Below are positions 1-46,621 of a DNA stretch of 46,621 nucleotides, piece after piece (positions within the stretch are counted from its first letter, which is position 1; the number at the start of each line of letters is the position of its first letter). The translations under genes were made by a program, and so were the position numbers. The DNA is from an uncultured Rickettsiales bacterium. Its GTDB lineage: Bacteria; Pseudomonadota; Alphaproteobacteria; Rickettsiales; SXRF01. Location of the stretch: assembly GCA_964519595.1 (NCBI GenBank), contig CAZFJN010000009.1, forward strand, positions 1 to 46,621, in the 5' to 3' direction. The notes below the pieces were generated by a model. It was not told where the DNA came from and ran no database searches. It saw only the letters and a program-made list of their open reading frames with translations.

Positions 1-14
1 CAGCTTTTTTTGTC

Positions 15-40
15 AAAACCACAGCAAGTGCTGTGGTTTT
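15..40. terminator. Stem-loop (11-bp stem aaaaccacagc/gctgtggtttt, 4-nt loop) flanked by A/T runs; candidate bidirectional intrinsic terminator downstream of ftsA
   Basis: Perfect inverted repeat read directly. On the minus strand the stem is followed by tttt. It lies 78 nt past the ftsA stop. Confidence 0.4.
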
Positions 41-66
41 GGCTGGAGCTTGTGGCACGGCAAAAG
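41..66. repeat. 26-nt motif ggctggagcttgtggcacggcaaaag; second copy at 46570-46595
   Basis: Direct comparison gives 25/26 identical in the same orientation (single c/a difference). Confidence 0.85.
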
Positions 67-117
67 CAATATTTGCAACAATATGCCTAATGCACGTCAA
101 GAGTTGTATTTATGCTT

Positions 118-1395
118 TTAAAAATTATCGCGCAGCCAGCCGGCCAGGCGGTCAAATCCGAAGCTGAAGCCGGCGCGGCGGCGATGAACATCAAAAATAT
201 GTTCTTCTGCCGGTTTTTTAGTAACATATTGCAACATGCCAAGAGCAGTTGCAAAAGCCGGACCGCTGACTGATTCGGCAAGGCCGGGAAGCGAACGAGG
301 ACGTCCGAGCCGAGCCTGTTTGCCGAGAATTGTTGAAGACATTTCGCGAACGCCTAGTAGCTGGCTGGCGCCGCCAGTTAGAACCACTCTTTTTCCGGCC
401 TGAGAGCCAACGCCGCTCATTTCCAGCTTACTGCGAATAATTTCGAATATTTCCTCAAGGCGCGGACGAATAACGCCAACCAGCATCGAACGAGGAACAA
501 TATTGACCTCCTCGCTTTCCTCTTCACCAAGAGGAGTTACCTCAAGCATAGCGCGATCATCACTGGTAGTTGCGATCGCGCTGCCGTGAAGAGTTTTAAG
601 CCGCTCAGCGTGAGATAAAGAGGTGGAAAGTCCACGCGCAATGTCGCTGGTAACGTGCGTTCCGCCAATAGGAACTGAATCAGTATAAACATTTTTTCCG
701 GCGCTGAACACACAAAAGCTGGTAACGCCGCCGCCCATGTCGATCACAGTAACGCCAAGCTGTTTTTCATCATCATCAAGAACTGACAACGCTGAGGCAT
801 AAGGCGCTGCTATATATTCATCAACATTAAGATGACAGCGCCCTACGCAATGCGCCAGATTGCGCGTAATGGAAGTCTGCGCGGTTATAACATGCAAATC
901 AGCGCCGAGTTTTTTGCCGAACATCCGGCGCGGATCGCTTATTCCGCGCGCGCCGTCTAAATAATAAGAAGTAGGAATGCAATGCACCACCTCATGTTCA
1001 GCATGACGTATGCTGGCACGTCCCTGCTCTACTATTTCCATTAAATCACGGTCGGAAACCTCTTCGCCAAGCATTGTCATTTCAACTGTGATGCTTCGCG
1101 AGGTAAGATTGCCGCCGGAAAGGCCAACCAGGACATTTTCTATAGTTTCTCCGGCCATTTGCTCAGCGGCATGAACAGCGGCGATGATTGATGTCTCCGC
1201 TTCGGAAAAATCAGTAATAATTCCGCCGCGAATTCCTTTGGAAAGCTGATGTCCGATTCCGGTTATCCGCAATTCTCCGGCTGAATCAGTCTGAGCAATA
1301 AAACAAGCGATTTTACTTGTGCCAATGTCTAAAACCGCAATAGCGCCAGCGCCGGTTTTACGAATGGTTTTATTTTTGTTTTGTCTTCTAAGCAT
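118..1395 (-). CDS. ftsA: Cell division protein FtsA
   Basis: 425-aa ORF with actin-like ATPase motifs 'AVLDIGTSKI', 'VIDMGGGVTS' and 'VVLTGGASQL'. It follows ftsQ in dcw order. Confidence 0.95.
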   Translation of the reverse strand: MLRRQNKNKTIRKTGAGAIAVLDIGTSKIACFIAQTDSAGELRITGIGHQLSKGIRGGIITDFSEAETSIIAAVHAAEQMAGETIENVLVGLSGGNLTSRSITVEMTMLGEEVSDRDLMEIVEQGRASIRHAEHEVVHCIPTSYYLDGARGISDPRRMFGKKLGADLHVITAQTSITRNLAHCVGRCHLNVDEYIAAPYASALSVLDDDEKQLGVTVIDMGGGVTSFCVFSAGKNVYTDSVPIGGTHVTSDIARGLSTSLSHAERLKTLHGSAIATTSDDRAMLEVTPLGEEESEEVNIVPRSMLVGVIRPRLEEIFEIIRSKLEMSGVGSQAGKRVVLTGGASQLLGVREMSSTILGKQARLGRPRSLPGLAESVSGPAFATALGMLQYVTKKPAEEHIFDVHRRRAGFSFGFDRLAGWLRDNF

Positions 1396-1417
1396 TTTTA
1401 TACTGATTCCTGATTCC

Positions 1418-2290
1418 TTATCCCTGATTCCTGGAAACTGATCCTTGATTCATTACTAAATTCGGAGCGAGTTTAATAAACATTTTTCCAGGAATCCGCA
1501 GATCAATTACTTTAACATCACGTTTTAGTAATTCACTATCTTTTTCAATCGCCGCAAATTTAGAAAATGCCGCCGCGGCGGATTTTTCAGGCAGCTTAAT
1601 TTCAATATTGCGCGCCATGCGAATGTTCCAGCGTCTATTGCTTACATAAATCGCCGAGCGGAAATTTCCAGCCAAATCCGGCGCAACTGCTAAAATTGAC
1701 ATTAACTCGCCGACATGCTGAGGAGCAGCATCGCCGACTATAATCGGAAGATTGCCATATAGAGCGCTATCTACTCCTTGCATGACAACGCCCTGATCAT
1801 CAACCGGAAATTGCCCTCCGCCATGCTGCCACAAGGCAACAGGCTCGCGCTCAACTATTCGCACATAAAGAGCATCAGGCAACACGCGCTCAACCGCCGC
1901 CTCACGAATGCTTTGCACAGATTTCAACTTCTCGCGCATTTCATCTAAAGAAAGGCCAAGAATCGGATCATTTTTTCTGACATTAAGGGCGCGCTCAATG
2001 TCTGCCATTGGCGTTCTGCTGCGTCCTTCAATATGTAAAGAGCGCACTATTAAACCGCTGCTGGCGGTCGCGGCAAAGAAGCTTTTTTCCAAGGAAGAGG
2101 AAATTGATAATAAATTTTTTGAATACCACAAAAATCCGCCAGCAAAAACGGCAATCACAACGGCAGAAAAAGTGACAATGAATTTTGCTCTACGACGTAA
2201 ATTTTCCCGCCGTTTCTTGGCTATTTTATCGCGCATTATACGCTGCGACTGGCGCTGGCGAGAAGTTATATGGTCATTTTGACGTGGCAT
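1418..2290 (-). CDS. ftsQ: Cell division protein FtsQ
   Basis: 290 aa. Basic N-terminus, a single TM ('FIVTFSAVVIAVFAGGFLWY'), then a POTRA-like region. It sits between ddl and ftsA. Confidence 0.8.
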   Translation of the reverse strand: MPRQNDHITSRQRQSQRIMRDKIAKKRRENLRRRAKFIVTFSAVVIAVFAGGFLWYSKNLLSISSSLEKSFFAATASSGLIVRSLHIEGRSRTPMADIERALNVRKNDPILGLSLDEMREKLKSVQSIREAAVERVLPDALYVRIVEREPVALWQHGGGQFPVDDQGVVMQGVDSALYGNLPIIVGDAAPQHVGELMSILAVAPDLAGNFRSAIYVSNRRWNIRMARNIEIKLPEKSAAAAFSKFAAIEKDSELLKRDVKVIDLRIPGKMFIKLAPNLVMNQGSVSRNQG

Positions 2291-2357
2291 AATTTCTATA
2301 AAACAGCGTTTATTTCTTCAGTTATTTTCAAGAATATACAAGAATATATTGTTCGCA

Positions 2358-2438
2358 AATATTTTCCGAAAAACAGATATTTTTCCGAAAACATAACCTT
2401 CCGAGAACATAACCTTCCAAAAACTAACTTTCCGGAAA
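2358..2438. repeat. About 5 degenerate tandem copies of a 16-18-bp unit ending ccgaaaac/ccgagaac/ccaaaaac
   Basis: Read directly in the ddl-ftsQ spacer: atattttccgaaaaac / agatatttttccgaaaac / ataaccttccgagaac / ataaccttccaaaaac / taactttccggaaat. Confidence 0.7.
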
Positions 2439-2440
2439 TA

Positions 2441-3382
2441 TTATTTCCCTAATCTGGCGCCTTCTAACAGTCTTTTTACCAGCTCGACAAAAGAAATTCC
2501 AGCCTGAGCAGCAATCTCAGGAGACAAGGAAAGATTTGTCATACCTGGTTGTGTATTTAACTCTAAAAGGTAAAATTTTCCTTTATCAGACTGAGTATCA
2601 TCATAACGGAAATCAGAGCGGGAAAGGCCACGGCAACCAAGCGCCTTATGCGCCACAACCGCCATTTCCATTACTTCTGCATATTTATCCGCCGGCAACG
2701 GCGCTGGACAAAGATGCTCGGTTTTTCCGTTAATATATTTATTATCATAATCATAAAATCCAGTTTTAGGACGTAATTCAGTAACACCAAGAGCTACATC
2801 ATCAAGCACAGCAACAGTAATTTCACGTCCGGCAATATATTCCTCAACCAGCAATAGCCGCGATTGGTCTTTTTTTAATTCCGGATCAGATTCAATAATC
2901 ATCGCCAGCGAAGAATTATCCTCTCTTCTGATGATATGAACGCCAACGCTTGAGCCTTCACTGGCCGGTTTAATAACAAAAGGACGCGGCAGCGGATCGC
3001 CGGAATTTTGCAGCAATTTTTCTACAGACAAGGTAATTCCTCGCGGACAAACAAGTCCGCAAGATTCGAAAATATTTTTAGCCATTGGCTTGTCCATAGA
3101 AAGAGCAGAAGCAAGAACTCCGGAATGAGTATACGGAATTTTCATCAGCTCAAGCAGGCCTTGCACACAACCATCTTCACCATAATTGCCATGCAGAGCG
3201 TTAAATACCAGATCAGGATTTGCCGCCGCAAGAGTCTGTGCGATGTCAGATTGCACATCAATTTCCGTAACAATATAATCAAGTTCACGCGCCGCCGCTG
3301 CAACCGCCGCGCCGCTTTTTAGTGAAACCTCGCGCTCGGCGGAAAAACCACCTTTTAAAATCGCCACACGCTTTCCGGACAT
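2441..3382 (-). CDS. ddl: D-alanine--D-alanine ligase
   Basis: ATP-grasp family motifs 'KRVAILKGGFSAEREVSLKSG', 'HGNYGEDGCVQGLLE' and 'LELNTQPGMT'. I moved the start to the ATG at 3382; the track ORF extends to 3415. Confidence 0.95.
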   Translation of the reverse strand: MSGKRVAILKGGFSAEREVSLKSGAAVAAAARELDYIVTEIDVQSDIAQTLAAANPDLVFNALHGNYGEDGCVQGLLELMKIPYTHSGVLASALSMDKPMAKNIFESCGLVCPRGITLSVEKLLQNSGDPLPRPFVIKPASEGSSVGVHIIRREDNSSLAMIIESDPELKKDQSRLLLVEEYIAGREITVAVLDDVALGVTELRPKTGFYDYDNKYINGKTEHLCPAPLPADKYAEVMEMAVVAHKALGCRGLSRSDFRYDDTQSDKGKFYLLELNTQPGMTNLSLSPEIAAQAGISFVELVKRLLEGARLGK

Positions 3383-3437
3383 GTCAGACAACTCCCTTAA
3401 CAATATTACAAACAAATAAAGGCTACATCTGATACAT

Positions 3438-3493
3438 AAATCTTATGACTAAAATCTTATGACTAAAATCTTATGACTAAAATCTTATGACTA
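3438..3493. repeat. Four perfect tandem copies of the 14-bp unit aaatcttatgacta
   Basis: Counted base by base in the ddl/pstS divergent spacer. Confidence 0.95.
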
Positions 3494-3826
3494 AAAATGG
3501 TATAAATTTGAATGAAATATAGTCAAACTTTAATGTTCGCTTTTTTAGCTAATATTACCATTGCAAATATTGCATATCTGTATTCAGCAAATAACATTCA
3601 CACTTTACTGATATACACGTTTAGTCATTCGCCTTAAGAATTTTAATCGCCAACAGAATTAAGAGTATGCAGAATTAAGATATGATGGTGATTAAGATAT
3701 AAGTGCGATTAAGAGATTAAGTGAGATAAGTACGAGCAGAGTATTCATAACTATAGCAGATAAGTACAAGCAAAGCTAACAGAATCAATAAACTCAATAA
3801 ATACAGATCAATAATATAAATCAACA

Positions 3827-4912
3827 ATGGAGTTTGATATGCGCCAACAAAATAATTTTATTAAGCGTAATTGTTCAGCTTCCGGATTTCTGGCGGCAGG
3901 GCTTGTTTCCACCACTATATTAGCTGGCGCATTTGTTTCATCCGCAGCACAAGCGCGTGAACAAATTCGCGTTGTTGGTTCTTCAACTGTATTTCCTTTT
4001 TCCTCAGCTGTTGCCGAGCAATTTGGCCAAGGCGGAAAATTTAAAACTCCGATCGTTGAATCAACCGGAACAGGCGGCGGCTTTAAATTATTCTGCTCCG
4101 GAATTGGCGAAACAACTCCTGACATAACCGGAGCTTCACGGCCAATTACAGATAGTGAGAAAAAAACCTGCCAGGATAATGGCGTTGATAAAACAACTGA
4201 AATTGCCGTCGGCTATGATGGAATAGTAGTTGCCAATGCCAAAGGTGCTACACAATTTAACCTCAGCAAAAAACAAATATTTCAGGCAATTGCCGCTAAA
4301 GTCCCTGCTGCAGATGGAACTCTGGTAGCCAATAGCTATAAACAATGGAATGAAATAGATGCTTCTCTTCCTGCTCAGGCAATCGAAGTTTACGGACCAC
4401 CTCCTACTTCAGGAACACGTGATGCTTTTGTGGAAATGGTTATGGAAGCAGGATGTAAGGAATTTCCTGAATTCGCTAAAGCTATTCCTGATGAGAAAGA
4501 GCGCAAAAAATCCTGCGGCATGATGCGCGAAGACGGAAAATATATTGATTCCGGCGAAGATGACAACGTGATCGTGCAAAAACTAGTCAGCAATAAAAGT
4601 GCGCTGGGAATTTTCGGCTATAGCTTCCTTGAAGAAAATCGCGGTAAAGTTCAAGCCAGCAAAGTTGACGGCGTACTTCCGGAATCTGCTTCTATTGAAA
4701 GCGGCAGCTATAAAGTATCACGCAGTCTTTATATCTACGTTAAAAATGATCATATCGGAAAAATTCCGGGAATCGCCGAATTTGCTAATCAATTTGTAAG
4801 CAAGGAAGCTGTAGGCGCTGACGGTTATTTAATCGCCAGAGGCTTGTTGCCTTTGCATAAAAATGAGCTTGATAATTCAAGAAAAACAGCCTCTGGATTA
4901 TTGAGTAAATAG
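3827..4912 (+). CDS. pstS: Phosphate ABC transporter substrate-binding protein PstS
   Basis: Signal peptide ending 'SAAQA', then 'IRVVGSSTVFPF', 'GTGGGFKLFC' and 'DITGASRPI', which are typical of the PstS family. The alternative ATG at 3839 is equally possible. Confidence 0.9.
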   Translation: MEFDMRQQNNFIKRNCSASGFLAAGLVSTTILAGAFVSSAAQAREQIRVVGSSTVFPFSSAVAEQFGQGGKFKTPIVESTGTGGGFKLFCSGIGETTPDITGASRPITDSEKKTCQDNGVDKTTEIAVGYDGIVVANAKGATQFNLSKKQIFQAIAAKVPAADGTLVANSYKQWNEIDASLPAQAIEVYGPPPTSGTRDAFVEMVMEAGCKEFPEFAKAIPDEKERKKSCGMMREDGKYIDSGEDDNVIVQKLVSNKSALGIFGYSFLEENRGKVQASKVDGVLPESASIESGSYKVSRSLYIYVKNDHIGKIPGIAEFANQFVSKEAVGADGYLIARGLLPLHKNELDNSRKTASGLLSK

Positions 4913-4920
4913 TTATGCAA

Positions 4921-4994
4921 GTAATTTTCTAGTAATTATTCCGGTAATTATTCTGATTAATTATTCTGGTAATTATTTATTCTGGTAATTATTT
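4921..4994. repeat. About 6 imperfect tandem copies of a roughly 12-bp unit (ggtaattattct)
   Basis: Read directly between pstS and the porin gene. Confidence 0.75.
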
Positions 4995-5040
4995 GTTGAG
5001 CAGTAATTTAAACAACATTTCCTTATATATGGTTATTTCT

Positions 5041-6483
5041 ATGGCAAAGCTGGCAGAATGCAGAAAAAATGCGAAGAAGAATAAAATAATTAATTATTGT
5101 AATTCTTTATTTTTGCCTGCTGCGGCGGCAATTATTTTTTCTGCATCATCAGCCAGCGCCATGGATGAAGCGGCAATGCTCAAGCAAATGCAGCAGATGC
5201 AACGGCAAATGCAGCAAATGCAGCAACAGATGAATGCTATGAAATCGGAGCTGGAAAAAGCGCGATCAGAGCAGAAAACTGTTGCCAAAATGGCAGAGAA
5301 AATTAACGCTCAGAAAATAGCCAGCACGCCGGAAAGTGATGTTAAAATCACCATGTCGCCTGCTCCTAAATTTGAAACGGCAGACGGCGCTTATAGCTTC
5401 AAAATTGGCGGCTTTGGCCAGGTTGATGCTTTTACTTCTGTTGATGATGTTCGTGATCATCCGGATGGAACGAATATTCGTCGCGCCAGACTTAACGCTT
5501 CCGGAACAATCGCCAAAAATTTCAAATATAAGCTGGAAAATGATTTCGCCGGAAATGCCAGCGCGCTTACTGATGTATATCTTGAATATTCCGCACTTGA
5601 GCCAGTTACAATAACTTTAGGACAATTTAAAGAACCATTCGGACTTGATACTCTGACCAGCGATTTATTTACCACTTTCAACGAACGCGCTCTTACCACC
5701 GCTTTCTCGCCTGATCGCCGCATTGGCGCTATGGTTAGTACATATGGAAATAATAATGATATTGGCGCATGGAGCGCGGCAATTGGCGGCTTTGGCTCAG
5801 GAAGCTCCAGCACCGCCAGCACTGATGATGAAGCGCGTGATTTAACCGCTCGCCTTACTCTTGCGCCTTTTTCAGGCAAAACAAAAGCTTTGCATTTTGG
5901 CGTTGCCGGTTCGCATCGTATTCCTGATGCTTCAAGCGACAGCTATTCAGTATCTTCACGCGCGGAAAACCAGATGACTTCCGCCGCTGCTGATCTGGCG
6001 GTTAATACAGGAACAATAAGCGGAGTTGATAATATAACTCTCCTAGGGCTTGAAGCAGCCGGAGTATATGGTCCTTTCTCGCTACAAGGAGAATATGTAA
6101 AGGCTGATGTAGATCGCCGCACCGCTGCTGATCAGCAATTTGACGGTTATTATGTCGAAGCATCATATTTCTTAACTGGCGAAAGCCGTAATTATCAGGC
6201 AAAAACAGGTAAATTTGATCGTGTGACTCCTAAATGGGCAATTAATCCGGCAGAAGGCAACTGGGGAGCATGGCAATTGGCTGCGCGCTATAGCCAACTT
6301 GATTTGAATGATACGGTTATTCGCGGCGGCCAGGTTGATGACATAACACTAGGACTACGCTGGATTCCGCAAAGCAACGTTTATATCACCGCAAACTATA
6401 TAATCTCTAACACAGATAGCTTTGCAACCACTGCCAATGACGATCCGAAAATATGGTTGCTTCGCACTCAGTTTGATTTCTAG
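5041..6483 (+). CDS. Phosphate-selective porin, OprO/OprP family
   Basis: Signal peptide '...FSASSASA', a Q/M-rich coiled N-terminus, then 'FKIGGFGQVD', 'RRARLNASG' and 'NFKYKLENDFAGN', ending in a terminal aromatic (F). I chose the start at ATG 5041; the track ORF starts at a TTG at 4993 inside the repeat. Confidence 0.8.
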   Translation: MAKLAECRKNAKKNKIINYCNSLFLPAAAAIIFSASSASAMDEAAMLKQMQQMQRQMQQMQQQMNAMKSELEKARSEQKTVAKMAEKINAQKIASTPESDVKITMSPAPKFETADGAYSFKIGGFGQVDAFTSVDDVRDHPDGTNIRRARLNASGTIAKNFKYKLENDFAGNASALTDVYLEYSALEPVTITLGQFKEPFGLDTLTSDLFTTFNERALTTAFSPDRRIGAMVSTYGNNNDIGAWSAAIGGFGSGSSSTASTDDEARDLTARLTLAPFSGKTKALHFGVAGSHRIPDASSDSYSVSSRAENQMTSAAADLAVNTGTISGVDNITLLGLEAAGVYGPFSLQGEYVKADVDRRTAADQQFDGYYVEASYFLTGESRNYQAKTGKFDRVTPKWAINPAEGNWGAWQLAARYSQLDLNDTVIRGGQVDDITLGLRWIPQSNVYITANYIISNTDSFATTANDDPKIWLLRTQFDF

Positions 6484-6491
6484 AGCTATTC

Positions 6492-6551
6492 CAGAGAATG
6501 CTCTAGAGAATGCTCTATGGAATGTTCTAGAGCATATTCTAGAGCATATTC
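6492..6551. repeat. Five tandem 12-bp units (cagagaatgctc/tagagaatgctc/tatggaatgttc/tagagcatattc x2), partly self-complementary
   Basis: Counted directly. It lies at the convergent porin/murB junction and reaches the murB stop codon. It generates spurious repetitive ORFs on both strands. Confidence 0.85.
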
Positions 6552-7471
6552 TAGCCGCTTTTTCCAATCAGCTTAATTTCCCATTCGAGAGTAATTCCCG
6601 TTTTCTCTCTGACAATTTCTATAACTTTATTACCAAGATTTTCCAGATCAGCGGCGGTAGCGTTGCCAGTATTTATCATAAAATTGCAATGTTTCTCAGA
6701 AATCTGCGCGCCGCCAAGCGTCATGCCACGGCAACCAGCGCGATCAATTAATTCCCAGGCTTTGTGACCTTCCGGATTTTTGAAAGTGCTGCCGCCAGTG
6801 CGAGTTCTTATTGGCTGCGTTGCTTCACGCTGGTTTTGTATATCCTGAATGCGCTGCGCGATTGCCAGCCGATCTGCCGACGTGGTTTTAAGCAGAACTT
6901 GTGTCACTATCGCGCCTTCCGGCAAAGAGCTTCTGCGGTAGGAAAAACCGCATTCCGCCGCGCTGAGAGTTTTTATTTCTCCGCTGCGTAAAACAATTTC
7001 GCATTCAATAAGAACATCTTTTATTTCCGCGCCGTAAGCTCCGGCATTCATACGCACCGCGCCGCCAAGAGTTCCAGGAATTCCTGATAAAAACTCCAGC
7101 CCTGCCAAACCATGATCACAAGCAAAAAGCGCGGCATTAATATCAAGGCAAGCAGCTCCTGCCGCTAATTCGCAATTATTTACCGTCATCTGCGCGAAAT
7201 TTCTGCCTAATTTTATCACCACTCCTTCAATGAAGCCGTCGCGAATAATCACATTACTGCCAACGCCAAGCGCCATAACCGGAATATCAGCAGGCAACTC
7301 GCGCAGAAAATCACTTAAATCTTTAGTGTTTTCAGGCTTGAATAACCACTGCGCCACGCCGCCAACACGAAACCAGTTTGTTCTGGAAAGATCAACATTA
7401 CTACGCAAACGGCCGCTGAAAGAACCAGCATATTTTTCCAAAATATTTTTATGCAGTAATTCTGCTGTCAT
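6551..7471 (-). CDS. murB: UDP-N-acetylenolpyruvoylglucosamine reductase
   Basis: Motifs '[11 protein letters not shown]', '[11 protein letters not shown]', 'GGSTFKNP' and '[11 protein letters not shown]'. It has a 4-nt overlap with murC. Confidence 0.95.
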
Positions 7472-8910
7472 CCTGCGCCTTTTTCCATCTGATCAGGCAA
7501 AGCATATGCCCATTTGGTAATATTCCCAGCGCCAAGACAAACCACCATATCGCCTTTTGCCGCTTGTGAAAGAACCAGTCCGGCAAGCTCTGCCTCGGCA
7601 TGAAGCCTCATTACATTTTTATGTCCGGCAGCGCGCAGACCAGCAACTAAAGAATCAGAGGAAACTCCCTCTATCGGCTCTTCTCCGGCAGAATAAACTT
7701 CCGCGACAATAACACAATCAGCATCATTAAAACAGCTGCAAAATTCGCCAAATAAATCATGCAGCCTGCTGTAGCGATGCGGCTGAACGACTGCAATCAC
7801 CTTTCCTCCTCCAGCCGATTGCGCGGCGCGCGCGGCTTTAAGCGTTGCCGATATTTCCACCGGATGATGACCATAATCATCAATAACTATGATTCCTGCG
7901 CCAATTCCGGTTTTAGTAAAACGACGTTTTACGCCCTCAAATTCCGCCAGAGCTGACTTTATTTTTTCAGCATTCATGCCCAGTTCCAAAGCAATCGCAA
8001 TTGTCGCCAGAGCATTCTTTATATTATGCTCACCATACATTGACAGAAAAATATCGCACAATAATTGATTGCCAGTCTGCACATCAAAGAGCTGCCCCTC
8101 GCCGGACGGCCTTATATTCAAAGCGCGCACGTCGGCTTGAGGATTTGTGCCATAAGTTATAATCCGGCGATCAAGAACTCTGGCCGCCAGCGCCTGAACC
8201 TCCTTATGATCAGTGCAAAGTACCGCAAAGCCGTAAAAGGGCAGATTAGTCAGAAAAGTGGCAAAAGCCGCCTTGGCCGCCTCAAAACTACCATAATGAT
8301 CAAGATGCTCAGGATCAATATTAGTTATTACGCCAATAGCGGCAGGAAGTCGCGTGAATGTGCCGTCTGATTCATCCGCCTCAACAACCATCCATTCGCC
8401 TTTGCCAAGATAAGCATTAGTTCCGCGCGCGTTTATAATGCCGCCATTAATCACAGTCGGCGTAAAACCGCCCGCTTCAAGCATTGCGGCAGTAAGCGCC
8501 GTGGTGGTTGTTTTTCCGTGTGTTCCGGCAACGGCAATTGCTGTTTTAAAACGCATCAGCTCGGCTAACATTTCTGCACGTTTTACTATCGGAATACGAT
8601 ATTCACGCGCCGCGTCCAGCTCAGGATTTCCGGCCTTTATCGCCGAGGAAATAACCACCACCGCAGCATTCTTCACATGCTCAGAAGCATGGCCAATAAA
8701 AATATTAATTCCTAAATCAGCAAGACGCTGCGTATTATAGCCGGCAGCTTCATCAGATCCCTGAACCTGATAACCAAGATTATGCAAAACCTCGGCAATG
8801 CCGCTCATGCCAATACCGCCAATGCCAATAAAATGCAAAATACCAACATTAAGAGGCAAAAAATTGCCAATAGAATTGCCAATTGGCAGAGTATTAAAAA
8901 CCTGTTTCAT
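7468..8910 (-). CDS. murC: UDP-N-acetylmuramate--L-alanine ligase
   Basis: Motifs '[17 protein letters not shown]', '[10 protein letters not shown]' and 'DDYGHHP'. I placed the start at ATG 8910 (MKQVFNTL...). The 80-codon extension in the track ORF runs through tandem repeats and overlaps the upstream gene. Confidence 0.93.
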
Positions 8911-8921
8911 AATTATTTTGT

Positions 8922-8975
8922 AAAATATTACTGCTGTGAAAAATATTGCTGCCTTGAAAAATATTGCTGCTTGTA
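8922..8975. repeat. Three tandem 18-bp units (aaaatattactgctgtga / aaaatattgctgccttga / aaaatattgctgcttgta)
   Basis: Counted directly in the 91-nt spacer upstream of murC. A partial fourth copy, 'tatattactgctgcc', lies at 8998-9012. Confidence 0.9.
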
Positions 8976-9001
8976 GATTATTGTACATTATTTCCTGTAT
9001 A

Positions 9002-9988
9002 TTACTGCTGCCGAACAATTGCAAATCCTTCCAGCACCTTGGCAAGTGCTGCCAGTTCGGATTGTATATCACGCGTTCCCTTGCTAAACCGGCGAAGATG
9101 AAAGCCAAAAGGATTATCTTGCCACAAAAATTCTTCCCATTGCAGCGCATTTACATCCGGCAAGTCTTTTGCAGCAAACCCTTTTTCTGAAAAATAGCCT
9201 GATTTCTTTGGTATATAGCTGAAACGATCAGGCATAAATGTTTCCAGCCATCGTCCTGCTGCATATTGTAGATGTCCATGGTTTAAAATATATCGCGGCA
9301 TGATCGGCTGCAATAAACCTACCTTGTGTTTGAAATAATTATAATAACGGCGATAGATACGATATCCTGTATCACTAGCATTGCCGATATTCAGGCGATT
9401 TATCGTAAGCAAAGCTACAAAACGCAGCAGCGCACGTAATGAACGTTGCGTTGCTTTAAGCGAGGAAGTGGATAAAATAGGCTCTTTCAATTCAGGCGTG
9501 AAATCCAGCGTTGTAATGTCGATAGCGTGCGTATCAATAAACATGCAATGCACAGATGGAAAATAACGGTATTTATTGTACCATTGCGGATGCCATGGCG
9601 CGCCAAAAAATGCCCAGCCATGTTTAACCATTTCATGCGGAATATCTCTTAACCAGTCCGGAGCAACAATGTAAAAATCCGGATCAATAATCAACAAATA
9701 ACGCGTGGTAATTTTCTGACTACTTAGAAAGTGGTTGAGCGCGCCTGAATGCTGATAAGATGCTCGATAATTAGCTGGCAGAGTTGTATCTTGCGGCACA
9801 CCGTCAATTACAATCGCGTCCAGCGCACCACAAATGCCGTTGGCGCTCGGCGAGGTTTTACCATTATCTAAAACAAAAACTGGCGGTAACTGTCCGCCAT
9901 TCATGCGCTGCATCAAAGCAATATTCGCGCGAATATATGGCTCATCTCCCGGGCCAGCGACAGTAACAATAGTTATATCTTCAGACAT
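9002..9988 (-). CDS. Putative glycosyltransferase (GT-A-like, DxD 'IIDPDF'); family not identified
   Basis: 328-aa ORF. It starts with an N-terminal beta-strand 'ITIVTVAG', has an acidic DPD motif after a hydrophobic strand, and sits in a glycan-locus context. I recognised no stronger signature. Confidence 0.4.
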
Positions 9989-10015
9989 AAGAAGAAACTC
10001 AAACAGCGCAATGTT

Positions 10016-11104
10016 TTATGATTGTAAAGACAAACCTTGCAAAATCTCTTTGCGCCTGCCAACCAGATGACGATATTCTGTCGACGAAGGCTTGCCGAGA
10101 GCATGTTTGGTTTCCAGTAACTTCTTCACTATAATCCGCAGCAACTCTTTTGGATTACGTGGTAGTTCTGTGATCTTTTGTGTTGCACGTAGAACAGTAT
10201 ATGGCACGCGTAACATCTCAATCCTCTGGAGCGTATAACCATGTCCAAGAATATTATCAACGCTGGAAATCTGTGTATTATGCGGTGATTTTGCGCGATT
10301 ATGACTATATATGTTCATACATCCCTGCTTCCAGAACCACTGCATATAACCGTAAACCTGCGCGTCAGTCATTTCCTGAAACGATACCATATTAATTCCT
10401 AAATCAAGTTTTGGCAGCTCATAAGCTTGCGTGACAAAATGCGGCAGAAAAACAAAATCATAAGACGTAATATTCTGCAAGGCATTCGCTACGGTATCAT
10501 GTGAATAGATATATATCTTTGCCTCAGGAAAAAGCGTAGAAAGATACGTAGCTGAGAATATCAACGTAGGAGGAAGGTCAATAATCACATAAGTCATATT
10601 TGCTACAATTTTCTTTATCTGGTAAGCAAATCCTCCCCAGCCTGCGCCAATTTCCGCCACCACAGGCCGCGAAGGAGCTTGCTTCAACTCTGTTATCAGC
10701 CCGGCTTTATCCATCGCAATGAGTGATTCATAGAATTTCAGCGTATCCAGATTAACCAGCTCGCCGTCAATGTTATATCCAAAACCGCCAAGTTGCGGCG
10801 ATTCAGGAATCCATAATCCTGTTTTATCAATGTTTTTTAAGGCAGCAAGCTTATCAACAAACGGCTGTTTTTTGTGGTCATGATGATGACGATACACATA
10901 GCTGTGCAAACCGGTAATGTGATAGCAATGCTCGCGCAGTTTATTTATAAGTCGCGGCGAAGCTTCAAAAAGATAGTCAAATCCATCAAGCTCTTCCTGC
11001 CAGTAATCACTCGGCGCAAATATTCCGGCCATACCCTGCGCCATCATATTACACACAGCATCACGGCTACGACAGTAATTAAGGTACGCTAAAGAATTTT
11101 CCAT
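10016..11104 (-). CDS. SAM-dependent methyltransferase, probable sugar O-methyltransferase (paralog of the C-terminal half of 15606-18125)
   Basis: SAM motif 'VVAEIGAGWGGFAY'. His/Cys-rich block 'REHCYHITGLHSYVYRHHHDHK'. It aligns collinearly by eye with residues about 540-839 of the 839-aa protein. Confidence 0.6.
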   Translation of the reverse strand: MENSLAYLNYCRSRDAVCNMMAQGMAGIFAPSDYWQEELDGFDYLFEASPRLINKLREHCYHITGLHSYVYRHHHDHKKQPFVDKLAALKNIDKTGLWIPESPQLGGFGYNIDGELVNLDTLKFYESLIAMDKAGLITELKQAPSRPVVAEIGAGWGGFAYQIKKIVANMTYVIIDLPPTLIFSATYLSTLFPEAKIYIYSHDTVANALQNITSYDFVFLPHFVTQAYELPKLDLGINMVSFQEMTDAQVYGYMQWFWKQGCMNIYSHNRAKSPHNTQISSVDNILGHGYTLQRIEMLRVPYTVLRATQKITELPRNPKELLRIIVKKLLETKHALGKPSSTEYRHLVGRRKEILQGLSLQS

Positions 11105-11123
11105 GACACTTTATCTTTTTAAA

Positions 11124-12026
11124 TTATGCACAATTTTTGAAGCATAATTCCTGCAATCCCTGCTCCAGAACATCGGCGGCGACAAATCCAACTTCCCGCT
11201 TTAATCTTTCTACATCGGCAACCAGAATCGGCGGTTCATTCACAGAAGATTGCAGTGCGCCATATCGTACCTCGCCCTTGCCGATAATTGCACGAATAGT
11301 TTCTACTACATGTGCAAGTTTCACAGCCTCGCCGCTGGCTATATTTAATGTTCCATCAACATTTGACTGAAGCAACTGTGCAAAGGCGCGTCCGCAATCA
11401 CGAGCTGACATCAGATCACGTATTTGCTGACAATGTGAAACTTGTGCAAGATTTCCAGCATTAAGTGCGCGAATCACAGACGGAACAAGCCGTCCTTGTG
11501 ATTCACCTTCACCATAAAGCAGAAAAATGCGCCCCCAGGCGAAGGAAACGCCAGCATCATGACAATAAGACTGCGCGATACGGCGCAACGCATCTTTCGC
11601 CGTGCCGTAAAGAAACAGCGAGCCAAGTGGTGTTTGTTCATTGCATATACCAGAGCCAAGTTTCTGCCAATCATACTCGGCGCAACTGCCAGATACAACC
11701 AACCGCCTACCGCCAGCCTCGGCGAATGCGCGAATCAGCTTCAGGCTGGCAGCTACCCAGAATAGATTTTCCGGTGAACGCCAGAATTTTCCATGTTCAG
11801 TTATCCAGGCTAGATGCAATAACGCATCAGGTTTTATTTCTTGCATTAGCTGGCAAATATCGCCAGTGAGAATATCGCATTGATGCCAGAATACATTCGC
11901 AGGAAGAATGTCCGGTTTTTCAGCTTGTCGTCCCAGCGCATGAACCTCCATGCCATCAGCAAGCAACTCAGCCACTGCATGACGGCCAATAAATCCATGT
12001 CCTCCGGTTAACAGAACCTTTTTCAT
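11124..12026 (-). CDS. NAD(P)-dependent sugar epimerase/4-ketoreductase (extended SDR)
   Basis: Motifs 'VLLTGGHGFIGRH' and a YxxxK 'YGTAKDA'. It has a 4-nt overlap with the upstream cupin epimerase gene. Confidence 0.75.
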   Translation of the reverse strand: MKKVLLTGGHGFIGRHAVAELLADGMEVHALGRQAEKPDILPANVFWHQCDILTGDICQLMQEIKPDALLHLAWITEHGKFWRSPENLFWVAASLKLIRAFAEAGGRRLVVSGSCAEYDWQKLGSGICNEQTPLGSLFLYGTAKDALRRIAQSYCHDAGVSFAWGRIFLLYGEGESQGRLVPSVIRALNAGNLAQVSHCQQIRDLMSARDCGRAFAQLLQSNVDGTLNIASGEAVKLAHVVETIRAIIGKGEVRYGALQSSVNEPPILVADVERLKREVGFVAADVLEQGLQELCFKNCA

Positions 12027-12553
12027 GAAACAAAATCCGGATAGTTGCCGTCGCGGTCGGAAATGACTTTAGGCTGTGCAGGCCAAGCAATAGAGAAGGC
12101 CGGATCATTCCAGCGCACACCACAGGCAGCAGAAGAAACATAATTTCCGCACATCAGATAAAGTAATTCTGATCCAGCTGTTAAGGTAATAAAGCCATGC
12201 GCGATACCAGGAGCGATGTACAGACTATCGCGGTTCTCATCGTCAAGCCTTATTCCGTACCATTGTTTGAATGTTGAAGATTGCGGCCGCAGATCAACTG
12301 CCACATCATAGATTGCGCCTTTCATACAGCGTACTATTTTTGATTCCGGCGCAGCTTGCGATTGATAGTGCATACCGCGCAATGTGCCAGCCTCTGTATT
12401 ATAGGAAATGTTTATTTGCGTAAGATTTTCGTTAATCCCGTGCGCTGAAAATTCCTCTTTGCAATAGCTACGTGCGAAAAATCCTCGTGCATCTTCATGT
12501 TTATCAAGGCTGATTCGTAAAACCCCGTCAATGGTTGTAGCATGGAATTTCAT
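12023..12553 (-). CDS. NDP-4-keto-6-deoxyhexose 3,5-epimerase (RmlC-like cupin)
   Basis: Motifs 'DARGFF', 'GTLRGMHYQ', 'KIVRCMKGAIYDVAVDLR' and 'IAPGIAHGF'. Confidence 0.85.
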   Translation of the reverse strand: MKFHATTIDGVLRISLDKHEDARGFFARSYCKEEFSAHGINENLTQINISYNTEAGTLRGMHYQSQAAPESKIVRCMKGAIYDVAVDLRPQSSTFKQWYGIRLDDENRDSLYIAPGIAHGFITLTAGSELLYLMCGNYVSSAACGVRWNDPAFSIAWPAQPKVISDRDGNYPDFVS

Positions 12554-12560
12554 ATTAATT

Positions 12561-13850
12561 TCATATTATCTGCGCCGAGGGTTGTGGCGTAACAAAACGC
12601 CCTCCCCATTCCTTTATATAAGCATGTTCGGCAGTGATCTCACGCGTTAAGTTCCATGGCAAAATCAACACATAATCAGGTTTATTCTCACGCATATGTT
12701 CAGGCGCGACAATAGGAATATGCGAACCGGGCAGTAAATGCCCCTGTTTATGCGGATTTTTATCAACAGTATAAACAAGGTCATCTGTTGTAAGGCTGCA
12801 ATAGTTCAGCAAGGTATTGCCTTTTGCCGCCGCGCCATAGGCCACCACCGTTTTTCCTTCAGTTTTTGCGTTGGCAAGAAATGCTCGCAGACTTTCACGC
12901 ACCTGCCGAACCTTCTCATCGAAGGCCGTATAAGTTGCTTCATTCATAAGTCCGGCATCATGCTCCATCTGCAATATACGCTGCACTTCAGGGCTTATAT
13001 CGCGCGGAGTTCCATCGTTTAAATGTGCATATACGCGCAAAGATCCACCATGTGAAGATAATTCTTCAACATCAAATACCACAAGACCATGCGCTTTGAA
13101 CATGCGCTGTACAACTGCAAGACAGAGATAGGAAAAATGCTCATGATAGATAGTGTCAAATTGGCCATGCATAAGCAGCTGCAGTAGATGATGAAATTCC
13201 ACCGTCAATACTCCGTAAGGCTTAAGCAGCAGACGAATGCCTCCGATAAAATCATTCAGATCAGGCACATGCGCCAAAACATTGTTAGCAGCAATCAGGT
13301 CGGCTTTAAATCCTTGCTCGACAAGTTCCTTGGCGCTTTCAATTCCCATAAAGCGATTGACGGTGCGAATGCCTTTTGCATTGGCATGTTCGGCAATGTT
13401 GGTTGCTGGTTCTATACCAAGAACAGGAATAGATTCTGCCACAAAATGCTGCAGTAGATAGCCATCATTGCTGGCAACCTCAATAACCAGCGAATCACGG
13501 CTTATCACAAAACGCTCAATCATACGCACGGCATAGCGGCGCGCATGTTCAACCCAGCTGGATGAGAATGATGAAAAATACGCATAGTGCGAGAAAATTT
13601 CCGTTGGCGCGACGATACGATCCACCTGACAGAGATGGCATTTTGCACATACGCGGGCAACCAGCGGATAGGCTTTTTCCCGCGCAATATCCTGTGATCC
13701 GCGTAGGTAGTTGTTAGCAAGCGGATGATTGCCAAGATTAGTCATTAACCATGATTCGCTGCTTGCACAGAAATTGCAGCTAAACGGCAATAATTCTTCT
13801 TCGTATGTGGTGTCTATTTCTTTTATATTAGGCAACATGTTTGTTCTCAA
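12561..13850 (-). CDS. NDP-hexose C-methyltransferase (TylCIII-like, N-terminal Cys4 zinc ribbon)
   Basis: Cys pairs 'CNFCAS...CAKCHLCQ', a SAM-binding region 'VIEVASNDGYLL', and a long C-terminal domain, as in sugar 3-C-methyltransferases. Confidence 0.72.
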   Translation of the reverse strand: MRTNMLPNIKEIDTTYEEELLPFSCNFCASSESWLMTNLGNHPLANNYLRGSQDIAREKAYPLVARVCAKCHLCQVDRIVAPTEIFSHYAYFSSFSSSWVEHARRYAVRMIERFVISRDSLVIEVASNDGYLLQHFVAESIPVLGIEPATNIAEHANAKGIRTVNRFMGIESAKELVEQGFKADLIAANNVLAHVPDLNDFIGGIRLLLKPYGVLTVEFHHLLQLLMHGQFDTIYHEHFSYLCLAVVQRMFKAHGLVVFDVEELSSHGGSLRVYAHLNDGTPRDISPEVQRILQMEHDAGLMNEATYTAFDEKVRQVRESLRAFLANAKTEGKTVVAYGAAAKGNTLLNYCSLTTDDLVYTVDKNPHKQGHLLPGSHIPIVAPEHMRENKPDYVLILPWNLTREITAEHAYIKEWGGRFVTPQPSAQII

Positions 13851-14649
13851 TATCCCCGCATGATTTCTTTTCGTCCCAAATGCGCCATTTGGCCTCTTTC
13901 GATTCCCACAACGCGTTTAGCGTATTGGCATCTTTTAGCGTATCCATGCATGACCAGAATCCCTCATGCTCAAAGGCCATTAGCTCTTTGCGCGCTACCA
14001 GCGTCTCTAGTGGCTCATTTTCCCATACCGTTTCATCGCCATCGATAAGTTCAATCACTTTGCGGTTAAGCACGAAATAACCACCATTAATAAAACCACC
14101 ATCGCCGCGTGGTTTCTCGACAAACCGTTGTACTTGTGCGCCGTCCATTTCAATAGCGCCGAAACGTCCGGAAGGACGAACTGCCAGAATTGTAGCGAGT
14201 TTGCCATGCGCGTGGTGAAATTTAATTTCATCTTGAATATTCACGTTGCACACGCCGTCACCATAGGTAAGGAGAAATGTGTCATCTTTACCAGGCTCCA
14301 GATAAGGGGCAACGCGCTTGAGGCGACCACCGGTCATAGTATGTTCACCGGTTTCTACCAGCGTAATGTTCCAGTCTTCACAAGCATTATTAAAAAACTT
14401 TACCTTGTTGTTTTTAAGATCCAGCGACATATCAGAGTTATGCATGAAATAATGGTAGAAATATTCCTTTATAACGTAACCTTTGTAGCCAAGGCAAATG
14501 ATGAAGTCATTTATTCCGTATGCGGAATAAAATTTCATAATGTGCCACAAAATCGGGCGTCCACCTACCATCACCATTGGTTTAGGAATGCGTGCGCTTT
14601 CTTCCATGATGCGGGTGCCAAGCCCCCCTGCAAATATAACGGCTTTCAC
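13828..14649 (-). CDS. rfbF: Glucose-1-phosphate cytidylyltransferase
   Basis: 'MKAVIFAGGLGTRIMEESARIPKPMVMVGGRPILWHIMKFYSAYGINDFIICLGYKGY' is nearly canonical RfbF/DdhA. Its 3' end overlaps the next gene by 23 nt. Confidence 0.92.
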   Translation of the reverse strand: MKAVIFAGGLGTRIMEESARIPKPMVMVGGRPILWHIMKFYSAYGINDFIICLGYKGYVIKEYFYHYFMHNSDMSLDLKNNKVKFFNNACEDWNITLVETGEHTMTGGRLKRVAPYLEPGKDDTFLLTYGDGVCNVNIQDEIKFHHAHGKLATILAVRPSGRFGAIEMDGAQVQRFVEKPRGDGGFINGGYFVLNRKVIELIDGDETVWENEPLETLVARKELMAFEHEGFWSCMDTLKDANTLNALWESKEAKWRIWDEKKSCGDIENKHVA

Positions 14650-14667
14650 TGCTGGTTCTCCGTAGTA

Positions 14668-15591
14668 CTAGGATGTTTCTTTACGCAGCCAATTGCGAAC
14701 TTGATCATAACAATAGCGAAGTTCATGTGTTATGTTTTTCCTACCACGCGCATGATAGCTTTGGCAAGCATAATAAGTTAGCATAATCCTTGCTGGTCCT
14801 TGAGAAATAGCTGCTTTGATGCCGTCTTTCAGCAAACATAGCATGTGATAATAAACAGGCAGAAGATGCAGTCGTGGCGGGCTCTTTCCAGGTTGATAGA
14901 TAACACGATACTGCCGCCGCAGAACATTTTGGTAAACGTTTGGATCAGAGTGAGGAATATGCTCATATAAACGATACCACAATGGTTGATTGACAGAGAC
15001 GAAATCTCCCTGAAATGCCATGCGTGCCAGAAAAAGACTGTCCCAGCGTATAACAATTTCTATTGGACATTTTCGCATTGCCTCGGTGCGAAACAATCCA
15101 TAAATCAACGTGCCAGCACCAGACATTTTACACAGATATTTTACTCGCTCCTTTGTGGTCATTTCGCGTGTATCAAGGGAAAGCTGGATGCTATTAAATA
15201 TTAAAGAATCCGGAAGCAAGCAAAGGCTGAAAGGATATGCAAGGACAATTCTTTCGTCAGAAGAAATAACATCCAGCAAATCTGCCAACCAGTTAGGCTG
15301 GTAATAGTCATGCGCGCCTACCCAGGCAAAAAACTCGCCGCGAGCTTCTGCAAAGAGACGTTGAAAGTTCCATACCGCACCGCCATTATGTTCAGCAGGA
15401 AGGATACGAATACGGCTATCCATTTTCGCCAGGCGCTGCATAATAGCCATGGTGTTATCGGTTGAGCAATTATCGCCGAGCAGCAGCTCAAAATCAGTAT
15501 ATGTCTGGCCTAAAATCGTCAGCACAGTATGTTCAAGGCGCTTTTCTTCATTATAAGCAGGAAGAGCAAGCGTTACGGAAGGAGAGCGCAT
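14668..15591 (-). CDS. Family-2 glycosyltransferase
   Basis: 'VTLALPAYNEEKRLEHTVLTILGQTYTDFELLLGDNCSTDNT' is the classic GT2 N-terminus. Confidence 0.85.
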   Translation of the reverse strand: MRSPSVTLALPAYNEEKRLEHTVLTILGQTYTDFELLLGDNCSTDNTMAIMQRLAKMDSRIRILPAEHNGGAVWNFQRLFAEARGEFFAWVGAHDYYQPNWLADLLDVISSDERIVLAYPFSLCLLPDSLIFNSIQLSLDTREMTTKERVKYLCKMSGAGTLIYGLFRTEAMRKCPIEIVIRWDSLFLARMAFQGDFVSVNQPLWYRLYEHIPHSDPNVYQNVLRRQYRVIYQPGKSPPRLHLLPVYYHMLCLLKDGIKAAISQGPARIMLTYYACQSYHARGRKNITHELRYCYDQVRNWLRKETS

Positions 15592-15605
15592 TCAATGACC
15601 ACCCC

Positions 15606-18125
15606 CTACCGCAAAATGCCGGAAAAATGCCTGTATGCCGAAGTATTATTTGCCTCTTCTATGGTAGTTTTTGTTTTAGCTTTTAATTTTGTTCCTACAG
15701 TACAATACTCTGTTGGCAATACAGAAATCGGCGTGAGATCATAGCGAGTACGCATCAAATCAGAGACCAGCGATAATTCCGGATTATGATGTGAACGGTC
15801 GCGATTCAGGCTGTATAATTTCTTACATCCCACATTAGCCAGATGGTTAACATATCCGGCCACCTGTTCAGTAGTCATTTCCTGGAAAGAACACATATTT
15901 ACCGCCAGATCCAATTGCAACGGCTTAAAATCCTCAAGTTTGTTGGCAGGAATAAACACAAAATCAAATTCCTGCCAACGTTTAAACAGCTCATCATTTG
16001 GCATATCGCCCAGAATGGCAATTTTCGCATCCGGACAAGCGCCGCGTATATATGTTGTCGAGAAAATCAATGTTGCCGGAAGATCAATACAGAAAAACGT
16101 GGTATTTTTAAAAAGCGTATTAAACTGATAAGCAAAACCGCCCCAACCAGAACCAATTTCCACCACCGCCTTACGTGAAGTCTGGTCATTTTTAAATTGA
16201 GCCAGAAAATTAGCGCGATCAAGGCCAATCAGAACTTCATAAAATTTCAGTGTGTCGAGATTAATTTTACCATACGGCGATTCATATCCAAAACCTCCGC
16301 ACGCCTCTGACTCAGGAACGAAGAGATTGCTGTTATCAATGGCGCGTAGATCATTCAACCGCGCAATAAATGGCGGCGCTTTATGTGAATGATGTGTGCG
16401 GTATGTATAGCTGCGCTCGCCAGTGATATGATAGCAATGCTCCCGAATTTTTGAAACCAATATCGGTGAAGCATCAAAAAGATAATCAAATCCCATAACT
16501 TCTTCATACCAGTAGCGGCTCATTTTATAGCTGCTGACCATGGAAATAATTTTATCACGAGTGATTTTATAGAAATTATACAGTTCAGAGTTTTTTTCGC
16601 GCTCTACAGTTTGCGCGAAATTAGCAAGAACTGCTTCGATGGCGGTATCAGCTTTGTGATGACCTGCAGTTTTTGACTGTTTAGCTGACAGTGGCAGAAT
16701 CTTTGCTTTTTTGGGAGATTTTCCATTCCATGGTTTAACCAGTAAAGCTGGCTTCTTAGCAGTAACTACGGCAAGTATTTCTTTAGTCACACGCGCGCCA
16801 GCGGATTTATCTATTCCACAAGGACGCACAAATTTCTCTATGAATGAACGGCGCTTTCCTGCAAGCGGATCATCGCCGGCGCTTAGTGCCGCTATATATT
16901 GAAGTATCTCTGCTACGTTTGCAGCAACATAAAGTGTATTATTATCGCGCATACGCATAAAATGCTCTGCTTTCTCCTGCGTCAAACGATAACGTTCGAT
17001 GAGTGGAGAAATAACCGGTTTGTTCATAATTAGTGCATCAAGCATACCGGAAGTATTTAGCCCGACAACACAAGAAGCATGTGTAAGGCTATTATAGAAA
17101 TCTTTGAATGTTTCTTCACTATCTGGCAGCGTACCTTCTCGTGGCCACACACCAATGCCATTATCAAGCAATTTCAGGCCATTTTGCCAGTTTGCCGGAT
17201 GAGAACGGAATAATATCTGTGTGTTCTGCAGAGCAGAATTGCCACTGGATTTCAATGCATCATTCATATCACGTACCAGCCATGTTTCATCAGCAGCAAT
17301 ATTCGCTGAAGATCCCAAATACAGCACATAAGGACGAGCAGGATCAAGTCCAACCTGTTTACAGAACTCTTCTCGAGTTATGGCGTCTGATTGTTTGTCA
17401 AACCATTTATCAAAAAAAGGTGAGCCGACAATTACGATCTTTTTTTCTGGAATGCCATGATATTTGATGCAGTCATTACGATGACCATCATGCCATGCTA
17501 ACACTCGAGTAGGATGAATATGGAACAGACCTTTAGTAGAAGTATTGTCCCAGGATAAGACCGGAATTACAGTAGGAATTCCCATTCTTTTTGCAGCTTT
17601 AACAAGCTCAAGTTCCTGACTGTAGCGCATATTGCAAGGACTGGCGACTAACACATCCGGTTGCTTGGAATGTAGCCAACCCATAATGTTTTGATCAGGA
17701 GGAGCAAGGCGCTCAATCAATGTAAGAAATTTCCGCAGCAAAGCAGACCCCATAATCGGACGGATTTTTTTTGCTGTAACAATGTTATGCAGCTTTTTAG
17801 GAAGTTTGAGGTAATTAGCCCAACGATTGCGATAAAACTCATAATCATCACCGCGTCGGCAGTAGCTATTGTAGCTACGCAACTCGCGCAAAAAAATCAG
17901 CGGATTGCGTAATCGCCCCTTACGACCTGGAAAATACTCAATATTTACTTCAGGGTTTTTACGACGCCAGTTATCAAGCGCCGTTGTATTAGGATGACCA
18001 TAATTTGACCAGTATTCATCAAATACAATCAGCAAATCAGACTTTGAAGCTAGAATGGCATTAATGGAACTTTCGTGATAAGAAAAATGCGAGGTATTAC
18101 GGATAGCGTAGATGATTTTTGGCAT
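15606..18125 (-). CDS. Bifunctional fusion: N-terminal GT-B-like glycosyl/phosphotransferase-like domain, Lys-rich linker, C-terminal SAM methyltransferase
   Basis: 839 aa. The N-terminal half shows a Rossmann-pair pattern ('VLVASPCNMRY...IPTVIPVLSWDN', 'RSHPANW', 'VVGLNTSGMLDALIMNKPVI'). The C-terminal half has 'REHCYHITGERSYTYRTHHSHK' and 'VVEIGSGWGGFAY', paralogous to 10016-11104. Confidence 0.6.
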   Translation of the reverse strand: MPKIIYAIRNTSHFSYHESSINAILASKSDLLIVFDEYWSNYGHPNTTALDNWRRKNPEVNIEYFPGRKGRLRNPLIFLRELRSYNSYCRRGDDYEFYRNRWANYLKLPKKLHNIVTAKKIRPIMGSALLRKFLTLIERLAPPDQNIMGWLHSKQPDVLVASPCNMRYSQELELVKAAKRMGIPTVIPVLSWDNTSTKGLFHIHPTRVLAWHDGHRNDCIKYHGIPEKKIVIVGSPFFDKWFDKQSDAITREEFCKQVGLDPARPYVLYLGSSANIAADETWLVRDMNDALKSSGNSALQNTQILFRSHPANWQNGLKLLDNGIGVWPREGTLPDSEETFKDFYNSLTHASCVVGLNTSGMLDALIMNKPVISPLIERYRLTQEKAEHFMRMRDNNTLYVAANVAEILQYIAALSAGDDPLAGKRRSFIEKFVRPCGIDKSAGARVTKEILAVVTAKKPALLVKPWNGKSPKKAKILPLSAKQSKTAGHHKADTAIEAVLANFAQTVEREKNSELYNFYKITRDKIISMVSSYKMSRYWYEEVMGFDYLFDASPILVSKIREHCYHITGERSYTYRTHHSHKAPPFIARLNDLRAIDNSNLFVPESEACGGFGYESPYGKINLDTLKFYEVLIGLDRANFLAQFKNDQTSRKAVVEIGSGWGGFAYQFNTLFKNTTFFCIDLPATLIFSTTYIRGACPDAKIAILGDMPNDELFKRWQEFDFVFIPANKLEDFKPLQLDLAVNMCSFQEMTTEQVAGYVNHLANVGCKKLYSLNRDRSHHNPELSLVSDLMRTRYDLTPISVLPTEYCTVGTKLKAKTKTTIEEANNTSAYRHFSGILR

Positions 18126-18204
18126 AGAACACTCAAATAAGTTAAACTGTAAATAATATCAAAATACTGCCCCCTCCTAACCTTTAGAAGAACTGTCTAG
18201 CAAA

Positions 18205-19221
18205 TTATAAAACAGGAATAAGTAGCAGTTGAAAAATTTGTCGCTGCCCGGGAGTTTTGAAAATGCTGCCACGGTGGATACCATCAGGATTGAACAATAA
18301 AAGATCACCGCGATCTGTGCCGTAAATTTCTTCATGCGCTAGCAATTTTCTTGTTCTATCATCTGATGTGATAAGATCATTTCCAAAATTAGCCTTTTTC
18401 TGATATTCCTTTGGTAACGCTGCAAAAAATTTACGTCGCTCAACAACATTAATAGTATCCATTCCGCTTTTATCATTTGCTTTTCGAATAGCAAATTCCT
18501 CAGGATCACACATGCGATAACTACCCGGCAGGTAACGGAACGCACCAGTATTCTCATCGCAGTAATCAGAGCGGTAAATAATAACTTTCAGTGCCTCGAT
18601 GGTCGAATCGACATGCATGTAAAAAGTTTCAGATCGTTTGCCGTCCTCAAAGCAGCATGTTGAAAGAATGCCTGCATCATCATCCTGATTAATTTGCAGA
18701 ACGACAAATTTCATCTGATAGCCGATGCCTTTATAATCGCGACAAAGGTCGTATACGCCATGCTCTTGCAATAATGTATCAAAGAAACTATAAACAGAAT
18801 CCTGTTTGTTATCAAATCGGCATAATATAGAGCAAACACCCTCTACGCCGCGATCTTCCGGCTTCATAGTAAGCCGCTTCGCAATTAAATCCTGTGCGGC
18901 TTTTTCAGTCAGATCAAGCATCCTTTTTCGCGTATCCGGGTTAAGCCGTATGCCAACAATTCCGTCTTCCTGTAAGTTATTAGCAAGCGGTCTTAATTTT
19001 CTGGAAAGCTGACCTTCGTCTTTTTTGATTTCTGAGAAACGTTTTTGCTGTGCCAACATCTTATTGTAATGCTCATTAAACATTGCCAACGCCTTCTGAT
19101 TATCTTCCGGCGTCAGCTGCTTGGACAGCTCAACGTAATAAGGATGATTTTCATAGTCAATTTCAGGAAAAAGCGTTTCAACCACAGTAGGCTGAAACCA
19201 TTTTCTGGCAAAATTAAGCAT
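18205..19221 (-). CDS. Hypothetical protein, possible Fe(II)/2-oxoglutarate (PhyH-like) dioxygenase
   Basis: 338 aa. HxD 'MHVDS', 'GAFRYLPGSYR' and a distal His 'NPDGIHRGS', spaced as in PhyH-type facial triads. This is a weak motif-level call. Confidence 0.4.
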   Translation of the reverse strand: MLNFARKWFQPTVVETLFPEIDYENHPYYVELSKQLTPEDNQKALAMFNEHYNKMLAQQKRFSEIKKDEGQLSRKLRPLANNLQEDGIVGIRLNPDTRKRMLDLTEKAAQDLIAKRLTMKPEDRGVEGVCSILCRFDNKQDSVYSFFDTLLQEHGVYDLCRDYKGIGYQMKFVVLQINQDDDAGILSTCCFEDGKRSETFYMHVDSTIEALKVIIYRSDYCDENTGAFRYLPGSYRMCDPEEFAIRKANDKSGMDTINVVERRKFFAALPKEYQKKANFGNDLITSDDRTRKLLAHEEIYGTDRGDLLLFNPDGIHRGSIFKTPGQRQIFQLLLIPVL

Positions 19222-19224
19222 ATA

Positions 19225-20337
19225 CTAACTCGCTATTTTTAGTTTTTCTTCCAAATGCTTACGCTGTTTTAGCTTGCCGGCGATAATATCCTCCTGCATG
19301 TCTTTGGTAAATTCCTTAAATGGCGTATACTCTGCCTCATTACGGAAAAAACCGTTCAACTTAACAGCTACAAGATCAAATTGCTTGAGCGAACCATCAC
19401 CGTCATGATAGTTGCGGTCAATAAAATCATATGGCACAAAACCATATTCACGCAATTGATCAATAACAGCCAGATATTGTGGCGCATTGGCGAATGGACG
19501 AATACGAGTTTCTAAAATCAGCAGTTCAGTTTCCTGCAATATACCTGTTGCACCAGCCAGCACATCCATTTCACCGCCTTCCACATCAACCTTAATAACA
19601 TACGGACCACTGCAGCGATGCTTGCGCGCCAGCGTATCAACACGATACGCTGGAACTACGCGATCCACCCCCTGATTCTGCCTACCGACCACCTCAACAA
19701 CAGAGCTTCCGCCAAAACTAGGATACACACTCATTGTGACAGAACCTTCTTTTGATGTGGCAGCGGCCAATTCATAATGAGCGTCTTTGAAGCGCGCTGC
19801 AATATTTTGCATGAAAGTTTCACTTTCAGCGATTGGATCAATCATGATAATTTTTGAATCAGGTGAAAATTCTAACAACCCAGGGGTGCCTGTGTTTACT
19901 CCTACATCTATAATAGTTGCAGGCTTAAAACCAAGCTCACAAACAAACCTCATCACATCGCCTATGCTGTCACGGATTGGCGTTTTTGATTTCTTTATTA
20001 TGTAGCTGGCAAGACGTCGCGCCGGTTCTGGATCACCTGGATTACAGAGAATAGCTTTTGATAACATCTGCTGAGCTTTACGATCCATACGCAGTGCAAA
20101 ATATGTAACCGAAAGGCTGACATAAAGCTGTGCACACGCAGGATATTTATTCACCATGGCTTCAAGCAATTGCAGTGCCGGAACAAGCTGGAATTTAGCG
20201 CGTAATTCTTCAGCGTCACGCAAAGCCTGTTTTGCTTCTTTTGGCAAAGGTGGTTGTGGATTCACTGAAGAAATGACGGTACTGCGGATTTTATTTTTTA
20301 TTCTATTTTTTAGTCGTGGAATGAAGGCTTTGGCCAT
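19225..20337 (-). CDS. FkbM-family methyltransferase with N-terminal TPR-like region
   Basis: Motifs 'IIDVGVNTGTPG' and 'VIKVDVEGGEMDVLAGA' (FkbM signature). The N-terminal roughly 120 aa are helical repeats. Confidence 0.75.
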   Translation of the reverse strand: MAKAFIPRLKNRIKNKIRSTVISSVNPQPPLPKEAKQALRDAEELRAKFQLVPALQLLEAMVNKYPACAQLYVSLSVTYFALRMDRKAQQMLSKAILCNPGDPEPARRLASYIIKKSKTPIRDSIGDVMRFVCELGFKPATIIDVGVNTGTPGLLEFSPDSKIIMIDPIAESETFMQNIAARFKDAHYELAAATSKEGSVTMSVYPSFGGSSVVEVVGRQNQGVDRVVPAYRVDTLARKHRCSGPYVIKVDVEGGEMDVLAGATGILQETELLILETRIRPFANAPQYLAVIDQLREYGFVPYDFIDRNYHDGDGSLKQFDLVAVKLNGFFRNEAEYTPFKEFTKDMQEDIIAGKLKQRKHLEEKLKIAS

Positions 20338-20428
20338 GGTTATGCCTCACTGATACATTAAAAATGTCCGTGTAACACGGTTTATAAAGTAGTGCAAGTC
20401 AATTCAAAATCTATAAATTCAAAATTTA

Positions 20429-21490
20429 TCAAAATGCGCCGCGAATAAAATCAGCAATCTGGTTTTGCGTAAAGTCATTCATATCTTTGCCGGAAAGATA
20501 TTCTTTATACCATTTTGCAGTTTCAGAAAGCATGTCCTCAGCGCTCATCTGACTTTTCCAACCTAATACACTTGCTGCCTTGCTGGAATCAATACGTAGC
20601 ACTCCAGTTTCAGGATGAAGTGGGTTTTCATATTCAACAGGAATAGGCCGTTCCCACATTCTGGTAACATGCTCCACAATAGCACGAACCGGCATCGGCT
20701 TAGTATCAAGTGGTGCAAAATTAAAAGCTTCCGTTACACCTTCTTTTTTTTCTTTCAAGGCTGCAGCGAGCATAATATAGCCCCACAATACATCTAGAAC
20801 ATATTGCCATGGACGTATCGCATCAGGATAACGAAGGCGAATCGGCGTATTATTAACAGCGCAGCGGTAAAGATCAGGAACTAGGCGGTTGGCACCAAAA
20901 TCACCTCCACCTAAAACATTGCCAGCGCGCGCAGTAGCAACAGCAATCTGACCTGATGAAAAAAACGCACTGCGATAAGCATGGCTTACAATTTCAGCAC
21001 AGGCTTTACTGGCAGTATAAGGATCACTTCCGCCCAGATGAGAATCTTCACTGTAAGGCGTTTGGCTTTCGAGATTTTTATAACATTTGTCACTGGTTAT
21101 CATAACCGCCGCAACTGGTTTATTCACACTGCGTAATGCGTCCAGCACATTCACCGTACCAATTATGTTAGAAGAAAATGTCCCAACCGGATCTCGGTAT
21201 GATTCTAACACCAGAGGTTGTGACGCCATATGAAATACCATATCTGGCTGTATTTTCTCGATGCATGTACGCATTTTTTTTTCATCACGCACATCGATAA
21301 TATTTGATCTCTCAAGCTTCGATTCTATGTTAAGTAGTTCAAACAGGCTGGGAGTAGTCGGTGGTGGCAAGGCAATACCAGTTACCCGCGCACCGAGGGC
21401 ATTAAGCAGAAGGCAAAGCCAACTGCCTTTGAAACCAGTATGACCTGTAACAAGTACGCTAGCACCATGAAAAGATGTTTTAATCGACAT
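20429..21490 (-). CDS. rfbG: CDP-glucose 4,6-dehydratase
   Basis: Motifs 'VLVTGHTGFKGSWL', 'YTASKACAE' and 'RAGNVLGGGD'. I placed the start at ATG 21490; the track ORF extends 20 codons further. Confidence 0.9.
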   Translation of the reverse strand: MSIKTSFHGASVLVTGHTGFKGSWLCLLLNALGARVTGIALPPPTTPSLFELLNIESKLERSNIIDVRDEKKMRTCIEKIQPDMVFHMASQPLVLESYRDPVGTFSSNIIGTVNVLDALRSVNKPVAAVMITSDKCYKNLESQTPYSEDSHLGGSDPYTASKACAEIVSHAYRSAFFSSGQIAVATARAGNVLGGGDFGANRLVPDLYRCAVNNTPIRLRYPDAIRPWQYVLDVLWGYIMLAAALKEKKEGVTEAFNFAPLDTKPMPVRAIVEHVTRMWERPIPVEYENPLHPETGVLRIDSSKAASVLGWKSQMSAEDMLSETAKWYKEYLSGKDMNDFTQNQIADFIRGAF

Positions 21491-21600
21491 AATAAAAGGC
21501 TGCGTAATGGCGAATAATGGTTTTGTCAAGCTACTAGAGAATATTAGCAATAAAATCGATAGGACACTGCCTGTGCATTTCGAAGGATGATAAATCTATA

Positions 21601-21762
21601 AGAGCCTGTAGCGATTTATCTTTTGAGTGGATTTTTGAGGAGTTTTTTGTCCTTATTTTACCAAAAATTTAGTGCGTAGTGGTTCTACGCACTAAATTTT
21701 TGGTAAAATAAGGGCGTAAAAGCACCAAAAAGACGCCAAAATGATAATTCGCTACAGGCTCT
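21601..21762. repeat. 162-bp imperfect palindrome (MITE-like) with a perfect 29-bp inner stem (21651-21679 / 21685-21713, loop tggtt) and 14-bp perfect outer arms (agagcctgtagcga)
   Basis: I reverse-complemented the arms by hand. The middle section is only partly complementary. Confidence 0.9.
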
Positions 21763-21783
21763 AAGACTATATAAACTACAATT

Positions 21784-23049
21784 TTATTTTTCTAGCCATT
21801 TAGTATTGTAAATAGTTTGCGCTAGAAACTGATTTCCAAGAGGTGACATATGCGCCCAATCACAATAATAACCAAGCCCTGCCCATATAGAATCATTTTT
21901 TGAGCGAAACTCATAAACCACATCACGACCATCAATAGTAAGAAAACCAGACTTTTTTGCAATGTTAACTACTGCATTGAATGGTTCTACAATCTGAGTG
22001 TATTGATCAGGAAGCGGACGAACAATATCAGGGTTAGAGATGTAAACCGACGGATGCGCTACATATACACTATGTTTGATTCGATTATCATGTAAAAGTT
22101 TTTTTATTGGCAACACGGCATTTTCCGGTTCTAGCAATACGCCAGAACGCATTCGACTGTTTAAATCATTCTCGTAATGTACATACACCACCCCAACCAC
22201 CTTACCTTTATAACGCTCCAGAAGCATTTTCAGACGCAGGTAATTGTCATCAGCCTGTGAACTGGGAATTCCTGAATTGATTACGCGGTATTCAGGATAT
22301 AGTTTTTGTAGGAAGGAAGGCAGAGTACTCTCATCCCCCATGCGTGCGCCATACACCATGCTATCGCCGATCACTAAAATAATGCGATCACTTTTAACCT
22401 CTGGCAATGTTAACCGATAACCTTCTTCCGTAATAGTAATTGGAACCATTCGTGTCACATAGTGATCAATAAAATATTGCGCTTCCTTGCTTGGTTTCCC
22501 TTCTGGACGTGGCCCGTAGAGATGAGGCTGTACCCACACACCATCAAAAAATCCCTGAATTGTACCATTCATACGACGTGCAGGCATCAGACCTGCTTTT
22601 TCATCCATATTGCCACGCTGTTCAATTATTTCAGCCTTTAAATTTAATCGTTTTTTTTGTATGGCTATTTCATCATCAATGATTTTATTGACATCACCAC
22701 CAACAGTATAACCTGCCTCAGACAGAATTGGTATCCATGCCTTTAAATGCTCCCAGTTCTGAATGTAGCGCTGCGGTAGAATCTGCCATGGATAAGTTTC
22801 GGGACGATAGAGACTCGCATCCGGCATTGATCCTGCCGATTGCACTAATAAAGCATGATTATTCTCCGATGGAGTGTCAGCAATTCCTGCGGCATGATCG
22901 AATGAGAACCAACGCAAGGCAGTCAATAGCTGCGCGCTGATACTTTCATGTTTTTCAGTTCCTTTGTATAAAGAATAACCTCCCTCTAACGTCAACACAG
23001 TAATAGCAACTATAAGCACGCCAATCAAAAAATCAGTAACCTTAGACAT
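21784..23049 (-). CDS. Membrane-anchored SGNH/GDSL-type hydrolase or acyl-modifying enzyme
   Basis: N-terminal TM 'FLIGVLIVAITVL', block I 'ILVIGDSMVYG' and block V-like 'CDWAHMSPLGN'. I placed the start at ATG 23049; the track uses a TTG at 23079. Confidence 0.55.
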   Translation of the reverse strand: MSKVTDFLIGVLIVAITVLTLEGGYSLYKGTEKHESISAQLLTALRWFSFDHAAGIADTPSENNHALLVQSAGSMPDASLYRPETYPWQILPQRYIQNWEHLKAWIPILSEAGYTVGGDVNKIIDDEIAIQKKRLNLKAEIIEQRGNMDEKAGLMPARRMNGTIQGFFDGVWVQPHLYGPRPEGKPSKEAQYFIDHYVTRMVPITITEEGYRLTLPEVKSDRIILVIGDSMVYGARMGDESTLPSFLQKLYPEYRVINSGIPSSQADDNYLRLKMLLERYKGKVVGVVYVHYENDLNSRMRSGVLLEPENAVLPIKKLLHDNRIKHSVYVAHPSVYISNPDIVRPLPDQYTQIVEPFNAVVNIAKKSGFLTIDGRDVVYEFRSKNDSIWAGLGYYCDWAHMSPLGNQFLAQTIYNTKWLEK

Positions 23050-23186
23050 ATGATTCGATCTTGTGTTGGAGAATGACAAAGATTATGAACAAAAGTCTAT
23101 CTAATACACAATAATATCTATTGCAATTGGTTTGGTGATACGTCTTATATGCTGTATTAACACTTAGTATCGTGCAAGGGGTTGCT

Positions 23187-23621
23187 ATGAAAAAAAACAT
23201 TGGCTTACACGAGCATTTTCAGCGCGAAGAAAAGCTAGACACCGCATCCGATCGCGGTTTCGGATTAGTAATGGCAGCGGTATTTTTGTTATTGGCAGCG
23301 TTTGCAAGTTATCACAACCATGTTACAAAAGCACTTATATTGCTCGTGGTGGCTGTTGTATTTTTATTTACAGCAATTATACATCCAGAGAGATTGTCGA
23401 TGCTCAATCTTTTATGGACGCGCTTTGGCCTGCTTCTGCACAAAATAACCAATCCTATTTTAATGTTGCTTATTTATCTGACAGCCATTGTGCCAATGGG
23501 ATTGTTGCTTAAATTATTTGGCAAAGATCCGCTGAACCGTAAATTCCAGCCTTACGCTGAAAGCTATTGGATTACGCGCCAGCCTGGGCCATTGCCGGAG
23601 ACAATGCGTAATCAGTTTTAA
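23187..23621 (+). CDS. SxtJ-family small membrane protein
   Basis: About 144 aa with three hydrophobic helices and a tail 'LFGKDPLNRKF...SYWITRQPGP...MRNQF'. This matches my recollection of SxtJ-like proteins found next to carbamoyltransferases. Confidence 0.6.
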   Translation: MKKNIGLHEHFQREEKLDTASDRGFGLVMAAVFLLLAAFASYHNHVTKALILLVVAVVFLFTAIIHPERLSMLNLLWTRFGLLLHKITNPILMLLIYLTAIVPMGLLLKLFGKDPLNRKFQPYAESYWITRQPGPLPETMRNQF

Positions 23622-23651
23622 AGAAAATCTTGAAGAACCTTAGAGGGTCTT

Positions 23652-23804
23652 ATGGTTGATTTTATTCGTGAACTATGGCGTTTCATGCGCGCGCGCAAAA
23701 AATTCTGGCTGCTACCAGTAATGGTCATTATGATCATGTTAGGCGGTCTGCTAGTGCTTGTGAAAGGCTCCACGGTTGCACCGTTTATCTACGCTCTGTT
23801 TTAG
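23652..23804 (+). CDS. SxtK-like / DUF5989-type 50-aa membrane peptide (below the ORF-track cutoff)
   Basis: Hand translation: MVDFIRELWRFMRARKKFWLLPVMVIMIMLGGLLVLVKGSTVAPFIYALF. An RBS-like gaggg lies 6 nt upstream. The stop is 6 nt before the carbamoyltransferase ATG. Confidence 0.6.
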   Translation: MVDFIRELWRFMRARKKFWLLPVMVIMIMLGGLLVLVKGSTVAPFIYALF

Positions 23805-23810
23805 TTTCAC

Positions 23811-25643
23811 ATGCGTATCCTAGGAATTTCCGCTTTTTACCACGATAGCGCCGCCGCTTTGCTTGCGGATGGCAAGATTGTTGCCGCCGCGCAGGAAGAG
23901 CGTTTTACGCGGAAAAAACATGATGCACGTTTTCCGTCCAGTGCAATTAGCTATTGTTTAAAGGAAGCAGGAATAACTCTTGCTGATATTGATTATGTCG
24001 CATTTCATGAAAAACCATTTATAAAATTTGAGCGGTTGGTTGAAACCTATCTGGCATGTATGCCGTATGGATTTACCTCTTTCCGCGCGGCAATACCATT
24101 GTGGCTAAAGGAAAAATTATTTCAGAAAAGCTTGCTGCGTGACGAGTTGCGCCGCTTTGATCCGGAGTTTGATCACACACGTAAATTGTTATTTGCCGAG
24201 CATCACCAAAGTCATGCGGCAAGCGCATTTTTCCCTTCTCCATTTGAAGAAGCAGCTGTGCTTACCATGGATGGCGTAGGCGAATGGGCAACTACCAGCG
24301 CTGGAATGGGAAGTGGAAATAAACTAACGCTGCATAAGGAAATCCATTTTCCGCATTCACTCGGCCTGCTTTATTCTGCTTTCACCTACTATCTTGGTTT
24401 TAAAGTCAATTCAGGTGAATATAAGGTTATGGGACTTGCTCCTTATGGCGAGGCAAAATACGCAGGTAAGATTCTCGATCACCTAATAGATCTCAAAGAA
24501 GATGGTAGCTTTCGGTTAGATCAACGTTATTTCAACTACGCCACTGGACTAACCATGACATCGCCAAGATTTGATAAACTGTTTGGCGGATTGCCACGCT
24601 CTGCAGAATCGCCACTGACTCAGCGCGATATGGATCTCGCCGCATCTATTCAGTTAGTCACGGAAGAAATTGTTTTACGCCTTTCCCGGTCATTAGCAAA
24701 GGAAACTGGCGCAAAGAATCTATGCTTAGCCGGTGGCGTTGCGCTTAATTGCGTGGCCAACGGAAAAATATTGCGCGACGGAGCTTTTGAGCGCATTTGG
24801 ATTCAACCGGCGGCAGGTGATGCAGGATGTGCTCTAGGAGCGGCATTAGCTGTGCATTACGGTTTTCTAAACCAACCACGCACGCCACAACCACATGATG
24901 CTATGCACGGCAGCTATCTGGGGCCTGAGTTCACGCAGCCTGAAATTGAAGCGGCACTCAACGAGTGTGGAGCTAATTTTGAAACACTCGATGATGCAAA
25001 ATTGCTGGATACAGTTGTGGATTATTTATCCGGCGGCAATGCCGTCGGCTGGTTTCAGGGAAGGATGGAATTTGGCCCACGCGCACTGGGAAATCGCTCT
25101 ATTCTTGGCGATCCACGCTCATCTGTTATGCAGAAAACTCTCAATTTAAAAGTCAAATTCCGTGAAAGTTTTAGGCCATTTGCACCATCAGTACTAGCAG
25201 AACATGTAGCAGAATGGTTTGAACTGAACGAAGCAAGTCCCTACATGCTGCTGGTTGCTCCGGTTAAATCATCACGCTGTATGCCAATTAGCGAAGAAAA
25301 TAAAAAACTATTCGGCATAGACAAGTTGAACCTTACACGCTCTGAAATTCCTGCCGTAACGCATGTTGATTATTCCGCTCGCGTTCAAACCGTGCATGAG
25401 CAAACAAATCCACGCTATTATCAATTGCTTAAAGCATTCGAGCGGCGCACAGGTTGCCCGATGCTGGTCAATACTAGCTTCAATGTACGCGGAGAGCCTA
25501 TTGTTGCAACCCCGCAAGACGCTTTCCGCTGCTTCATGGGAAGCGGTATCGAGGTGCTGGTAATAGGCAATTGCCTGCTACGCAAAGAGCTTCAGAACAC
25601 CGCGCTAGCAAATGACTATACCAGCGCATTTGAGTTAGATTAG
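23811..25643 (+). CDS. Carbamoyltransferase, NodU/CmcH family
   Basis: Motifs 'MRILGISAFYHDSAAALLADGKIVAAAQEERFTRKKHD', 'AGGVALNC' and 'VNTSFNVRGEPIV'. Confidence 0.92.
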   Translation: MRILGISAFYHDSAAALLADGKIVAAAQEERFTRKKHDARFPSSAISYCLKEAGITLADIDYVAFHEKPFIKFERLVETYLACMPYGFTSFRAAIPLWLKEKLFQKSLLRDELRRFDPEFDHTRKLLFAEHHQSHAASAFFPSPFEEAAVLTMDGVGEWATTSAGMGSGNKLTLHKEIHFPHSLGLLYSAFTYYLGFKVNSGEYKVMGLAPYGEAKYAGKILDHLIDLKEDGSFRLDQRYFNYATGLTMTSPRFDKLFGGLPRSAESPLTQRDMDLAASIQLVTEEIVLRLSRSLAKETGAKNLCLAGGVALNCVANGKILRDGAFERIWIQPAAGDAGCALGAALAVHYGFLNQPRTPQPHDAMHGSYLGPEFTQPEIEAALNECGANFETLDDAKLLDTVVDYLSGGNAVGWFQGRMEFGPRALGNRSILGDPRSSVMQKTLNLKVKFRESFRPFAPSVLAEHVAEWFELNEASPYMLLVAPVKSSRCMPISEENKKLFGIDKLNLTRSEIPAVTHVDYSARVQTVHEQTNPRYYQLLKAFERRTGCPMLVNTSFNVRGEPIVATPQDAFRCFMGSGIEVLVIGNCLLRKELQNTALANDYTSAFELD

Positions 25644-25661
25644 CCACCCATAGAGCATATT

Positions 25662-26309
25662 CTACCTTTGATAAATAAACCATTCATTGAAAGCCTCTCC
25701 ACCTGAACCTTCAAGTAATGGACAAGGCTCTTTTTCTACTGAAATCAATTTAAAGCCAGGAAGGTTATGATCTGTGTGTATCTTCGGTGCAGGAGTGGTG
25801 ACATAATATCCTTCAGGCTCAATAATTTTTGCAAGTTTCTCTATATAAACTTCATATTTTTCTTCAGTCATATGAGCAGAAGAAAAACAGTCGACTACCC
25901 AGTTAAAGGTCACGCCAAAAATATCCAATGCCAAAGAAGAATCATGTGCAACACGTACTTTCTTTTGACTCAATCCATGCAATGGCAACTCGTACCCCAT
26001 TAAAGCCTCGATGCTAGGAAGATACGCTTCTATGCCAAAATAATGTCCTTTTTCAAGATATGCCGCCAGCCATATAGCCAGACGCCCTGATCCACAGCCA
26101 AAATCCAGTACGCGTGCGGTTTTTGGAAGTCCTTTCTTCAGCAAATAATCGGCCTGATAGCGGCCCAATATCCACGGTCTTCCATAGGCTTGGTGATGTT
26201 CTTCTCTCAACAGCGCCGTATCAATTGAAAGCTCATTCCATTCGGTGCTGTCATACAAAACCGTATTTGTAGTTTGTGGTTTCATTCTCCAACCTGAATA
26301 AATGCTCAT
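25662..26309 (-). CDS. Class I SAM-dependent methyltransferase
   Basis: Motif I 'RVLDFGCGSGRLAIWLA'. It converges on the carbamoyltransferase gene with an 18-nt gap. Confidence 0.7.
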   Translation of the reverse strand: MSIYSGWRMKPQTTNTVLYDSTEWNELSIDTALLREEHHQAYGRPWILGRYQADYLLKKGLPKTARVLDFGCGSGRLAIWLAAYLEKGHYFGIEAYLPSIEALMGYELPLHGLSQKKVRVAHDSSLALDIFGVTFNWVVDCFSSAHMTEEKYEVYIEKLAKIIEPEGYYVTTPAPKIHTDHNLPGFKLISVEKEPCPLLEGSGGEAFNEWFIYQR

Positions 26310-26331
26310 AATTTATAACCTTGTTGGAAAA

Positions 26332-27357
26332 TTAAGATTGATAAGAATGAGATGTGATTTTCTGAGTAATGTTATACATGGAGTAGCATTTGTCCATAAT
26401 GAACTTTCGAACATCAGGTAATACGTGTTCATGGCGATCACTGGCCGGCACAATAACGCCTGCCGGAGCTTGTATAAAGCTGGAATTCGCTTCTATCGGA
26501 ATGTTATTAAATGTTGGAGTATTTTTTCGTGATGTCCTGAGATTTGCAAATTTATATATTTTCTTAAGAAGAAGAAGTGGCGATTGTAACATCTCCTCAA
26601 ATGAGACCAGCAACACCTTGCCAGGACGCTTCTTAAATTGGTACATTGCAGATCCGGTTGATTCCATCCATAAATCAGTCGCCGCTACCACATCACCATA
26701 ACGATCCGGCATATACCTGCTTGCAGATGCGTACCATGAAACAGGATCGCGTATAATGCTGATGAGAAGGCCGTCCTGATAGTCGCGAAAAAACCCCTTT
26801 ATCTCAGCCGCATTGGCTGCCACACGCGCAGCAAACGCCACCCAATAGCGTATTTTATTAGGATCACGGTAGAGTGATTGATAATCCAACCATGCATTAA
26901 AATATGAGGTAATGTACGCATCAAGAATGGAACGCTGGGAATCTTTCCCATATAAAATCAAACATTCTGAGAAAATTTCCTGCTGTAACGATGTGCAGAA
27001 AATGAAGGGCAGCTTGCTTTGCTGCGCCACACCATCCTTGCTATAGCCTTGTATAGAATGTGTACGTGCAGGATGCTCGCAGAGCAAATCAAATAACTCC
27101 TGCGGCGATGATTTAATATCCAATTTTGGCCAGTAATATTTATTTGGCCTGCCAATATGTAGCTCTGAATGGTGAACGTGCAGTTGCGAATGTCCGTCCA
27201 ACAGCTGACTTAATAGCGTTCCGCCACTGCGCTGAACCTGTGAAATTAGTAATAACGGCTGACGAATGGGAACAATAAATGATCTGCGCTGTCCGCGAAT
27301 AATCTGGTTATTATCAAAAACATCTTCAATATTAGGAGGAGGCATCGGAATAAACAT
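26332..27357 (-). CDS. Sulfotransferase-family protein
   Basis: A 5'-PSB-like loop 'VQRSGGTLLSQLL' near the N-terminus and a later 'RDPVSWYAS' (3'-PB-like). It lies immediately downstream of wzt. Confidence 0.62.
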   Translation of the reverse strand: MFIPMPPPNIEDVFDNNQIIRGQRRSFIVPIRQPLLLISQVQRSGGTLLSQLLDGHSQLHVHHSELHIGRPNKYYWPKLDIKSSPQELFDLLCEHPARTHSIQGYSKDGVAQQSKLPFIFCTSLQQEIFSECLILYGKDSQRSILDAYITSYFNAWLDYQSLYRDPNKIRYWVAFAARVAANAAEIKGFFRDYQDGLLISIIRDPVSWYASASRYMPDRYGDVVAATDLWMESTGSAMYQFKKRPGKVLLVSFEEMLQSPLLLLKKIYKFANLRTSRKNTPTFNNIPIEANSSFIQAPAGVIVPASDRHEHVLPDVRKFIMDKCYSMYNITQKITSHSYQS

Positions 27358-27361
27358 GCGA

Positions 27362-28717
27362 TTATCTTTCTATGCTCCAATTATAATCCTCGACATACGC
27401 ACCATAATAACTAGGAAGGATATGCCCTGTTCCATAATAGTCACCTTCGGTAACGAGCAATTGTAACGCCCCTGGAAACTTGTCTGCTATTTGTCTATTA
27501 AGGTGCAGGCCAATCTGCATGGCATAAATTCCTGGATATAATCGTATTTTATCTACAGTACAAACCAACGCTCCTTCGCGCGGAAGATCGGTTAAATCAG
27601 CGTTGATCGCATAGCTTGGTAACGAGAAAACAATCTCGCGCTTGTCATTTACGAATGAAATACTGATCATTGCATGAACAATTTTTTCAGAAAAATTTTC
27701 ATCGAATACATAAGGAATTTTAATATGAATGCGCTGTCCTGTGCTGACGCGATCAATTGGAACACCTTGCTCATTTAGTATTACAACACAACCAATTTTT
27801 GCATTACCATTCCCCTTCCGAGTGCTTGGATCTTGAATAAGAATAGCTTCGCCGGTGATATTATCAACCTCCACCTCATCTCCTACAGCCTCAGATGGAT
27901 TTTCTGCCAGATAGCGTTGTAGTACAGCCTCACAAGAACCATCGGCAATAAGCCTGCCTTCCTTCAGTAAAATTGCACGGTCACACAATGCCGTCACTCG
28001 CGCAGGGCTATGTGACACAAATAGCAGTGTCATCCCCTCGTCACACAGGCTTAACATAGCATCCATGCATTTTTGTCTGAAAGGCGCATCGCCGACAGCA
28101 AGAACTTCGTCAACCACCAGCACATCCGGTGCGAGGTTAAGGGCTACTGCCATTCCTAGCCTTGCGCGCATACCTTTGGAATAGCGTTTAAGCGGCGTGT
28201 CCATAAAATCAGCGATTTCGGCGAATTGTACGATTGCGTCGTAATGCTTGCGTATTTCGGCTGGGCTGACGCCGAGAATACCGCCATATAAAAATACATT
28301 TTCTTTGCCGCTTAGCTCAGGATTAAACCCTGCGCCAACGCCCATTAACGGCACAATGCGAACATTGGTCGAAACCTTGCCTTCGGTTGGCACCATGATG
28401 CCAACCAGAATTTTAAGCAGCGTACTTTTTCCGGCACCATTACGACCAATAATCGCTACGCGATCACCACGACGCAGCTCAAAATTAATATCACGTAGCG
28501 CCCATAAATAACGCTTGCCGTTTTTATCCTCAAAACGCGGCTGATTACTGGATGAGCTTTTTCGGCGCATCCATTCCAGCGGATTACACACCATCTGTTT
28601 TATCGAGCGCAGCGTAGAAGCAAGACTCACAAACTGACCAAGCTGGAAACGCTTGCTGACATGTTCGGCGCGGATAATAACGAATGGATCTACGGTTTTT
28701 ATGTTCATAGAGGTCAT
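27362..28717 (-). CDS. wzt: Polysaccharide ABC exporter ATP-binding protein Wzt with extended C-terminal (glycan-binding type) domain
   Basis: Walker A 'GRNGAGKST', signature 'YSKGMRARL' and Walker B 'VLVVDE'. At 451 aa it has about 180 residues beyond the NBD. Confidence 0.9.
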   Translation of the reverse strand: MTSMNIKTVDPFVIIRAEHVSKRFQLGQFVSLASTLRSIKQMVCNPLEWMRRKSSSSNQPRFEDKNGKRYLWALRDINFELRRGDRVAIIGRNGAGKSTLLKILVGIMVPTEGKVSTNVRIVPLMGVGAGFNPELSGKENVFLYGGILGVSPAEIRKHYDAIVQFAEIADFMDTPLKRYSKGMRARLGMAVALNLAPDVLVVDEVLAVGDAPFRQKCMDAMLSLCDEGMTLLFVSHSPARVTALCDRAILLKEGRLIADGSCEAVLQRYLAENPSEAVGDEVEVDNITGEAILIQDPSTRKGNGNAKIGCVVILNEQGVPIDRVSTGQRIHIKIPYVFDENFSEKIVHAMISISFVNDKREIVFSLPSYAINADLTDLPREGALVCTVDKIRLYPGIYAMQIGLHLNRQIADKFPGALQLLVTEGDYYGTGHILPSYYGAYVEDYNWSIER

Positions 28718-28723
28718 AGACTA

Positions 28724-29548
28724 TTACACCACATCTGCAAACGAACGCTCGAGAGCGTTAAAAAATATAAGTCCGCCAATCAGCATCACACATGTTACAC
28801 CAGCGGCATAGGCAGAATAAATTGGATCAGGCGCAGGAACTCCAAGAATACACCAGCGAAATCCTTCAACGATTGCTGCCATCGGATTAATCTTGATAAT
28901 CCAAGCGAATGACTCAGGAATATTTTGAGCGCCATAGCCAACCGGCGTAAGCAACATCAACAGCTGCATTAAATATGTCGTCATAAACTTCACATCATGC
29001 AGCCACACTGCCGCTGCCGCCAACCAAATCCCTAAAGACAGCCCAACCAGCAGCACCGCAAGAATCATCAGCGGCAACCATACTATATTTTCTGACACCC
29101 CTACCCCAAAAATCAGCATCAATACAGCTAAAATACAAGCTGCGATAACAAAGTCAAACAATGCTACCATTACTGAACTTAAAGGAAATAACAGGCGTGG
29201 ACAGTAGATTTTCTGCACCACACTCTTATTAGTGGTTATGCTTGTCGCGCAGCCAACAACCACATTGGCAAACAAATCCCAGCCAATTAGCGCGGCAAAT
29301 ACATATACCGGATAAGCTATCCCCTCACCTGACAATTGCGCCATTGTGCCAAACAGGAAGGTGAACACTACCATCATCATTAATGGCCTGATAACTGCCC
29401 ATGCGCCGCCCAATGCTGATTGCTTGTAGCGCACTTTAATCTCACGCACCATCAGCATCACAGCCAAATGACGCCTGACCCACAATTCCTTTGGATCAAT
29501 TGATCTCCAGGCAGATGTTGTTGTATTAGCGCTCAGAAAAACCTCCAT
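28724..29548 (-). CDS. wzm: Polysaccharide ABC exporter permease Wzm (ABC-2 type)
   Basis: 274 aa with six hydrophobic segments and 'REIKVRYKQSALGGAWAVIRPL', typical of ABC-2 permeases. It is paired with wzt. Confidence 0.85.
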   Translation of the reverse strand: MEVFLSANTTTSAWRSIDPKELWVRRHLAVMLMVREIKVRYKQSALGGAWAVIRPLMMMVVFTFLFGTMAQLSGEGIAYPVYVFAALIGWDLFANVVVGCATSITTNKSVVQKIYCPRLLFPLSSVMVALFDFVIAACILAVLMLIFGVGVSENIVWLPLMILAVLLVGLSLGIWLAAAAVWLHDVKFMTTYLMQLLMLLTPVGYGAQNIPESFAWIIKINPMAAIVEGFRWCILGVPAPDPIYSAYAAGVTCVMLIGGLIFFNALERSFADVV

Positions 29549-29569
29549 TTAATACAAACTCATACTGTT

Positions 29570-29714
29570 TCACAATCTATTGCGTAGCAATAGATTGTGA
29601 ATCTCGCCCGCTTCCGCCTTCGCTTCGCTACAGCGAAACAAGACGCGGCGGGAAACCGGTGCTTTCGGCACACGATTCCATACCAATTCTACTTCATAGA
29701 AGTAGAATTGGTAT
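29570..29714. repeat. Compound element: 14-bp-stem hairpin (29570-29600), GC-rich core, 16-bp-stem hairpin (29680-29714)
   Basis: Perfect stems tcacaatctattgc/gcaatagattgtga and ataccaattctacttc/gaagtagaattggtat, verified by hand. The core is visibly GC-richer than the AT-rich surroundings. Confidence 0.85.
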
Positions 29715-29758
29715 CATAATCTGCCGATTATGAATTGCTATGACATATGGCCTTGCTT

Positions 29759-29800
29759 AGAGCCTGTTTACGAGCTTTGAAAAGATTGTAAAGAGGCTCT
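29759..29800. repeat. Short relative of the 21601-21762 palindrome (termini agagcct...aggctct followed by tataaacta)
   Basis: The same terminal heptamers and the same right-flank motif (tataaacta) occur at 21756-21780. Confidence 0.5.
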
Positions 29801-29968
29801 TATAAACTATCAAGATGGGAAACAGTAAATAACCTAATATTGTCTGATAAACAATGCAGAATTTTTTGATTAGAATATAGGCAATAAAATTCATATTGAC
29901 TGCCAATTTCTTAAACTGTATTGATTTGGTTAAATAATTATTAACCATTAGCAAAGCGAAGTGAAGAT

Positions 29969-30868
29969 ATGGCAACTATCGACGAAAGATATGTAGATTT
30001 AGCTTTTAATGCAGCGAAGGATTATATTCAAGAGAATCAACTCAATGGCCGGTTGAATGGTAAGAATTCTCAAGAAACTGATGATATAAAACTTTTTCAT
30101 AGTAGAATTAATAATGACGAAACTTATCTACGCGGAATAGTTGCGGAAACTATTGATAAATTGTTACAAACAAGTGGCATCAGAATTAGAATTGTAAAAA
30201 ATTCTACAACTGCAGCCAAGTCTGATAGAAAAAGGAATGTCACTTATCTTGCTGGTGGGCTTGGTTCTAAGGATATATTGAGATATTTAATGCAAGTTTC
30301 TGAAGAAATACCAGAAATAGAGGAATTGAAAAATCTTGACCAAAATTCTGCATTGCTTGATTTTAAACAATTTAAGACAGAATTTAACAAACATAGTGCT
30401 ATTCCTCTTGAGCCGTATGGAAAAATTCGTCCGCTTATGCACGGAATCAACATGGCCTTGCGGCAAATTGCTGAAGAAAATAATGTAGATACAATTCAAG
30501 ATCGTAATTTGATTGCTGTTGAAAAAGAAGAATACGATACAATTAAACGTGATCTCGCAAGAGAGCAAAAAACTGGTGAATTGAATATATTCGCCATCGC
30601 ATTAACGCCAGAACAAGCAATAAAGACTGCGGTGACTTATAATTATAGTCCTGAAGAAGCAGAAAATACCGTGCGGAAATTTTATGAAACATATCGAGAT
30701 TTTTTGAAAGAAAATGCTAAGAATCTTACATTATTCGATGTGAATGGAAATGTGATCTTTAAAAAACGCGATGAAGAAGTTACAATTGATGCAGATGCAC
30801 TAGGTAAATGGCAAAGAAGTTTTGAACCGCATGAAGTTTCTAAAGGGCGTGGCGCTGCTTCTCGCTGA
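29969..30868 (+). CDS. Hypothetical protein (orphan, charged, predicted helical, no TM or signal peptide)
   Basis: 299-aa ORF with no motif I recognise. It is visibly more AT-rich than its neighbours. An ATG start is preceded by 'gaagtgaagat'. Confidence 0.5.
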   Translation: MATIDERYVDLAFNAAKDYIQENQLNGRLNGKNSQETDDIKLFHSRINNDETYLRGIVAETIDKLLQTSGIRIRIVKNSTTAAKSDRKRNVTYLAGGLGSKDILRYLMQVSEEIPEIEELKNLDQNSALLDFKQFKTEFNKHSAIPLEPYGKIRPLMHGINMALRQIAEENNVDTIQDRNLIAVEKEEYDTIKRDLAREQKTGELNIFAIALTPEQAIKTAVTYNYSPEEAENTVRKFYETYRDFLKENAKNLTLFDVNGNVIFKKRDEEVTIDADALGKWQRSFEPHEVSKGRGAASR

Positions 30869-30889
30869 TAAACCGCCGCATGTTAAATC

Positions 30890-30941
30890 TGGTTTATTGC
30901 ATGGTTTTTGTAACATGGTTTTGTAGCGTGGTTTTTGCGAC
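30890..30941. repeat. Four tandem roughly 13-bp units (tggtttattgca / tggtttttgtaaca / tggttttgtagcg / tggtttttgcgac)
   Basis: Read directly downstream of the orphan ORF. Confidence 0.75.
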
Positions 30942-30972
30942 GAACTTCTCCTTTTTCTCGCAAACATATTTC

Positions 30973-31001
30973 TTGACGAGGTCATGATAAAACCATATAG
31001 A
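30973..31001 (+). promoter_or_regulatory. Sigma70-like promoter candidate: -35 TTGACG, 17-nt spacer, -10 TATAGA
   Basis: Spacing counted by hand. It lies about 50 nt upstream of the synthase ATG at 31052. Confidence 0.35.
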
Positions 31002-31051
31002 TCTTAACCGATTGAAGTATCTGCAACAAGCTTCTGAATAAGGTTAAAAAC

Positions 31052-32146
31052 ATGAATCGTGAACTGGTTATTGACGGTGTAAAGATAAATGACGCAAGTG
31101 ATTGCTATGTTATCGCGGAAATAGGGCAGAACCATCAGGGTGATGTTGAAATCTGCAAAAAATTGTTTGATTCAGCCAAGGCCTGCGGCGCGAATGCGGT
31201 AAAAATCCAGAAGCGCAATAATTTCAAGCTCTACACAAAAGAAATGTTTGATAGTCCTTACAACAGCGAGAATGCCTTTGCAAATAGCTACGGCACACAC
31301 CGCGAGGCGCTTGAATTTAACAAAGAGCAATATCAGGAACTTATCGCCTATGCGAAAAAAATTGGCATAATGTTTTTTGCCACCGCCTGGGATTTCGACA
31401 GCGCCGATTTTCTGGAAGCTCTTGATATGCCGGCTTATAAAATAGCCTCAGCTGATATTATTAATACGCCTTTGCTTAAATATGTAGCAAGCTTCGGCAA
31501 GCCAATTATTATCAGCACCGGCGGCGCGACAATGGAAGATGTGCGGCGCGCTTATAACGCGATTTATCCGATAAACAAACAATTGTCGATTCTGCAATGC
31601 ACGGCTGGTTATCCGCCGGCCTGGGAAGAGTTAAATATCTCTGTTATTAGCACTCTGCGCGAAGAATTTCCGGAAATAGTTATTGGTTTTTCCTCGCATG
31701 ATAACGGCATTGCAATGGCGGTTGCGAGCTATGTTCTCGGTGCGCGCGTTATTGAAAAACATTTTACGCTCAATCGCGCGATGAAAGGAACTGATCACGC
31801 TTTTTCACTGGAACATTCCGGCCTGGAAAAAATGATTCGCGATTTGAAACGTTGCCATATCGCTATGGGCGATGGTGTAAAAAAGCGTTATCCAAGTGAA
31901 GAAAAACCGCTCTTTAAAATGGGAAAAAAGCTGGTTATTGCACATGATTTGCCAGCCGGTCATATTCTTACTGAAAAGGATATCGCCTTTAAATCACCAA
32001 ATGACGGCCTGCCTCCTTATGAAATAGAAAAATTTATCGGCAAGCGCATAAAAACTGCTCTGCGGGAAGATCATACTATCAGCCTCTCTGATGTTGAATC
32101 GTCGGCGGCAGGCAAAATAGCAGAAAAATCCAGCGAAGCGGCATAA
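31052..32146 (+). CDS. Ulosonic-acid synthase of the NeuB/NANS family (PEP-condensing) with C-terminal SAF/antifreeze-like domain
   Basis: Motifs 'YVIAEIGQNHQGD', 'AVKIQKRN', 'YKIASAD', 'ILQCTAGYP', 'GFSSHDNG' and 'KGTDHAFSLE'. By eye these resemble animal-type N-acylneuraminate-9-phosphate synthase. Confidence 0.85.
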   Translation: MNRELVIDGVKINDASDCYVIAEIGQNHQGDVEICKKLFDSAKACGANAVKIQKRNNFKLYTKEMFDSPYNSENAFANSYGTHREALEFNKEQYQELIAYAKKIGIMFFATAWDFDSADFLEALDMPAYKIASADIINTPLLKYVASFGKPIIISTGGATMEDVRRAYNAIYPINKQLSILQCTAGYPPAWEELNISVISTLREEFPEIVIGFSSHDNGIAMAVASYVLGARVIEKHFTLNRAMKGTDHAFSLEHSGLEKMIRDLKRCHIAMGDGVKKRYPSEEKPLFKMGKKLVIAHDLPAGHILTEKDIAFKSPNDGLPPYEIEKFIGKRIKTALREDHTISLSDVESSAAGKIAEKSSEAA

Positions 32147-32155
32147 GGAATTTCC

Positions 32156-32944
32156 ATGCTGTTTGATTTAAGTGGTCGCGTGGTGGTTATAACTGGCGCA
32201 CTTGGTCAGCTTGGCCGCGAATATACGAGCGCGATTATAAATGCCGGAGGAAGAGTGGTCGCTATTGATGTTGCGCTTCCTGATGTTGCCGGATTTGCCG
32301 ATGATAAAGTTCTCTACATCAAATGCGATATCACCAAACGCCAAGACCTTGAGCAGGCGCTTGAGCGAATTTCTGCACATTGGGAAACGCCATTTGGCTT
32401 GATAAACAACGCCGCCATTGATTCTCCGCCTGATGCGCCGGCCTCAGAAAATGGCGCTTTTGAAAATTATCCTGAAAGCTCCTGGGATAAAATAATGGAA
32501 GTTAATGTAAAAGGCACCATGCTTTGCTGTCAGGTTTTTGGCGGCGCAATGGCAACAGCCGGGCGTGGCAGCATAATAAATATAAGCTCAATTTATGGTA
32601 TTGTTTCTCCTGATCAATCTATTTACCAATATCGCAGAGATCGCGGCGAGACTTTTTTCAAGCCAATTGCATATAGTGTTTCTAAATCTGCATTATTTAA
32701 CTTAACTCGCTATCTGGCTTCTTACTGGGCGAAATCTGGCGTGCGCGTTAATACGCTTACAATTGCCGGAGTTTTCCGCAATCAGGAGCAGAGTTTTCTG
32801 AACGCTTATAACTCACGAATTCCTGTTGGCCGCATGGCAAAAGCAAATGAATATAACGGCACAATAATTTATATGTTATCAGCAGCATCAGAATATATGA
32901 CTGGCGCAACAATCACCGTTGATGGAGGCTGGACTTGCATATAA
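32156..32944 (+). CDS. Short-chain dehydrogenase/reductase
   Basis: Motifs 'VVVITGALGQLG', 'NNAA' and catalytic 'YSVSKSA'. Confidence 0.85.
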   Translation: MLFDLSGRVVVITGALGQLGREYTSAIINAGGRVVAIDVALPDVAGFADDKVLYIKCDITKRQDLEQALERISAHWETPFGLINNAAIDSPPDAPASENGAFENYPESSWDKIMEVNVKGTMLCCQVFGGAMATAGRGSIINISSIYGIVSPDQSIYQYRRDRGETFFKPIAYSVSKSALFNLTRYLASYWAKSGVRVNTLTIAGVFRNQEQSFLNAYNSRIPVGRMAKANEYNGTIIYMLSAASEYMTGATITVDGGWTCI

Positions 32945-34434
32945 ACAATCAAAAAACATCTGCTATTATTGCAAATATTCCGGACATCATTCCAAATATT
33001 ATTGATGGTAACGATTGTCTGGCGATAAGCGGCAATACTATTGATAAATTCTCGCCGCATGATGGAAATCTGCTGTATAAAATCACCAGCTCAAATCATG
33101 ATGATGTTGGCCGGGCAATTACAGTTGCAAAAAATGCTCAGACCGGCTGGGCAGATACTCCGCCGGTTCAGCGCGGCTTTATTTTGCATCAAATTTGCAA
33201 CCATCTTGAGAAGAATGCTGATAAAATCGCAGAAATAGTAGCGAAAGAAACCGGCAAATCACTTAAAGACGCAAAAGGAGAAACATCCGGCGCGATTGCG
33301 CTTGGCCGTTTTTATGCCGGAGAAGGCCAGCGCCTGTACGGACGTACCACTACATCAGGAACTGCAAATAAATACGCAATGACCATCCGCCAACCGTGCG
33401 GAATTGCCGGCTTAATCGTTGCCGCTAATACGCCAATAGCAAATGTCGCCTGGAAAACATTTCCGGCGCTTATTTGCGGTAATGCGGCGATTTTAAAAGC
33501 TCCTGAAGATACGCCGGCAACGGCATGGATTTTTACAAAATTGCTGCATGAGGCAGGTTTGTCGTCCGGATTACTGAATCTGATACAAGGATCAGGTTTA
33601 GAAGCCGGAGCGCCAATTGTTGAATCAGCTGATATTGATGTAATCAGTTTTACCGGCTCAACCAAGGTTGGCAAATGGATTGCTGAAATTGCCGGAAAAC
33701 GCCTCGCTAAAATATCCCTGGAACTAGGCGGAAAAAATCCACTCATTGTCTGCGAAGATGCCGACATCACTCGCGCGGTGAACTGGATATGCCTTTCTGC
33801 ATTTAGTAACGCTGGTCAACGCTGTGCAGCAGGCAGCCGCATAATTATTGTAGAAACTGTTTATCAGAAACTGGTAGAGGCCTTGCTTGCTAAAGTCGCC
33901 ACGCTTAAAGTTGGCAATAGCGATGACGATGATTTTGGCCCGGTTGTTAACGAGCGGCAGCTTAATAATATTTTAGAGGCTATACAGAGGGCTAAATCGC
34001 GCGGCGCTAATATTTTGTGTGGCGGCAACCGCTTGAGGGGAAAAAAACACGAAGGCGGCTATTATATAGCGCCAACGATAATGGACAACGTATCGCCAGA
34101 TGATGAAATATCAACTCTTGAATTATTTGGTCCGGTTACCACACTTTACAAAGCGCGTAATTACGCCGAGGCACTGGCGCTCGCTAACCATTCGCCTTAT
34201 GGACTTACTGCCTGCATTCATACCAGCAACTTTGATCGTGCGACGCATTTTACTCAGGCAATAAAATCCGGAGTTGCCGTTGTTAATGGCGGAACATTTG
34301 GCAGCGAACCACATATGCCTTTTGGTGGCTTAGGCTTCTCCGGCAACGGCAGTCGTGAACCAGGTACTGAAGCGCTTAATATTTACAGTGAATTAAAAAC
34401 AATATATTTGAATGTTGATCCGACTAAATACTGA
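32935..34434 (+). CDS. NAD(P)-dependent aldehyde dehydrogenase
   Basis: Motifs 'ELGGKNP', the catalytic Cys region 'FSNAGQRCAAGSR' and 'PFGGLGFSGNG'. It starts at a TTG overlapping the SDR gene by 10 nt; no in-frame ATG occurs before the conserved core. Confidence 0.88.
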   Translation: MHINNQKTSAIIANIPDIIPNIIDGNDCLAISGNTIDKFSPHDGNLLYKITSSNHDDVGRAITVAKNAQTGWADTPPVQRGFILHQICNHLEKNADKIAEIVAKETGKSLKDAKGETSGAIALGRFYAGEGQRLYGRTTTSGTANKYAMTIRQPCGIAGLIVAANTPIANVAWKTFPALICGNAAILKAPEDTPATAWIFTKLLHEAGLSSGLLNLIQGSGLEAGAPIVESADIDVISFTGSTKVGKWIAEIAGKRLAKISLELGGKNPLIVCEDADITRAVNWICLSAFSNAGQRCAAGSRIIIVETVYQKLVEALLAKVATLKVGNSDDDDFGPVVNERQLNNILEAIQRAKSRGANILCGGNRLRGKKHEGGYYIAPTIMDNVSPDDEISTLELFGPVTTLYKARNYAEALALANHSPYGLTACIHTSNFDRATHFTQAIKSGVAVVNGGTFGSEPHMPFGGLGFSGNGSREPGTEALNIYSELKTIYLNVDPTKY

Positions 34435-34450
34435 TCCAGATAGATATTAT

Positions 34451-34520
34451 ACTGTTAAATTCATGCTGCTAAATTCATACTGTTAAATTCATACTGTTAA
34501 ATTTATATTGCTAAATGTTA
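34451..34520. repeat. Five tandem 14-bp units (actgttaaattcat and variants)
   Basis: Counted directly in the ALDH-transketolase spacer. The array ends 10 nt before the transketolase ATG. Confidence 0.9.
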
Positions 34521-34530
34521 GGAAGAAATC

Positions 34531-36486
34531 ATGGGCGATCTGATTGGCGAGGCAGTCGAAGGAAAACTGCATTATATAAGTGCAAACGAGTTTGATCGCC
34601 TACGCGCAATTAATGCTCCGGCAAGCGCAAAAGCAGCGCTCTTTGCCGATATGTGCCGCCTGAATGCGCTGTATATGATTGCTCGCGCCGGTTCTGGCCA
34701 TATCGGCAGCAGCTTTTCCAGCATGGATATAATGAGCTGGCTGATGCTTGAAACATTACAGCTGGACGAATCTCCGGCACATCCGGACAACGATATTTTC
34801 TTTTCTTCCAAAGGTCATGACGCTCCTGCTTATTACAGCGTCCTCATTGCCACTGGTAAATTACCTTTTGAATATATCCACCAGCTACGCAGATTGAATG
34901 GTTTGCCAGGCCATCCTGACATTAATACACCGTGGATTCATACTAACACTGGCTCGCTCGGCATGGGAATTTCCAAAGCAAAAGGAATGCTCACGGCAAA
35001 AAAAATTGCCAACGCAAAAGGCCGCGTGTTCGTTCTTACCGGCGATGGAGAACTTCAGGAAGGACAATATTGGGAATCGCTTATTTCTGCAGCCAACCAT
35101 AATTTAGATAAGCTCATAGTTATTGTTGATCATAACAAGCTTCAGTCTGATACGTTTGTGAAAAATGTCAGCGATCTGGGAGATTTAGACGCAAAATTCA
35201 GCGCATTCGGCTGGCATGTACAACGCATTGACGGTCATAATTTCACGGCAATTGAACAGGCGCTTGTCCAATGCGCTAAAACCAGCGGCAAACCACACAT
35301 TATAATTGCTGATACGATTAAAGGTTGCGGCGTATCGTTCATGGAACATACATCGCTTGATTCCGATAATGACATGTACCGTTTTCATAGCGGCGCGCCG
35401 GATAAAACATCCTACGCCAGCGCTCTGAAAGAGCTGATTGAGCGCATCAATCGACAATTTACCGCACTTAAGCAAGCACCGCTCTCGCTGGAATCCGAAG
35501 AAAGACCAGCAGCGCCTGCTTCTTCCGATATATTGCAAAAACTTATTCCGGCCTATAGCAATGCCTTACTTGCTGAAGCCAGAAAACATAAAAATCTGGT
35601 CGCACTTGATGCCGATCTGGTACTCGATACCGGACTTATTCCATTTCGCAATCAATATCCTGATCGCTTCATCGAATGCGGTATCGCCGAACAGGACATG
35701 GTTTCACAAGCCGGCGGCATGGCGCTGAAAGGCCTGTTGCCGATTGTGCATTCATTCGCCTGCTTCTTGTCGACACGACCAAATGAACAGATTTATAACA
35801 ATGCAACTGAAAAATTGCATGTTGTCTATGTAGCGTCACTGGCCGGAGTTATTCCCGGAGGGCCTGGTCATTCACATCAGGCGGTGCGCGATATTGCCGC
35901 GCTGAAAGGCACGCCCGGCATGGTGATGATCGAGCCGTCATGCGAAGCAGAAGTATCTATGGCGCTTGATTACTGCCTTAATCAGCATAAACGCAGCGCC
36001 TATATCAGGCTGTGTTCAGTGCCATGGCCGGTATCTTTTTCGTTGCCTGAAGGTTATAAGCTGAAATATGGTGAAGGCATTGCGCTCACCGAGGGCAGTG
36101 ATGTTGCTATTTTTGCTTATGGACCAATTATGCTAAATAATGCGGTACTCGCTGCAAACAACCTGAAAAAATCCGGAATCAGCGCCAAAGTTATCAACCT
36201 GCCCTGGCTGAACATAATTGATGTTTCGTGGCTTACCGGAGAGCTGAAAAACATCAGAAGCATCGTCACGATTGATAATCACTATCTATCTGGCGGTCAG
36301 AATGAAACTATCCTTACTGCAGCAGCCGAAGCCGGCTTGCTTGCCGGAAAGAAAGTAATTCGCTTTGGACTAAGCGATGTTCCTGTATGTGGAAGCCCGG
36401 CGGAGGTGCTTTCTCATCACCATCTTGATACTGCAAGCATCTGTAACGCAGTGCAGAAATTGTTTGCTGAATCTTGTGCAGCCTAA
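34531..36486 (+). CDS. Transketolase-family ThDP enzyme; single-chain fusion of the N- and C-terminal halves of split-type transketolases
   Basis: N-terminal half: 'AGSGHIGSSFS', 'SSKGHDAPAYY', 'LPGHPD' and 'VLTGDGELQEGQYWE'. C-terminal half: 'FIECGIAEQDMVSQAGG' and 'GPGHSHQAVRD'. Confidence 0.85.
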   Translation: MGDLIGEAVEGKLHYISANEFDRLRAINAPASAKAALFADMCRLNALYMIARAGSGHIGSSFSSMDIMSWLMLETLQLDESPAHPDNDIFFSSKGHDAPAYYSVLIATGKLPFEYIHQLRRLNGLPGHPDINTPWIHTNTGSLGMGISKAKGMLTAKKIANAKGRVFVLTGDGELQEGQYWESLISAANHNLDKLIVIVDHNKLQSDTFVKNVSDLGDLDAKFSAFGWHVQRIDGHNFTAIEQALVQCAKTSGKPHIIIADTIKGCGVSFMEHTSLDSDNDMYRFHSGAPDKTSYASALKELIERINRQFTALKQAPLSLESEERPAAPASSDILQKLIPAYSNALLAEARKHKNLVALDADLVLDTGLIPFRNQYPDRFIECGIAEQDMVSQAGGMALKGLLPIVHSFACFLSTRPNEQIYNNATEKLHVVYVASLAGVIPGGPGHSHQAVRDIAALKGTPGMVMIEPSCEAEVSMALDYCLNQHKRSAYIRLCSVPWPVSFSLPEGYKLKYGEGIALTEGSDVAIFAYGPIMLNNAVLAANNLKKSGISAKVINLPWLNIIDVSWLTGELKNIRSIVTIDNHYLSGGQNETILTAAAEAGLLAGKKVIRFGLSDVPVCGSPAEVLSHHHLDTASICNAVQKLFAESCAA

Positions 36487-36497
36487 CACTGAATATT

Positions 36498-38222
36498 ATG
36501 CAGACTAACACGCGTTTTTTTATCGCACGCTCACGTTATGGGAAACACGCCATACGCCTGCTAACCATGCGCTATATCAAAGGCATTTCCTGGATACATC
36601 CCTTGTATCGCCTACTTAGAATCAAACGCATGTGGTTCGGCGGACACATTAACTGGAATGCTCTACTACACAATAAACCACTGCCTGCGCGACAATCAAA
36701 ATCACCGCGCATTCTGATCGCCACCAGCACCGGCGCGCATCTTGCCGCGTCACGCGTTGAACAAACTCTTGGCGTGGCGCTGCATTTACGTGATGCTAAA
36801 CTATCATTCTTACTCTGTGATGGTTCGCTTCCAGCCTGCATGATGTGTGAGAGTTCCCTGCTATCTGATACGGTAAGTTTTGTTAAATCCGGTCCAAAAG
36901 AATTATTGTGCAATACATGTTTTGCGCCATCCGCCAGCTCCATAGCTCCGCTTGGCCTGCCATTGCATAGTTATAGCGATTGGCTTGATGCAACTACTAA
37001 AACCGCTATTGAATCAAGCGTTGCCAGGATTGGAAAAGATGAGCTGGCAAATTTCACTCAGGACGGAATTCGCCTCGGTGAACATGCCATGGCGGCTTCC
37101 TGCCGTTTCTTTGGCACAAGCGATGTTTTTGTAATGAATAACGGAGAAACTGTACTGCGTCGCTATCTGGTTGCCGCCTGGTTTACTTTGTGTGTATGCC
37201 AGAAATTATTCGCGCAAGAACGTCCGGATATTGTGGTGCTGCATCACGGTATTTATGTGCCGCAAGGAGTTATTGCCGATTACGCAAAACATAATGGCAT
37301 CAGGGTGGTAACATGGCATCCGGCTTACCGCAAAGGCACTTTTATATTCAGCCATGACGATACATACCATCGCACTATGATCAATGAGCCAACTGATTAT
37401 TGGAAAAATATGCCTTGGGATGCACAAAAAGAAGAAAAAATCATGCGCTATCTCGCCTCGCGTCAGACCGGAAGCAGCGACTGGATCTGGTTTCATGAAA
37501 GTCCGCTATTCGATAGCAGCAAAATTAAAAAAGAACTGGCTCTTGATGAAAATAAACCAGTAATAGGCCTGCTTACGAACGTTGTGTGGGACGCGCATTT
37601 GCATTATCCAAACAATGCCTACTCCAGCATGATGGAATGGTTGTTTGATACAATTGACCATTTTAAAACACGCAAAGATGTGCAGTTGGTGATTCGTATT
37701 CATCCGGCAGAGATATATGGCAATGTCCAGTCACGCCAAACTGTAATAGATGAAATATTCAGGCGCTATGAAACGCTACCGCCTTCTATAAAAATTATTC
37801 CGCCACTAAGCGACATTAGTACCTACAGCATTATGGCCTTGTGCGACAGCGTGCTAATTTACAGCACAAAAACCGGCATTGAGCTGGCAACAAACGGGAT
37901 GCAAGTTATAGTCGCCGGAGAAGCATGGATACGCGGCAAAGGCTTTACGGTGGATGCTAATAGCCCGGAAGAGTTTAGAAATATTCTGGCACGCTTACCG
38001 CTTAGAACAAAATTAGACTCAGAAAAAATAACGCTGGCGCGGCGTTATGCTTATCATTTTTTCTTCCGGCGCATGATAGATATTGAACTATTTATTCCAA
38101 CCAAGAGTCAGCCGCCTTTTAATCTTAATATACAATCGCTGGATGATCTACTGACTGGAGAATGTAAAGGTCTTGATGTGGTCTGCAATGGAATTATTAA
38201 TGGAACGCCTTTTATTCAGTAA
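36498..38222 (+). CDS. GT-B-fold capsule-biosynthesis-like glycosyltransferase with Cys-rich N-terminal insert
   Basis: Motifs 'LVIRIHPAE' and 'VLIYSTKTGIELATNGMQVIVAG', plus the Cys cluster 'CDGSLPACMMCE...CNTCF'. I chose the start at ATG 36498; the track ORF starts at a TTG at 36474 inside the transketolase gene. Confidence 0.5.
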   Translation: MQTNTRFFIARSRYGKHAIRLLTMRYIKGISWIHPLYRLLRIKRMWFGGHINWNALLHNKPLPARQSKSPRILIATSTGAHLAASRVEQTLGVALHLRDAKLSFLLCDGSLPACMMCESSLLSDTVSFVKSGPKELLCNTCFAPSASSIAPLGLPLHSYSDWLDATTKTAIESSVARIGKDELANFTQDGIRLGEHAMAASCRFFGTSDVFVMNNGETVLRRYLVAAWFTLCVCQKLFAQERPDIVVLHHGIYVPQGVIADYAKHNGIRVVTWHPAYRKGTFIFSHDDTYHRTMINEPTDYWKNMPWDAQKEEKIMRYLASRQTGSSDWIWFHESPLFDSSKIKKELALDENKPVIGLLTNVVWDAHLHYPNNAYSSMMEWLFDTIDHFKTRKDVQLVIRIHPAEIYGNVQSRQTVIDEIFRRYETLPPSIKIIPPLSDISTYSIMALCDSVLIYSTKTGIELATNGMQVIVAGEAWIRGKGFTVDANSPEEFRNILARLPLRTKLDSEKITLARRYAYHFFFRRMIDIELFIPTKSQPPFNLNIQSLDDLLTGECKGLDVVCNGIINGTPFIQ

Positions 38223-38988
38223 ACATGGCGTCAGAAACATTAGAAATAGTGGCAGTAGAGATTTCCGGAAGCTGCGCTTGTCCTGATGCAATCATATGTT
38301 TGGCCAGCCACCAATCATCCGGCATATTAATATCAAAACCTTCCGCGCCTTCGGTGATAAAAGGAATGACGTTATTTCCGGCAATGGTGCGATATTGCTC
38401 TACCACGCGCGTCCAGGCAATTTCAAGGCTGGCATTTTGCACATAAATTTCCGGCAATGATGCCATCTGACAAGAATGCCACGGAACGCCGTCAATATTT
38501 TTCGGCATTAGCGGCTGCATCCGATTTTGATCAATTATCCACATTTTTCCCGGATGCTGGCTGCATTTTTCTACGGCACGCAATGAATCAGCCTCAGGAT
38601 CATTACTGAACAAATTCCAAGCGCGGCGTATGGTATCTGCACTGCGGAATGGGCTGGTAGGACGCAAGATGCTGAAGCAATCAAAAACCCTGCCGGCTTT
38701 GGCAAGAGTAGATAATGTATATTCAATCCATTCAATATCCGGCGAAGTAGAAGTAGCAAACTGAAGCGGACGCAGATGTGGAACTTCCGCTCCATAATGT
38801 TTTGCGATTTCGGCATAGTAAGCATTGTCAGTAGAAACCATCACCATATCAAACAGCTTGCTCTGAATAGCCGCTGTAATGCTATAAGCAAGCAACGGAT
38901 GACCATGCAGCACGCGGACATTCTTACCGGGAAGACGAACAGAGCCGCCGCGAGCAGGAATCATAGCAATGGTTTTGAGCTTTGACAT
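38212..38988 (-). CDS. CMP-ulosonic acid synthetase (acylneuraminate cytidylyltransferase family)
   Basis: 'IAMIPARGGSVRLPGKNVRVLHGHPLLAYSI'. I placed the start at ATG 38988. Its 3' end overlaps the convergent GT-B gene by 11 nt. Confidence 0.85.
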   Translation of the reverse strand: MSKLKTIAMIPARGGSVRLPGKNVRVLHGHPLLAYSITAAIQSKLFDMVMVSTDNAYYAEIAKHYGAEVPHLRPLQFATSTSPDIEWIEYTLSTLAKAGRVFDCFSILRPTSPFRSADTIRRAWNLFSNDPEADSLRAVEKCSQHPGKMWIIDQNRMQPLMPKNIDGVPWHSCQMASLPEIYVQNASLEIAWTRVVEQYRTIAGNNVIPFITEGAEGFDINMPDDWWLAKHMIASGQAQLPEISTATISNVSDAMFTE

Positions 38989-39060
38989 AGCTGGATAATT
39001 AACGGAAAAAGCGGCAATCAGCAACTTTAAATTGTGCTGTTCTAAATTTTTCTACTTTAA

Positions 39061-39230
39061 ATATACTCATTACACTTCAAGAGTTGGTATTTATTCCAAG
39101 TATTTTTGTTCACTATATCAGATAAAAATCGAAGGAATACTTATTGATATTTCAAGATTTTTATCTGATATAGTGAACAATAAAGACGAGAGCCGAAGAA
39201 ATGCCAACTCTTGAAGTGTAATGAGTATAT
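39061..39230. repeat. 170-bp nested palindrome: perfect 27-bp outer arms (39061-39087 / 39204-39230) and perfect 25-bp inner arms (39106-39130 / 39156-39180)
   Basis: I verified both arm pairs by manual reverse complementation. It sits in the divergent spacer between the cytidylyltransferase and MCP genes. Confidence 0.92.
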
Positions 39231-39338
39231 ATTTCTAATAAAGATTGCAATAATTATACAAATTAGCAATATTTTAATTTAGTTTGTATAAAGGTCAGGT
39301 TAACATCATCAACATCAATAATTTATAGGAAGCAATGT

Positions 39339-41474
39339 ATGCGTAATAATGGACCAGTTAGCGGGCGTGAAGTTCTGATGAAAGATGGCTCAGTCATCGT
39401 ATCAAGCACTGATGAAAAGGGCAAGATACGCTTTGTCAATGAGGATTTTGTACAGATTTCCGGCTTTACGCGTGACGAGCTGATTGGCCAGCCGCATAAT
39501 CTGATTCGCCATTGCGATATGCCGCCGGAAGCTTTTGAGGATATGTGGCGCGATCTGAAAGCCGGAAAATCATGGAGCGGCTATGTAAAAAACCGCATTA
39601 AAAATGGCGATCATTACTGGGTTCAGGCAAATGCGATGCCTTGTCTGGAAAATGGCAACATCACTGGCTATATTTCCATTCGCAGCAAGCCTGATTCGGC
39701 AATTACGCAGGAAGTTGATAAAATATACAAACAGTTTATTGCTGGAAAAGCTGGCTCTGTGCGGATTGAACATGGCAGATTTATTGATCATTCAACCATG
39801 GCGACCGTCAGACGCTGGTTTAAAAAATTTGGCGCGAAAATTACCGCAATGGGCGTAGCATTGTGCGTTCTGGTTGCTGTTGTAAGCGGCGTTGGCATTT
39901 ATTTTAAAAACAAAACAACTCAATCGCTGAAAACAGTTTATGAAGATCGCACAATACCAGCCGGACAGCTGGCAGAAACAGATGCTCTGCTTTACACTAC
40001 CATGCTGAATTTCAGTTTAATAGCTTCCGGAGAAGAAGAATCAGCAAAGCTGATTAAAGAAACAGAAGAAGCAATTGTTGAAATTGACAAAATATGGTCG
40101 GCATACATGGCGACATATCTGACGCCGGAAGAAAAAATTCTCGCTGATCAATATGCCGATCAGAAAAAGAAATATGTTGAATCTGGCGTTATTCCGGCAT
40201 TGGAAATGGCTAAATCCGCGCAGAATTCCGGCCATAATCCGGAGCTGGCAAAATTCCTGCTCGGAGCACACAAGCTGTTTGATGAAACTCAGGGAACTAA
40301 TAAGAAACTTATTCAGCTCCAGCTTGATGTATCAAAAGAAGCTTATGAGCAAGCGCAAAAAGATTCAGTTACAGGGCTAATTACAACTCTCGCAGTAACA
40401 TTGGCGGCGATAGGAATTGCCTTCTTTACTGCCAGCTATATCAGGCGCGCTCTTAATGCCAGAATGGCGGAGATTGATTCAAACCTCAATTCTATTGCCA
40501 GCGGCAAATATGATAACCAGATTGAAGTTGGTGATGATGAATTGCAAAACACGCTTACTTTGGTAAAAGCGCTGCAGGCAAAGCTGGCTTATGGTGAACT
40601 TGAGAAGAAAGAGCTAGAGCAGCAGAAAAAACAGCTACAAGCGCAAATGGCTGCTGATTTTGAGCAAAGTGTAAAATCTATTGTGAATATTTTAGCGGCG
40701 GCGGCAACCGAGCTGTCGCAAACGGCAGAAAGCATGGTAGACAGCGCCAAAGACAGCGCCAATAAAGCTGCAACCGCCAGCGGCGCGGCAGCAAGCACCA
40801 CGGCGAATGTGCAATCTGTGGCAGCGGCATCAGAAGAGCTTTCCGCCACTGTGAAAGAAATTTCCGCACAATTGCAGAAAACCACACATCTGGTTTCTGA
40901 TTCCAGAGAAAAAGCAAAAAATGCTGACGGTGTTGCTAATGTGTTAAATGAAGCAACAAATAAAGTCGCTGCCGCTATGGATATGATTGCGAATATCGCC
41001 GGACAGATTAATCTGCTGGCTTTGAATGCAACCATTGAATCAGCGCGCGCCGGAGATGCTGGAAAAGGATTTGCGGTAGTTGCCAGCGAAGTGAAAAATC
41101 TGGCTAGTCAGGCTGATAAAACTTCCGGAGAAATTCAGCTTATTGTCACAGAAATGCGGCAGGCAGCACAGGCAATTATTGCAGCGTTAACAGAAATTGG
41201 CGGTTCAGTAGGATCAATTTCCGAGGCCGCTTCCAGCGTTGCTTCTGCCGTTGAAGAGCAATCAGCAACAACCGGAGAAATATCCAGAAACATGCAAACC
41301 GCCGCGCAAAGCACGCAATCAATCGCCGATAGCCTTACTGATGTTCAATCATCTTCTTCTCATGCCGGAGCAGCATCGGAACAAATGCTAATGGCGTCCA
41401 GAGAGCTTTCAAAACAAGCTGAGGAATTAAATACACAAGTAGATAATTTCCTGCGCCGTATCAGAGCGGCTTAA
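39339..41474 (+). CDS. Methyl-accepting chemotaxis protein with N-terminal Aer-type PAS domain, periplasmic helical-bundle region, HAMP and signalling domain
   Basis: The PAS motifs '[21 protein letters not shown]' and '[14 protein letters not shown]' closely resemble E. coli Aer. Two TMs (about aa 168-190 and 345-367). The signalling hairpin is '[31 protein letters not shown]'. Confidence 0.92.
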
Positions 41475-41511
41475 TCTGACGATTAAACATATTATGTAAT
41501 CAACAGATTTA

Positions 41512-42327
41512 TCAGATTAAGTAATCTATTGCAGAAATTTCAATTGTAATATTGCCGATTGTCAGTGGGGTGGTGAGGTTTTCCAGCTTTTCGCTATTAA
41601 GCACGGCCAGTGCGGTTTTGCCGCTAACGCTGCGTAGTTCGCCGATTTCTTCTGTTCCAGCGGTTATTATTGAGCCGATTTCCGGCAACGGACAATCTGC
41701 CGCAACACGATATAACGCCTTACGCAGCTTGCCACGGAATTTGCTGCGCGCAGTAACTTCCTGTCCGACATAACAGCCTTTGGAAAAACTGATTGCGGCA
41801 AATTTATCAAGGCCGAATTCCAGCGGCAATGATTTATCAATATGCATATCTTTCGCGCCATCCGGAACGCCAAGCGCAATACGATGCGCTTCGTAATCAG
41901 CACGCTGATAATTTTCCGATGATTTCTGGTAAGAATTATCAGAAGAATTATAAAAGCTGTAAATACGATAGCCAAGCGCGCTCAGGCGCGGATCACGCAG
42001 ATATGGTAAATTGTCGCTGCCGAATAGCGCTTTTACTTCTATATCAGTGGCCTCAATTTTTACCTGAGCGCGCAGCTTATATATATTAAATCTGGCGATT
42101 AAATCTGCTGCTCTGTCTTTATTCACATCAAGCAATATTCTTTGCGAATCGGAAATGAGAAAAAAATCATGCAAAAACTTGCCCTGCGGCGATAAAAGCG
42201 CAGCATACATTATACTGCCTTGCGCCAGAGTGGTTACATCATTAGTTACTAATCCTTGCAGAAAAGAACTAACATCCGCGCCGGACAAAGCGATAATTTT
42301 TCTATCATGGAGAATATCGAAAAACAT
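41512..42327 (-). CDS. ygfZ: Folate-binding Fe-S cluster repair protein YgfZ (COG0354)
   Basis: Signature 'KGCYVGQE' and N-terminal 'LSGADVSSFLQGLVTNDV'. Confidence 0.85.
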   Translation of the reverse strand: MFFDILHDRKIIALSGADVSSFLQGLVTNDVTTLAQGSIMYAALLSPQGKFLHDFFLISDSQRILLDVNKDRAADLIARFNIYKLRAQVKIEATDIEVKALFGSDNLPYLRDPRLSALGYRIYSFYNSSDNSYQKSSENYQRADYEAHRIALGVPDGAKDMHIDKSLPLEFGLDKFAAISFSKGCYVGQEVTARSKFRGKLRKALYRVAADCPLPEIGSIITAGTEEIGELRSVSGKTALAVLNSEKLENLTTPLTIGNITIEISAIDYLI

Positions 42328-42344
42328 CGAAAAACATGTAAGTT

Positions 42345-43175
42345 TTATTGATCAAGTATAAAAACCAGCGAGCAGTTTATTCCGGTTGAATCAATGCGGT
42401 AAGCAGTGCCGTTTTCACAAGTTTGATACGCTGCCGAATCATTATATTGACCGCGTATTTTTCCGGTTGCCGGCAGACCATCATCATTTTTAAGATCAAG
42501 CGTATAAGCCTCCTCGCCGTCTAAAACCGGAATCTGCGATCTGGCACAGCTTAAGTCAAGATCAATATCATCCTGTAGACTGCCGCCTAACCATAAGGAA
42601 TTAACAGTCGGCAAATCGGCAGTACTCATTGGAAAATAAGTGTATGTTCCATTAGCGCCGCCAGTATAAGAGCTGGCGCTATAGCTGTTTGCTTCAAGAT
42701 TCCAGCCAGCGCCTTTCAGCTTGGAGGCAGGAATATTATTGCCCGGCTGAACATCAGTATCACAGGAAGAGGTAAACCTTGTTCCCGGCATATTCTGGCT
42801 GATAAATCCGGAAATACCGAGATGCCGCCAGGCGGTTATATGTTCATAAGTTGCGCCATTTATATAACCGTCACCATTACCATTGCAAGTTTCAGTGCTT
42901 TCTCCAGCTCCAACTCCTCCAGGATCATATGTACAACTACCGCTGACCTCGCCCCAGAGTGCAGTAGCGCCAGCAAAATCTCCCGGCAGAGCGCGATATT
43001 TGCTCATGAAATTACGAACCGCGCCGCTATAAGCCTGATATTCCGACATCACCGCCTGAATCTGCGAAGTGCGAACCATAGATTGCGAAACCACCACTCC
43101 GGCAGCGATCAAAGACACTACCAGCACAACAACAACAACCTCTATCAATGAGAAACCAGCTTTATTTTTCATCAT
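42345..43175 (-). CDS. Prepilin-type N-terminal cleavage/methylation domain protein (pilin/pseudopilin-like)
   Basis: Leader 'MMKNKAG|FSLIEVVVVVLVVSLIAAG'. The Cys-rich C-terminal domain is paralogous to the next gene. Confidence 0.7.
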   Translation of the reverse strand: MMKNKAGFSLIEVVVVVLVVSLIAAGVVVSQSMVRTSQIQAVMSEYQAYSGAVRNFMSKYRALPGDFAGATALWGEVSGSCTYDPGGVGAGESTETCNGNGDGYINGATYEHITAWRHLGISGFISQNMPGTRFTSSCDTDVQPGNNIPASKLKGAGWNLEANSYSASSYTGGANGTYTYFPMSTADLPTVNSLWLGGSLQDDIDLDLSCARSQIPVLDGEEAYTLDLKNDDGLPATGKIRGQYNDSAAYQTCENGTAYRIDSTGINCSLVFILDQ

Positions 43176-43198
43176 TACTCTCAAAAATTACTCAAAAA

Positions 43199-43999
43199 TT
43201 ACATTCCCATTAGAAACATCAATTGGCAAGCTTGTGTTTCTGATGTCAATAGATAATCGGATGTTACAGCGTTTGATACAGCGCACGTTGTCGCTGTATT
43301 TCTTTTCACTCTGGTTGAGCCGCGGAAAGGCATTCCGTCATCAGTTTTTATATCAATATCCTTGGCACTTATCGGCGATATTATCGCCGTGTCAGTGAAA
43401 TAACTGGCAGTTGCCGCGCCATATACTAATACGTGCGAGGAGATTGGAGATGTTGCATAAGAAAAATTATTGTCCGTATTGCTTACCATCCACAGCAAAG
43501 TCCAGCCGCCTTTGCCGCTTTTGGAAGCTGGAACATTTGTGCCGATTACTGCATCAGAAGCTCCACCACCTCCTGCTGTTCCGCTATACTGACCATCAAT
43601 AAGTCCGGCATTAGCCAGATGTTGCCAAGCTCCGAACCATTCACTCTGACTGCCTACTGCTGCATTTGTCCAACTGCCAATCATGCCATTTCCGCCGCCA
43701 TTAGAAACGCCTGACCATATAGAGGTGGCATTATTCATATCTCCAGGAATAGCCTGATATTTATCAACGAATTCCTTGTAAGCGCCAATGAAGCTGCTGC
43801 GTTCGCTGATGATGGTTCGTAATTCGGCGGTTTGTATCATATCGCGGCTGATCAAAACGCCGGAAATAAGCAGGCCGATAATGATCATCACAATTGAAAT
43901 CTCAGCAAGGGTAAAGCCGCTGCGCCTGCCTGCGCCAGCGCCGCTATCTTTAAATCCTGATTCTAAACAATTAAATGATCGCAACATAAAAACCTGCAT
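43199..43999 (-). CDS. Prepilin-type N-terminal cleavage/methylation domain protein (paralog)
   Basis: 'RRSG|FTLAEISIVMIIIGLLISG'. Blocks shared with 42345-43175: 'KY.A.PGD', 'AW.HL', 'N.PASK..G.GW'. Confidence 0.7.
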   Translation of the reverse strand: MQVFMLRSFNCLESGFKDSGAGAGRRSGFTLAEISIVMIIIGLLISGVLISRDMIQTAELRTIISERSSFIGAYKEFVDKYQAIPGDMNNATSIWSGVSNGGGNGMIGSWTNAAVGSQSEWFGAWQHLANAGLIDGQYSGTAGGGGASDAVIGTNVPASKSGKGGWTLLWMVSNTDNNFSYATSPISSHVLVYGAATASYFTDTAIISPISAKDIDIKTDDGMPFRGSTRVKRNTATTCAVSNAVTSDYLLTSETQACQLMFLMGM

Positions 44000-44127
44000 T
44001 GCTTTTTTTAGAACATATTACAAATATTACAGATAATATAGTGAACGAATGATGAATTTGCTGGAAATTGTAGTAATTTTTTGCTATAATGATGCTGCTT
44101 TTGTAAGAAATATTGAATAATATCAAG

Positions 44128-44207
44128 TATTTATCTTGTATTTTATCTGTTATTTTTATTTTGTTTTATCTTATTTTATCTGTTTTATTTTATCTATTCC
44201 GTATCTG
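44128..44207. repeat. Degenerate tandem array of the ttttatct motif (6 or more copies)
   Basis: Read directly in the spacer upstream of the 61-aa ORF. Confidence 0.7.
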
Positions 44208-44291
44208 CCCTGCTGCTGAAGCTGAGAATATATCCAGCGCCGCAGTATAATGCAGCATGATAATGCAGGAAACGCCTAACGAGGTTGCGCC

Positions 44292-44477
44292 ATGAACGAA
44301 GAACTGATGCTTGAGAAAAAACTTGATTTTCTGCGCCGCAAGAAAAAAGAACTGGAAGCTATGTTAAGTGGAGTTATTGATGACTTCACGCGAATGCGCT
44401 TAAAAAAAGAAAAACTCTCACTGAATGATCAGATTTTTCAGATCGAGAAGCTTGTCTATCCTGATGTTATAGCATAA
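44292..44477 (+). CDS. Small coiled-coil protein, DUF465/YdcH-like
   Basis: 61 aa. 'RMRLKKEKLSLNDQIFQIE' resembles the DUF465 C-terminal motif. An RBS gagg lies upstream. Confidence 0.5.
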   Translation: MNEELMLEKKLDFLRRKKKELEAMLSGVIDDFTRMRLKKEKLSLNDQIFQIEKLVYPDVIA

Positions 44478-44514
44478 TGCATGACAAGGCTGAACGTCCC
44501 TATTTGTTAGTAAA

Positions 44515-45729
44515 TTGTCCTTTTTCACCATAAAAATTGACCGAATTGGCGGTCTTGGCGACGGCTACGGCGAATTTGCCGGAGAGAAAATTTTTGTTGC
44601 CAAATCATGCGCTGGCGATGTTCTGAAAGTTAAAGAAATAAGCCGCAGGAAAGATTCCGCGCGCGCGGAAATAGTTGAAATTATCAGCGGCGGAGAAGAT
44701 CGAATAAAAGCCCCCTGCCCGCATTATTCCGAATGTGGCGGTTGCGCTTTGCAACATATTACGCCAGCTGCTTATCAGCAATTCAAACGCGAAGTTGTAA
44801 GCTCGGCGCTCGGCTATGCCGGATTTTCCGAAATAACTCCGCTGTTTCATTTCCTGCCGGCAAATGTCCGCCGCCGTGTTGATTTTAAAGTCGCCGCTGG
44901 CAAGCTGGCTTATGTCGCCGCCAAATCACATGACAAGGTTGCGATAAATTCCTGCCTGATTCTGCTGCCGGAACTGGCAGAGCTGATCGCGCCGATTAAT
45001 AAAATGCTGCCGGATTTTCCCAATATCTCAGCATTGTCAATGACCAGAGCCGATAGCGGTATTGATATTTTGCTGCAATTGACCAGCTCGGAAGGCGGTT
45101 TGTCGAGCTATAAGGCTTTTGCGGAATCTTTGCCAATCGCCAGACTTTCCGCGCAATTTCCGGGAAAATCCATGCAAATGCTTGCTCAGAAAGATATGGT
45201 GCTGATGAAAATCGCTGAGCATGATGTTCCGATTCCGGCCGACAGCTTCCTGCAAGCATCTGCGGCGGCGCAGAAAATTATAACGGAAATTGTGCTAAAG
45301 GCCACCAGCGGCGCTTCGCCAATTGCCGATTTATTTTGCGGAATCGGCACCTACAGCTTCGCGATAAGCGCAAAAGCCAGAGTTCATGCGGTTGATAATA
45401 ACGGCGCGATGATTGACCATATACGCGGCATTTCGCCAAAAGTAAGCGTGCAGAAACGTGATTTATTCCTGAGTCCGCTGAGCAGCGCCGAGCTTGGAAA
45501 ATTCAAAGCGGCAGTTATAAACCCACCACGCATGGGCGCAGAGGCGCAGATAAAACAGCTGGCTGCCAGCTCAATTCCCAAAATCACCATGATCTCCTGC
45601 AACCACGCCACCTGGTCACGCGATGCAAAAACTCTGAAAAATGCAGGCTATCGCTTAGTCTCTCTTGATGTAATAGATCAATTCGTCTATAGCCCTCATG
45701 TTGAACTGGTTAGCGTATTTTTAAAATGA
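44515..45729 (+). CDS. RNA (uracil-5-)-methyltransferase, RlmD/TrmA family with TRAM-like N-terminus and Fe-S Cys motif
   Basis: Motifs '[14 protein letters not shown]', '[10 protein letters not shown]', 'VINPPRMG' and 'ISCNHATW'. It has a TTG start and a 4-nt overlap with lepA. Confidence 0.8.
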
Positions 45730-46295
45730 CTGATTTGAATCTTATTCGTAATTTCTCGATAATCGCGCATATCGACCATGGAAAATCCACTCTGGCCGAC
45801 CGCCTGATCGAATTCTGCGGCGCTTTAGATAAGCGCGAGATGACCGAGCAGGTGCTTGATTCAATGGACATTGAAAAAGAACGCGGCATCACCATCAAAG
45901 CGCAAACCGTGCGCCTGCAATACAAAGCCAAAGACGGAAAAAACTATATTCTCAATTTAATGGACACGCCCGGACATGTCGATTTCGGCTATGAAGTATC
46001 GCGCTGTCTGGCCGCCTGTGAAGGATCGCTGCTGGTAGTCGATGCCAGCCAGGGCGTAGAAGCGCAGACGCTGGCCAATGTCTATAAAGCTCTCGATGCC
46101 GGACATGAGCTGATTCCGGTTCTTAATAAAATAGACCTCCCCGCCGCCGATATTGACCGCGCCAAAGCCCAAATAGAAGAAGTAATAGGAATTGATGCCT
46201 CAGAAGCAATAGCCATCTCCGCCAAAAGCGGAATAGGAATAGAAGATGTGCTGGAAGCAATAGTAAAAACCCTCCCCCCACCAAAGATATTGTGA
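45726..46295 (+). CDS. lepA: Elongation factor 4 (LepA), N-terminal GTPase-domain fragment only; the frame ends where a repeat element begins (possible pseudogene or split gene)
   Basis: Motifs '[21 protein letters not shown]', 'DTPGHVDF' and 'NKIDLP'. LepA is normally about 600 aa. Here 189 codons end with tga tag at 46293-46298, right after '...LPPPK'. Confidence 0.85.
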
Positions 46296-46313
46296 TAGCA
46301 GCTCTTGATCTAT

Positions 46314-46569
46314 AGCCACTCAGATGTCGGATGCCAGAATACAGATGTCAAGAAATTGACATCTGATATCTGACCTCTGACATCAATATAGAATGTACAT
46401 TTGTACATTTGTACATAGCATGGCCTTAGCCACGCAGATGTCGGATGCCAGAATACAGATGTCAAGAAATTGACATCTGAAATTGACATCTGAAATTGAC
46501 ATCTGATATCTGACCTCTGACCTCTGACATCTGCGTGGCTAACGCCACGCTATGTACATTTGTACATTT
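46314..46569. repeat. Repeat-dense element: two 53-nt direct copies (46314-46366, 46428-46480; 52/53), 13-bp iterons aattgacatctga x3, ten copies of cagatgtc/gacatctg, and tgtacatt tandem runs
   Basis: All positions counted by hand. Copy B is closed by the 15-bp inverted repeat agccacgcagatgtc / gacatctgcgtggct. Confidence 0.9.
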
Positions 46570-46595
46570 GGCTGGAGCTTGTGGAACGGCAAAAG
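46570..46595. repeat. Second copy of the 26-nt motif seen at 41-66
   Basis: ggctggagcttgtggaacggcaaaag against ggctggagcttgtggcacggcaaaag. Confidence 0.85.
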
Positions 46596-46621
46596 TTTTA
46601 TTACAGCTTGATCTTTCAAAA

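Follow-up and report, generated by a model that had tools for sequence, protein, structure and literature searches.

The window analysed here, the whole stretch of 46,621 nt from an uncultured freshwater alphaproteobacterium, contains a genuine gene cluster for a decorated cell-surface sugar polymer and its export. All gene calls across positions 9002-29548 were reproduced; genes in this interval lie on the minus strand unless marked (+). The neighbouring murC ORF is over-extended as called (560 aa), with a real start near 8910, and therefore does not overlap the first gene at 9002-9988. Export is represented by a Wzm ABC-2 permease (28724-29548; ABC2_membrane, 73.7 bits) and by Wzt (27362-28717), an ATPase (ABC_tran, 77.6 bits) with a C-terminal carbohydrate-binding domain (Wzt_C, 37.1 bits against a cut-off of 30.4). 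The first-pass annotation had proposed one ABC exporter pair, a CDP-hexose pathway and three glycosyltransferase-like proteins, and domain searches, a homologue alignment and a fold model confirm all of these; its assignment to the ABC transporter-dependent polysaccharide loci is likewise supported.

Sugar precursor and glycosyltransferase genes

Two enzymes of the CDP-hexose pathway exceed their equivalog cut-offs, namely RfbF, a glucose-1-phosphate cytidylyltransferase (13828-14649; TIGR02623, 398 bits against 300.25), and RfbG, a CDP-glucose 4,6-dehydratase (20429-21550; TIGR02622, 404.7 bits against 278.45) that probably starts near residue 21 of the called ORF. Sequence evidence indicates that together they yield CDP-4-keto-6-deoxy-D-glucose. 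Encoded close to RfbF are an MtmC/TcaB9-type nucleotide-sugar C-methyltransferase (12561-13850; Methyltransf_13, and Methyltransf_14 at 209 bits), an RmlC-like 4-keto-6-deoxyhexose epimerase (12023-12553; dTDP_sugar_isom, 198.7 bits; TIGR01221, 163.9 bits against 155.75) and an NAD-dependent short-chain dehydrogenase (SDR; 11124-12026; Pfam Epimerase, 126.9 bits). The C-methyltransferase consists of a zinc-binding N-domain, a SAM domain and a C-domain, and its nearest solved relatives are D-mycarose 3-C-methyltransferase 4rv9 (E 2.7e-87), sugar 3-C-methyltransferase 5t64 and TcaB9. The SDR, whose neighbourhood with the epimerase and the C-methyltransferase is kept in two related loci (L017 and L025), is a candidate CDP-sugar 4-ketoreductase.

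Chain assembly is represented by a conserved gene pair with a third gene alongside. The GT2 glycosyltransferase of the pair (14668-15591; Glycos_transf_2, 93.4 bits) invariably adjoins an 839-aa fusion protein (15606-18125), also in L017 and L025. The fusion joins an N-terminal domain of about 470 aa, modelled as a GT-B fold (pLDDT 94), to a NanM-type O-methyltransferase (TIGR04371, 85 bits, residues 637-771). Its N-domain belongs to an unclassified family that is also common in single-domain form, as proteins of about 470 aa that carry the annotation hypothetical where they are named; Foldseek matches it to UDP-GlcNAc 2-epimerases, GT1 glycosyltransferases and TagF, the top matches being nucleotide-sugar 2-epimerases rather than glycosyltransferases. 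In locus L002 both domains are encoded by separate adjacent genes, with wzt-like sequences on either side. The third protein (9002-9988; 328 aa) itself has no Pfam or NCBIfam match, and is a candidate divergent GT-A (GT2-like) glycosyltransferase on the strength of its 88 homologues: 16 of the 38 that were aligned match Glycos_transf_2 (best E 1.3e-9), and D102-x-D104 is invariant across the 38-member alignment. Related domains occur in the L020 and L023 glycan loci.

Tailoring enzymes

All five methyltransferase domains that had been claimed exceed curated cut-offs. Besides the C-methyltransferase and the C-terminus of the fusion protein, they comprise a paralogue of the latter, a putative NanM-type sugar O-methyltransferase (10016-11104; TIGR04371, 93.8 bits against a cut-off of 44) with a 66% identical orthologue in L017; a TPR and FkbM-family methyltransferase (19225-20337; Methyltransf_21, 42.5 bits; TIGR01444, 59.4 bits; TPR_19); and a small class I SAM methyltransferase (25662-26309; Methyltransf_25, 33.5 bits against 27) whose orthologue occupies the same place in L017. 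The sulfotransferase and carbamoyltransferase calls likewise survive profile searches. The former is a PAPS-type enzyme (26332-27357; Sulfotransfer_3, 40.9 bits against 27) with candidate PAPS-binding motifs RSGGT at 43 and RDP at 203, and its L017 orthologue carries the PF13469 mark. The latter is an O-carbamoyltransferase of the NodU/CmcH/SxtI family (23811-25643 (+); Carbam_trans_N, 365 bits; Carbam_trans_C, 250 bits), preceded by an SxtJ-like protein with three transmembrane helices (23172-23621 (+); PF19588, 20.5 bits, under the cut-off of 24.4, the L017 orthologue bearing the PF19588 mark) and by a 50-aa DUF5989 (SxtK-like) membrane protein (23652-23804 (+); PF19451, 84.3 bits).

Two further calls miss their profile thresholds but have other support. 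The PhyH-like oxygenase (18205-19221) falls below the Pfam threshold (PhyH, E 0.083), but its Fe(II)/2-oxoglutarate oxygenase assignment is supported by a confident model (pLDDT 93), by fold matches and by an invariant HxD...H motif (H203, D205 and H316, with R327 near-invariant). All 50 Foldseek matches listed, of 215 significant ones, are Fe(II)/2OG oxygenases or halogenases, with DhiD, AviO1, EctD, FtmOx1, EvdMO1 and HygX among the top matches; the family, for which no profile exists, comprises 204 cluster representatives at E<=1e-30. The SGNH/GDSL-fold protein (21784-23079) matches Lipase_GDSL only under threshold (E 0.022), but has the motifs GDS at 238 and DWAH at 407. It is membrane-anchored by a single N-terminal transmembrane helix (14-32), has a 68% identical orthologue in L017 and is probably a periplasmic esterase or acyl-handling enzyme. 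Helix prediction assigns membrane helices among the tailoring enzymes to the SGNH, SxtJ-like and DUF5989 proteins only; the NanM-type, FkbM and small methyltransferases, the sulfotransferase, the carbamoyltransferase and the PhyH-like oxygenase have none.

The gap between the SGNH gene and rfbG holds a near-perfect palindrome of 162 bp (21601-21762), present once in the window, with two nested 37-nt inverted repeats and a predicted RNA fold of -81.2 kcal/mol (z -12.7); L017 has an additional GDSL gene at the corresponding position.

The divergent operon and the ulosonic acid cassette

Ending the locus at 29548, as in the first-pass annotation, draws its boundary too tightly. The plus-strand operon at 29969-38222 and the minus-strand CMP-transferase gene at 38212-39024 recur beside wzm/wzt or the same CDP-sugar genes in unrelated genomes, and on these gene neighbourhoods the functional unit probably reaches 39024. 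Positions 31052-39024 hold, in rearranged form, a widespread cassette of six genes, comprising a NeuB-family ulosonic acid synthase (31052-32146 (+); NeuB, 264.8 bits, plus SAF), an SDR (32156-32944 (+); adh_short_C2, 135 bits) kept in 59 of the 80 cassette loci, an aldehyde dehydrogenase (ALDH; 32935-34434 (+); Aldedh, 491 bits), a transketolase-like thiamine diphosphate enzyme (TK; 34531-36486 (+); transketolase N, pyrimidine-binding and C domains), a candidate Capsule_synth (KpsS/KpsC-like) transferase with a Cys4 motif (36474-38222 (+); PF05159, 24.1 bits against 20) and a CMP-ulosonic acid synthetase (38212-39024 (-); CTP_transf_3, 65 bits). In canonical copies of the cassette the last gene sits between those for ALDH and TK; the present copy has it in inverted orientation.

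Several of these proteins stand below the nearest specific models. For the synthase, assignment as a NeuB or PseI equivalog was ruled out (TIGR03569, 297.8 bits against 399.65; PseI, 243.8 against 340.25). The ALDH scores 429 bits against 770 with its closest NCBIfam model, alpha-ketoglutaric semialdehyde dehydrogenase; the transketolase-like enzyme, with at least 587 related genome stretches, scores 408 against 488 with NF004559; and the CMP-ulosonic acid synthetase scores 131.5 against 205.7 with the PseF model. PF05159 is matched by 19 of 23 homologues of the Capsule_synth-like protein, in which C115, C122, C146 and C149 are invariant. The operon is headed by an orphan 299-aa ORF (29969-30868 (+)) in a region of lower G+C (0.39); family searches gave no match, a homologue occurs in none of the 80 cassette loci, and its membership of the system is doubtful.

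Domain searches found no phosphoglycosyltransferase, ligase, Wzx, Wzy or Wzz domain in the entire window, in keeping with the earlier claim for the first four, and outer-membrane export and lipid A-core genes are likewise absent from it. Two pilin-like genes lie 3 kb downstream, at 42345-43999.

Related loci

One relative, L017 from another metagenome, is fully syntenic with 9002-28717 at 50-88% amino-acid identity, and is located beside lptD whereas the present locus is beside murC. A lean relative, L025, displays a core in the order NeuB, SDR, RmlC-like epimerase, C-methyltransferase, RfbF, wzm, wzt, methyltransferase, GT-B/MT fusion, GT2 and RfbG; unlike the present locus, it is without carbamoyl, sulfate, FkbM and oxygenase genes. 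The marine loci L020/L021 carry FkbM, oxygenase, SDR, ALDH and TK genes consecutively on one strand and, on the opposite strand, genes for a 745-aa protein with a domain like that of 9002-9988, wzt (Wzt_C), wzm and the CMP-transferase. In L024, ABC ATPase, FkbM and oxygenase genes adjoin Capsule_synth, WecA-like and Wzy_C-domain (O-antigen ligase/polymerase-type) genes. The FkbM-oxygenase adjacency recurs in L017, L020/L021, L024 and also L022.

The Wzt ATPase domains of L025, L020 and L024 are 46-65% identical to the present one despite divergence of the C-domain, which is undetectable in those three and is shared only with L017 (62% identity). Its conservation tracks the tailoring set, which is the same in L017.

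Discussion

Assembly of the glycan would take place on undecaprenyl phosphate, on the cytoplasmic side of the membrane, before Wzm/Wzt export it, with initiation (WecA-type) and ligation (WaaL) genes presumably located elsewhere. From the 4-keto intermediate, the epimerase, SDR and C-methyltransferase may produce a CDP-6-deoxy-C-methylhexose, probably the 3-C-methyl form; the chain would then be built by the glycosyltransferases and completed in the cytoplasm prior to export, with the SGNH protein probably acting afterwards. C-methyl, O-methyl, carbamoyl and sulfate chemistry is predicted from gene content, as had been proposed. The cassette at 31052-39024 is expected to make and attach a CMP-activated 3-deoxy-ulosonic acid, plausibly a cap or linker.

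In characterised systems, exporters whose Wzt has a carbohydrate-binding module handle chains that end in a terminal cap (PMC3482155, PMC11231755). The earlier statement that a chain-length regulator is lacking is correct as to Wzz, but misreads the pathway: given the C-terminal domain of Wzt, chain length is expected to come from a terminal cap and not from the missing Wzz. A non-reducing terminal cap would both gate export and fix chain length. The locus encodes several candidate capping enzymes; against this reading, no WbdD-like kinase or coiled-coil terminator was recognised.

An alternative that we regard as unlikely, though less so than the others, is that independent systems are juxtaposed, with Wzm/Wzt and the CDP-sugar core making one glycan while the carbamoyl and/or ulosonic acid cassettes serve other substrates, such as another envelope glycan or the nearby pilins. 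Both cassettes are self-contained, highly conserved over phyla and usually found away from wzm/wzt: DUF5989 adjoins the carbamoyltransferase in 71 of 80 loci, only about 2 of the 80 lie beside wzm/wzt (within 10 kb; about 78 lie outside Wzm/Wzt loci), and wzm/wzt occurs within 10 kb of the ulosonic acid cassette in only about 4 of 80. The 60-73% identity of the carbamoyltransferase over many phyla, from Alphaproteobacteria to Cyanobacteria, also suggests a conserved substrate, and because its cassette lies mostly outside Wzm/Wzt loci, we can only infer that it acts on the present glycan. Against separation, the position of the carbamoyl cassette is unchanged in L017, NeuB directly adjoins the CDP-sugar genes in L025, the CMP-transferase gene of L020 is directly 3' of wzm-wzt on the same strand while its FkbM-oxygenase genes run into SDR-ALDH-TK, and CDP-C-methyl-sugar genes abut the ulosonic acid cassette in five further genomes (L108, L114, L139, L141 and L182).

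It is less probable still that this is a group 2-like capsule locus, in which the KpsS/KpsC-like enzyme would furnish a lipid anchor with a keto-acid linker and a KpsMT-like transporter would export the polymer. The Capsule_synth family protein, the CMP-ulosonic acid genes and a weak KpsM match of Wzm (54.9 bits) would fit, but that match is far under the cut-off of 300, KpsE/KpsD-type (PCP-3/OPX) genes are absent from the window, the related L024 context has WecA-like and Wzy_C-domain genes, and the Wzt_C domain belongs to O-polysaccharide exporters in model systems (PMC3482155). A secreted decorated oligosaccharide or glycoside, such as a signal akin to Nod factors or a natural product of the noviose type, seems very improbable. 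In its favour, carbamoyl, sulfate and methyl enzymes occur together, alongside a triad resembling SxtI/J/K and weak NodU and NodI matches, and the CDP-sugar genes parallel noviose biosynthesis; they resemble noviose or virenose-type pathways rather than that of Nod factors. The Nod-factor analogy drawn earlier fails, however, as the matches reach only 149 bits for NodU, whose cut-off is 1000, and 98.6 for NodI, whose cut-off is 521, and profile searches found no NodA, NodB or NodC. PKS, NRPS and aglycone genes are absent throughout the window, and a polymer is favoured by the carbohydrate-binding domain of Wzt and by the presence of several glycosyltransferases.

We therefore favour, with some confidence, a single ABC transporter-dependent surface-glycan locus spanning about 9.0-39.0 kb, most probably for a lipopolysaccharide O-polysaccharide; the absence from the window of genes for an initiating transferase, a ligase, outer-membrane export and lipid A-core speaks against a firm choice of this product over another lipid-linked glycan. 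Literature searches found no characterised equivalent, as the first-pass annotation had supposed, and the syntenic L017 is likewise uncharacterised. While the type of system is ordinary, the mix of its parts is unusual and uncharacterised. The locus is a mosaic, in which a conserved core is joined by add-on modules: sulfotransferase and methyltransferase; SxtJ, DUF5989 and carbamoyltransferase; FkbM and oxygenase; SGNH; and methyltransferase with the GT2-like protein.

An ABC transporter-dependent polysaccharide locus

All genes called between 9002 and 29548 in the first-pass annotation were reproduced by six-frame open reading frame (ORF) prediction and profile scans. Export is represented by a Wzm/Wzt pair (wzm at 28724, wzt at 27362; ABC2_membrane, 73.7 bits; ABC_tran, 77.6 bits), and the C-terminus of Wzt carries a Wzt_C carbohydrate-binding domain (37.1 bits against a Pfam cut-off of 30.4), a feature of the cap-dependent subtype. 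As had been noted from the sequence alone, domains of a Wzx flippase, Wzy polymerase and Wzz are missing from every window ORF of at least 100 amino acids, and domain scans found neither an initiating phosphoglycosyltransferase nor a WaaL ligase within the 46.6-kb window. The latter two enzymes are often encoded away from the polysaccharide locus; a WecA-like gene and a gene with a Wzy_C domain are present in L024, a locus of related context.

Model systems for cap-dependent export and chain termination are Escherichia coli O9a and Klebsiella O3, O4, O7 and O12 (PMC3482155, PMC11231755). The window resembles them in its Wzm/Wzt pair with a Wzt C-terminal domain, in glycosyltransferases and modifying enzymes that are all cytoplasmic, in methyltransferase genes adjoining wzt, and in lacking Wzx, Wzy and Wzz. 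A further resemblance, to the Kdo-terminated Klebsiella serotypes, lies in a CMP-keto-acid pathway that has its own transferase (PMC11231755). Unlike these systems, it yielded no WbdD-like kinase-methyltransferase or recognisable coiled-coil ruler, its predicted sugar is CDP-derived and C-methylated, its carbamoyl, sulfate and oxygenase modules are additional, and its keto-acid route is a NeuB-like/transketolase-like cassette instead of KdsA/KdsB, with a transferase of the Capsule_synth family. Among the window's domain calls there is no kinase domain and no recognised chain-terminator family; candidate terminators are the FkbM protein with TPR (19225), the NanM-type methyltransferases, the oxygenase and the Capsule_synth-like transferase. 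L017, a fully syntenic locus bearing the same tailoring set, shares 62% identity with the window in the Wzt C-domain (residues about 285-451). No counterpart of this domain is detectable in L025 (a leaner relative), L020 (marine) or L024, despite ATPase domains that are 46-65% identical. This pattern would fit a binding module tuned to a tailoring-dependent epitope.

Three other kinds of locus share individual features with this one. A group 2 capsule locus (KpsMT/KpsED/KpsSC) is suggested by the Capsule_synth (PF05159) transferase, a KpsS/KpsC-type feature that scores 24.1 bits against a cut-off of 20 and is matched by 19 of 23 homologues, but the window holds no PCP or OPX domains (KpsE and KpsD are absent) and its KpsM score is 54.9 bits against a cut-off of 300, and we reject this reading. 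The likeness of the combined carbamoyl, sulfate and methyl decorations to Nod factors, drawn in the first-pass annotation, breaks down on equivalog scores (NodU, 149.4 bits against 1000; NodI, 98.6 against 521) and on the core genes NodA, NodB and NodC, whose domains are missing from the window, so that a Nod locus is rejected as well. Cyanobacterial saxitoxin clusters have a similar set of carbamoylation genes, SxtI/SxtJ/SxtK, matched here by a carbamoyltransferase, an SxtJ-like membrane protein and a DUF5989/SxtK protein, and both clusters and locus also hold a GDSL-type protein and a sulfotransferase; the published core saxitoxin enzymes, such as the amidinotransferase SxtG, nevertheless have no counterpart among the window's domain calls, and with the carbamoylation triad alone in common this identity is also rejected (PMC2679770). 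On the features tested, assignment to the ABC transporter-dependent O-polysaccharide class is a part of the original interpretation that survives, with a terminator, an initiating enzyme and a ligase that are predicted only; the Nod analogy and the right-hand boundary at 29548 do not.

A predicted CDP-linked, C-methylated sugar and its transferases

RfbF and RfbG exceed their NCBIfam equivalog cut-offs (398 bits against 300.25 and 404.7 against 278.45), and the RmlC-like epimerase is above the TIGR01221 cut-off. At 12561, the C-methyltransferase combines Methyltransf_13 and Methyltransf_14 and is of the TylC3/TcaB9/MtmC type; its closest solved relatives are sugar 3-C-methyltransferases (D-mycarose 4rv9, E = 2.7e-87; 5t64; TcaB9), and methylation is probably at C3. 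It is one of five methyltransferase domains in the locus (10016, 12561, the C-terminus of 15606, 19225 and 25662), all of which were called originally and score above curated cut-offs. The 362-amino acid protein at 10016 and the C-terminus of the 839-amino acid protein at 15606 are paralogues belonging to the NanM-type 'putative sugar O-methyltransferase' family.

Several known sugars are comparable. The noviose pathway of aminocoumarin antibiotics employs NovV/T/W/U/S together with the O-methyltransferase NovP and the carbamoyltransferase NovN. Its nucleotidyltransferase, 4,6-dehydratase, RmlC-like epimerase, TylC3/NovU-family C-methyltransferase and 4-ketoreductase, and the later O-methylation and O-carbamoylation of a 6-deoxyhexose, all have parallels in the window; it differs in using dTDP where the RfbF/RfbG equivalogs indicate CDP, and in attaching the sugar to an aglycone where Wzm/Wzt export is predicted here. 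The vinelose of Azotobacter vinelandii is CDP-linked and O-methylated. As described, vinelose and virenose resemble the predicted window sugar in being C-methylated 6-deoxyhexoses that occur in an LPS or as a nucleotide sugar, and in the enzyme classes proposed for them; neither is known to have carbamoyl or sulfate enzymes or the exporter context of the window. Virenose (6-deoxy-3-C-methyl-gulose) occurs in the O-polysaccharide of Coxiella burnetii and is proposed to originate from GDP-mannose (PMC3539893, PMC3204966). The best chemical analogies for the sugar would be these three: noviose, vinelose and the virenose of Coxiella (PMC3539893, PMC3204966).

The three glycosyltransferase-like proteins reported earlier are also borne out. 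The GT2 protein at 14668 has a strong profile score; the GT2-like protein at 9002-9988 is itself without a family match, with Glycos_transf_2 matched by 16 of its 38 homologues and an invariant DxD motif; and the N-terminal 470 residues of the protein at 15606 are modelled as a GT-B fold with a pLDDT of 94. This GT-B family, often fused to a sugar O-methyltransferase, is an uncharacterised recurrent module. Searches of solved structures with the single sequences 9002, 18205, the 15606 N-domain, 26332 and 36474 yielded nothing meaningful, profile searches gave marginal matches only (HygX, E = 0.046; the N-terminus of TagF, E = 0.0035), and the GT-B and Capsule_synth profiles had no match.

A PhyH-like oxygenase with an FkbM partner

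The dioxygenase called at 18205-19221 falls below the Pfam threshold for PhyH (13.6 bits against 22; E = 0.083), yet fold and motifs support it. In an alignment with 21 homologues (alignment A1), H203, D205 and H316, the HxD...H iron triad, are invariant, and R327, the putative 2OG-binding arginine, is at least 90% conserved. The structural model has a pLDDT of 93; it gave 215 significant matches in Foldseek, and the 50 listed are without exception Fe(II)/2OG oxygenases or halogenases. Because of the model, these matches and the conserved residues, the call stands on structure and not on Pfam. Among the best structural matches are the PhyH-like Fe/2OG enzymes AviO1, EvdMO1 and HygX of orthosomycin and hygromycin pathways, which have the same HxD...H triad, although identity to the listed matches, these included, is only 12-16% and TM-scores are 0.34-0.58. 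AviO1, EvdMO1 and HygX modify sugar residues of glycans; for the window enzyme, hydroxylation, demethylation and acetal formation are candidate reactions.

The family to which this oxygenase belongs has no Pfam model. By exhaustive search it comprises 204 representatives at E <= 1e-30, overturning the tiny family of 26 clusters suggested by a word-index search; at the looser E <= 1e-3 it has 1352. In the contexts examined its members lie mostly in surface-glycan loci; an FkbM gene adjoins the oxygenase in five of eight distinct contexts, and wzt is in view in four of the eight.

Carbamoyltransferase, sulfotransferase and the SGNH protein

The carbamoyltransferase call is upheld by both its N- and C-terminal domains (365 and 250 bits), as is the sulfotransferase at 26332, which passes its profile and has RSGGT and RDP as candidate PAPS-binding motifs. 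The carbamoyltransferase is accompanied by a small DUF5989 membrane protein (84.3 bits) and an SxtJ-like protein that scores 20.5 bits, below the Pfam cut-off of 24.4, and whose L017 orthologue is marked PF19588. In 80 loci (L027-L106; the module co-occurrence counts in this work rest on 80-locus samples), DUF5989 adjoins the carbamoyltransferase in 71 and an SxtJ homologue in 40, wzm/wzt lie beside the triad in only about two, and a sulfotransferase does so in none; nor was an SGNH protein found beside it in these other 80 genomes. Sequence identity of the carbamoyltransferase is 60-73% across Alphaproteobacteria, Cyanobacteria, Acidobacteria and Chloroflexi. The SxtJ/DUF5989/carbamoyltransferase triad (23172-25643) is a widespread stand-alone cassette, and its high conservation is striking.

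The SGNH hydrolase proposed at 21784 fares less clearly: Lipase_GDSL is below threshold (E = 0.022), and what supports the call is GDS at residue 238 and DWAH at 407, candidates for catalytic blocks I and V. Its L017 paralogue is marked Lipase_GDSL_2 (weak). The window protein is the sole tailoring enzyme with a membrane anchor.

A widespread cassette for a predicted ulosonic acid

The boundary drawn at 29548 was too tight, as the locus probably also includes an operon divergent from wzm and a convergent CMP-transferase gene (38212-39024). The plus-strand operon (31052-38222; operons were defined by strand and spacing only) encodes a NeuB-family synthase, a short-chain dehydrogenase (SDR), an aldehyde dehydrogenase (ALDH), a transketolase-like enzyme (TK) and a Capsule_synth-family protein. 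Heading it is an orphan 299-amino acid ORF (29969-30868) of lower G+C (0.39), with no family match and no homologue in the fetched loci.

With the transketolase-like protein as query, at least 587 genome stretches were recovered, of which the best 80 (L107-L186) were examined. Their canonical order, on a single strand, is neuB-SDR-ALDH-CMP-transferase-TK-Capsule_synth, with the CMP-transferase present in 66 of the 80, SDR in 59, NeuB and ALDH in 54-55 each and the Capsule_synth-like gene in 32. Hosts include Proteobacteria, Chlorobium, Chloroflexi, Gemmatimonadetes, Acidobacteria, Cyanobacteria and others. Since the same genes recur across genomes, the window copy, in which the CMP-transferase is inverted, is a rearranged version of a widespread six-gene cassette. 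No published description of a NeuB/transketolase cassette was found in the literature searched, of which coverage was incomplete.

The cassette was compared with the characterised nonulosonic acid pathways, those of Neu5Ac, pseudaminic and legionaminic acid. Its synthase and CMP-synthetase both fall short of the relevant models, the synthase with 297.8 bits against an equivalog cut-off of 399.65 (PseI, 243.8 against 340.25) and the CMP-synthetase with 131.5 bits against 205.7 for PseF, and none of the UDP/GDP-amino-sugar enzymes (dehydratase, aminotransferase, acetyltransferase, hydrolase) occurs in the window, which has the SDR, ALDH and transketolase-like enzyme instead; these three pathways are therefore ruled out. 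A related idea came from the best fold match of the GT-B domain at 15606, NeuC: this domain could be a nucleotide-sugar hydrolase of the NeuC or PseG type that supplies NeuB. The idea is disfavoured because the domain is missing from all 80 cassette loci, its usual companions being GT2, the oxygenase and wzt. For the cassette product itself, the nearest model of the ALDH, alpha-ketoglutaric semialdehyde dehydrogenase, hints at an omega-oxidised ulosonic ('ulosaric') acid.

Related loci connect the cassette with the export genes. In two marine loci, L020 and L021, FkbM, oxygenase, SDR, ALDH and TK genes are consecutive on one strand, and the opposite strand encodes a 745-amino acid protein with a 9002-like domain, Wzt with Wzt_C, Wzm and a CMP-transferase. 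In L025, NeuB (64% identical) directly adjoins CDP-sugar genes, which are divergent from wzm-wzt, a methyltransferase, the GT-B/methyltransferase fusion, GT2 and RfbG. CDP-C-methyl-sugar genes abut the cassette in five further genomes.

Genomic setting

Genomic context was drawn from relatives, since the source genome is missing from the species-representative genome collection and the 839-amino acid protein gave no hit in the exact-match index. The division genes flanking the locus have their nearest relatives in uncultured freshwater alphaproteobacterial metagenome-assembled genomes (MAGs) labelled Rickettsiales or Alphaproteobacteria, with FtsA up to 82% identical. The closest relative keeps the standard murD-ftsW-murG-murC-murB-ddl-ftsQ-ftsA order, and no related murC-bearing locus has glycan genes upstream of murC. 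In the window, which does not include murG or ftsW, the glycan genes run up to murC on the same strand, about 90 bp away from it, so that the dcw cluster is broken between murG and murC (6551-9002, compared with L003-L015). This junction is spanned by independent metagenome contigs from three runs and is thus not an assembly chimera; the glycan operon may share a transcript with murC-murB. The 560-amino acid murC ORF (7468-9150) is about 80 codons too long, since relatives start with MKQ(A/V)... at approximately position 8910, and its overlap with the ORF at 9002-9988 is accordingly an artefact of ORF calling. Also inside the dcw cluster, between ddl and murB on the plus strand (3827-6483), are genes for a PstS-like phosphate-binding protein and a phosphate-selective porin O/P, neither with a homologue in the related loci L003-L015. 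Just downstream of the glycan genes (39339-43999) are genes for a methyl-accepting chemotaxis protein that contains PAS and for two pilin-like proteins bearing N-terminal methylation motifs, which suggest a free-living, motile or piliated lifestyle, though the closest MAGs are labelled Rickettsiales.

G+C is 43.5% in the locus and 44.1% in the flanks, and no tRNA, Rfam family or known RNA element was found at the locus; hence neither composition nor an integration site points to a recent island. Promoter and terminator scanning of 28.7-39.5 kb performed at chance (34 promoter-like sites against 26 ± 6 expected; 13 terminator-like against 12.5). The sequence occurs in freshwater samples (runs X1-X7), and no RNA sequencing run was found to contain the region. 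In L017, with 56% G+C, every gene from wzt to the 9002 homologue is syntenic (50-88% amino-acid identity); that locus adjoins lptD and carries one extra GDSL paralogue. L025 has the core only, without carbamoyl, sulfate, FkbM or oxygenase genes. In the window, the SGNH-rfbG gap (21601-21762) contains a 162-bp near-perfect palindrome of two nested 37-nt inverted repeats (RNA fold -81 kcal/mol, z = -12.7) at exactly the site of the extra GDSL gene of L017. The window has one copy of it and the retrieved loci have none; candidate explanations are a terminator or processing site, a MITE-like element and the scar of a deletion.

Proposed assembly and implications

Enzyme families, the soluble or membrane nature of the proteins, the Wzt binding domain and conserved neighbourhoods are direct observations, from which we infer the following route. 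CDP-glucose would be dehydrated, C-methylated (probably at C3), epimerised and reduced. On a primer supplied from elsewhere, a lipid-linked chain would be built by the GT2 protein, the GT-B/methyltransferase fusion and the GT2-like protein, and methyl, carbamoyl and sulfate groups, together with an oxidative modification, would be added in the cytoplasm. The CMP-activated ulosonic acid of the cassette may then be attached by the Capsule_synth-like enzyme, possibly as a terminal cap; Wzt would recognise the terminus, Wzm/Wzt would export the chain, the SGNH protein would act in the periplasm, and an unlinked WaaL would ligate the chain to lipid A-core. A bolder and rather improbable proposal is that the export signal or terminus is an undescribed CMP-activated 3-deoxy-ulosonic acid, possibly omega-oxidised ('ulosaric'), made by the six-gene cassette and processed by the FkbM and PhyH-like oxygenase pair.

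O-antigen-type loci are hyperdiverse, and the present system, from an uncultured organism, is as a whole of an ordinary and known kind: a mosaic whose modules are conserved and in several cases uncharacterised. The structure of its glycan is not derivable from sequence, and the literature searched, which was incompletely covered, yielded no characterised example, glycan or locus, of this set of decorations. If the prediction holds, C-methyl-6-deoxyhexose, O-methyl, carbamoyl and sulfate would be combined on one exported bacterial glycan, and the ulosonic-acid terminus with its FkbM/oxygenase processing, if real, would give ABC transporter-dependent glycan assembly a new class of terminal cap and of cap chemistry. 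More generally, the recurrent modules described here, namely the GT-B/methyltransferase family, the oxygenase with FkbM and the six-gene cassette, would extend the enzyme inventory available for annotating metagenomic surface-glycan loci.

Follow-up and report, generated by a model that had tools for sequence, protein, structure and literature searches.

In a stretch of 46,621 nucleotides (the window) from an uncultured freshwater Gram-negative bacterium, the small membrane-protein genes J and K, the carbamoyltransferase gene I and a divergently transcribed SGNH gene may form a single four-part O-carbamoylation module of the SxtI/J/K/L type, a shuttle that would decorate the polysaccharide of the surrounding Wzm/Wzt locus (Table 1). 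I put the probability of this reading at roughly 0.45. The linkage of J, K and I is itself not new, being on record in the literature and in database names. A tentative extension, to which I give somewhat worse than even odds, is that such modules represent a third class of trans-envelope group transfer beside the MBOAT-SGNH and AT3-SGNH systems: the carbamoyltransferase and the SxtJ protein would load the tyrosine of K, the SGNH protein would be the true terminal O-carbamoyltransferase and, by extension, SxtL would add carbamoyl rather than remove it.

Table 1. Features of the proposed module and of the adjoining glycan genes (window positions).
Feature	Positions	Strand	Remarks
Membrane-anchored SGNH/GDSL-like protein	21784-23049	-	421 aa from ATG 23049; 431 aa if TTG 23079
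Divergent intergenic region, SGNH gene vs J-K-I operon	23050-23186		promoter-like site 23086-23115 (+); AAGGGG upstream of J ATG
J (SxtJ-family small membrane protein)	23187-23621	+	144 aa, ATG 23187; three predicted helices
K (DUF5989/SxtK microprotein)	23652-23804	+	50 aa; basic N-terminal head, one TM helix, short tail
FIYALF, last six codons of K	23784-23801	+	fits the FxYxxF 'acyl shuttle' hexapeptide; Tyr47 codon 23790-23792
I (O-carbamoyltransferase)	23811-25643	+	610 aa, ATG 23811; Kae1-like N-terminal and YrdC-like C-terminal domain
SAM methyltransferase	25662-26309	-	convergent with I
Sulfotransferase	26332-27357	-	convergent with I
Wzt ABC ATPase with Wzt_C carbohydrate-binding domain	27362-28717	-	ABC_tran 77.6 bits; Wzt_C 37.1 bits
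Wzm permease	28724-29548	-	ABC2_membrane 73.7 bits

The initial annotation had described a three-helix membrane protein of roughly 144 aa, an unannotated 50-codon ORF and, 6 nt beyond its end, a NodU/CmcH-type carbamoyltransferase. The coordinates and spacing hold: 30 nt separate J from K, the stop of K lies exactly 6 nt before the ATG of the carbamoyltransferase gene, and GAGGG stands upstream of the K ATG. The promoter-like site in the divergent intergenic region matches at the level of chance expectation, not better. The carbamoyltransferase carries both expected Pfam domains (Carbam_trans_N, 365 bits; Carbam_trans_C, 250 bits), is without a TM segment and aligns over its full length with the solved carbamoyltransferases 7xb6 (E 2e-102), NovN, GdmN and TobZ (5e-81), the E values ranging from about 1e-81 to 2e-102. 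Against the NodU equivalog (NCBIfam NF041651) it scores 149.4 bits, below the cut-off of 1000, and by sequence it is a member of the NodU/CmcH/TobZ superfamily but not NodU itself. It shares the two-domain architecture of TobZ, GdmN, NovN, NodU and CmcH but differs from them in a subfamily-specific, conserved C-terminal tail, [YW]xxxF(E)(L)D, ending here in FELD. To my knowledge, those enzymes modify small-molecule acceptors by themselves, and I know of no SxtJ, DUF5989 or SGNH partners for them.

Although J scores only 20.7 bits against the Pfam SxtJ profile (PF19588; cut-off 24.4, E 7.5e-4, positions 4-98 of a 99-position profile), it can be placed in the SxtJ family because its relatives carry PF19588 and show the same synteny. 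These relatives number 266, at 40-65% identity and with E values down to 1e-52; PF19588 is present in most, and 'SxtJ family membrane protein' is the name given to some. The earlier SxtJ assignment thus stands through the relatives and falls short on the protein's own Pfam score. AlphaFold2 bears out the three helices, predicting them at residues 22-42, 46-65 and 67-110 with a mean pLDDT of 86. Invariant or near-invariant positions are R23, F25, G26, L70, N74, W77, H85, P90, P103, G112, D114, Y127, W128, R131 and the Q143-F144 carboxyl end, and the charge bias gives no clear topology. A Foldseek search of the model against the PDB returned no structural relative (best E 3.5); that J has three helices only, and no structural relatives, counts against a shuttle.

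K, translated from ATG 23652 as MVDFIRELWRFMRARKKFWLLPVMVIMIMLGGLLVLVKGSTVAPFIYALF, matches Pfam DUF5989 (PF19451) with 84.3 bits, well above the cut-off of 27 (E 5.8e-24, profile positions 2-49 of 49), as had been anticipated; an NCBIfam search gave no match for either K or J. The conservation of the ORF is also plain, with matches at E<=1e-3 to 2,911 clusters at 50% identity in the representative library and, in a comparison with a 65%-related contig (L081), 18 codons that differ only synonymously vs 6 that differ non-synonymously. Judged from these alignments, K is a true gene under strongly purifying selection, and a chance ORF is excluded. Nor is it generally 'unannotated', because gene callers label its relatives 'DUF5989 family protein' and UniProt calls one of them SxtK (Oscillatoria PCC 7112). 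Where K seemed fused to a large protein (L058, L017, L030 and others), the fusion was rejected as an artefact of an ORF extended upstream in GC-rich DNA.

The extreme C-terminus is the most conserved part of K. The DUF5989 consensus ends in PFIY(T/A)(L/I)F-COOH, and K itself in FIYALF-COOH. An F.Y..F end is present in 72 of 73 K-family ORFs vs 4 of the 10,738 other ORFs in the related loci described below, two of those four being MBOATs; MBOAT ends read FIYFDF and FIYFQF (loci L010 and L071). Among 150 library representatives, 118 end in this way and nearly all of the other 32 have the motif followed by an apparent read-through. The tyrosine is invariant in 72 locus members and replaced in one of the 150 distant representatives. 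K-family members average 4.4 K/R residues in the head vs 0.2 in the last 13 residues, a charge bias that predicts a topology with the N-terminus in and the C-terminus out. NgPatA ends in FIYANF, of the general form FXYXXF (PMC12148441), and DltX in FIYNEF (PMC13653941). K resembles DltX in size (50 vs 49 aa), in its basic head and single TM helix and in its FxYxxF C-terminus, extracellular in DltX and predicted to be so in K (PMC13653941, PMC12148441). This likeness is one of motif and architecture only, because a search with the Pfam DltX model gave no match at E<=1 and DUF5989 was the sole family reported for K; the K sequence likewise drew only chance TM matches from the PDB, with no DltX chain. 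A search of a full-text library found no paper mentioning DUF5989, and none linking carbamoyl or carbamoyltransferase with FXYXXF, DltX, MBOAT or SGNH.

The SGNH gene starts 137 bp from J on the opposite strand, or 107 bp if TTG 23079 is used. Its product has a TM helix at the N-terminus and an SGNH domain at the C-terminus, with about 190 poorly modelled residues between them; in the AlphaFold2 model the helix spans residues 2-28 (pLDDT 83-88) and the alpha/beta domain residues 220-420. The catalytic residues are intact, namely the GDS serine Ser230 (codon 22362-22360) and the DWAH histidine His400 (codon 21852-21850), and in an alignment of 22 triad-linked relatives the histidine is invariant, the serine at least 90% conserved, and the Gly and Asn blocks present. 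The protein falls below the curated cut-offs for Lipase_GDSL (15.3 vs 23.6 bits) and SGNH (14.0 vs 27). The top Foldseek matches of the model are esterases, and the matches include acetyl xylan esterase 7ddy (E 5e-7), TesA and PatB (7tjb, E 1.3e-4). The family profile matches TesA (7e-15), AlgX (2e-7), AlgJ (4e-6) and PatB1 (1e-5) in the PDB, and also an acyltransferase of LPS modification. A word-seeded search with the 431-aa form detected two relatives only (P0122 and P0123), both adjoining I, J and K. An N-terminal hydrophobic helix occurs in 75 of 80 checked family members (locus neighbours, plus P0122, P0123 and the window protein); charge bias, at 43 N-in, 17 N-out and 15 ties, speaks only moderately for an SGNH domain that faces outward, a point against the shuttle.

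To follow the module beyond the window, I assembled 80 loci whose carbamoyltransferase is 60-73% identical to that of the window. They span Alpha-, Beta- and Gammaproteobacteria, Pelagibacter, Acidobacteria, Chloroflexota, Nitrospira, Verrucomicrobia, Bdellovibrionales and cyanobacteria, and contain 72 K-family members. J adjoins the carbamoyltransferase gene in 73 of the 80 and K in 71, so the suggested co-occurrence of the three genes is borne out, and the trio, present in loci from many phyla, is not toxin-specific. Tight order and spacings of 0-30 nt are kept across phyla and very different neighbourhoods. An SGNH-profile match lies near the trio in 55 of 79 loci, within 400 bp in 48 of them, and three gene orders keep all four genes together (SGNH<>J-K-I, I-J-K-SGNH and SGNH-J-I-K). 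The SGNH gene tracks K: it is present at 53 of 70 loci with K vs 2 of 9 without (Fisher p = 0.003, phylogeny ignored). Against a shuttle, 17 of the 70 K-bearing loci have no SGNH gene within 8 kb. The idea that the SGNH genes merely serve an MBOAT or AT3 acetylation system next door was rejected, such an MBOAT being present in 2 of the 80 loci and no other family in more than 11.

The trio lies, by its gene content, in a Wzm/Wzt ABC-transporter-dependent glycan locus, whose further genes include a GT2, CDP-sugar genes, methyltransferases and NeuB; this confirms the exported-polysaccharide setting first noted, and at least 20 of the 80 related loci have sugar-nucleotide or Wzm/Wzt genes within 8 kb. 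An MBOAT or AT3 domain was not found in any gene of the window, which leaves K and the SGNH protein without their usual partner. A search of RNA-seq runs turned up none that contains the stretch.

The closest known counterpart is SxtI/J/K/L. The carbamoyltransferase, SxtJ (PF19588, via relatives) and DUF5989 families are common to both, the adjacency is the same with a GDSL/SGNH gene next, and gene sizes are similar: sxtJ, sxtK and sxtL measure 405, 165 and 1281 bp (PMC2679770), and the window proteins 144, 50 and 421 aa. The window module differs in lying in a Wzm/Wzt polysaccharide locus and not in a toxin cluster, and in its order, SGNH<>J-K-I vs I-J-K-L. I propose, from domain and position, that the SGNH protein is a terminal transferase and the SxtL-like fourth component. 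Its likeness to SxtL is inferred from position after I-J-K in cyanobacteria, length (421 vs 426 aa), 'lipolytic protein G-D-S-L family' names and the common Oscillatoriales origin reported for sxtI, J, K and L (PMC2684587); the window protein is distant from cyanobacterial SGNH proteins (about 15-21% identity), and the SGNH profile search was dominated by Microcoleus paralogs, none of those returned being named SxtL. The initial annotation was right that the roles of sxtJ and sxtK are undefined, since in the literature SxtJ and SxtK count as uncharacterised proteins that presumably function together with SxtI (PMC2679770, PMC2885083).

In the shuttle reading, the carbamoyltransferase would make carbamoyl-AMP in the cytoplasm from carbamoyl phosphate and ATP, a step established for the TobZ family, and J would dock it at the membrane and give a route to K. 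The tail tyrosine of K, at the outer face of the membrane, would then receive the carbamoyl group much as DltX receives D-alanine and PatA acetate, a step suggested by motif, size and topology. From the tail the group would pass to the catalytic serine of the SGNH protein and on to a hydroxyl of the exported glycan, by analogy with DltD and PatB; the conserved linkage and intact catalytic residues point this way. A soluble ATP-dependent carbamoyltransferase and SxtJ would, in sum, take the place of an MBOAT or AT3 protein. The parallel with Dlt extends to a cytoplasmic ATP-dependent activating enzyme and to DltD, which resembles the SGNH protein in length (425 vs about 420 aa), single N-terminal TM helix, SGNH fold and retained serine and histidine. 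The window, however, lacks both an MBOAT (DltB) and a carrier protein (DltC), and has a three-helix SxtJ protein instead of the MBOAT; its activator is a TobZ-type carbamoyltransferase rather than an adenylation enzyme; the cargo would be carbamoyl and not aminoacyl; and its host is Gram-negative with a glycan as target, whereas Dlt D-alanylates the teichoic acids of Gram-positives. With PatA/PatB, AlgI/AlgJ/AlgX and OatA/OafA the module would share a tyrosine-borne acyl intermediate passed to an SGNH serine at the outer face of the membrane, but there the motif forms part of an MBOAT, or an AT3 loop carries the tyrosine, with acetyl-CoA as donor, whereas K is a free microprotein.

Several considerations weigh against a shuttle. 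I know of no route from a cytoplasmic TobZ-type enzyme to a periplasmic tyrosine, carbamoyl-serine intermediates of serine hydrolases usually turn over slowly, and in Wzm/Wzt pathways the chain is usually completed and capped in the cytoplasm. In saxitoxin pathways, moreover, a PAPS-dependent enzyme acts later to sulfate the nitrogen of the carbamoyl group, which better suits cytoplasmic carbamoylation. On the other side, the sxt cluster of Lyngbya wollei, in which sxtI is truncated, sxtL absent and sxtJ and sxtK unlisted, does not lead to carbamoylated toxins (PMC3037375), which counts for the shuttle.

It had been suggested at the outset that J and K couple a cytosolic enzyme to a membrane-linked substrate. 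Coupling of this kind is possible, but the proposal is incomplete, having overlooked the SGNH partner and the FxYxxF tail of K. In its full form, which I consider unlikely but not negligible, J and K would be a tether holding the carbamoyltransferase at the inner face, where undecaprenyl-linked glycan would be carbamoylated before Wzm/Wzt export; the carbamoyl might be a chain-terminating cap read by the C-terminal domain of Wzt, and the SGNH protein would have a task apart, such as the removal or editing of ester or carbamate groups that has been suggested for SxtL. The enzyme is a complete TobZ-type protein of a kind that acts directly on the final acceptor in other systems, and the Wzt of the window has Wzt_C, a domain that in the systems known so far reads a terminal modification added in the cytoplasm. 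Loci with the carbamoyltransferase and J but with neither K nor SGNH exist (L004, L016, L026 and L080), and a tether also agrees with the cytoplasmic sulfation just mentioned. Yet it leaves unexplained both the conserved C-terminus of K, an acyl-shuttle hexapeptide predicted to lie outside the cytoplasm, and the tracking of K by the SGNH gene, and two separate membrane proteins would be unnecessary. I therefore favour a hand-over of the DltX/DltD type to the outer face over a simple tether, because of the SGNH partner and the invariant tail of K.

The same tail could instead bind the pocket of an SGNH decarbamoylase or esterase, K being a docking or regulatory partner that controls periplasmic removal of carbamoyl or acyl groups and carries no group itself. 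The DltX tail binds the esterase DltE as well as DltD (PMC13653941), SxtL has been proposed as a decarbamoylase (PMC2885083, PMC3037375), and the SGNH domain finds its best structural matches among esterases. Such similarity cannot separate SGNH transferases from hydrolases, however, as PatB and AlgX were matched too, and there is no obvious rationale for a remover co-inherited with an adder across many phyla, so this explanation appears improbable. Still less probable is that J and K, both small membrane proteins without an assigned function, together transport or export carbamoyl phosphate or the carbamoylated product, or that the linkage reflects hitch-hiking in mosaic glycan islands, given the order and spacing kept across phyla and varied neighbourhoods, the strongly purifying selection indicated for K, the small size of a four- to five-helix J and K pair for a transporter, and the Wzm/Wzt system already encoded in the window.

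Since 2008 the functions of SxtJ, SxtK and SxtL have been given as 'unknown' or guessed, and DUF5989 proteins number in the thousands across bacterial phyla; a DltX-type tyrosine tail and a DltD-like partner would give sxtJ, sxtK and sxtL a testable role. If the shuttle reading is true, the acyl-shuttle principle reaches carbamates and systems without an MBOAT or AT3 protein, thousands of bacterial lineages carbamoylate surface glycans outside the cytoplasm, and the assumed role of a conserved cyanobacterial toxin-cluster gene (SxtL) is corrected. It would also show how Gram-negatives, including the abundant Pelagibacter, carbamoylate their surface polysaccharides. If it is wrong, the trio is an ordinary one that has been catalogued before, set in an O-antigen or capsule locus. 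Finally, among the related loci, five of cyanobacteria (L057, L062, L065, L066 and L068) carry I-J-K followed by three SGNH-like genes, and in locus L010, in favour of the shuttle, a DUF5989 paralog heads an operon of three SGNH genes and an MBOAT.

The initial annotation described an SxtJ-like membrane protein (J), a 50-codon SxtK/DUF5989-like ORF (K) and a NodU/CmcH/TobZ-type O-carbamoyltransferase (I) side by side in a glycan locus, and this triad is confirmed in its ORFs, whose coordinates are exactly as described, in its families and in its setting. In Pfam family searches K belongs to DUF5989, its 84.3 bits lying above the cut-off of 27, and the carbamoyltransferase scores 365 bits for Carbam_trans_N and 250 bits for Carbam_trans_C. 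J covers the SxtJ model end to end, yet scores slightly below threshold (20.7 vs 24.4 bits). Among its 266 homologs (40-65% identity), however, the majority carry PF19588 and some are labelled 'SxtJ family membrane protein', and because of these relatives I assign J to the SxtJ family. The proposed memberships thus hold outright for K and, for J, through its relatives rather than at the Pfam cut-off.

Features of the trio, the divergent upstream gene and the surrounding glycan locus
Feature	Position in the window	Strand	Description
J	23187-23621	+	ORF, 144 aa
K	23652-23804	+	ORF, 50 aa, MVDFIRELWRFMRARKKFWLLPVMVIMIMLGGLLVLVKGSTVAPFIYALF
I	23811-25643	+	ORF, 610 aa; starts 6 nt past the K stop codon
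SGNH gene	21784-23049	−	divergent, upstream of J; 421 aa; VIGDS Ser230, DWAH His400
Glycan locus, export			Wzm and Wzt with Wzt_C carbohydrate-binding domain (family searches)
Glycan locus, transferase			GT2 glycosyltransferase
Glycan locus, sugar nucleotides			nucleotidyltransferase, 4,6-dehydratase, 3,5-epimerase, C-methyltransferase
Glycan locus, modification			FkbM-type methyltransferase, another methyltransferase, sulfotransferase
Glycan locus, acid sugar branch			NeuB / CMP-sugar synthetase / KpsC-S-like

The carbamoyltransferase aligns over its full length to solved soluble O-carbamoyltransferases (7xb6, 2e-102; NovN; GdmN; TobZ, 5e-81) and does not qualify for the NodU equivalog model. 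A confident AlphaFold2 model of J (pLDDT 86) has three helices (residues 22-42, 46-65 and 67-110) and, after them, a tail of 34 residues; a search of the PDB found no structural relatives of it. Carbamoyltransferases linked to J and K share a conserved C-terminal tail, [YW]xxxF(E/A/D)(L/P)D-COOH, in 68 of 79 related loci; 50 of these 68 end in FELD, and the tail falls outside the TobZ-alignable region (the C-terminus of I is at 25587-25643 in the window). J itself has a near-constant C-terminal QF, and either end could be a docking motif.

A co-occurrence scan with one genome per species gave 80 loci with a carbamoyltransferase sharing 60-73% identity with that of the window, from Alpha-, Beta- and Gammaproteobacteria, Pelagibacteraceae, Acidobacteriota, Chloroflexota, Nitrospira, Verrucomicrobia, Bdellovibrionales, Neomarinimicrobiota and Oscillatoriales. 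Some of the loci belong to cultured organisms, for example Methylocapsa acidiphila B2 (L021), Bradyrhizobium (L005, L026, L046), Leisingera (L039) and Desulfospira joergensenii (L073). J lies next to the carbamoyltransferase in 73 of the 80 and K in 71, in one of two orders, J-K-I as in the window or I-J-K as in cyanobacteria and sxt clusters, and sugar-nucleotide or Wzm/Wzt genes lie within 8 kb in at least 20. The retention of J and K beside the carbamoyltransferase across so many phyla supports the earlier suggestion that the trio is not toxin-specific. Conservation shows K to be a real gene: its relatives fill 2,911 clusters (50% identity, E ≤ 1e-3), it adjoins a carbamoyltransferase in those 71 loci, and comparison with the homologous K of a related contig from a metagenome (L081) counts 18 synonymous and only 6 non-synonymous codon differences. 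It had been called unannotated, but its relatives bear the name 'DUF5989 family protein' in public databases and one is called SxtK in UniProt, so that K, though small, has not been generally overlooked.

The divergent gene upstream of J adds a fourth member. Its 421-aa product has no Pfam match at normal thresholds, but the predicted structure contains a confident N-terminal transmembrane helix and a C-terminal alpha/beta domain, whose fold matches are SGNH esterases and PatB (7ddy, E = 5e-7; 7tjb, E = 1.3e-4). Several lines, namely the VIGDS and DWAH motifs, the predicted fold and the structural matches, thus show it to be an SGNH protein. Only two close relatives were found: one on L081, adjoining J-K-I, and one on a TARA scaffold (L084), adjoining a divergent J, an I and a K in the order SGNH-J-I-K. 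The neighbour family that recurs most often across the 80 loci yields a profile that matches the window protein and picks up SGNH-like genes in 55 of 79 loci; in 48 of these the distance to the I/J/K block is at most 400 bp, and cyanobacterial loci carry three SGNH paralogs after I-J-K, at the position of sxtL. The family retains the Ser, Gly, Asn and His blocks, its sequence-profile matches are TesA, AlgX, AlgJ and PatB1, and an N-terminal hydrophobic helix is present in 75 of 80 members checked (the neighbours in the loci and the window protein with both its close relatives). In many of these anchors a conserved Glu followed by Arg stands near the end of the helix (e.g. ...EIGLR..., ...EAGLR...), where the window protein has ...TLEGG... 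(22980-23049); a charged residue here may contact J or K.

Across the loci the SGNH gene tracks K, being present in 53 of 70 K-bearing loci and 2 of 9 K-less ones (Fisher p = 0.003, without correction for shared ancestry). Four loci (L004, L016, L026, L080) have I and J adjacent without K and without an SGNH gene within 8 kb, and may represent the module cut down to two genes. Three others (L063, L067, L074) have the carbamoyltransferase alone. No further gene family recurs in more than 11 of the 80 loci.

The tail of K is distinctive as well. Each of the 72 family members from the loci terminates in ...G(S/T)x(V/I/L)AP-F-(I/L/V)-Y-(T/A/P)-(L/I)-F-COOH, and F.Y..F is carboxyl-terminal in 72 of 73 family ORFs versus only 4 of 10,738 other ORFs of the same DNA, two of these four being MBOAT proteins (FIYFDF and FIYFQF). 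The motif is terminal in 118 of 150 distant representatives, nearly all others having it followed by apparent read-through, and its Tyr is replaced in just one of the 150. In divergent members, among them the K of L084 and an L010 paralog, the tail persists though similarity in the head is lost. With a mean of 4.4 Lys/Arg in the N-terminal head versus 0.2 in the last 13 residues, K is predicted to have its N-terminus inside and its C-terminus outside. An extreme C-terminal FxYxxF is the 'acyl shuttle' motif: in DltX, a 49-aa microprotein ending FIYNEF, the Tyr takes D-alanine from the MBOAT protein DltB and hands it to a Ser of DltD, itself an SGNH protein, and in PatA (FIYANF) the Tyr carries acetate to PatB (PMC12148441, PMC13653941). 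K resembles DltX in length and build but does not match the DltX Pfam model. In L010 (2311-7074, − strand) the divergent DUF5989 paralog, ending PFLYALF, leads an operon of three SGNH-like genes and the MBOAT gene ending FIYFDF, and this operon directly adjoins J-K-I; in L071 the MBOAT gene ending FIYFQF immediately follows I-J-K.

The most economical reading, to which I give a probability of roughly 0.45, is a carbamoyl relay of Dlt/Pat type, drawing on the family memberships, the invariance of the motif, the linkage of four genes, the intact catalytic residues and the predicted topology. The carbamoyltransferase would activate the carbamoyl group in the cytoplasm, as carbamoyl-AMP, a chemistry established for TobZ; every chemical step beyond this I infer. 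J would dock the enzyme at the membrane and give access to K, whose Tyr47 would bear the group at the outer face, and the anchored SGNH protein would receive it on Ser230 for transfer to the exported glycan. Several points count against this: a cytoplasmic TobZ-type enzyme is not known to reach a Tyr in the periplasm, J is small and its charge bias gives no clear topology, K fails to match the DltX model, carbamoyl-serine enzymes usually turn over slowly, and a quarter of K-bearing loci lack a nearby SGNH gene. In sxt pathways, moreover, the carbamoyl group is N-sulfated in a PAPS-dependent reaction, which argues for cytoplasmic carbamoylation there.

The initial annotation had J and K couple the enzyme to a membrane- or lipid-linked substrate, and this interpretation is supported in part: the families and the non-toxin glycan setting on which it drew are upheld. 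As a mechanism, a J/K tether of that kind, beside which the SGNH protein would act separately as an esterase or decarbamoylase, is rather unlikely and ranks below the relay. That K is instead a docking or regulatory partner toward an SGNH hydrolase seems improbable, and transport, or no functional link between these adjacent genes, is more improbable still.

All four proteins belong to known families (DUF5989/SxtK, SxtJ, the NodU/CmcH/TobZ superfamily and the SGNH superfamily), and the J/K/I trio taken by itself is ordinary and has been catalogued before. Closest in working to the four-gene system are DltX-DltD and PatA-PatB. It departs from them in two features: family searches of the window genes found no MBOAT or AT3 gene, and there is no DltX HMM match. 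The system is best classed as an acyl-shuttle variant rather than a member of the Dlt or Pat families. In the literature searched, no paper ties DUF5989, SxtK or carbamoyltransferases to an FxYxxF shuttle or SGNH partners, though mention elsewhere is possible. Together, the DltX-like tail and the conserved SGNH partner suggest one specific mechanism, inexpensive to test, both for three sxt-type genes that have long lacked an explanation and for DUF5989, a DUF family of very large size.

Lyngbya wollei produces no carbamoylated toxins; its sxtI is truncated, it lacks sxtL, and neither sxtJ nor sxtK is among the genes listed for it (PMC3037375). The sulfotransferase gene sxtN and sxtX have been grouped with sxtI, J, K and L as of common Oscillatoriales origin (PMC2684587); in the window a methyltransferase and a sulfotransferase (25662-27357, − strand) lie directly beside the carbamoyltransferase, a pair also found in L081, so a larger tailoring cassette may have been co-opted. 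The surroundings of the four genes in L084 (1-17164), with a B12/radical-SAM enzyme, a MATE exporter, a 13,649-aa ORF and nine tandem ORFs of 67-94 aa, resemble a natural-product cluster more than a glycan setting.

The window is chromosomal and carries, in this order, ftsA-ftsQ-ddl, a pstS-like gene and an OprO/P porin, murB-murC, a glycan locus of about 30 kb and a chemoreceptor; its source organism is found in freshwater and drinking-water metagenomes. The phosphate-binding protein and phosphate porin genes (3827-6483) split the ftsA-ftsQ-ddl and murB-murC groups (118-9150), and the glycan locus starts immediately past murC. The murC ORF (7468-9150) shares 149 nt with ORF 9002-9988, and the true murC start is therefore probably internal. 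Wzm/Wzt with Wzt_C, GT2 and the sugar-nucleotide genes around the trio make the description as an exported-polysaccharide context correct, and the sugar-nucleotide set suggests a methylated deoxysugar. The segment 31052-39024 (a NeuB-like synthase, an SDR, an aldehyde dehydrogenase, a transketolase-like protein, a 582-aa KpsC/KpsS-like Capsule_synth protein and a CMP-sugar synthetase) makes up an ulosonic or nonulosonic acid branch; known Wzm/Wzt systems commonly have a Kdo-like residue at the terminus or as a linker. Finally, two proteins of 839 and 338 aa encoded mid-operon (15606-19221, − strand) have no above-threshold Pfam family, their sole match being a weak Epimerase_2-like one; with counterparts in L081 at matching positions (839 and 341 aa), they are candidate novel glycosyltransferases or a polymerase.

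Follow-up and report, generated by a model that had tools for sequence, protein, structure and literature searches.

The Kdn pathway of Bacteroides thetaiotaomicron consists of a Kdn-9-P synthase (BT1714), a Kdn-9-P phosphatase (BT1713) and a CMP-Kdn synthetase. The gene cassette described here shares with it a NeuB-family synthase, a CMP-synthetase and, in most relatives, a KdsC-type C0 HAD phosphatase. Both are free of amino-sugar and epimerase genes, and a sugar-6-phosphate acceptor would probably be common to both. The cassette differs by the addition of an SDR, a remodelled transketolase (TK), an aldehyde dehydrogenase (ALDH) and a KpsC-like glycosyltransferase (GT), by the separate clade of its synthase and, in the locus studied here, by the lack of a phosphatase gene. 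With the Neu5Ac, legionaminic (Leg) and pseudaminic acid (Pse) pathways it has in common PEP condensation by a NeuB fold, CMP activation and use in surface glycans. It has none of their precursor-forming enzymes, and its synthase scores below both equivalog cut-offs, has no equivalent of Arg314 and branches outside NmNeuB, PseI, SpsE and a Leg-type NeuB.

The cassette TK has the three-domain fold of canonical transketolase (EC 2.2.1.1; human TKT, 4kxu; split TK of Carboxydothermus, 6yak/6yaj), its ThDP and metal motifs, the activating Glu and the His residues which handle the ketol donor. It lacks the phosphate-binding Arg, Ser, His and Arg as well as the stereo-determining Asp, and its gene is devoted to a glycan cassette and not to the pentose-phosphate pathway. 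In rifamycin/AHBA biosynthesis, too, a TK gene dedicated to the pathway lies next to that of a PEP-condensing enzyme; the TK supplies iminoerythrose-4-P to aminoDAHP synthase. That TK uses sugar phosphates upstream of condensation by an enzyme of the DAHP-synthase type, whereas the cassette TK has lost the phosphate site and the condensing enzyme is of the NeuB type.

The GT resembles the KpsC/KpsS beta-Kdo transferases (PF05159) in its best fold match, an invariant His-Pro pair and the association with an ABC-2 exporter. It differs from KpsC in sequence (about 12% identity) and in length, being about 250 residues longer including a four-Cys insert, and the TM score is only 0.5 over a KpsC-sized core. 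WbbB is the beta-Kdo chain terminator in Klebsiella O12 and Raoultella terrigena, and a terminal ulosonate cap read by the carbohydrate-binding domain of Wzt is a known logic.

3-Deoxy-D-lyxo-hept-2-ulosaric acid (Dha) occurs in plant RG-II, in prasinophyte thecae and in the LPS of Rhizobiaceae; neither its biosynthesis nor the form in which it is activated has yet been established (PMC3355719, PMC12168206). The product class predicted for the cassette is likewise a 7-carbon 2-keto-3-deoxy di-acid, and the cassette is present in Rhizobium, but the predicted product would have the L-arabino or L-lyxo instead of the D-lyxo configuration.

Organization of the locus

An earlier note on the window (the whole stretch of 46,621 nucleotides from an uncultured Rickettsiales bacterium) had described six tightly packed ORFs. 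All of them are present and their domain assignments hold (the last line lists neighbouring genes):

31052-32146, + strand: NeuB-family synthase, 364 aa (PF03102 and SAF)
32156-32944, + strand: SDR, 262 aa (adh_short_C2)
32935-34434, + strand: ALDH, 499 aa, TTG start (Aldedh, PF00171)
34531-36486, + strand: TK, 651 aa (Transketolase_N, Transket_pyr and Transketolase_C in one chain)
36474-38222, + strand: GT-B glycosyltransferase, ORF of 582 aa from TTG (weak PF05159, Capsule_synth)
38212-39024, - strand: cytidylyltransferase (CTP_transf_3, PF02348), likely start at the ATG at 38988
27362-29548, - strand: Wzm and Wzt of an ABC exporter (ABC2_membrane; ABC_tran and Wzt_C), context only, in the adjoining polysaccharide locus

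The NeuB and SDR genes are separated by 9 nt, the SDR and ALDH genes overlap by 10 nt, and a gap of 96 nt precedes the TK gene. The database gene call for the GT comprises 574 aa and begins with the ATG at 36498, 11 nt past the TK stop codon; this ATG is the likely start. The cytidylyltransferase gene is convergent to the GT gene and overlaps it by 11 nt.

The canonical partner genes are absent, as had been noted before: no NeuC-type epimerase, PseB/LegB-type pathway set, DegT aminotransferase or PglD-type acetyltransferase was found anywhere in the window. No phosphatase gene was found in the window either, nor within 10 kb of the cassette in the closest relative.

Conservation of the cassette

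The TK is the signature gene of a cassette found again and again in bacteria, in hundreds of species which represent more than 12 phyla. Its homologues number in the thousands, share about 60% identity and are spread over phyla; 587 places in a collection of species-representative genomes were confirmed to contain a relative. Synteny was analysed in a sample of 52 loci with sufficient flank, covering more than 12 phyla, and partners were counted up to 9 kb from the TK. NeuB, SDR, ALDH and cytidylyltransferase were all found within this distance in 37 of the 52 loci (singly, NeuB in 44, SDR in 46, ALDH in 44 and cytidylyltransferase in 46). The grouping is far beyond chance, and the neighbourhood conservation which the earlier note had proposed to check, that of TK, ALDH and SDR with the synthase, extends across phyla. 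Its description of an ulosonic-acid operon which matches none of the characterised routes to Neu, Leg, Pse or Kdn also stands.

The usual gene order is NeuB-(phosphatase)-SDR-ALDH-CMP-transferase-TK-GT. The GT adjoins the TK in 22/52 loci, and in relatives the cytidylyltransferase gene directly precedes that of the TK (70 loci; median offset -795 nt). The six window genes are one locally rearranged copy of this widespread, uncharacterised cassette. Six loci have a compact form without ALDH, NeuB-(HAD)-SDR-CMPT-TK-GT, so that the ALDH is not strictly essential. A Streptomyces locus keeps the NeuB-SDR-TK triad; here the ALDH is absent and a class-III aminotransferase is encoded two genes past the TK. 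The cassette was also found in Rhizobium leguminosarum, and the TK in R. laguerreae and Ciceribacter. Sequence comparison indicates that each cassette enzyme retains its catalytic residues. In the literature we found no publication describing the cassette.

The condensing enzyme and its phosphatase

The synthase, a TIM barrel, matches PF03102 with 265 bits and also contains a SAF domain. It stays below the equivalog cut-offs for NeuB (TIGR03569, 298 versus 400) and PseI (244 versus 340). A neighbour-joining tree places it in a separate, cassette-specific clade (‘class A’), with 28-36% identity to NmNeuB, PseI, SpsE and a Leg-type NeuB. As to its placement, a question raised in the earlier note, it does not cluster with these characterised enzymes. 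The PEP, metal and catalytic positions are kept. Arg314 of the Neisseria enzyme, which binds the N-acetyl group, corresponds to Ser315, and Ser is found at this position in 35 of the 42 class-A orthologues. Judged by its sequence, the synthase is orthologous to none of the Neu, Leg and Pse enzymes.

A HAD phosphatase is encoded inside the cassette in 35/52 loci. It is one of two kinds, never both. The small HAD is similar to KdsC and Kdn-9-P phosphatase (81 bits versus a cut-off of 180 on the model for the B. thetaiotaomicron Kdn-9-P phosphatase), and such a KdsC-like phosphatase occurs in 20/52 loci. The presence of a phosphatase in the cassette of 35 relatives makes the earlier suggestion of a sugar-phosphate-using, Kdn-9-P-like route plausible.

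A transketolase with an altered distal pocket

The TK had been taken for a fusion of split-type halves. This holds as a description; the protein is equally a short single-chain TK of the mammalian type, human TKT being its best PDB sequence match (231 bits). Among 80 family members, H57, K94, H96, H128, D172, N202, K264, H286, E387 and H449 are invariant, and presumably these include the residues which bind the C1-OH of the donor in canonical TK. The family is marked by the motifs DADLxLDTG, GGPGHSHQ and RLxS.

Four residues of the human enzyme have in-register replacements which are invariant or near-invariant in the family (hS345 to D366, hH416 to L437, hD424 to P445 and hR474 to S496), and no Arg equivalent to hR318 is aligned in it. 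We assume, from the yeast and human structures, that these five distal-pocket residues of canonical TK bind the sugar phosphate and the acceptor. The cassette TK therefore appears to retain the ThDP and ketol-handling chemistry without the canonical sugar-phosphate and acceptor residues. Such changes would make sugar phosphates less likely as substrates and point to a new ligand in the distal pocket.

Redox enzymes, activation and transfer

The SDR is a classical short-chain dehydrogenase, and its motifs TGxxGxxG, NNAA and S...YxxxK are invariant in 61 orthologues. The NCBIfam models closest to it are PRK09186, GolD/DthD, mannonate oxidoreductase, gluconate 5-dehydrogenase and KduD; it reaches the cut-off of none of them. 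The enzymes so named presumably carry out oxidation at the penultimate carbon of sugar acids and polyols, KduD acting on a 2-keto-3-deoxy sugar acid. The ALDH (PF00171, 491 bits) is an NAD(P)-dependent, non-acylating enzyme with Cys297, Glu263 and Asn165 as catalytic residues, invariant in 56 orthologues. Its best models are the 2-oxoglutarate-semialdehyde and 2,5-dioxovalerate dehydrogenases (429 and 407 bits, both below cut-offs).

The cytidylyltransferase is a predicted CMP-ulosonate synthetase. Its P-loop PARxGSxR..GKN is conserved in 72 orthologues, and it reaches 131 bits versus a cut-off of 206 on the PseF model, KdsB models being weaker.

The PF05159 match of the GT has 24 bits versus a cut-off of 20. 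Its AF2 model (pLDDT 91.4, pTM 0.91) has KpsC as top Foldseek match in the PDB (8fux, E 2e-8). Four further entries of KpsC beta-Kdo transferases (6mgb, 8fuw, 6mgd and 6mgc) are among the top 18, with E-values down to 1e-6 and TM scores normalised to the target of 0.50-0.55; the remaining matches of the top 18 include generic GT-B folds. In 36 homologues, H402-P403 and the four residues C107, C114, C138 and C141 are invariant, which confirms the Cys-rich insert seen earlier as genuine. The best fold matches to KpsC and the invariant His-Pro pair render the suggested role plausible, and we propose that the GT may be the CMP-ulosonate transferase.

Wzm and Wzt are the probable export route of the ulosonate-receiving glycan, and Wzt has a C-terminal carbohydrate-binding domain (Wzt_C, PF14524, 37 bits). 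Genes of the Wzm/Wzt type flank the cassette also in R. leguminosarum and in the closest relative.

A tentative C2-shortening route and its alternatives

We tentatively propose, at somewhat less than an even chance, a C2-shortening route in which the remodelled TK trims a sialic-acid-like sugar to a shorter di-acid for a surface polysaccharide; both the succession of the steps and the nature of the sugar are inferred. The synthase would condense PEP with a common hexose 6-phosphate which is not N-acetylated (Man-6-P or Glc-6-P type) to a 3-deoxy-nonulosonate 9-phosphate, and the HAD phosphatase, encoded in the cassette of most relatives and not in the window, would liberate the C9 hydroxyl. 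Oxidation of C8-OH by the SDR would generate a terminal -CHOH-CO-CH2OH ketol, the donor motif of transketolases. By our reasoning, nonulosonates derived from Man or Glc should then have the D-threo C7/C6 configuration required of TK donors. The TK may split the C7-C8 bond, so that a C2 (glycolaldehyde) unit is removed and there remains a C7 aldehyde, which the ALDH would convert to the carboxylate of 3-deoxy-hept-2-ulosaric acid, a Dha-like di-acid. The cytidylyltransferase would form the CMP-sugar, and the GT would attach its ulosonate to the polysaccharide for which the neighbouring Wzm/Wzt serves as exporter, possibly as a terminal cap read by the carbohydrate-binding domain of Wzt.

We counted for this route the synteny, the Kdn-type core (phosphatases, missing Arg314 equivalent, no amino-sugar or epimerase genes), the kept cofactor residues and altered distal pocket of the TK, the nearest models of the SDR, the KpsC-like features of the GT, and the nearest models of the ALDH, which suggest oxidation of the omega-aldehyde of a 2-oxo acid. 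The class-III aminotransferase family includes semialdehyde-using enzymes, and the loss of the ALDH in Streptomyces together with such a gene is consistent with an omega-aldehyde intermediate. The NeuB enzymes known to us set C4 in the configuration seen in Neu, Leg and Pse. One would accordingly expect an L-arabino product if Man is the source and an L-lyxo product if it is Glc, and not the plant D-lyxo Dha, a mismatch which counts against the route. Also counted against it are the SDR and ALDH subfamily similarities, none of which reaches a curated cut-off and which have little discriminating power, the six compact loci without ALDH, the phosphatase missing from the window and from within 10 kb of the closest relative's cassette and, as to the fate of the C2 fragment, the lost canonical acceptor site of the TK. 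A further point against it is a basic residue, R/K337, which precedes the site of the lost Arg318 equivalent by two positions and could still bind an anion. 3-Deoxy-lyxo-heptulosaric acid is given as reported in Rhizobiaceae LPS where PMC5713287 cites Russa et al. (1991); this precedent for the product class and the cassette in R. leguminosarum count in favour.

It is possible, though rather unlikely, that TK, SDR and ALDH act ahead of the condensation. They would then produce or modify an unusual aldose or aldehydo-acid for the NeuB-type synthase to join with PEP. An aldonate could be oxidised by the SDR to a 5-keto-aldonate, cleaved by the TK to a tetruronic semialdehyde and condensed with PEP to a heptulosaric acid; another such precursor could be a rare aldose phosphate. 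The synteny data apply equally here, the cluster-encoded TK which feeds the aminoDAHP synthase of the rifamycin AHBA pathway is a precedent, gluconate 5-dehydrogenase is among the nearest models of the SDR, and a carboxylate-bearing ketose would also fit the lost phosphate site. However, the KdsC-type phosphatase in most cassettes implies a phosphorylated product and hence a sugar-phosphate acceptor, which a TK without phosphate site is ill-suited to make. The phosphatase or the ALDH would be left without a clear role, and a cyclic hexose would be an unusual substrate for an ALDH. The form considered in the earlier note, with the three enzymes building an aldose-phosphate acceptor, is disfavoured by the absence of all the canonical sugar-phosphate-binding residues in register from the TK family; tailoring after condensation, with SDR, TK and ALDH shortening the tail by two carbons to an ulosaric acid, fits better.

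We regard it as improbable that C2 trimming takes place and the ALDH only detoxifies glycolaldehyde, the building block then being a C7 aldehyde, alcohol or amine, 3-deoxy-heptulosonic and not heptulosaric. The six compact cassettes and the Streptomyces variant, which lacks the ALDH and has a class-III aminotransferase, would agree with this, as would release instead of transfer of the C2 unit by a TK which has lost the canonical acceptor pocket. Yet the ALDH is 50-66% identical across phyla and has a fixed place between SDR and cytidylyltransferase in most loci, which is unusual for a generic detoxifier, and it is nearest to families using 2-oxo-acid semialdehydes.

The other earlier suggestion, that the TK supplies a glycolyl or C2 unit to decorate a standard nonulosonic acid as in quinocarcin and naphthyridinomycin biosynthesis, now seems very unlikely. 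ThDP-bound dihydroxyethyl is chemically a glycolyl equivalent and the TK is conserved beside the synthase, but no ACP, lipoyl/E2 or acyltransferase partner was seen among the scanned window proteins and recurrent cassette neighbours, the lack of aminotransferase and ManNAc genes leaves no amino group for N-glycolylation, and the synthase lacks the N-acyl-binding Arg. A coincidental neighbourhood of housekeeping or catabolic TK, ALDH and SDR beside a plain Kdn or Neu operon, to which the 96-nt gap and the convergent cytidylyltransferase might point in the window alone, is effectively refuted by the synteny statistics, with the same set in 37/52 loci from more than 12 phyla in mostly fixed order, and is at odds with the non-canonical active site of the TK.

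The cassette is widespread among bacteria and without a described function, and it very probably encodes a dedicated pathway to a non-canonical CMP-ulosonate.

Gene layout and family assignment

The six genes lie close together at 31052–39024. Our ORF map matches the layout described in the earlier note almost to the nucleotide, and Pfam and NCBIfam agree on each assignment.

Genes of the cassette
31052–32146: NeuB-family synthase (NeuB)
32156–32944: SDR, 9-nt gap after NeuB
32935–34434: ALDH, TTG start, overlapping the SDR gene by 10 nt
34531–36486: transketolase (TK), 651 aa
36474–38222 (ORF): GT-B glycosyltransferase (GT), likeliest start ATG 36498, giving 574 aa as in the protein database
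38212–39024, minus strand: cytidylyltransferase, 11-nt overlap with the GT gene, probable start ATG 38988

All specific equivalog models of NCBIfam were missed by the cassette proteins. The synthase scored 297.8 bits with the NeuB equivalog TIGR03569 (cut-off 399.65) and 243.8 bits with the PseI model TIGR03586 (cut-off 340). The best transketolase equivalog for the TK was NF004559 (407.9 versus 488 bits), and the cytidylyltransferase reached 131 of the 206 bits set for the PseF model. No NeuC-type epimerase, PseB/LegB-type pathway, DegT aminotransferase or PglD-type acetyltransferase was found in the rest of the window, and the partner set of PseI (dehydratase, aminotransferase and acetyltransferase) is absent from the window. 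The main claim of the earlier note, that no characterised pathway fits these genes, holds.

A promoter and terminator scan of 29400–39500 gave counts close to shuffle expectation and was uninformative. On the same strand as NeuB, and 183 nt upstream of it, lies an ORF for 299 residues (29969–30868, plus strand) without family match. It sits in a stretch of low GC (~0.39) that separates the exporter genes from the cassette, and is absent from all related loci.

Conservation of the cassette

Thousands of full-length proteins about 60% identical to the TK occur in Rhizobium, Bradyrhizobium, Methylobacter, Thiobacillus, Chlorobium, Zixibacteria and others; identity across phyla is 53–62%. The same partners were found beside TK in three genomes, those of Rhizobium leguminosarum, Chlorobium sp. 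KB01 and the closest metagenomic relative. When one genome per species was scanned, relatives of the TK were confirmed at 587 places, and the best 80 of these 587 loci span more than 12 phyla.

Partners were counted in the 52 loci having at least 5 kb upstream and at least 3 kb downstream. Within 9 kb of TK, NeuB was present in 44 of the 52, SDR in 46, ALDH in 44, the cytidylyltransferase in 46 and the large GT in 22. NeuB, SDR, ALDH and cytidylyltransferase occurred together within this distance in 37/52 loci, so that TK, ALDH and SDR are syntenic with the synthase in relatives too. A coincidental neighbourhood is excluded by this synteny. The cassette is widely distributed, strongly conserved and not a peculiarity of this genome.

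The canonical order, as revealed by tblastn and ORF clustering, is NeuB, (small HAD), SDR, ALDH, CMP-transferase, TK, (larger HAD), GT. The window copy is slightly rearranged, the cytidylyltransferase gene being downstream and inverted, and in the closest relative (locus L004) NeuB-SDR-ALDH is divergent from TK-GT. Six loci without ALDH retain NeuB-(HAD)-SDR-CMP-transferase-TK-GT. In cassettes without a NeuB match (loci L052, L045, L074 and others) no other condensing enzyme was found, only methyltransferases and GTs. Moorena and Methylococcales have TK-only loci, where the cassette is evidently split.

Flagellar genes adjoin some copies. The cassette of the closest relative (L004, 15361–21956) lies next to genes for flagellin, flgK, fliW and a FliB-like protein, and in two Methylococcales MAGs (L053 and L073; 9935–14390) TK alone adjoins fliD. 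Flagellin, and not LPS, may be what the sugar decorates in some lineages.

Synthase and phosphatases

The synthase is a NeuB TIM barrel (PF03102, 265 bits) with conserved PEP, metal and catalytic positions (E23, K51, K130, S133, S155, H216 and H237). Arg314 of NmNeuB is the SAF-domain residue which we take to hold the N-acetyl group of ManNAc; PDB entries 4ipi and 4ipj depart from wild type exactly at this position. It is Ser315 in the window protein and Ser in 35 of the 42 orthologues of class A, the cassette synthase clade that includes the window protein. Class B synthases, a second group that takes the same place in the cassettes of Rhizobium and other Proteobacteria, have Ile. In an NJ tree with NmNeuB, PseI (8h2c), SpsE (1vli) and the Leg-type NeuB of Chlorobium as references, classes A and B group together, apart from all four, so that firm clustering with a characterised Leg, Pse or Neu enzyme, named in the earlier note as part of a possible refutation, was not seen in this tree. 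The cassette synthases are 28–36% identical to NmNeuB, PseI, SpsE and the Leg-type NeuB.

One of two HAD phosphatases is encoded in 35/52 loci, and both together in none. The small HAD (168 aa, KdsC family) is located between NeuB and SDR and scores 113 bits with the KdsC model and 81 bits with that of the Kdn-9-P phosphatase of Bacteroides thetaiotaomicron; the larger one (271 aa) follows directly after TK. Their mutual exclusion suggests that one can stand in for the other and that the pathway passes through a phosphorylated ulosonate. As synthase, phosphatase and CMP-synthetase are all present, the cassette holds a complete Kdn-type core plus SDR, TK and ALDH. The window itself has synthase and CMP-synthetase and lacks amino-sugar genes, but the phosphatase, in-cassette in those 35 relatives, is missing: no HAD gene was found in the window, nor within 10 kb of the cassette in the closest relative.

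A transketolase with an altered substrate site

Human TKT is the best PDB sequence match of the window TK. Residues were mapped by HMMER alignment to 4kxu and an alignment of 80 family sequences.

Residues of the window TK, their human TKT counterparts and conservation in the family
H57: H37, invariant
K94 and H96: K75 and H77, invariant
H128: H110, invariant
D172: D155, invariant
N202: N185, invariant
K264: K244, invariant
H286: H258, invariant
E387: E366, invariant
H449: Q428 (yeast His481), invariant
no Arg in register (LIPAYS in place of ATRKAY): Arg318
Asp366: Ser345, invariant, motif DADLxLDTG
Leu437: His416, invariant
Pro445: Asp424, 79/80, motif GGPGHSHQ
Ser496: Arg474, 77/80, motif RLxS

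The catalytic apparatus is retained, as the ThDP/metal motif GDGE, N202, the activating E387 and the histidines H57, H96, H128 and H286 are invariant in all 80 sequences. In canonical transketolases the substrate phosphate is presumably bound by human Arg318, Ser345, His416 and Arg474 (yeast Arg359, Ser386, His469 and Arg528), and D-threo stereochemistry is, we assume, fixed by human Asp424 (yeast Asp477). All five residues are replaced in the window TK, although a basic residue (R/K337) two positions upstream of the lost Arg318 equivalent is a caveat on the loss of the phosphate site. Judged by these residues, the cassette enzyme appears as a neofunctionalised transketolase, which should still make or break ketol C–C bonds on a different, probably non-phosphorylated, substrate.

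Two other roles for TK, as a chain extender and as a 2-oxo-acid decarboxylase acting at C1–C2, were rejected, as they leave ALDH or CMP activation without a substrate.

Proposed chain shortening of a nonulosonate

The chemistry is constrained by the ALDH, which requires an aldehyde other than the one consumed by the synthase. A transketolase donor ends in -CHOH-CO-CH2OH, a ketol whose primary hydroxyl is free, and an aldehyde remains after cleavage. The nearest models of the SDR are gluconate 5-dehydrogenase, KduD, GolD/DthD and mannonate oxidoreductase, all below their cut-offs. The activities they name oxidise the penultimate carbon of sugar acids or polyols, creating a terminal ketol, and the KduD substrate is a 2-keto-3-deoxy sugar acid. 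The ALDH is closest to the 2-oxoglutarate-semialdehyde and 2,5-dioxovalerate dehydrogenase families, whose substrates are 2-oxo acids carrying the aldehyde to be oxidised at the omega end.

The most economical scheme, which gives each conserved gene a role, would comprise seven steps. NeuB would condense a hexose-6-phosphate with PEP to a nonulosonate-9-phosphate, to be dephosphorylated by the HAD phosphatase. The SDR would then oxidise C8, TK would cut between C7 and C8, and ALDH would oxidise C7, followed by CMP activation and transfer of the CMP-sugar to a glycan. The predicted product is a 3-deoxy-hept-2-ulosaric acid, L-arabino if derived from Man and L-lyxo if derived from Glc. The phosphatase is required in this scheme because the ketol must have a free C9-OH; a phosphate site would be unnecessary for TK, in agreement with the residues lost, and the proposed ALDH step agrees with the reaction of its closest families. 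By Fischer-projection reasoning, the 8-keto derivatives of Man- and Glc-derived nonulosonates would be D-threo at C7/C6, as transketolase donors need to be.

The earlier note had offered two readings. The first, that TK, ALDH and SDR build or edit the acceptor before condensation, we regard as rather unlikely: it leaves the phosphatase or the ALDH with no clear role, and a sugar phosphate would have to be made by a TK without phosphate site. Less probable still is a variant of the scheme in which glycolaldehyde removal is the sole task of the ALDH and the pathway ends in a C7 aldehyde, alcohol or amine. The second reading, glycolyl supply of the quinocarcin/naphthyridinomycin type, is highly improbable, as every required partner is missing: neither an ACP nor a lipoyl/E2 domain was seen in the scanned window proteins or among the genes recurring next to the cassette in 82 loci.

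A search of a plasmid collection gave a single match, in Streptomyces sp. NBC_01237 (NZ_CP108509.1; locus L086, 3583–14437). It contains the NeuB-SDR-TK triad but no ALDH, and its TK is 48% identical with the family motifs kept. The triad is followed by genes for an RmlD-like reductase, a HAD_2 phosphatase, a class-III aminotransferase (two genes after TK) and a LuxR regulator. Before it come genes reminiscent of hydroxyphenylglycine biosynthesis, encoding a glyoxalase/dioxygenase, an FMN-dependent dehydrogenase and a class I/II aminotransferase. The class-III aminotransferase family includes semialdehyde-using enzymes. The locus looks like a natural-product gene cluster borrowing the cassette chemistry, and this offshoot may feed a natural-product pathway. 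Together with the six ALDH-less loci it is consistent with an omega-aldehyde intermediate whose fate depends on the lineage.

Glycosyltransferase and the surrounding polysaccharide locus

PF05159 (Capsule_synth) covers residues 357–503 of the GT only (24.1 bits, cut-off 20). A PDB sequence search with the GT gave no match, and the fold was searched instead, with a confident AF2 model from a 36-sequence alignment (pLDDT 91.4, pTM 0.91). Its top Foldseek match in the PDB is the KpsC beta-Kdo transferase 8fux (E 2e-8); the KpsC entries 6mgb, 8fuw, 6mgd and 6mgc are also among the top 18, with generic GT-B folds between them. E-values of these further entries go down to 1e-6, with TM scores, normalised to the target, of 0.50–0.55. 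A His-Pro pair (H402-P403) is invariant in the 36 sequences; such an HP motif marks CMP-dependent ulosonate transferases. The modelled KpsC-like fold and this pair support the earlier proposal of the GT as a candidate CMP-ulosonate transferase. Four Cys residues are also invariant in the family, and the insert bearing them resembles a putative Zn ribbon.

The window includes a large ABC-transporter-dependent polysaccharide locus with genes for Wzm, Wzt, a sulfotransferase, a carbamoyltransferase and an NDP-3-C-methyl-6-deoxyhexose set. The adjacent Wzt carries the carbohydrate-binding domain Wzt_C, which makes a non-reducing-end cap a plausible role for the ulosonate, the analogue being WbbB, a beta-Kdo terminator. 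Three genes of the O-polysaccharide locus imply a heavily decorated glycan.

Decoration genes at 23811–27357
23811–25643, plus strand: carbamoyltransferase
25662–26309, minus strand: small methyltransferase
26332–27357, minus strand: sulfotransferase

The deoxyhexose set (11124–14649 and 20429–21550, minus strand) encodes a nucleotidyltransferase, a 4,6-dehydratase, a 3,5-epimerase, a Methyltransf_13/14 C-methyltransferase and a reductase. In Chlorobium sp. KB01 (L002, 2522–6984) the genes of the same set are intermingled with those of the cassette, which suggests that both sugars belong to the same glycan type. Neither Pfam nor NCBIfam has a match for a 362-aa protein (10016–11104, minus strand), which shares 45% identity with the last 300 residues of an equally unmatched 839-aa protein (15606–18125, minus strand). 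Both bear the glycine-rich motif EIG(A/S)GWGGFAYQ and probably reflect the duplication, inside the polysaccharide locus, of an undescribed domain of methyltransferase type.

The window also includes a dcw cell-division cluster, and in a homologue search the host FtsA shared 70–81% identity with proteins from MAGs that carry the label Alphaproteobacteria or Rickettsiales, which places the host as an uncultured alphaproteobacterium. In the longest murC ORF (7468–9150, minus strand), about 100 additional N-terminal residues look foreign to MurC. The ORF overlaps by 149 nt the 3' end of an upstream 328-aa ORF (9002–9988, minus strand) of no family, and the real start codon of murC probably lies further downstream. 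At 42345–43999 (minus strand), two adjacent genes encode pseudopilin/type-IV-pilin-like proteins of 279 and 266 aa, each with an N-terminal hydrophobic helix after a GF(S/T)L(I/A)E motif. The pair is flanked by a folate-binding YgfZ-like gene and a tRNA/rRNA methyltransferase gene.

Relation to heptulosaric acids

The predicted product resembles 3-deoxy-D-lyxo-hept-2-ulosaric acid (Dha), the biosynthesis and activated form of which are listed as unknown in plant reviews of 2012 and 2025 (PMC3355719, PMC12168206). For bacteria, 3-deoxy-lyxo-heptulosaric acid is attributed to Rhizobiaceae LPS where PMC5713287 cites Russa et al. (1991). We found the cassette in R. leguminosarum and the TK also in R. 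laguerreae and Ciceribacter, which is only a correlation. The stereochemistry differs, being L-arabino or L-lyxo in the prediction and D-lyxo in Dha. Characterised NeuB enzymes give a C4 configuration opposite to that of D-lyxo Dha, and this compound was therefore set aside as the product.

Ulosonic acids (Kdo, sialic, legionaminic and pseudaminic acid) are major determinants of bacterial surface recognition, and their pathways are regarded as well catalogued. Full-text literature searches found no paper describing the cassette gene set, most of the listed matches for heptulosaric acid dealing with plant RG-II or algae, nor did we find a curated family accounting for it. This contrasts with the abundance of the cassette (587 confirmed TK places, thousands of metagenomic homologues). 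We classify it as a variant of ulosonic-acid biosynthesis and transfer, apparently undescribed, with a repurposed transketolase as its signature. Tentatively, and with the odds against so far-reaching a proposal, it could be the missing bacterial route to Dha-type acids, its TK the first known to trim C2 off a free (non-phosphorylated) nonulosonic acid, and 'oxidise, cut, oxidise' a way of diversifying sialic-acid-like sugars in hundreds of species from more than 12 phyla. If chain shortening is true, transketolase enzymology would gain a new reaction type, there would be a first genetic handle on heptulosaric (Dha-like) acids, and the corresponding glycans would become predictable from genomes, those of rhizobia included.
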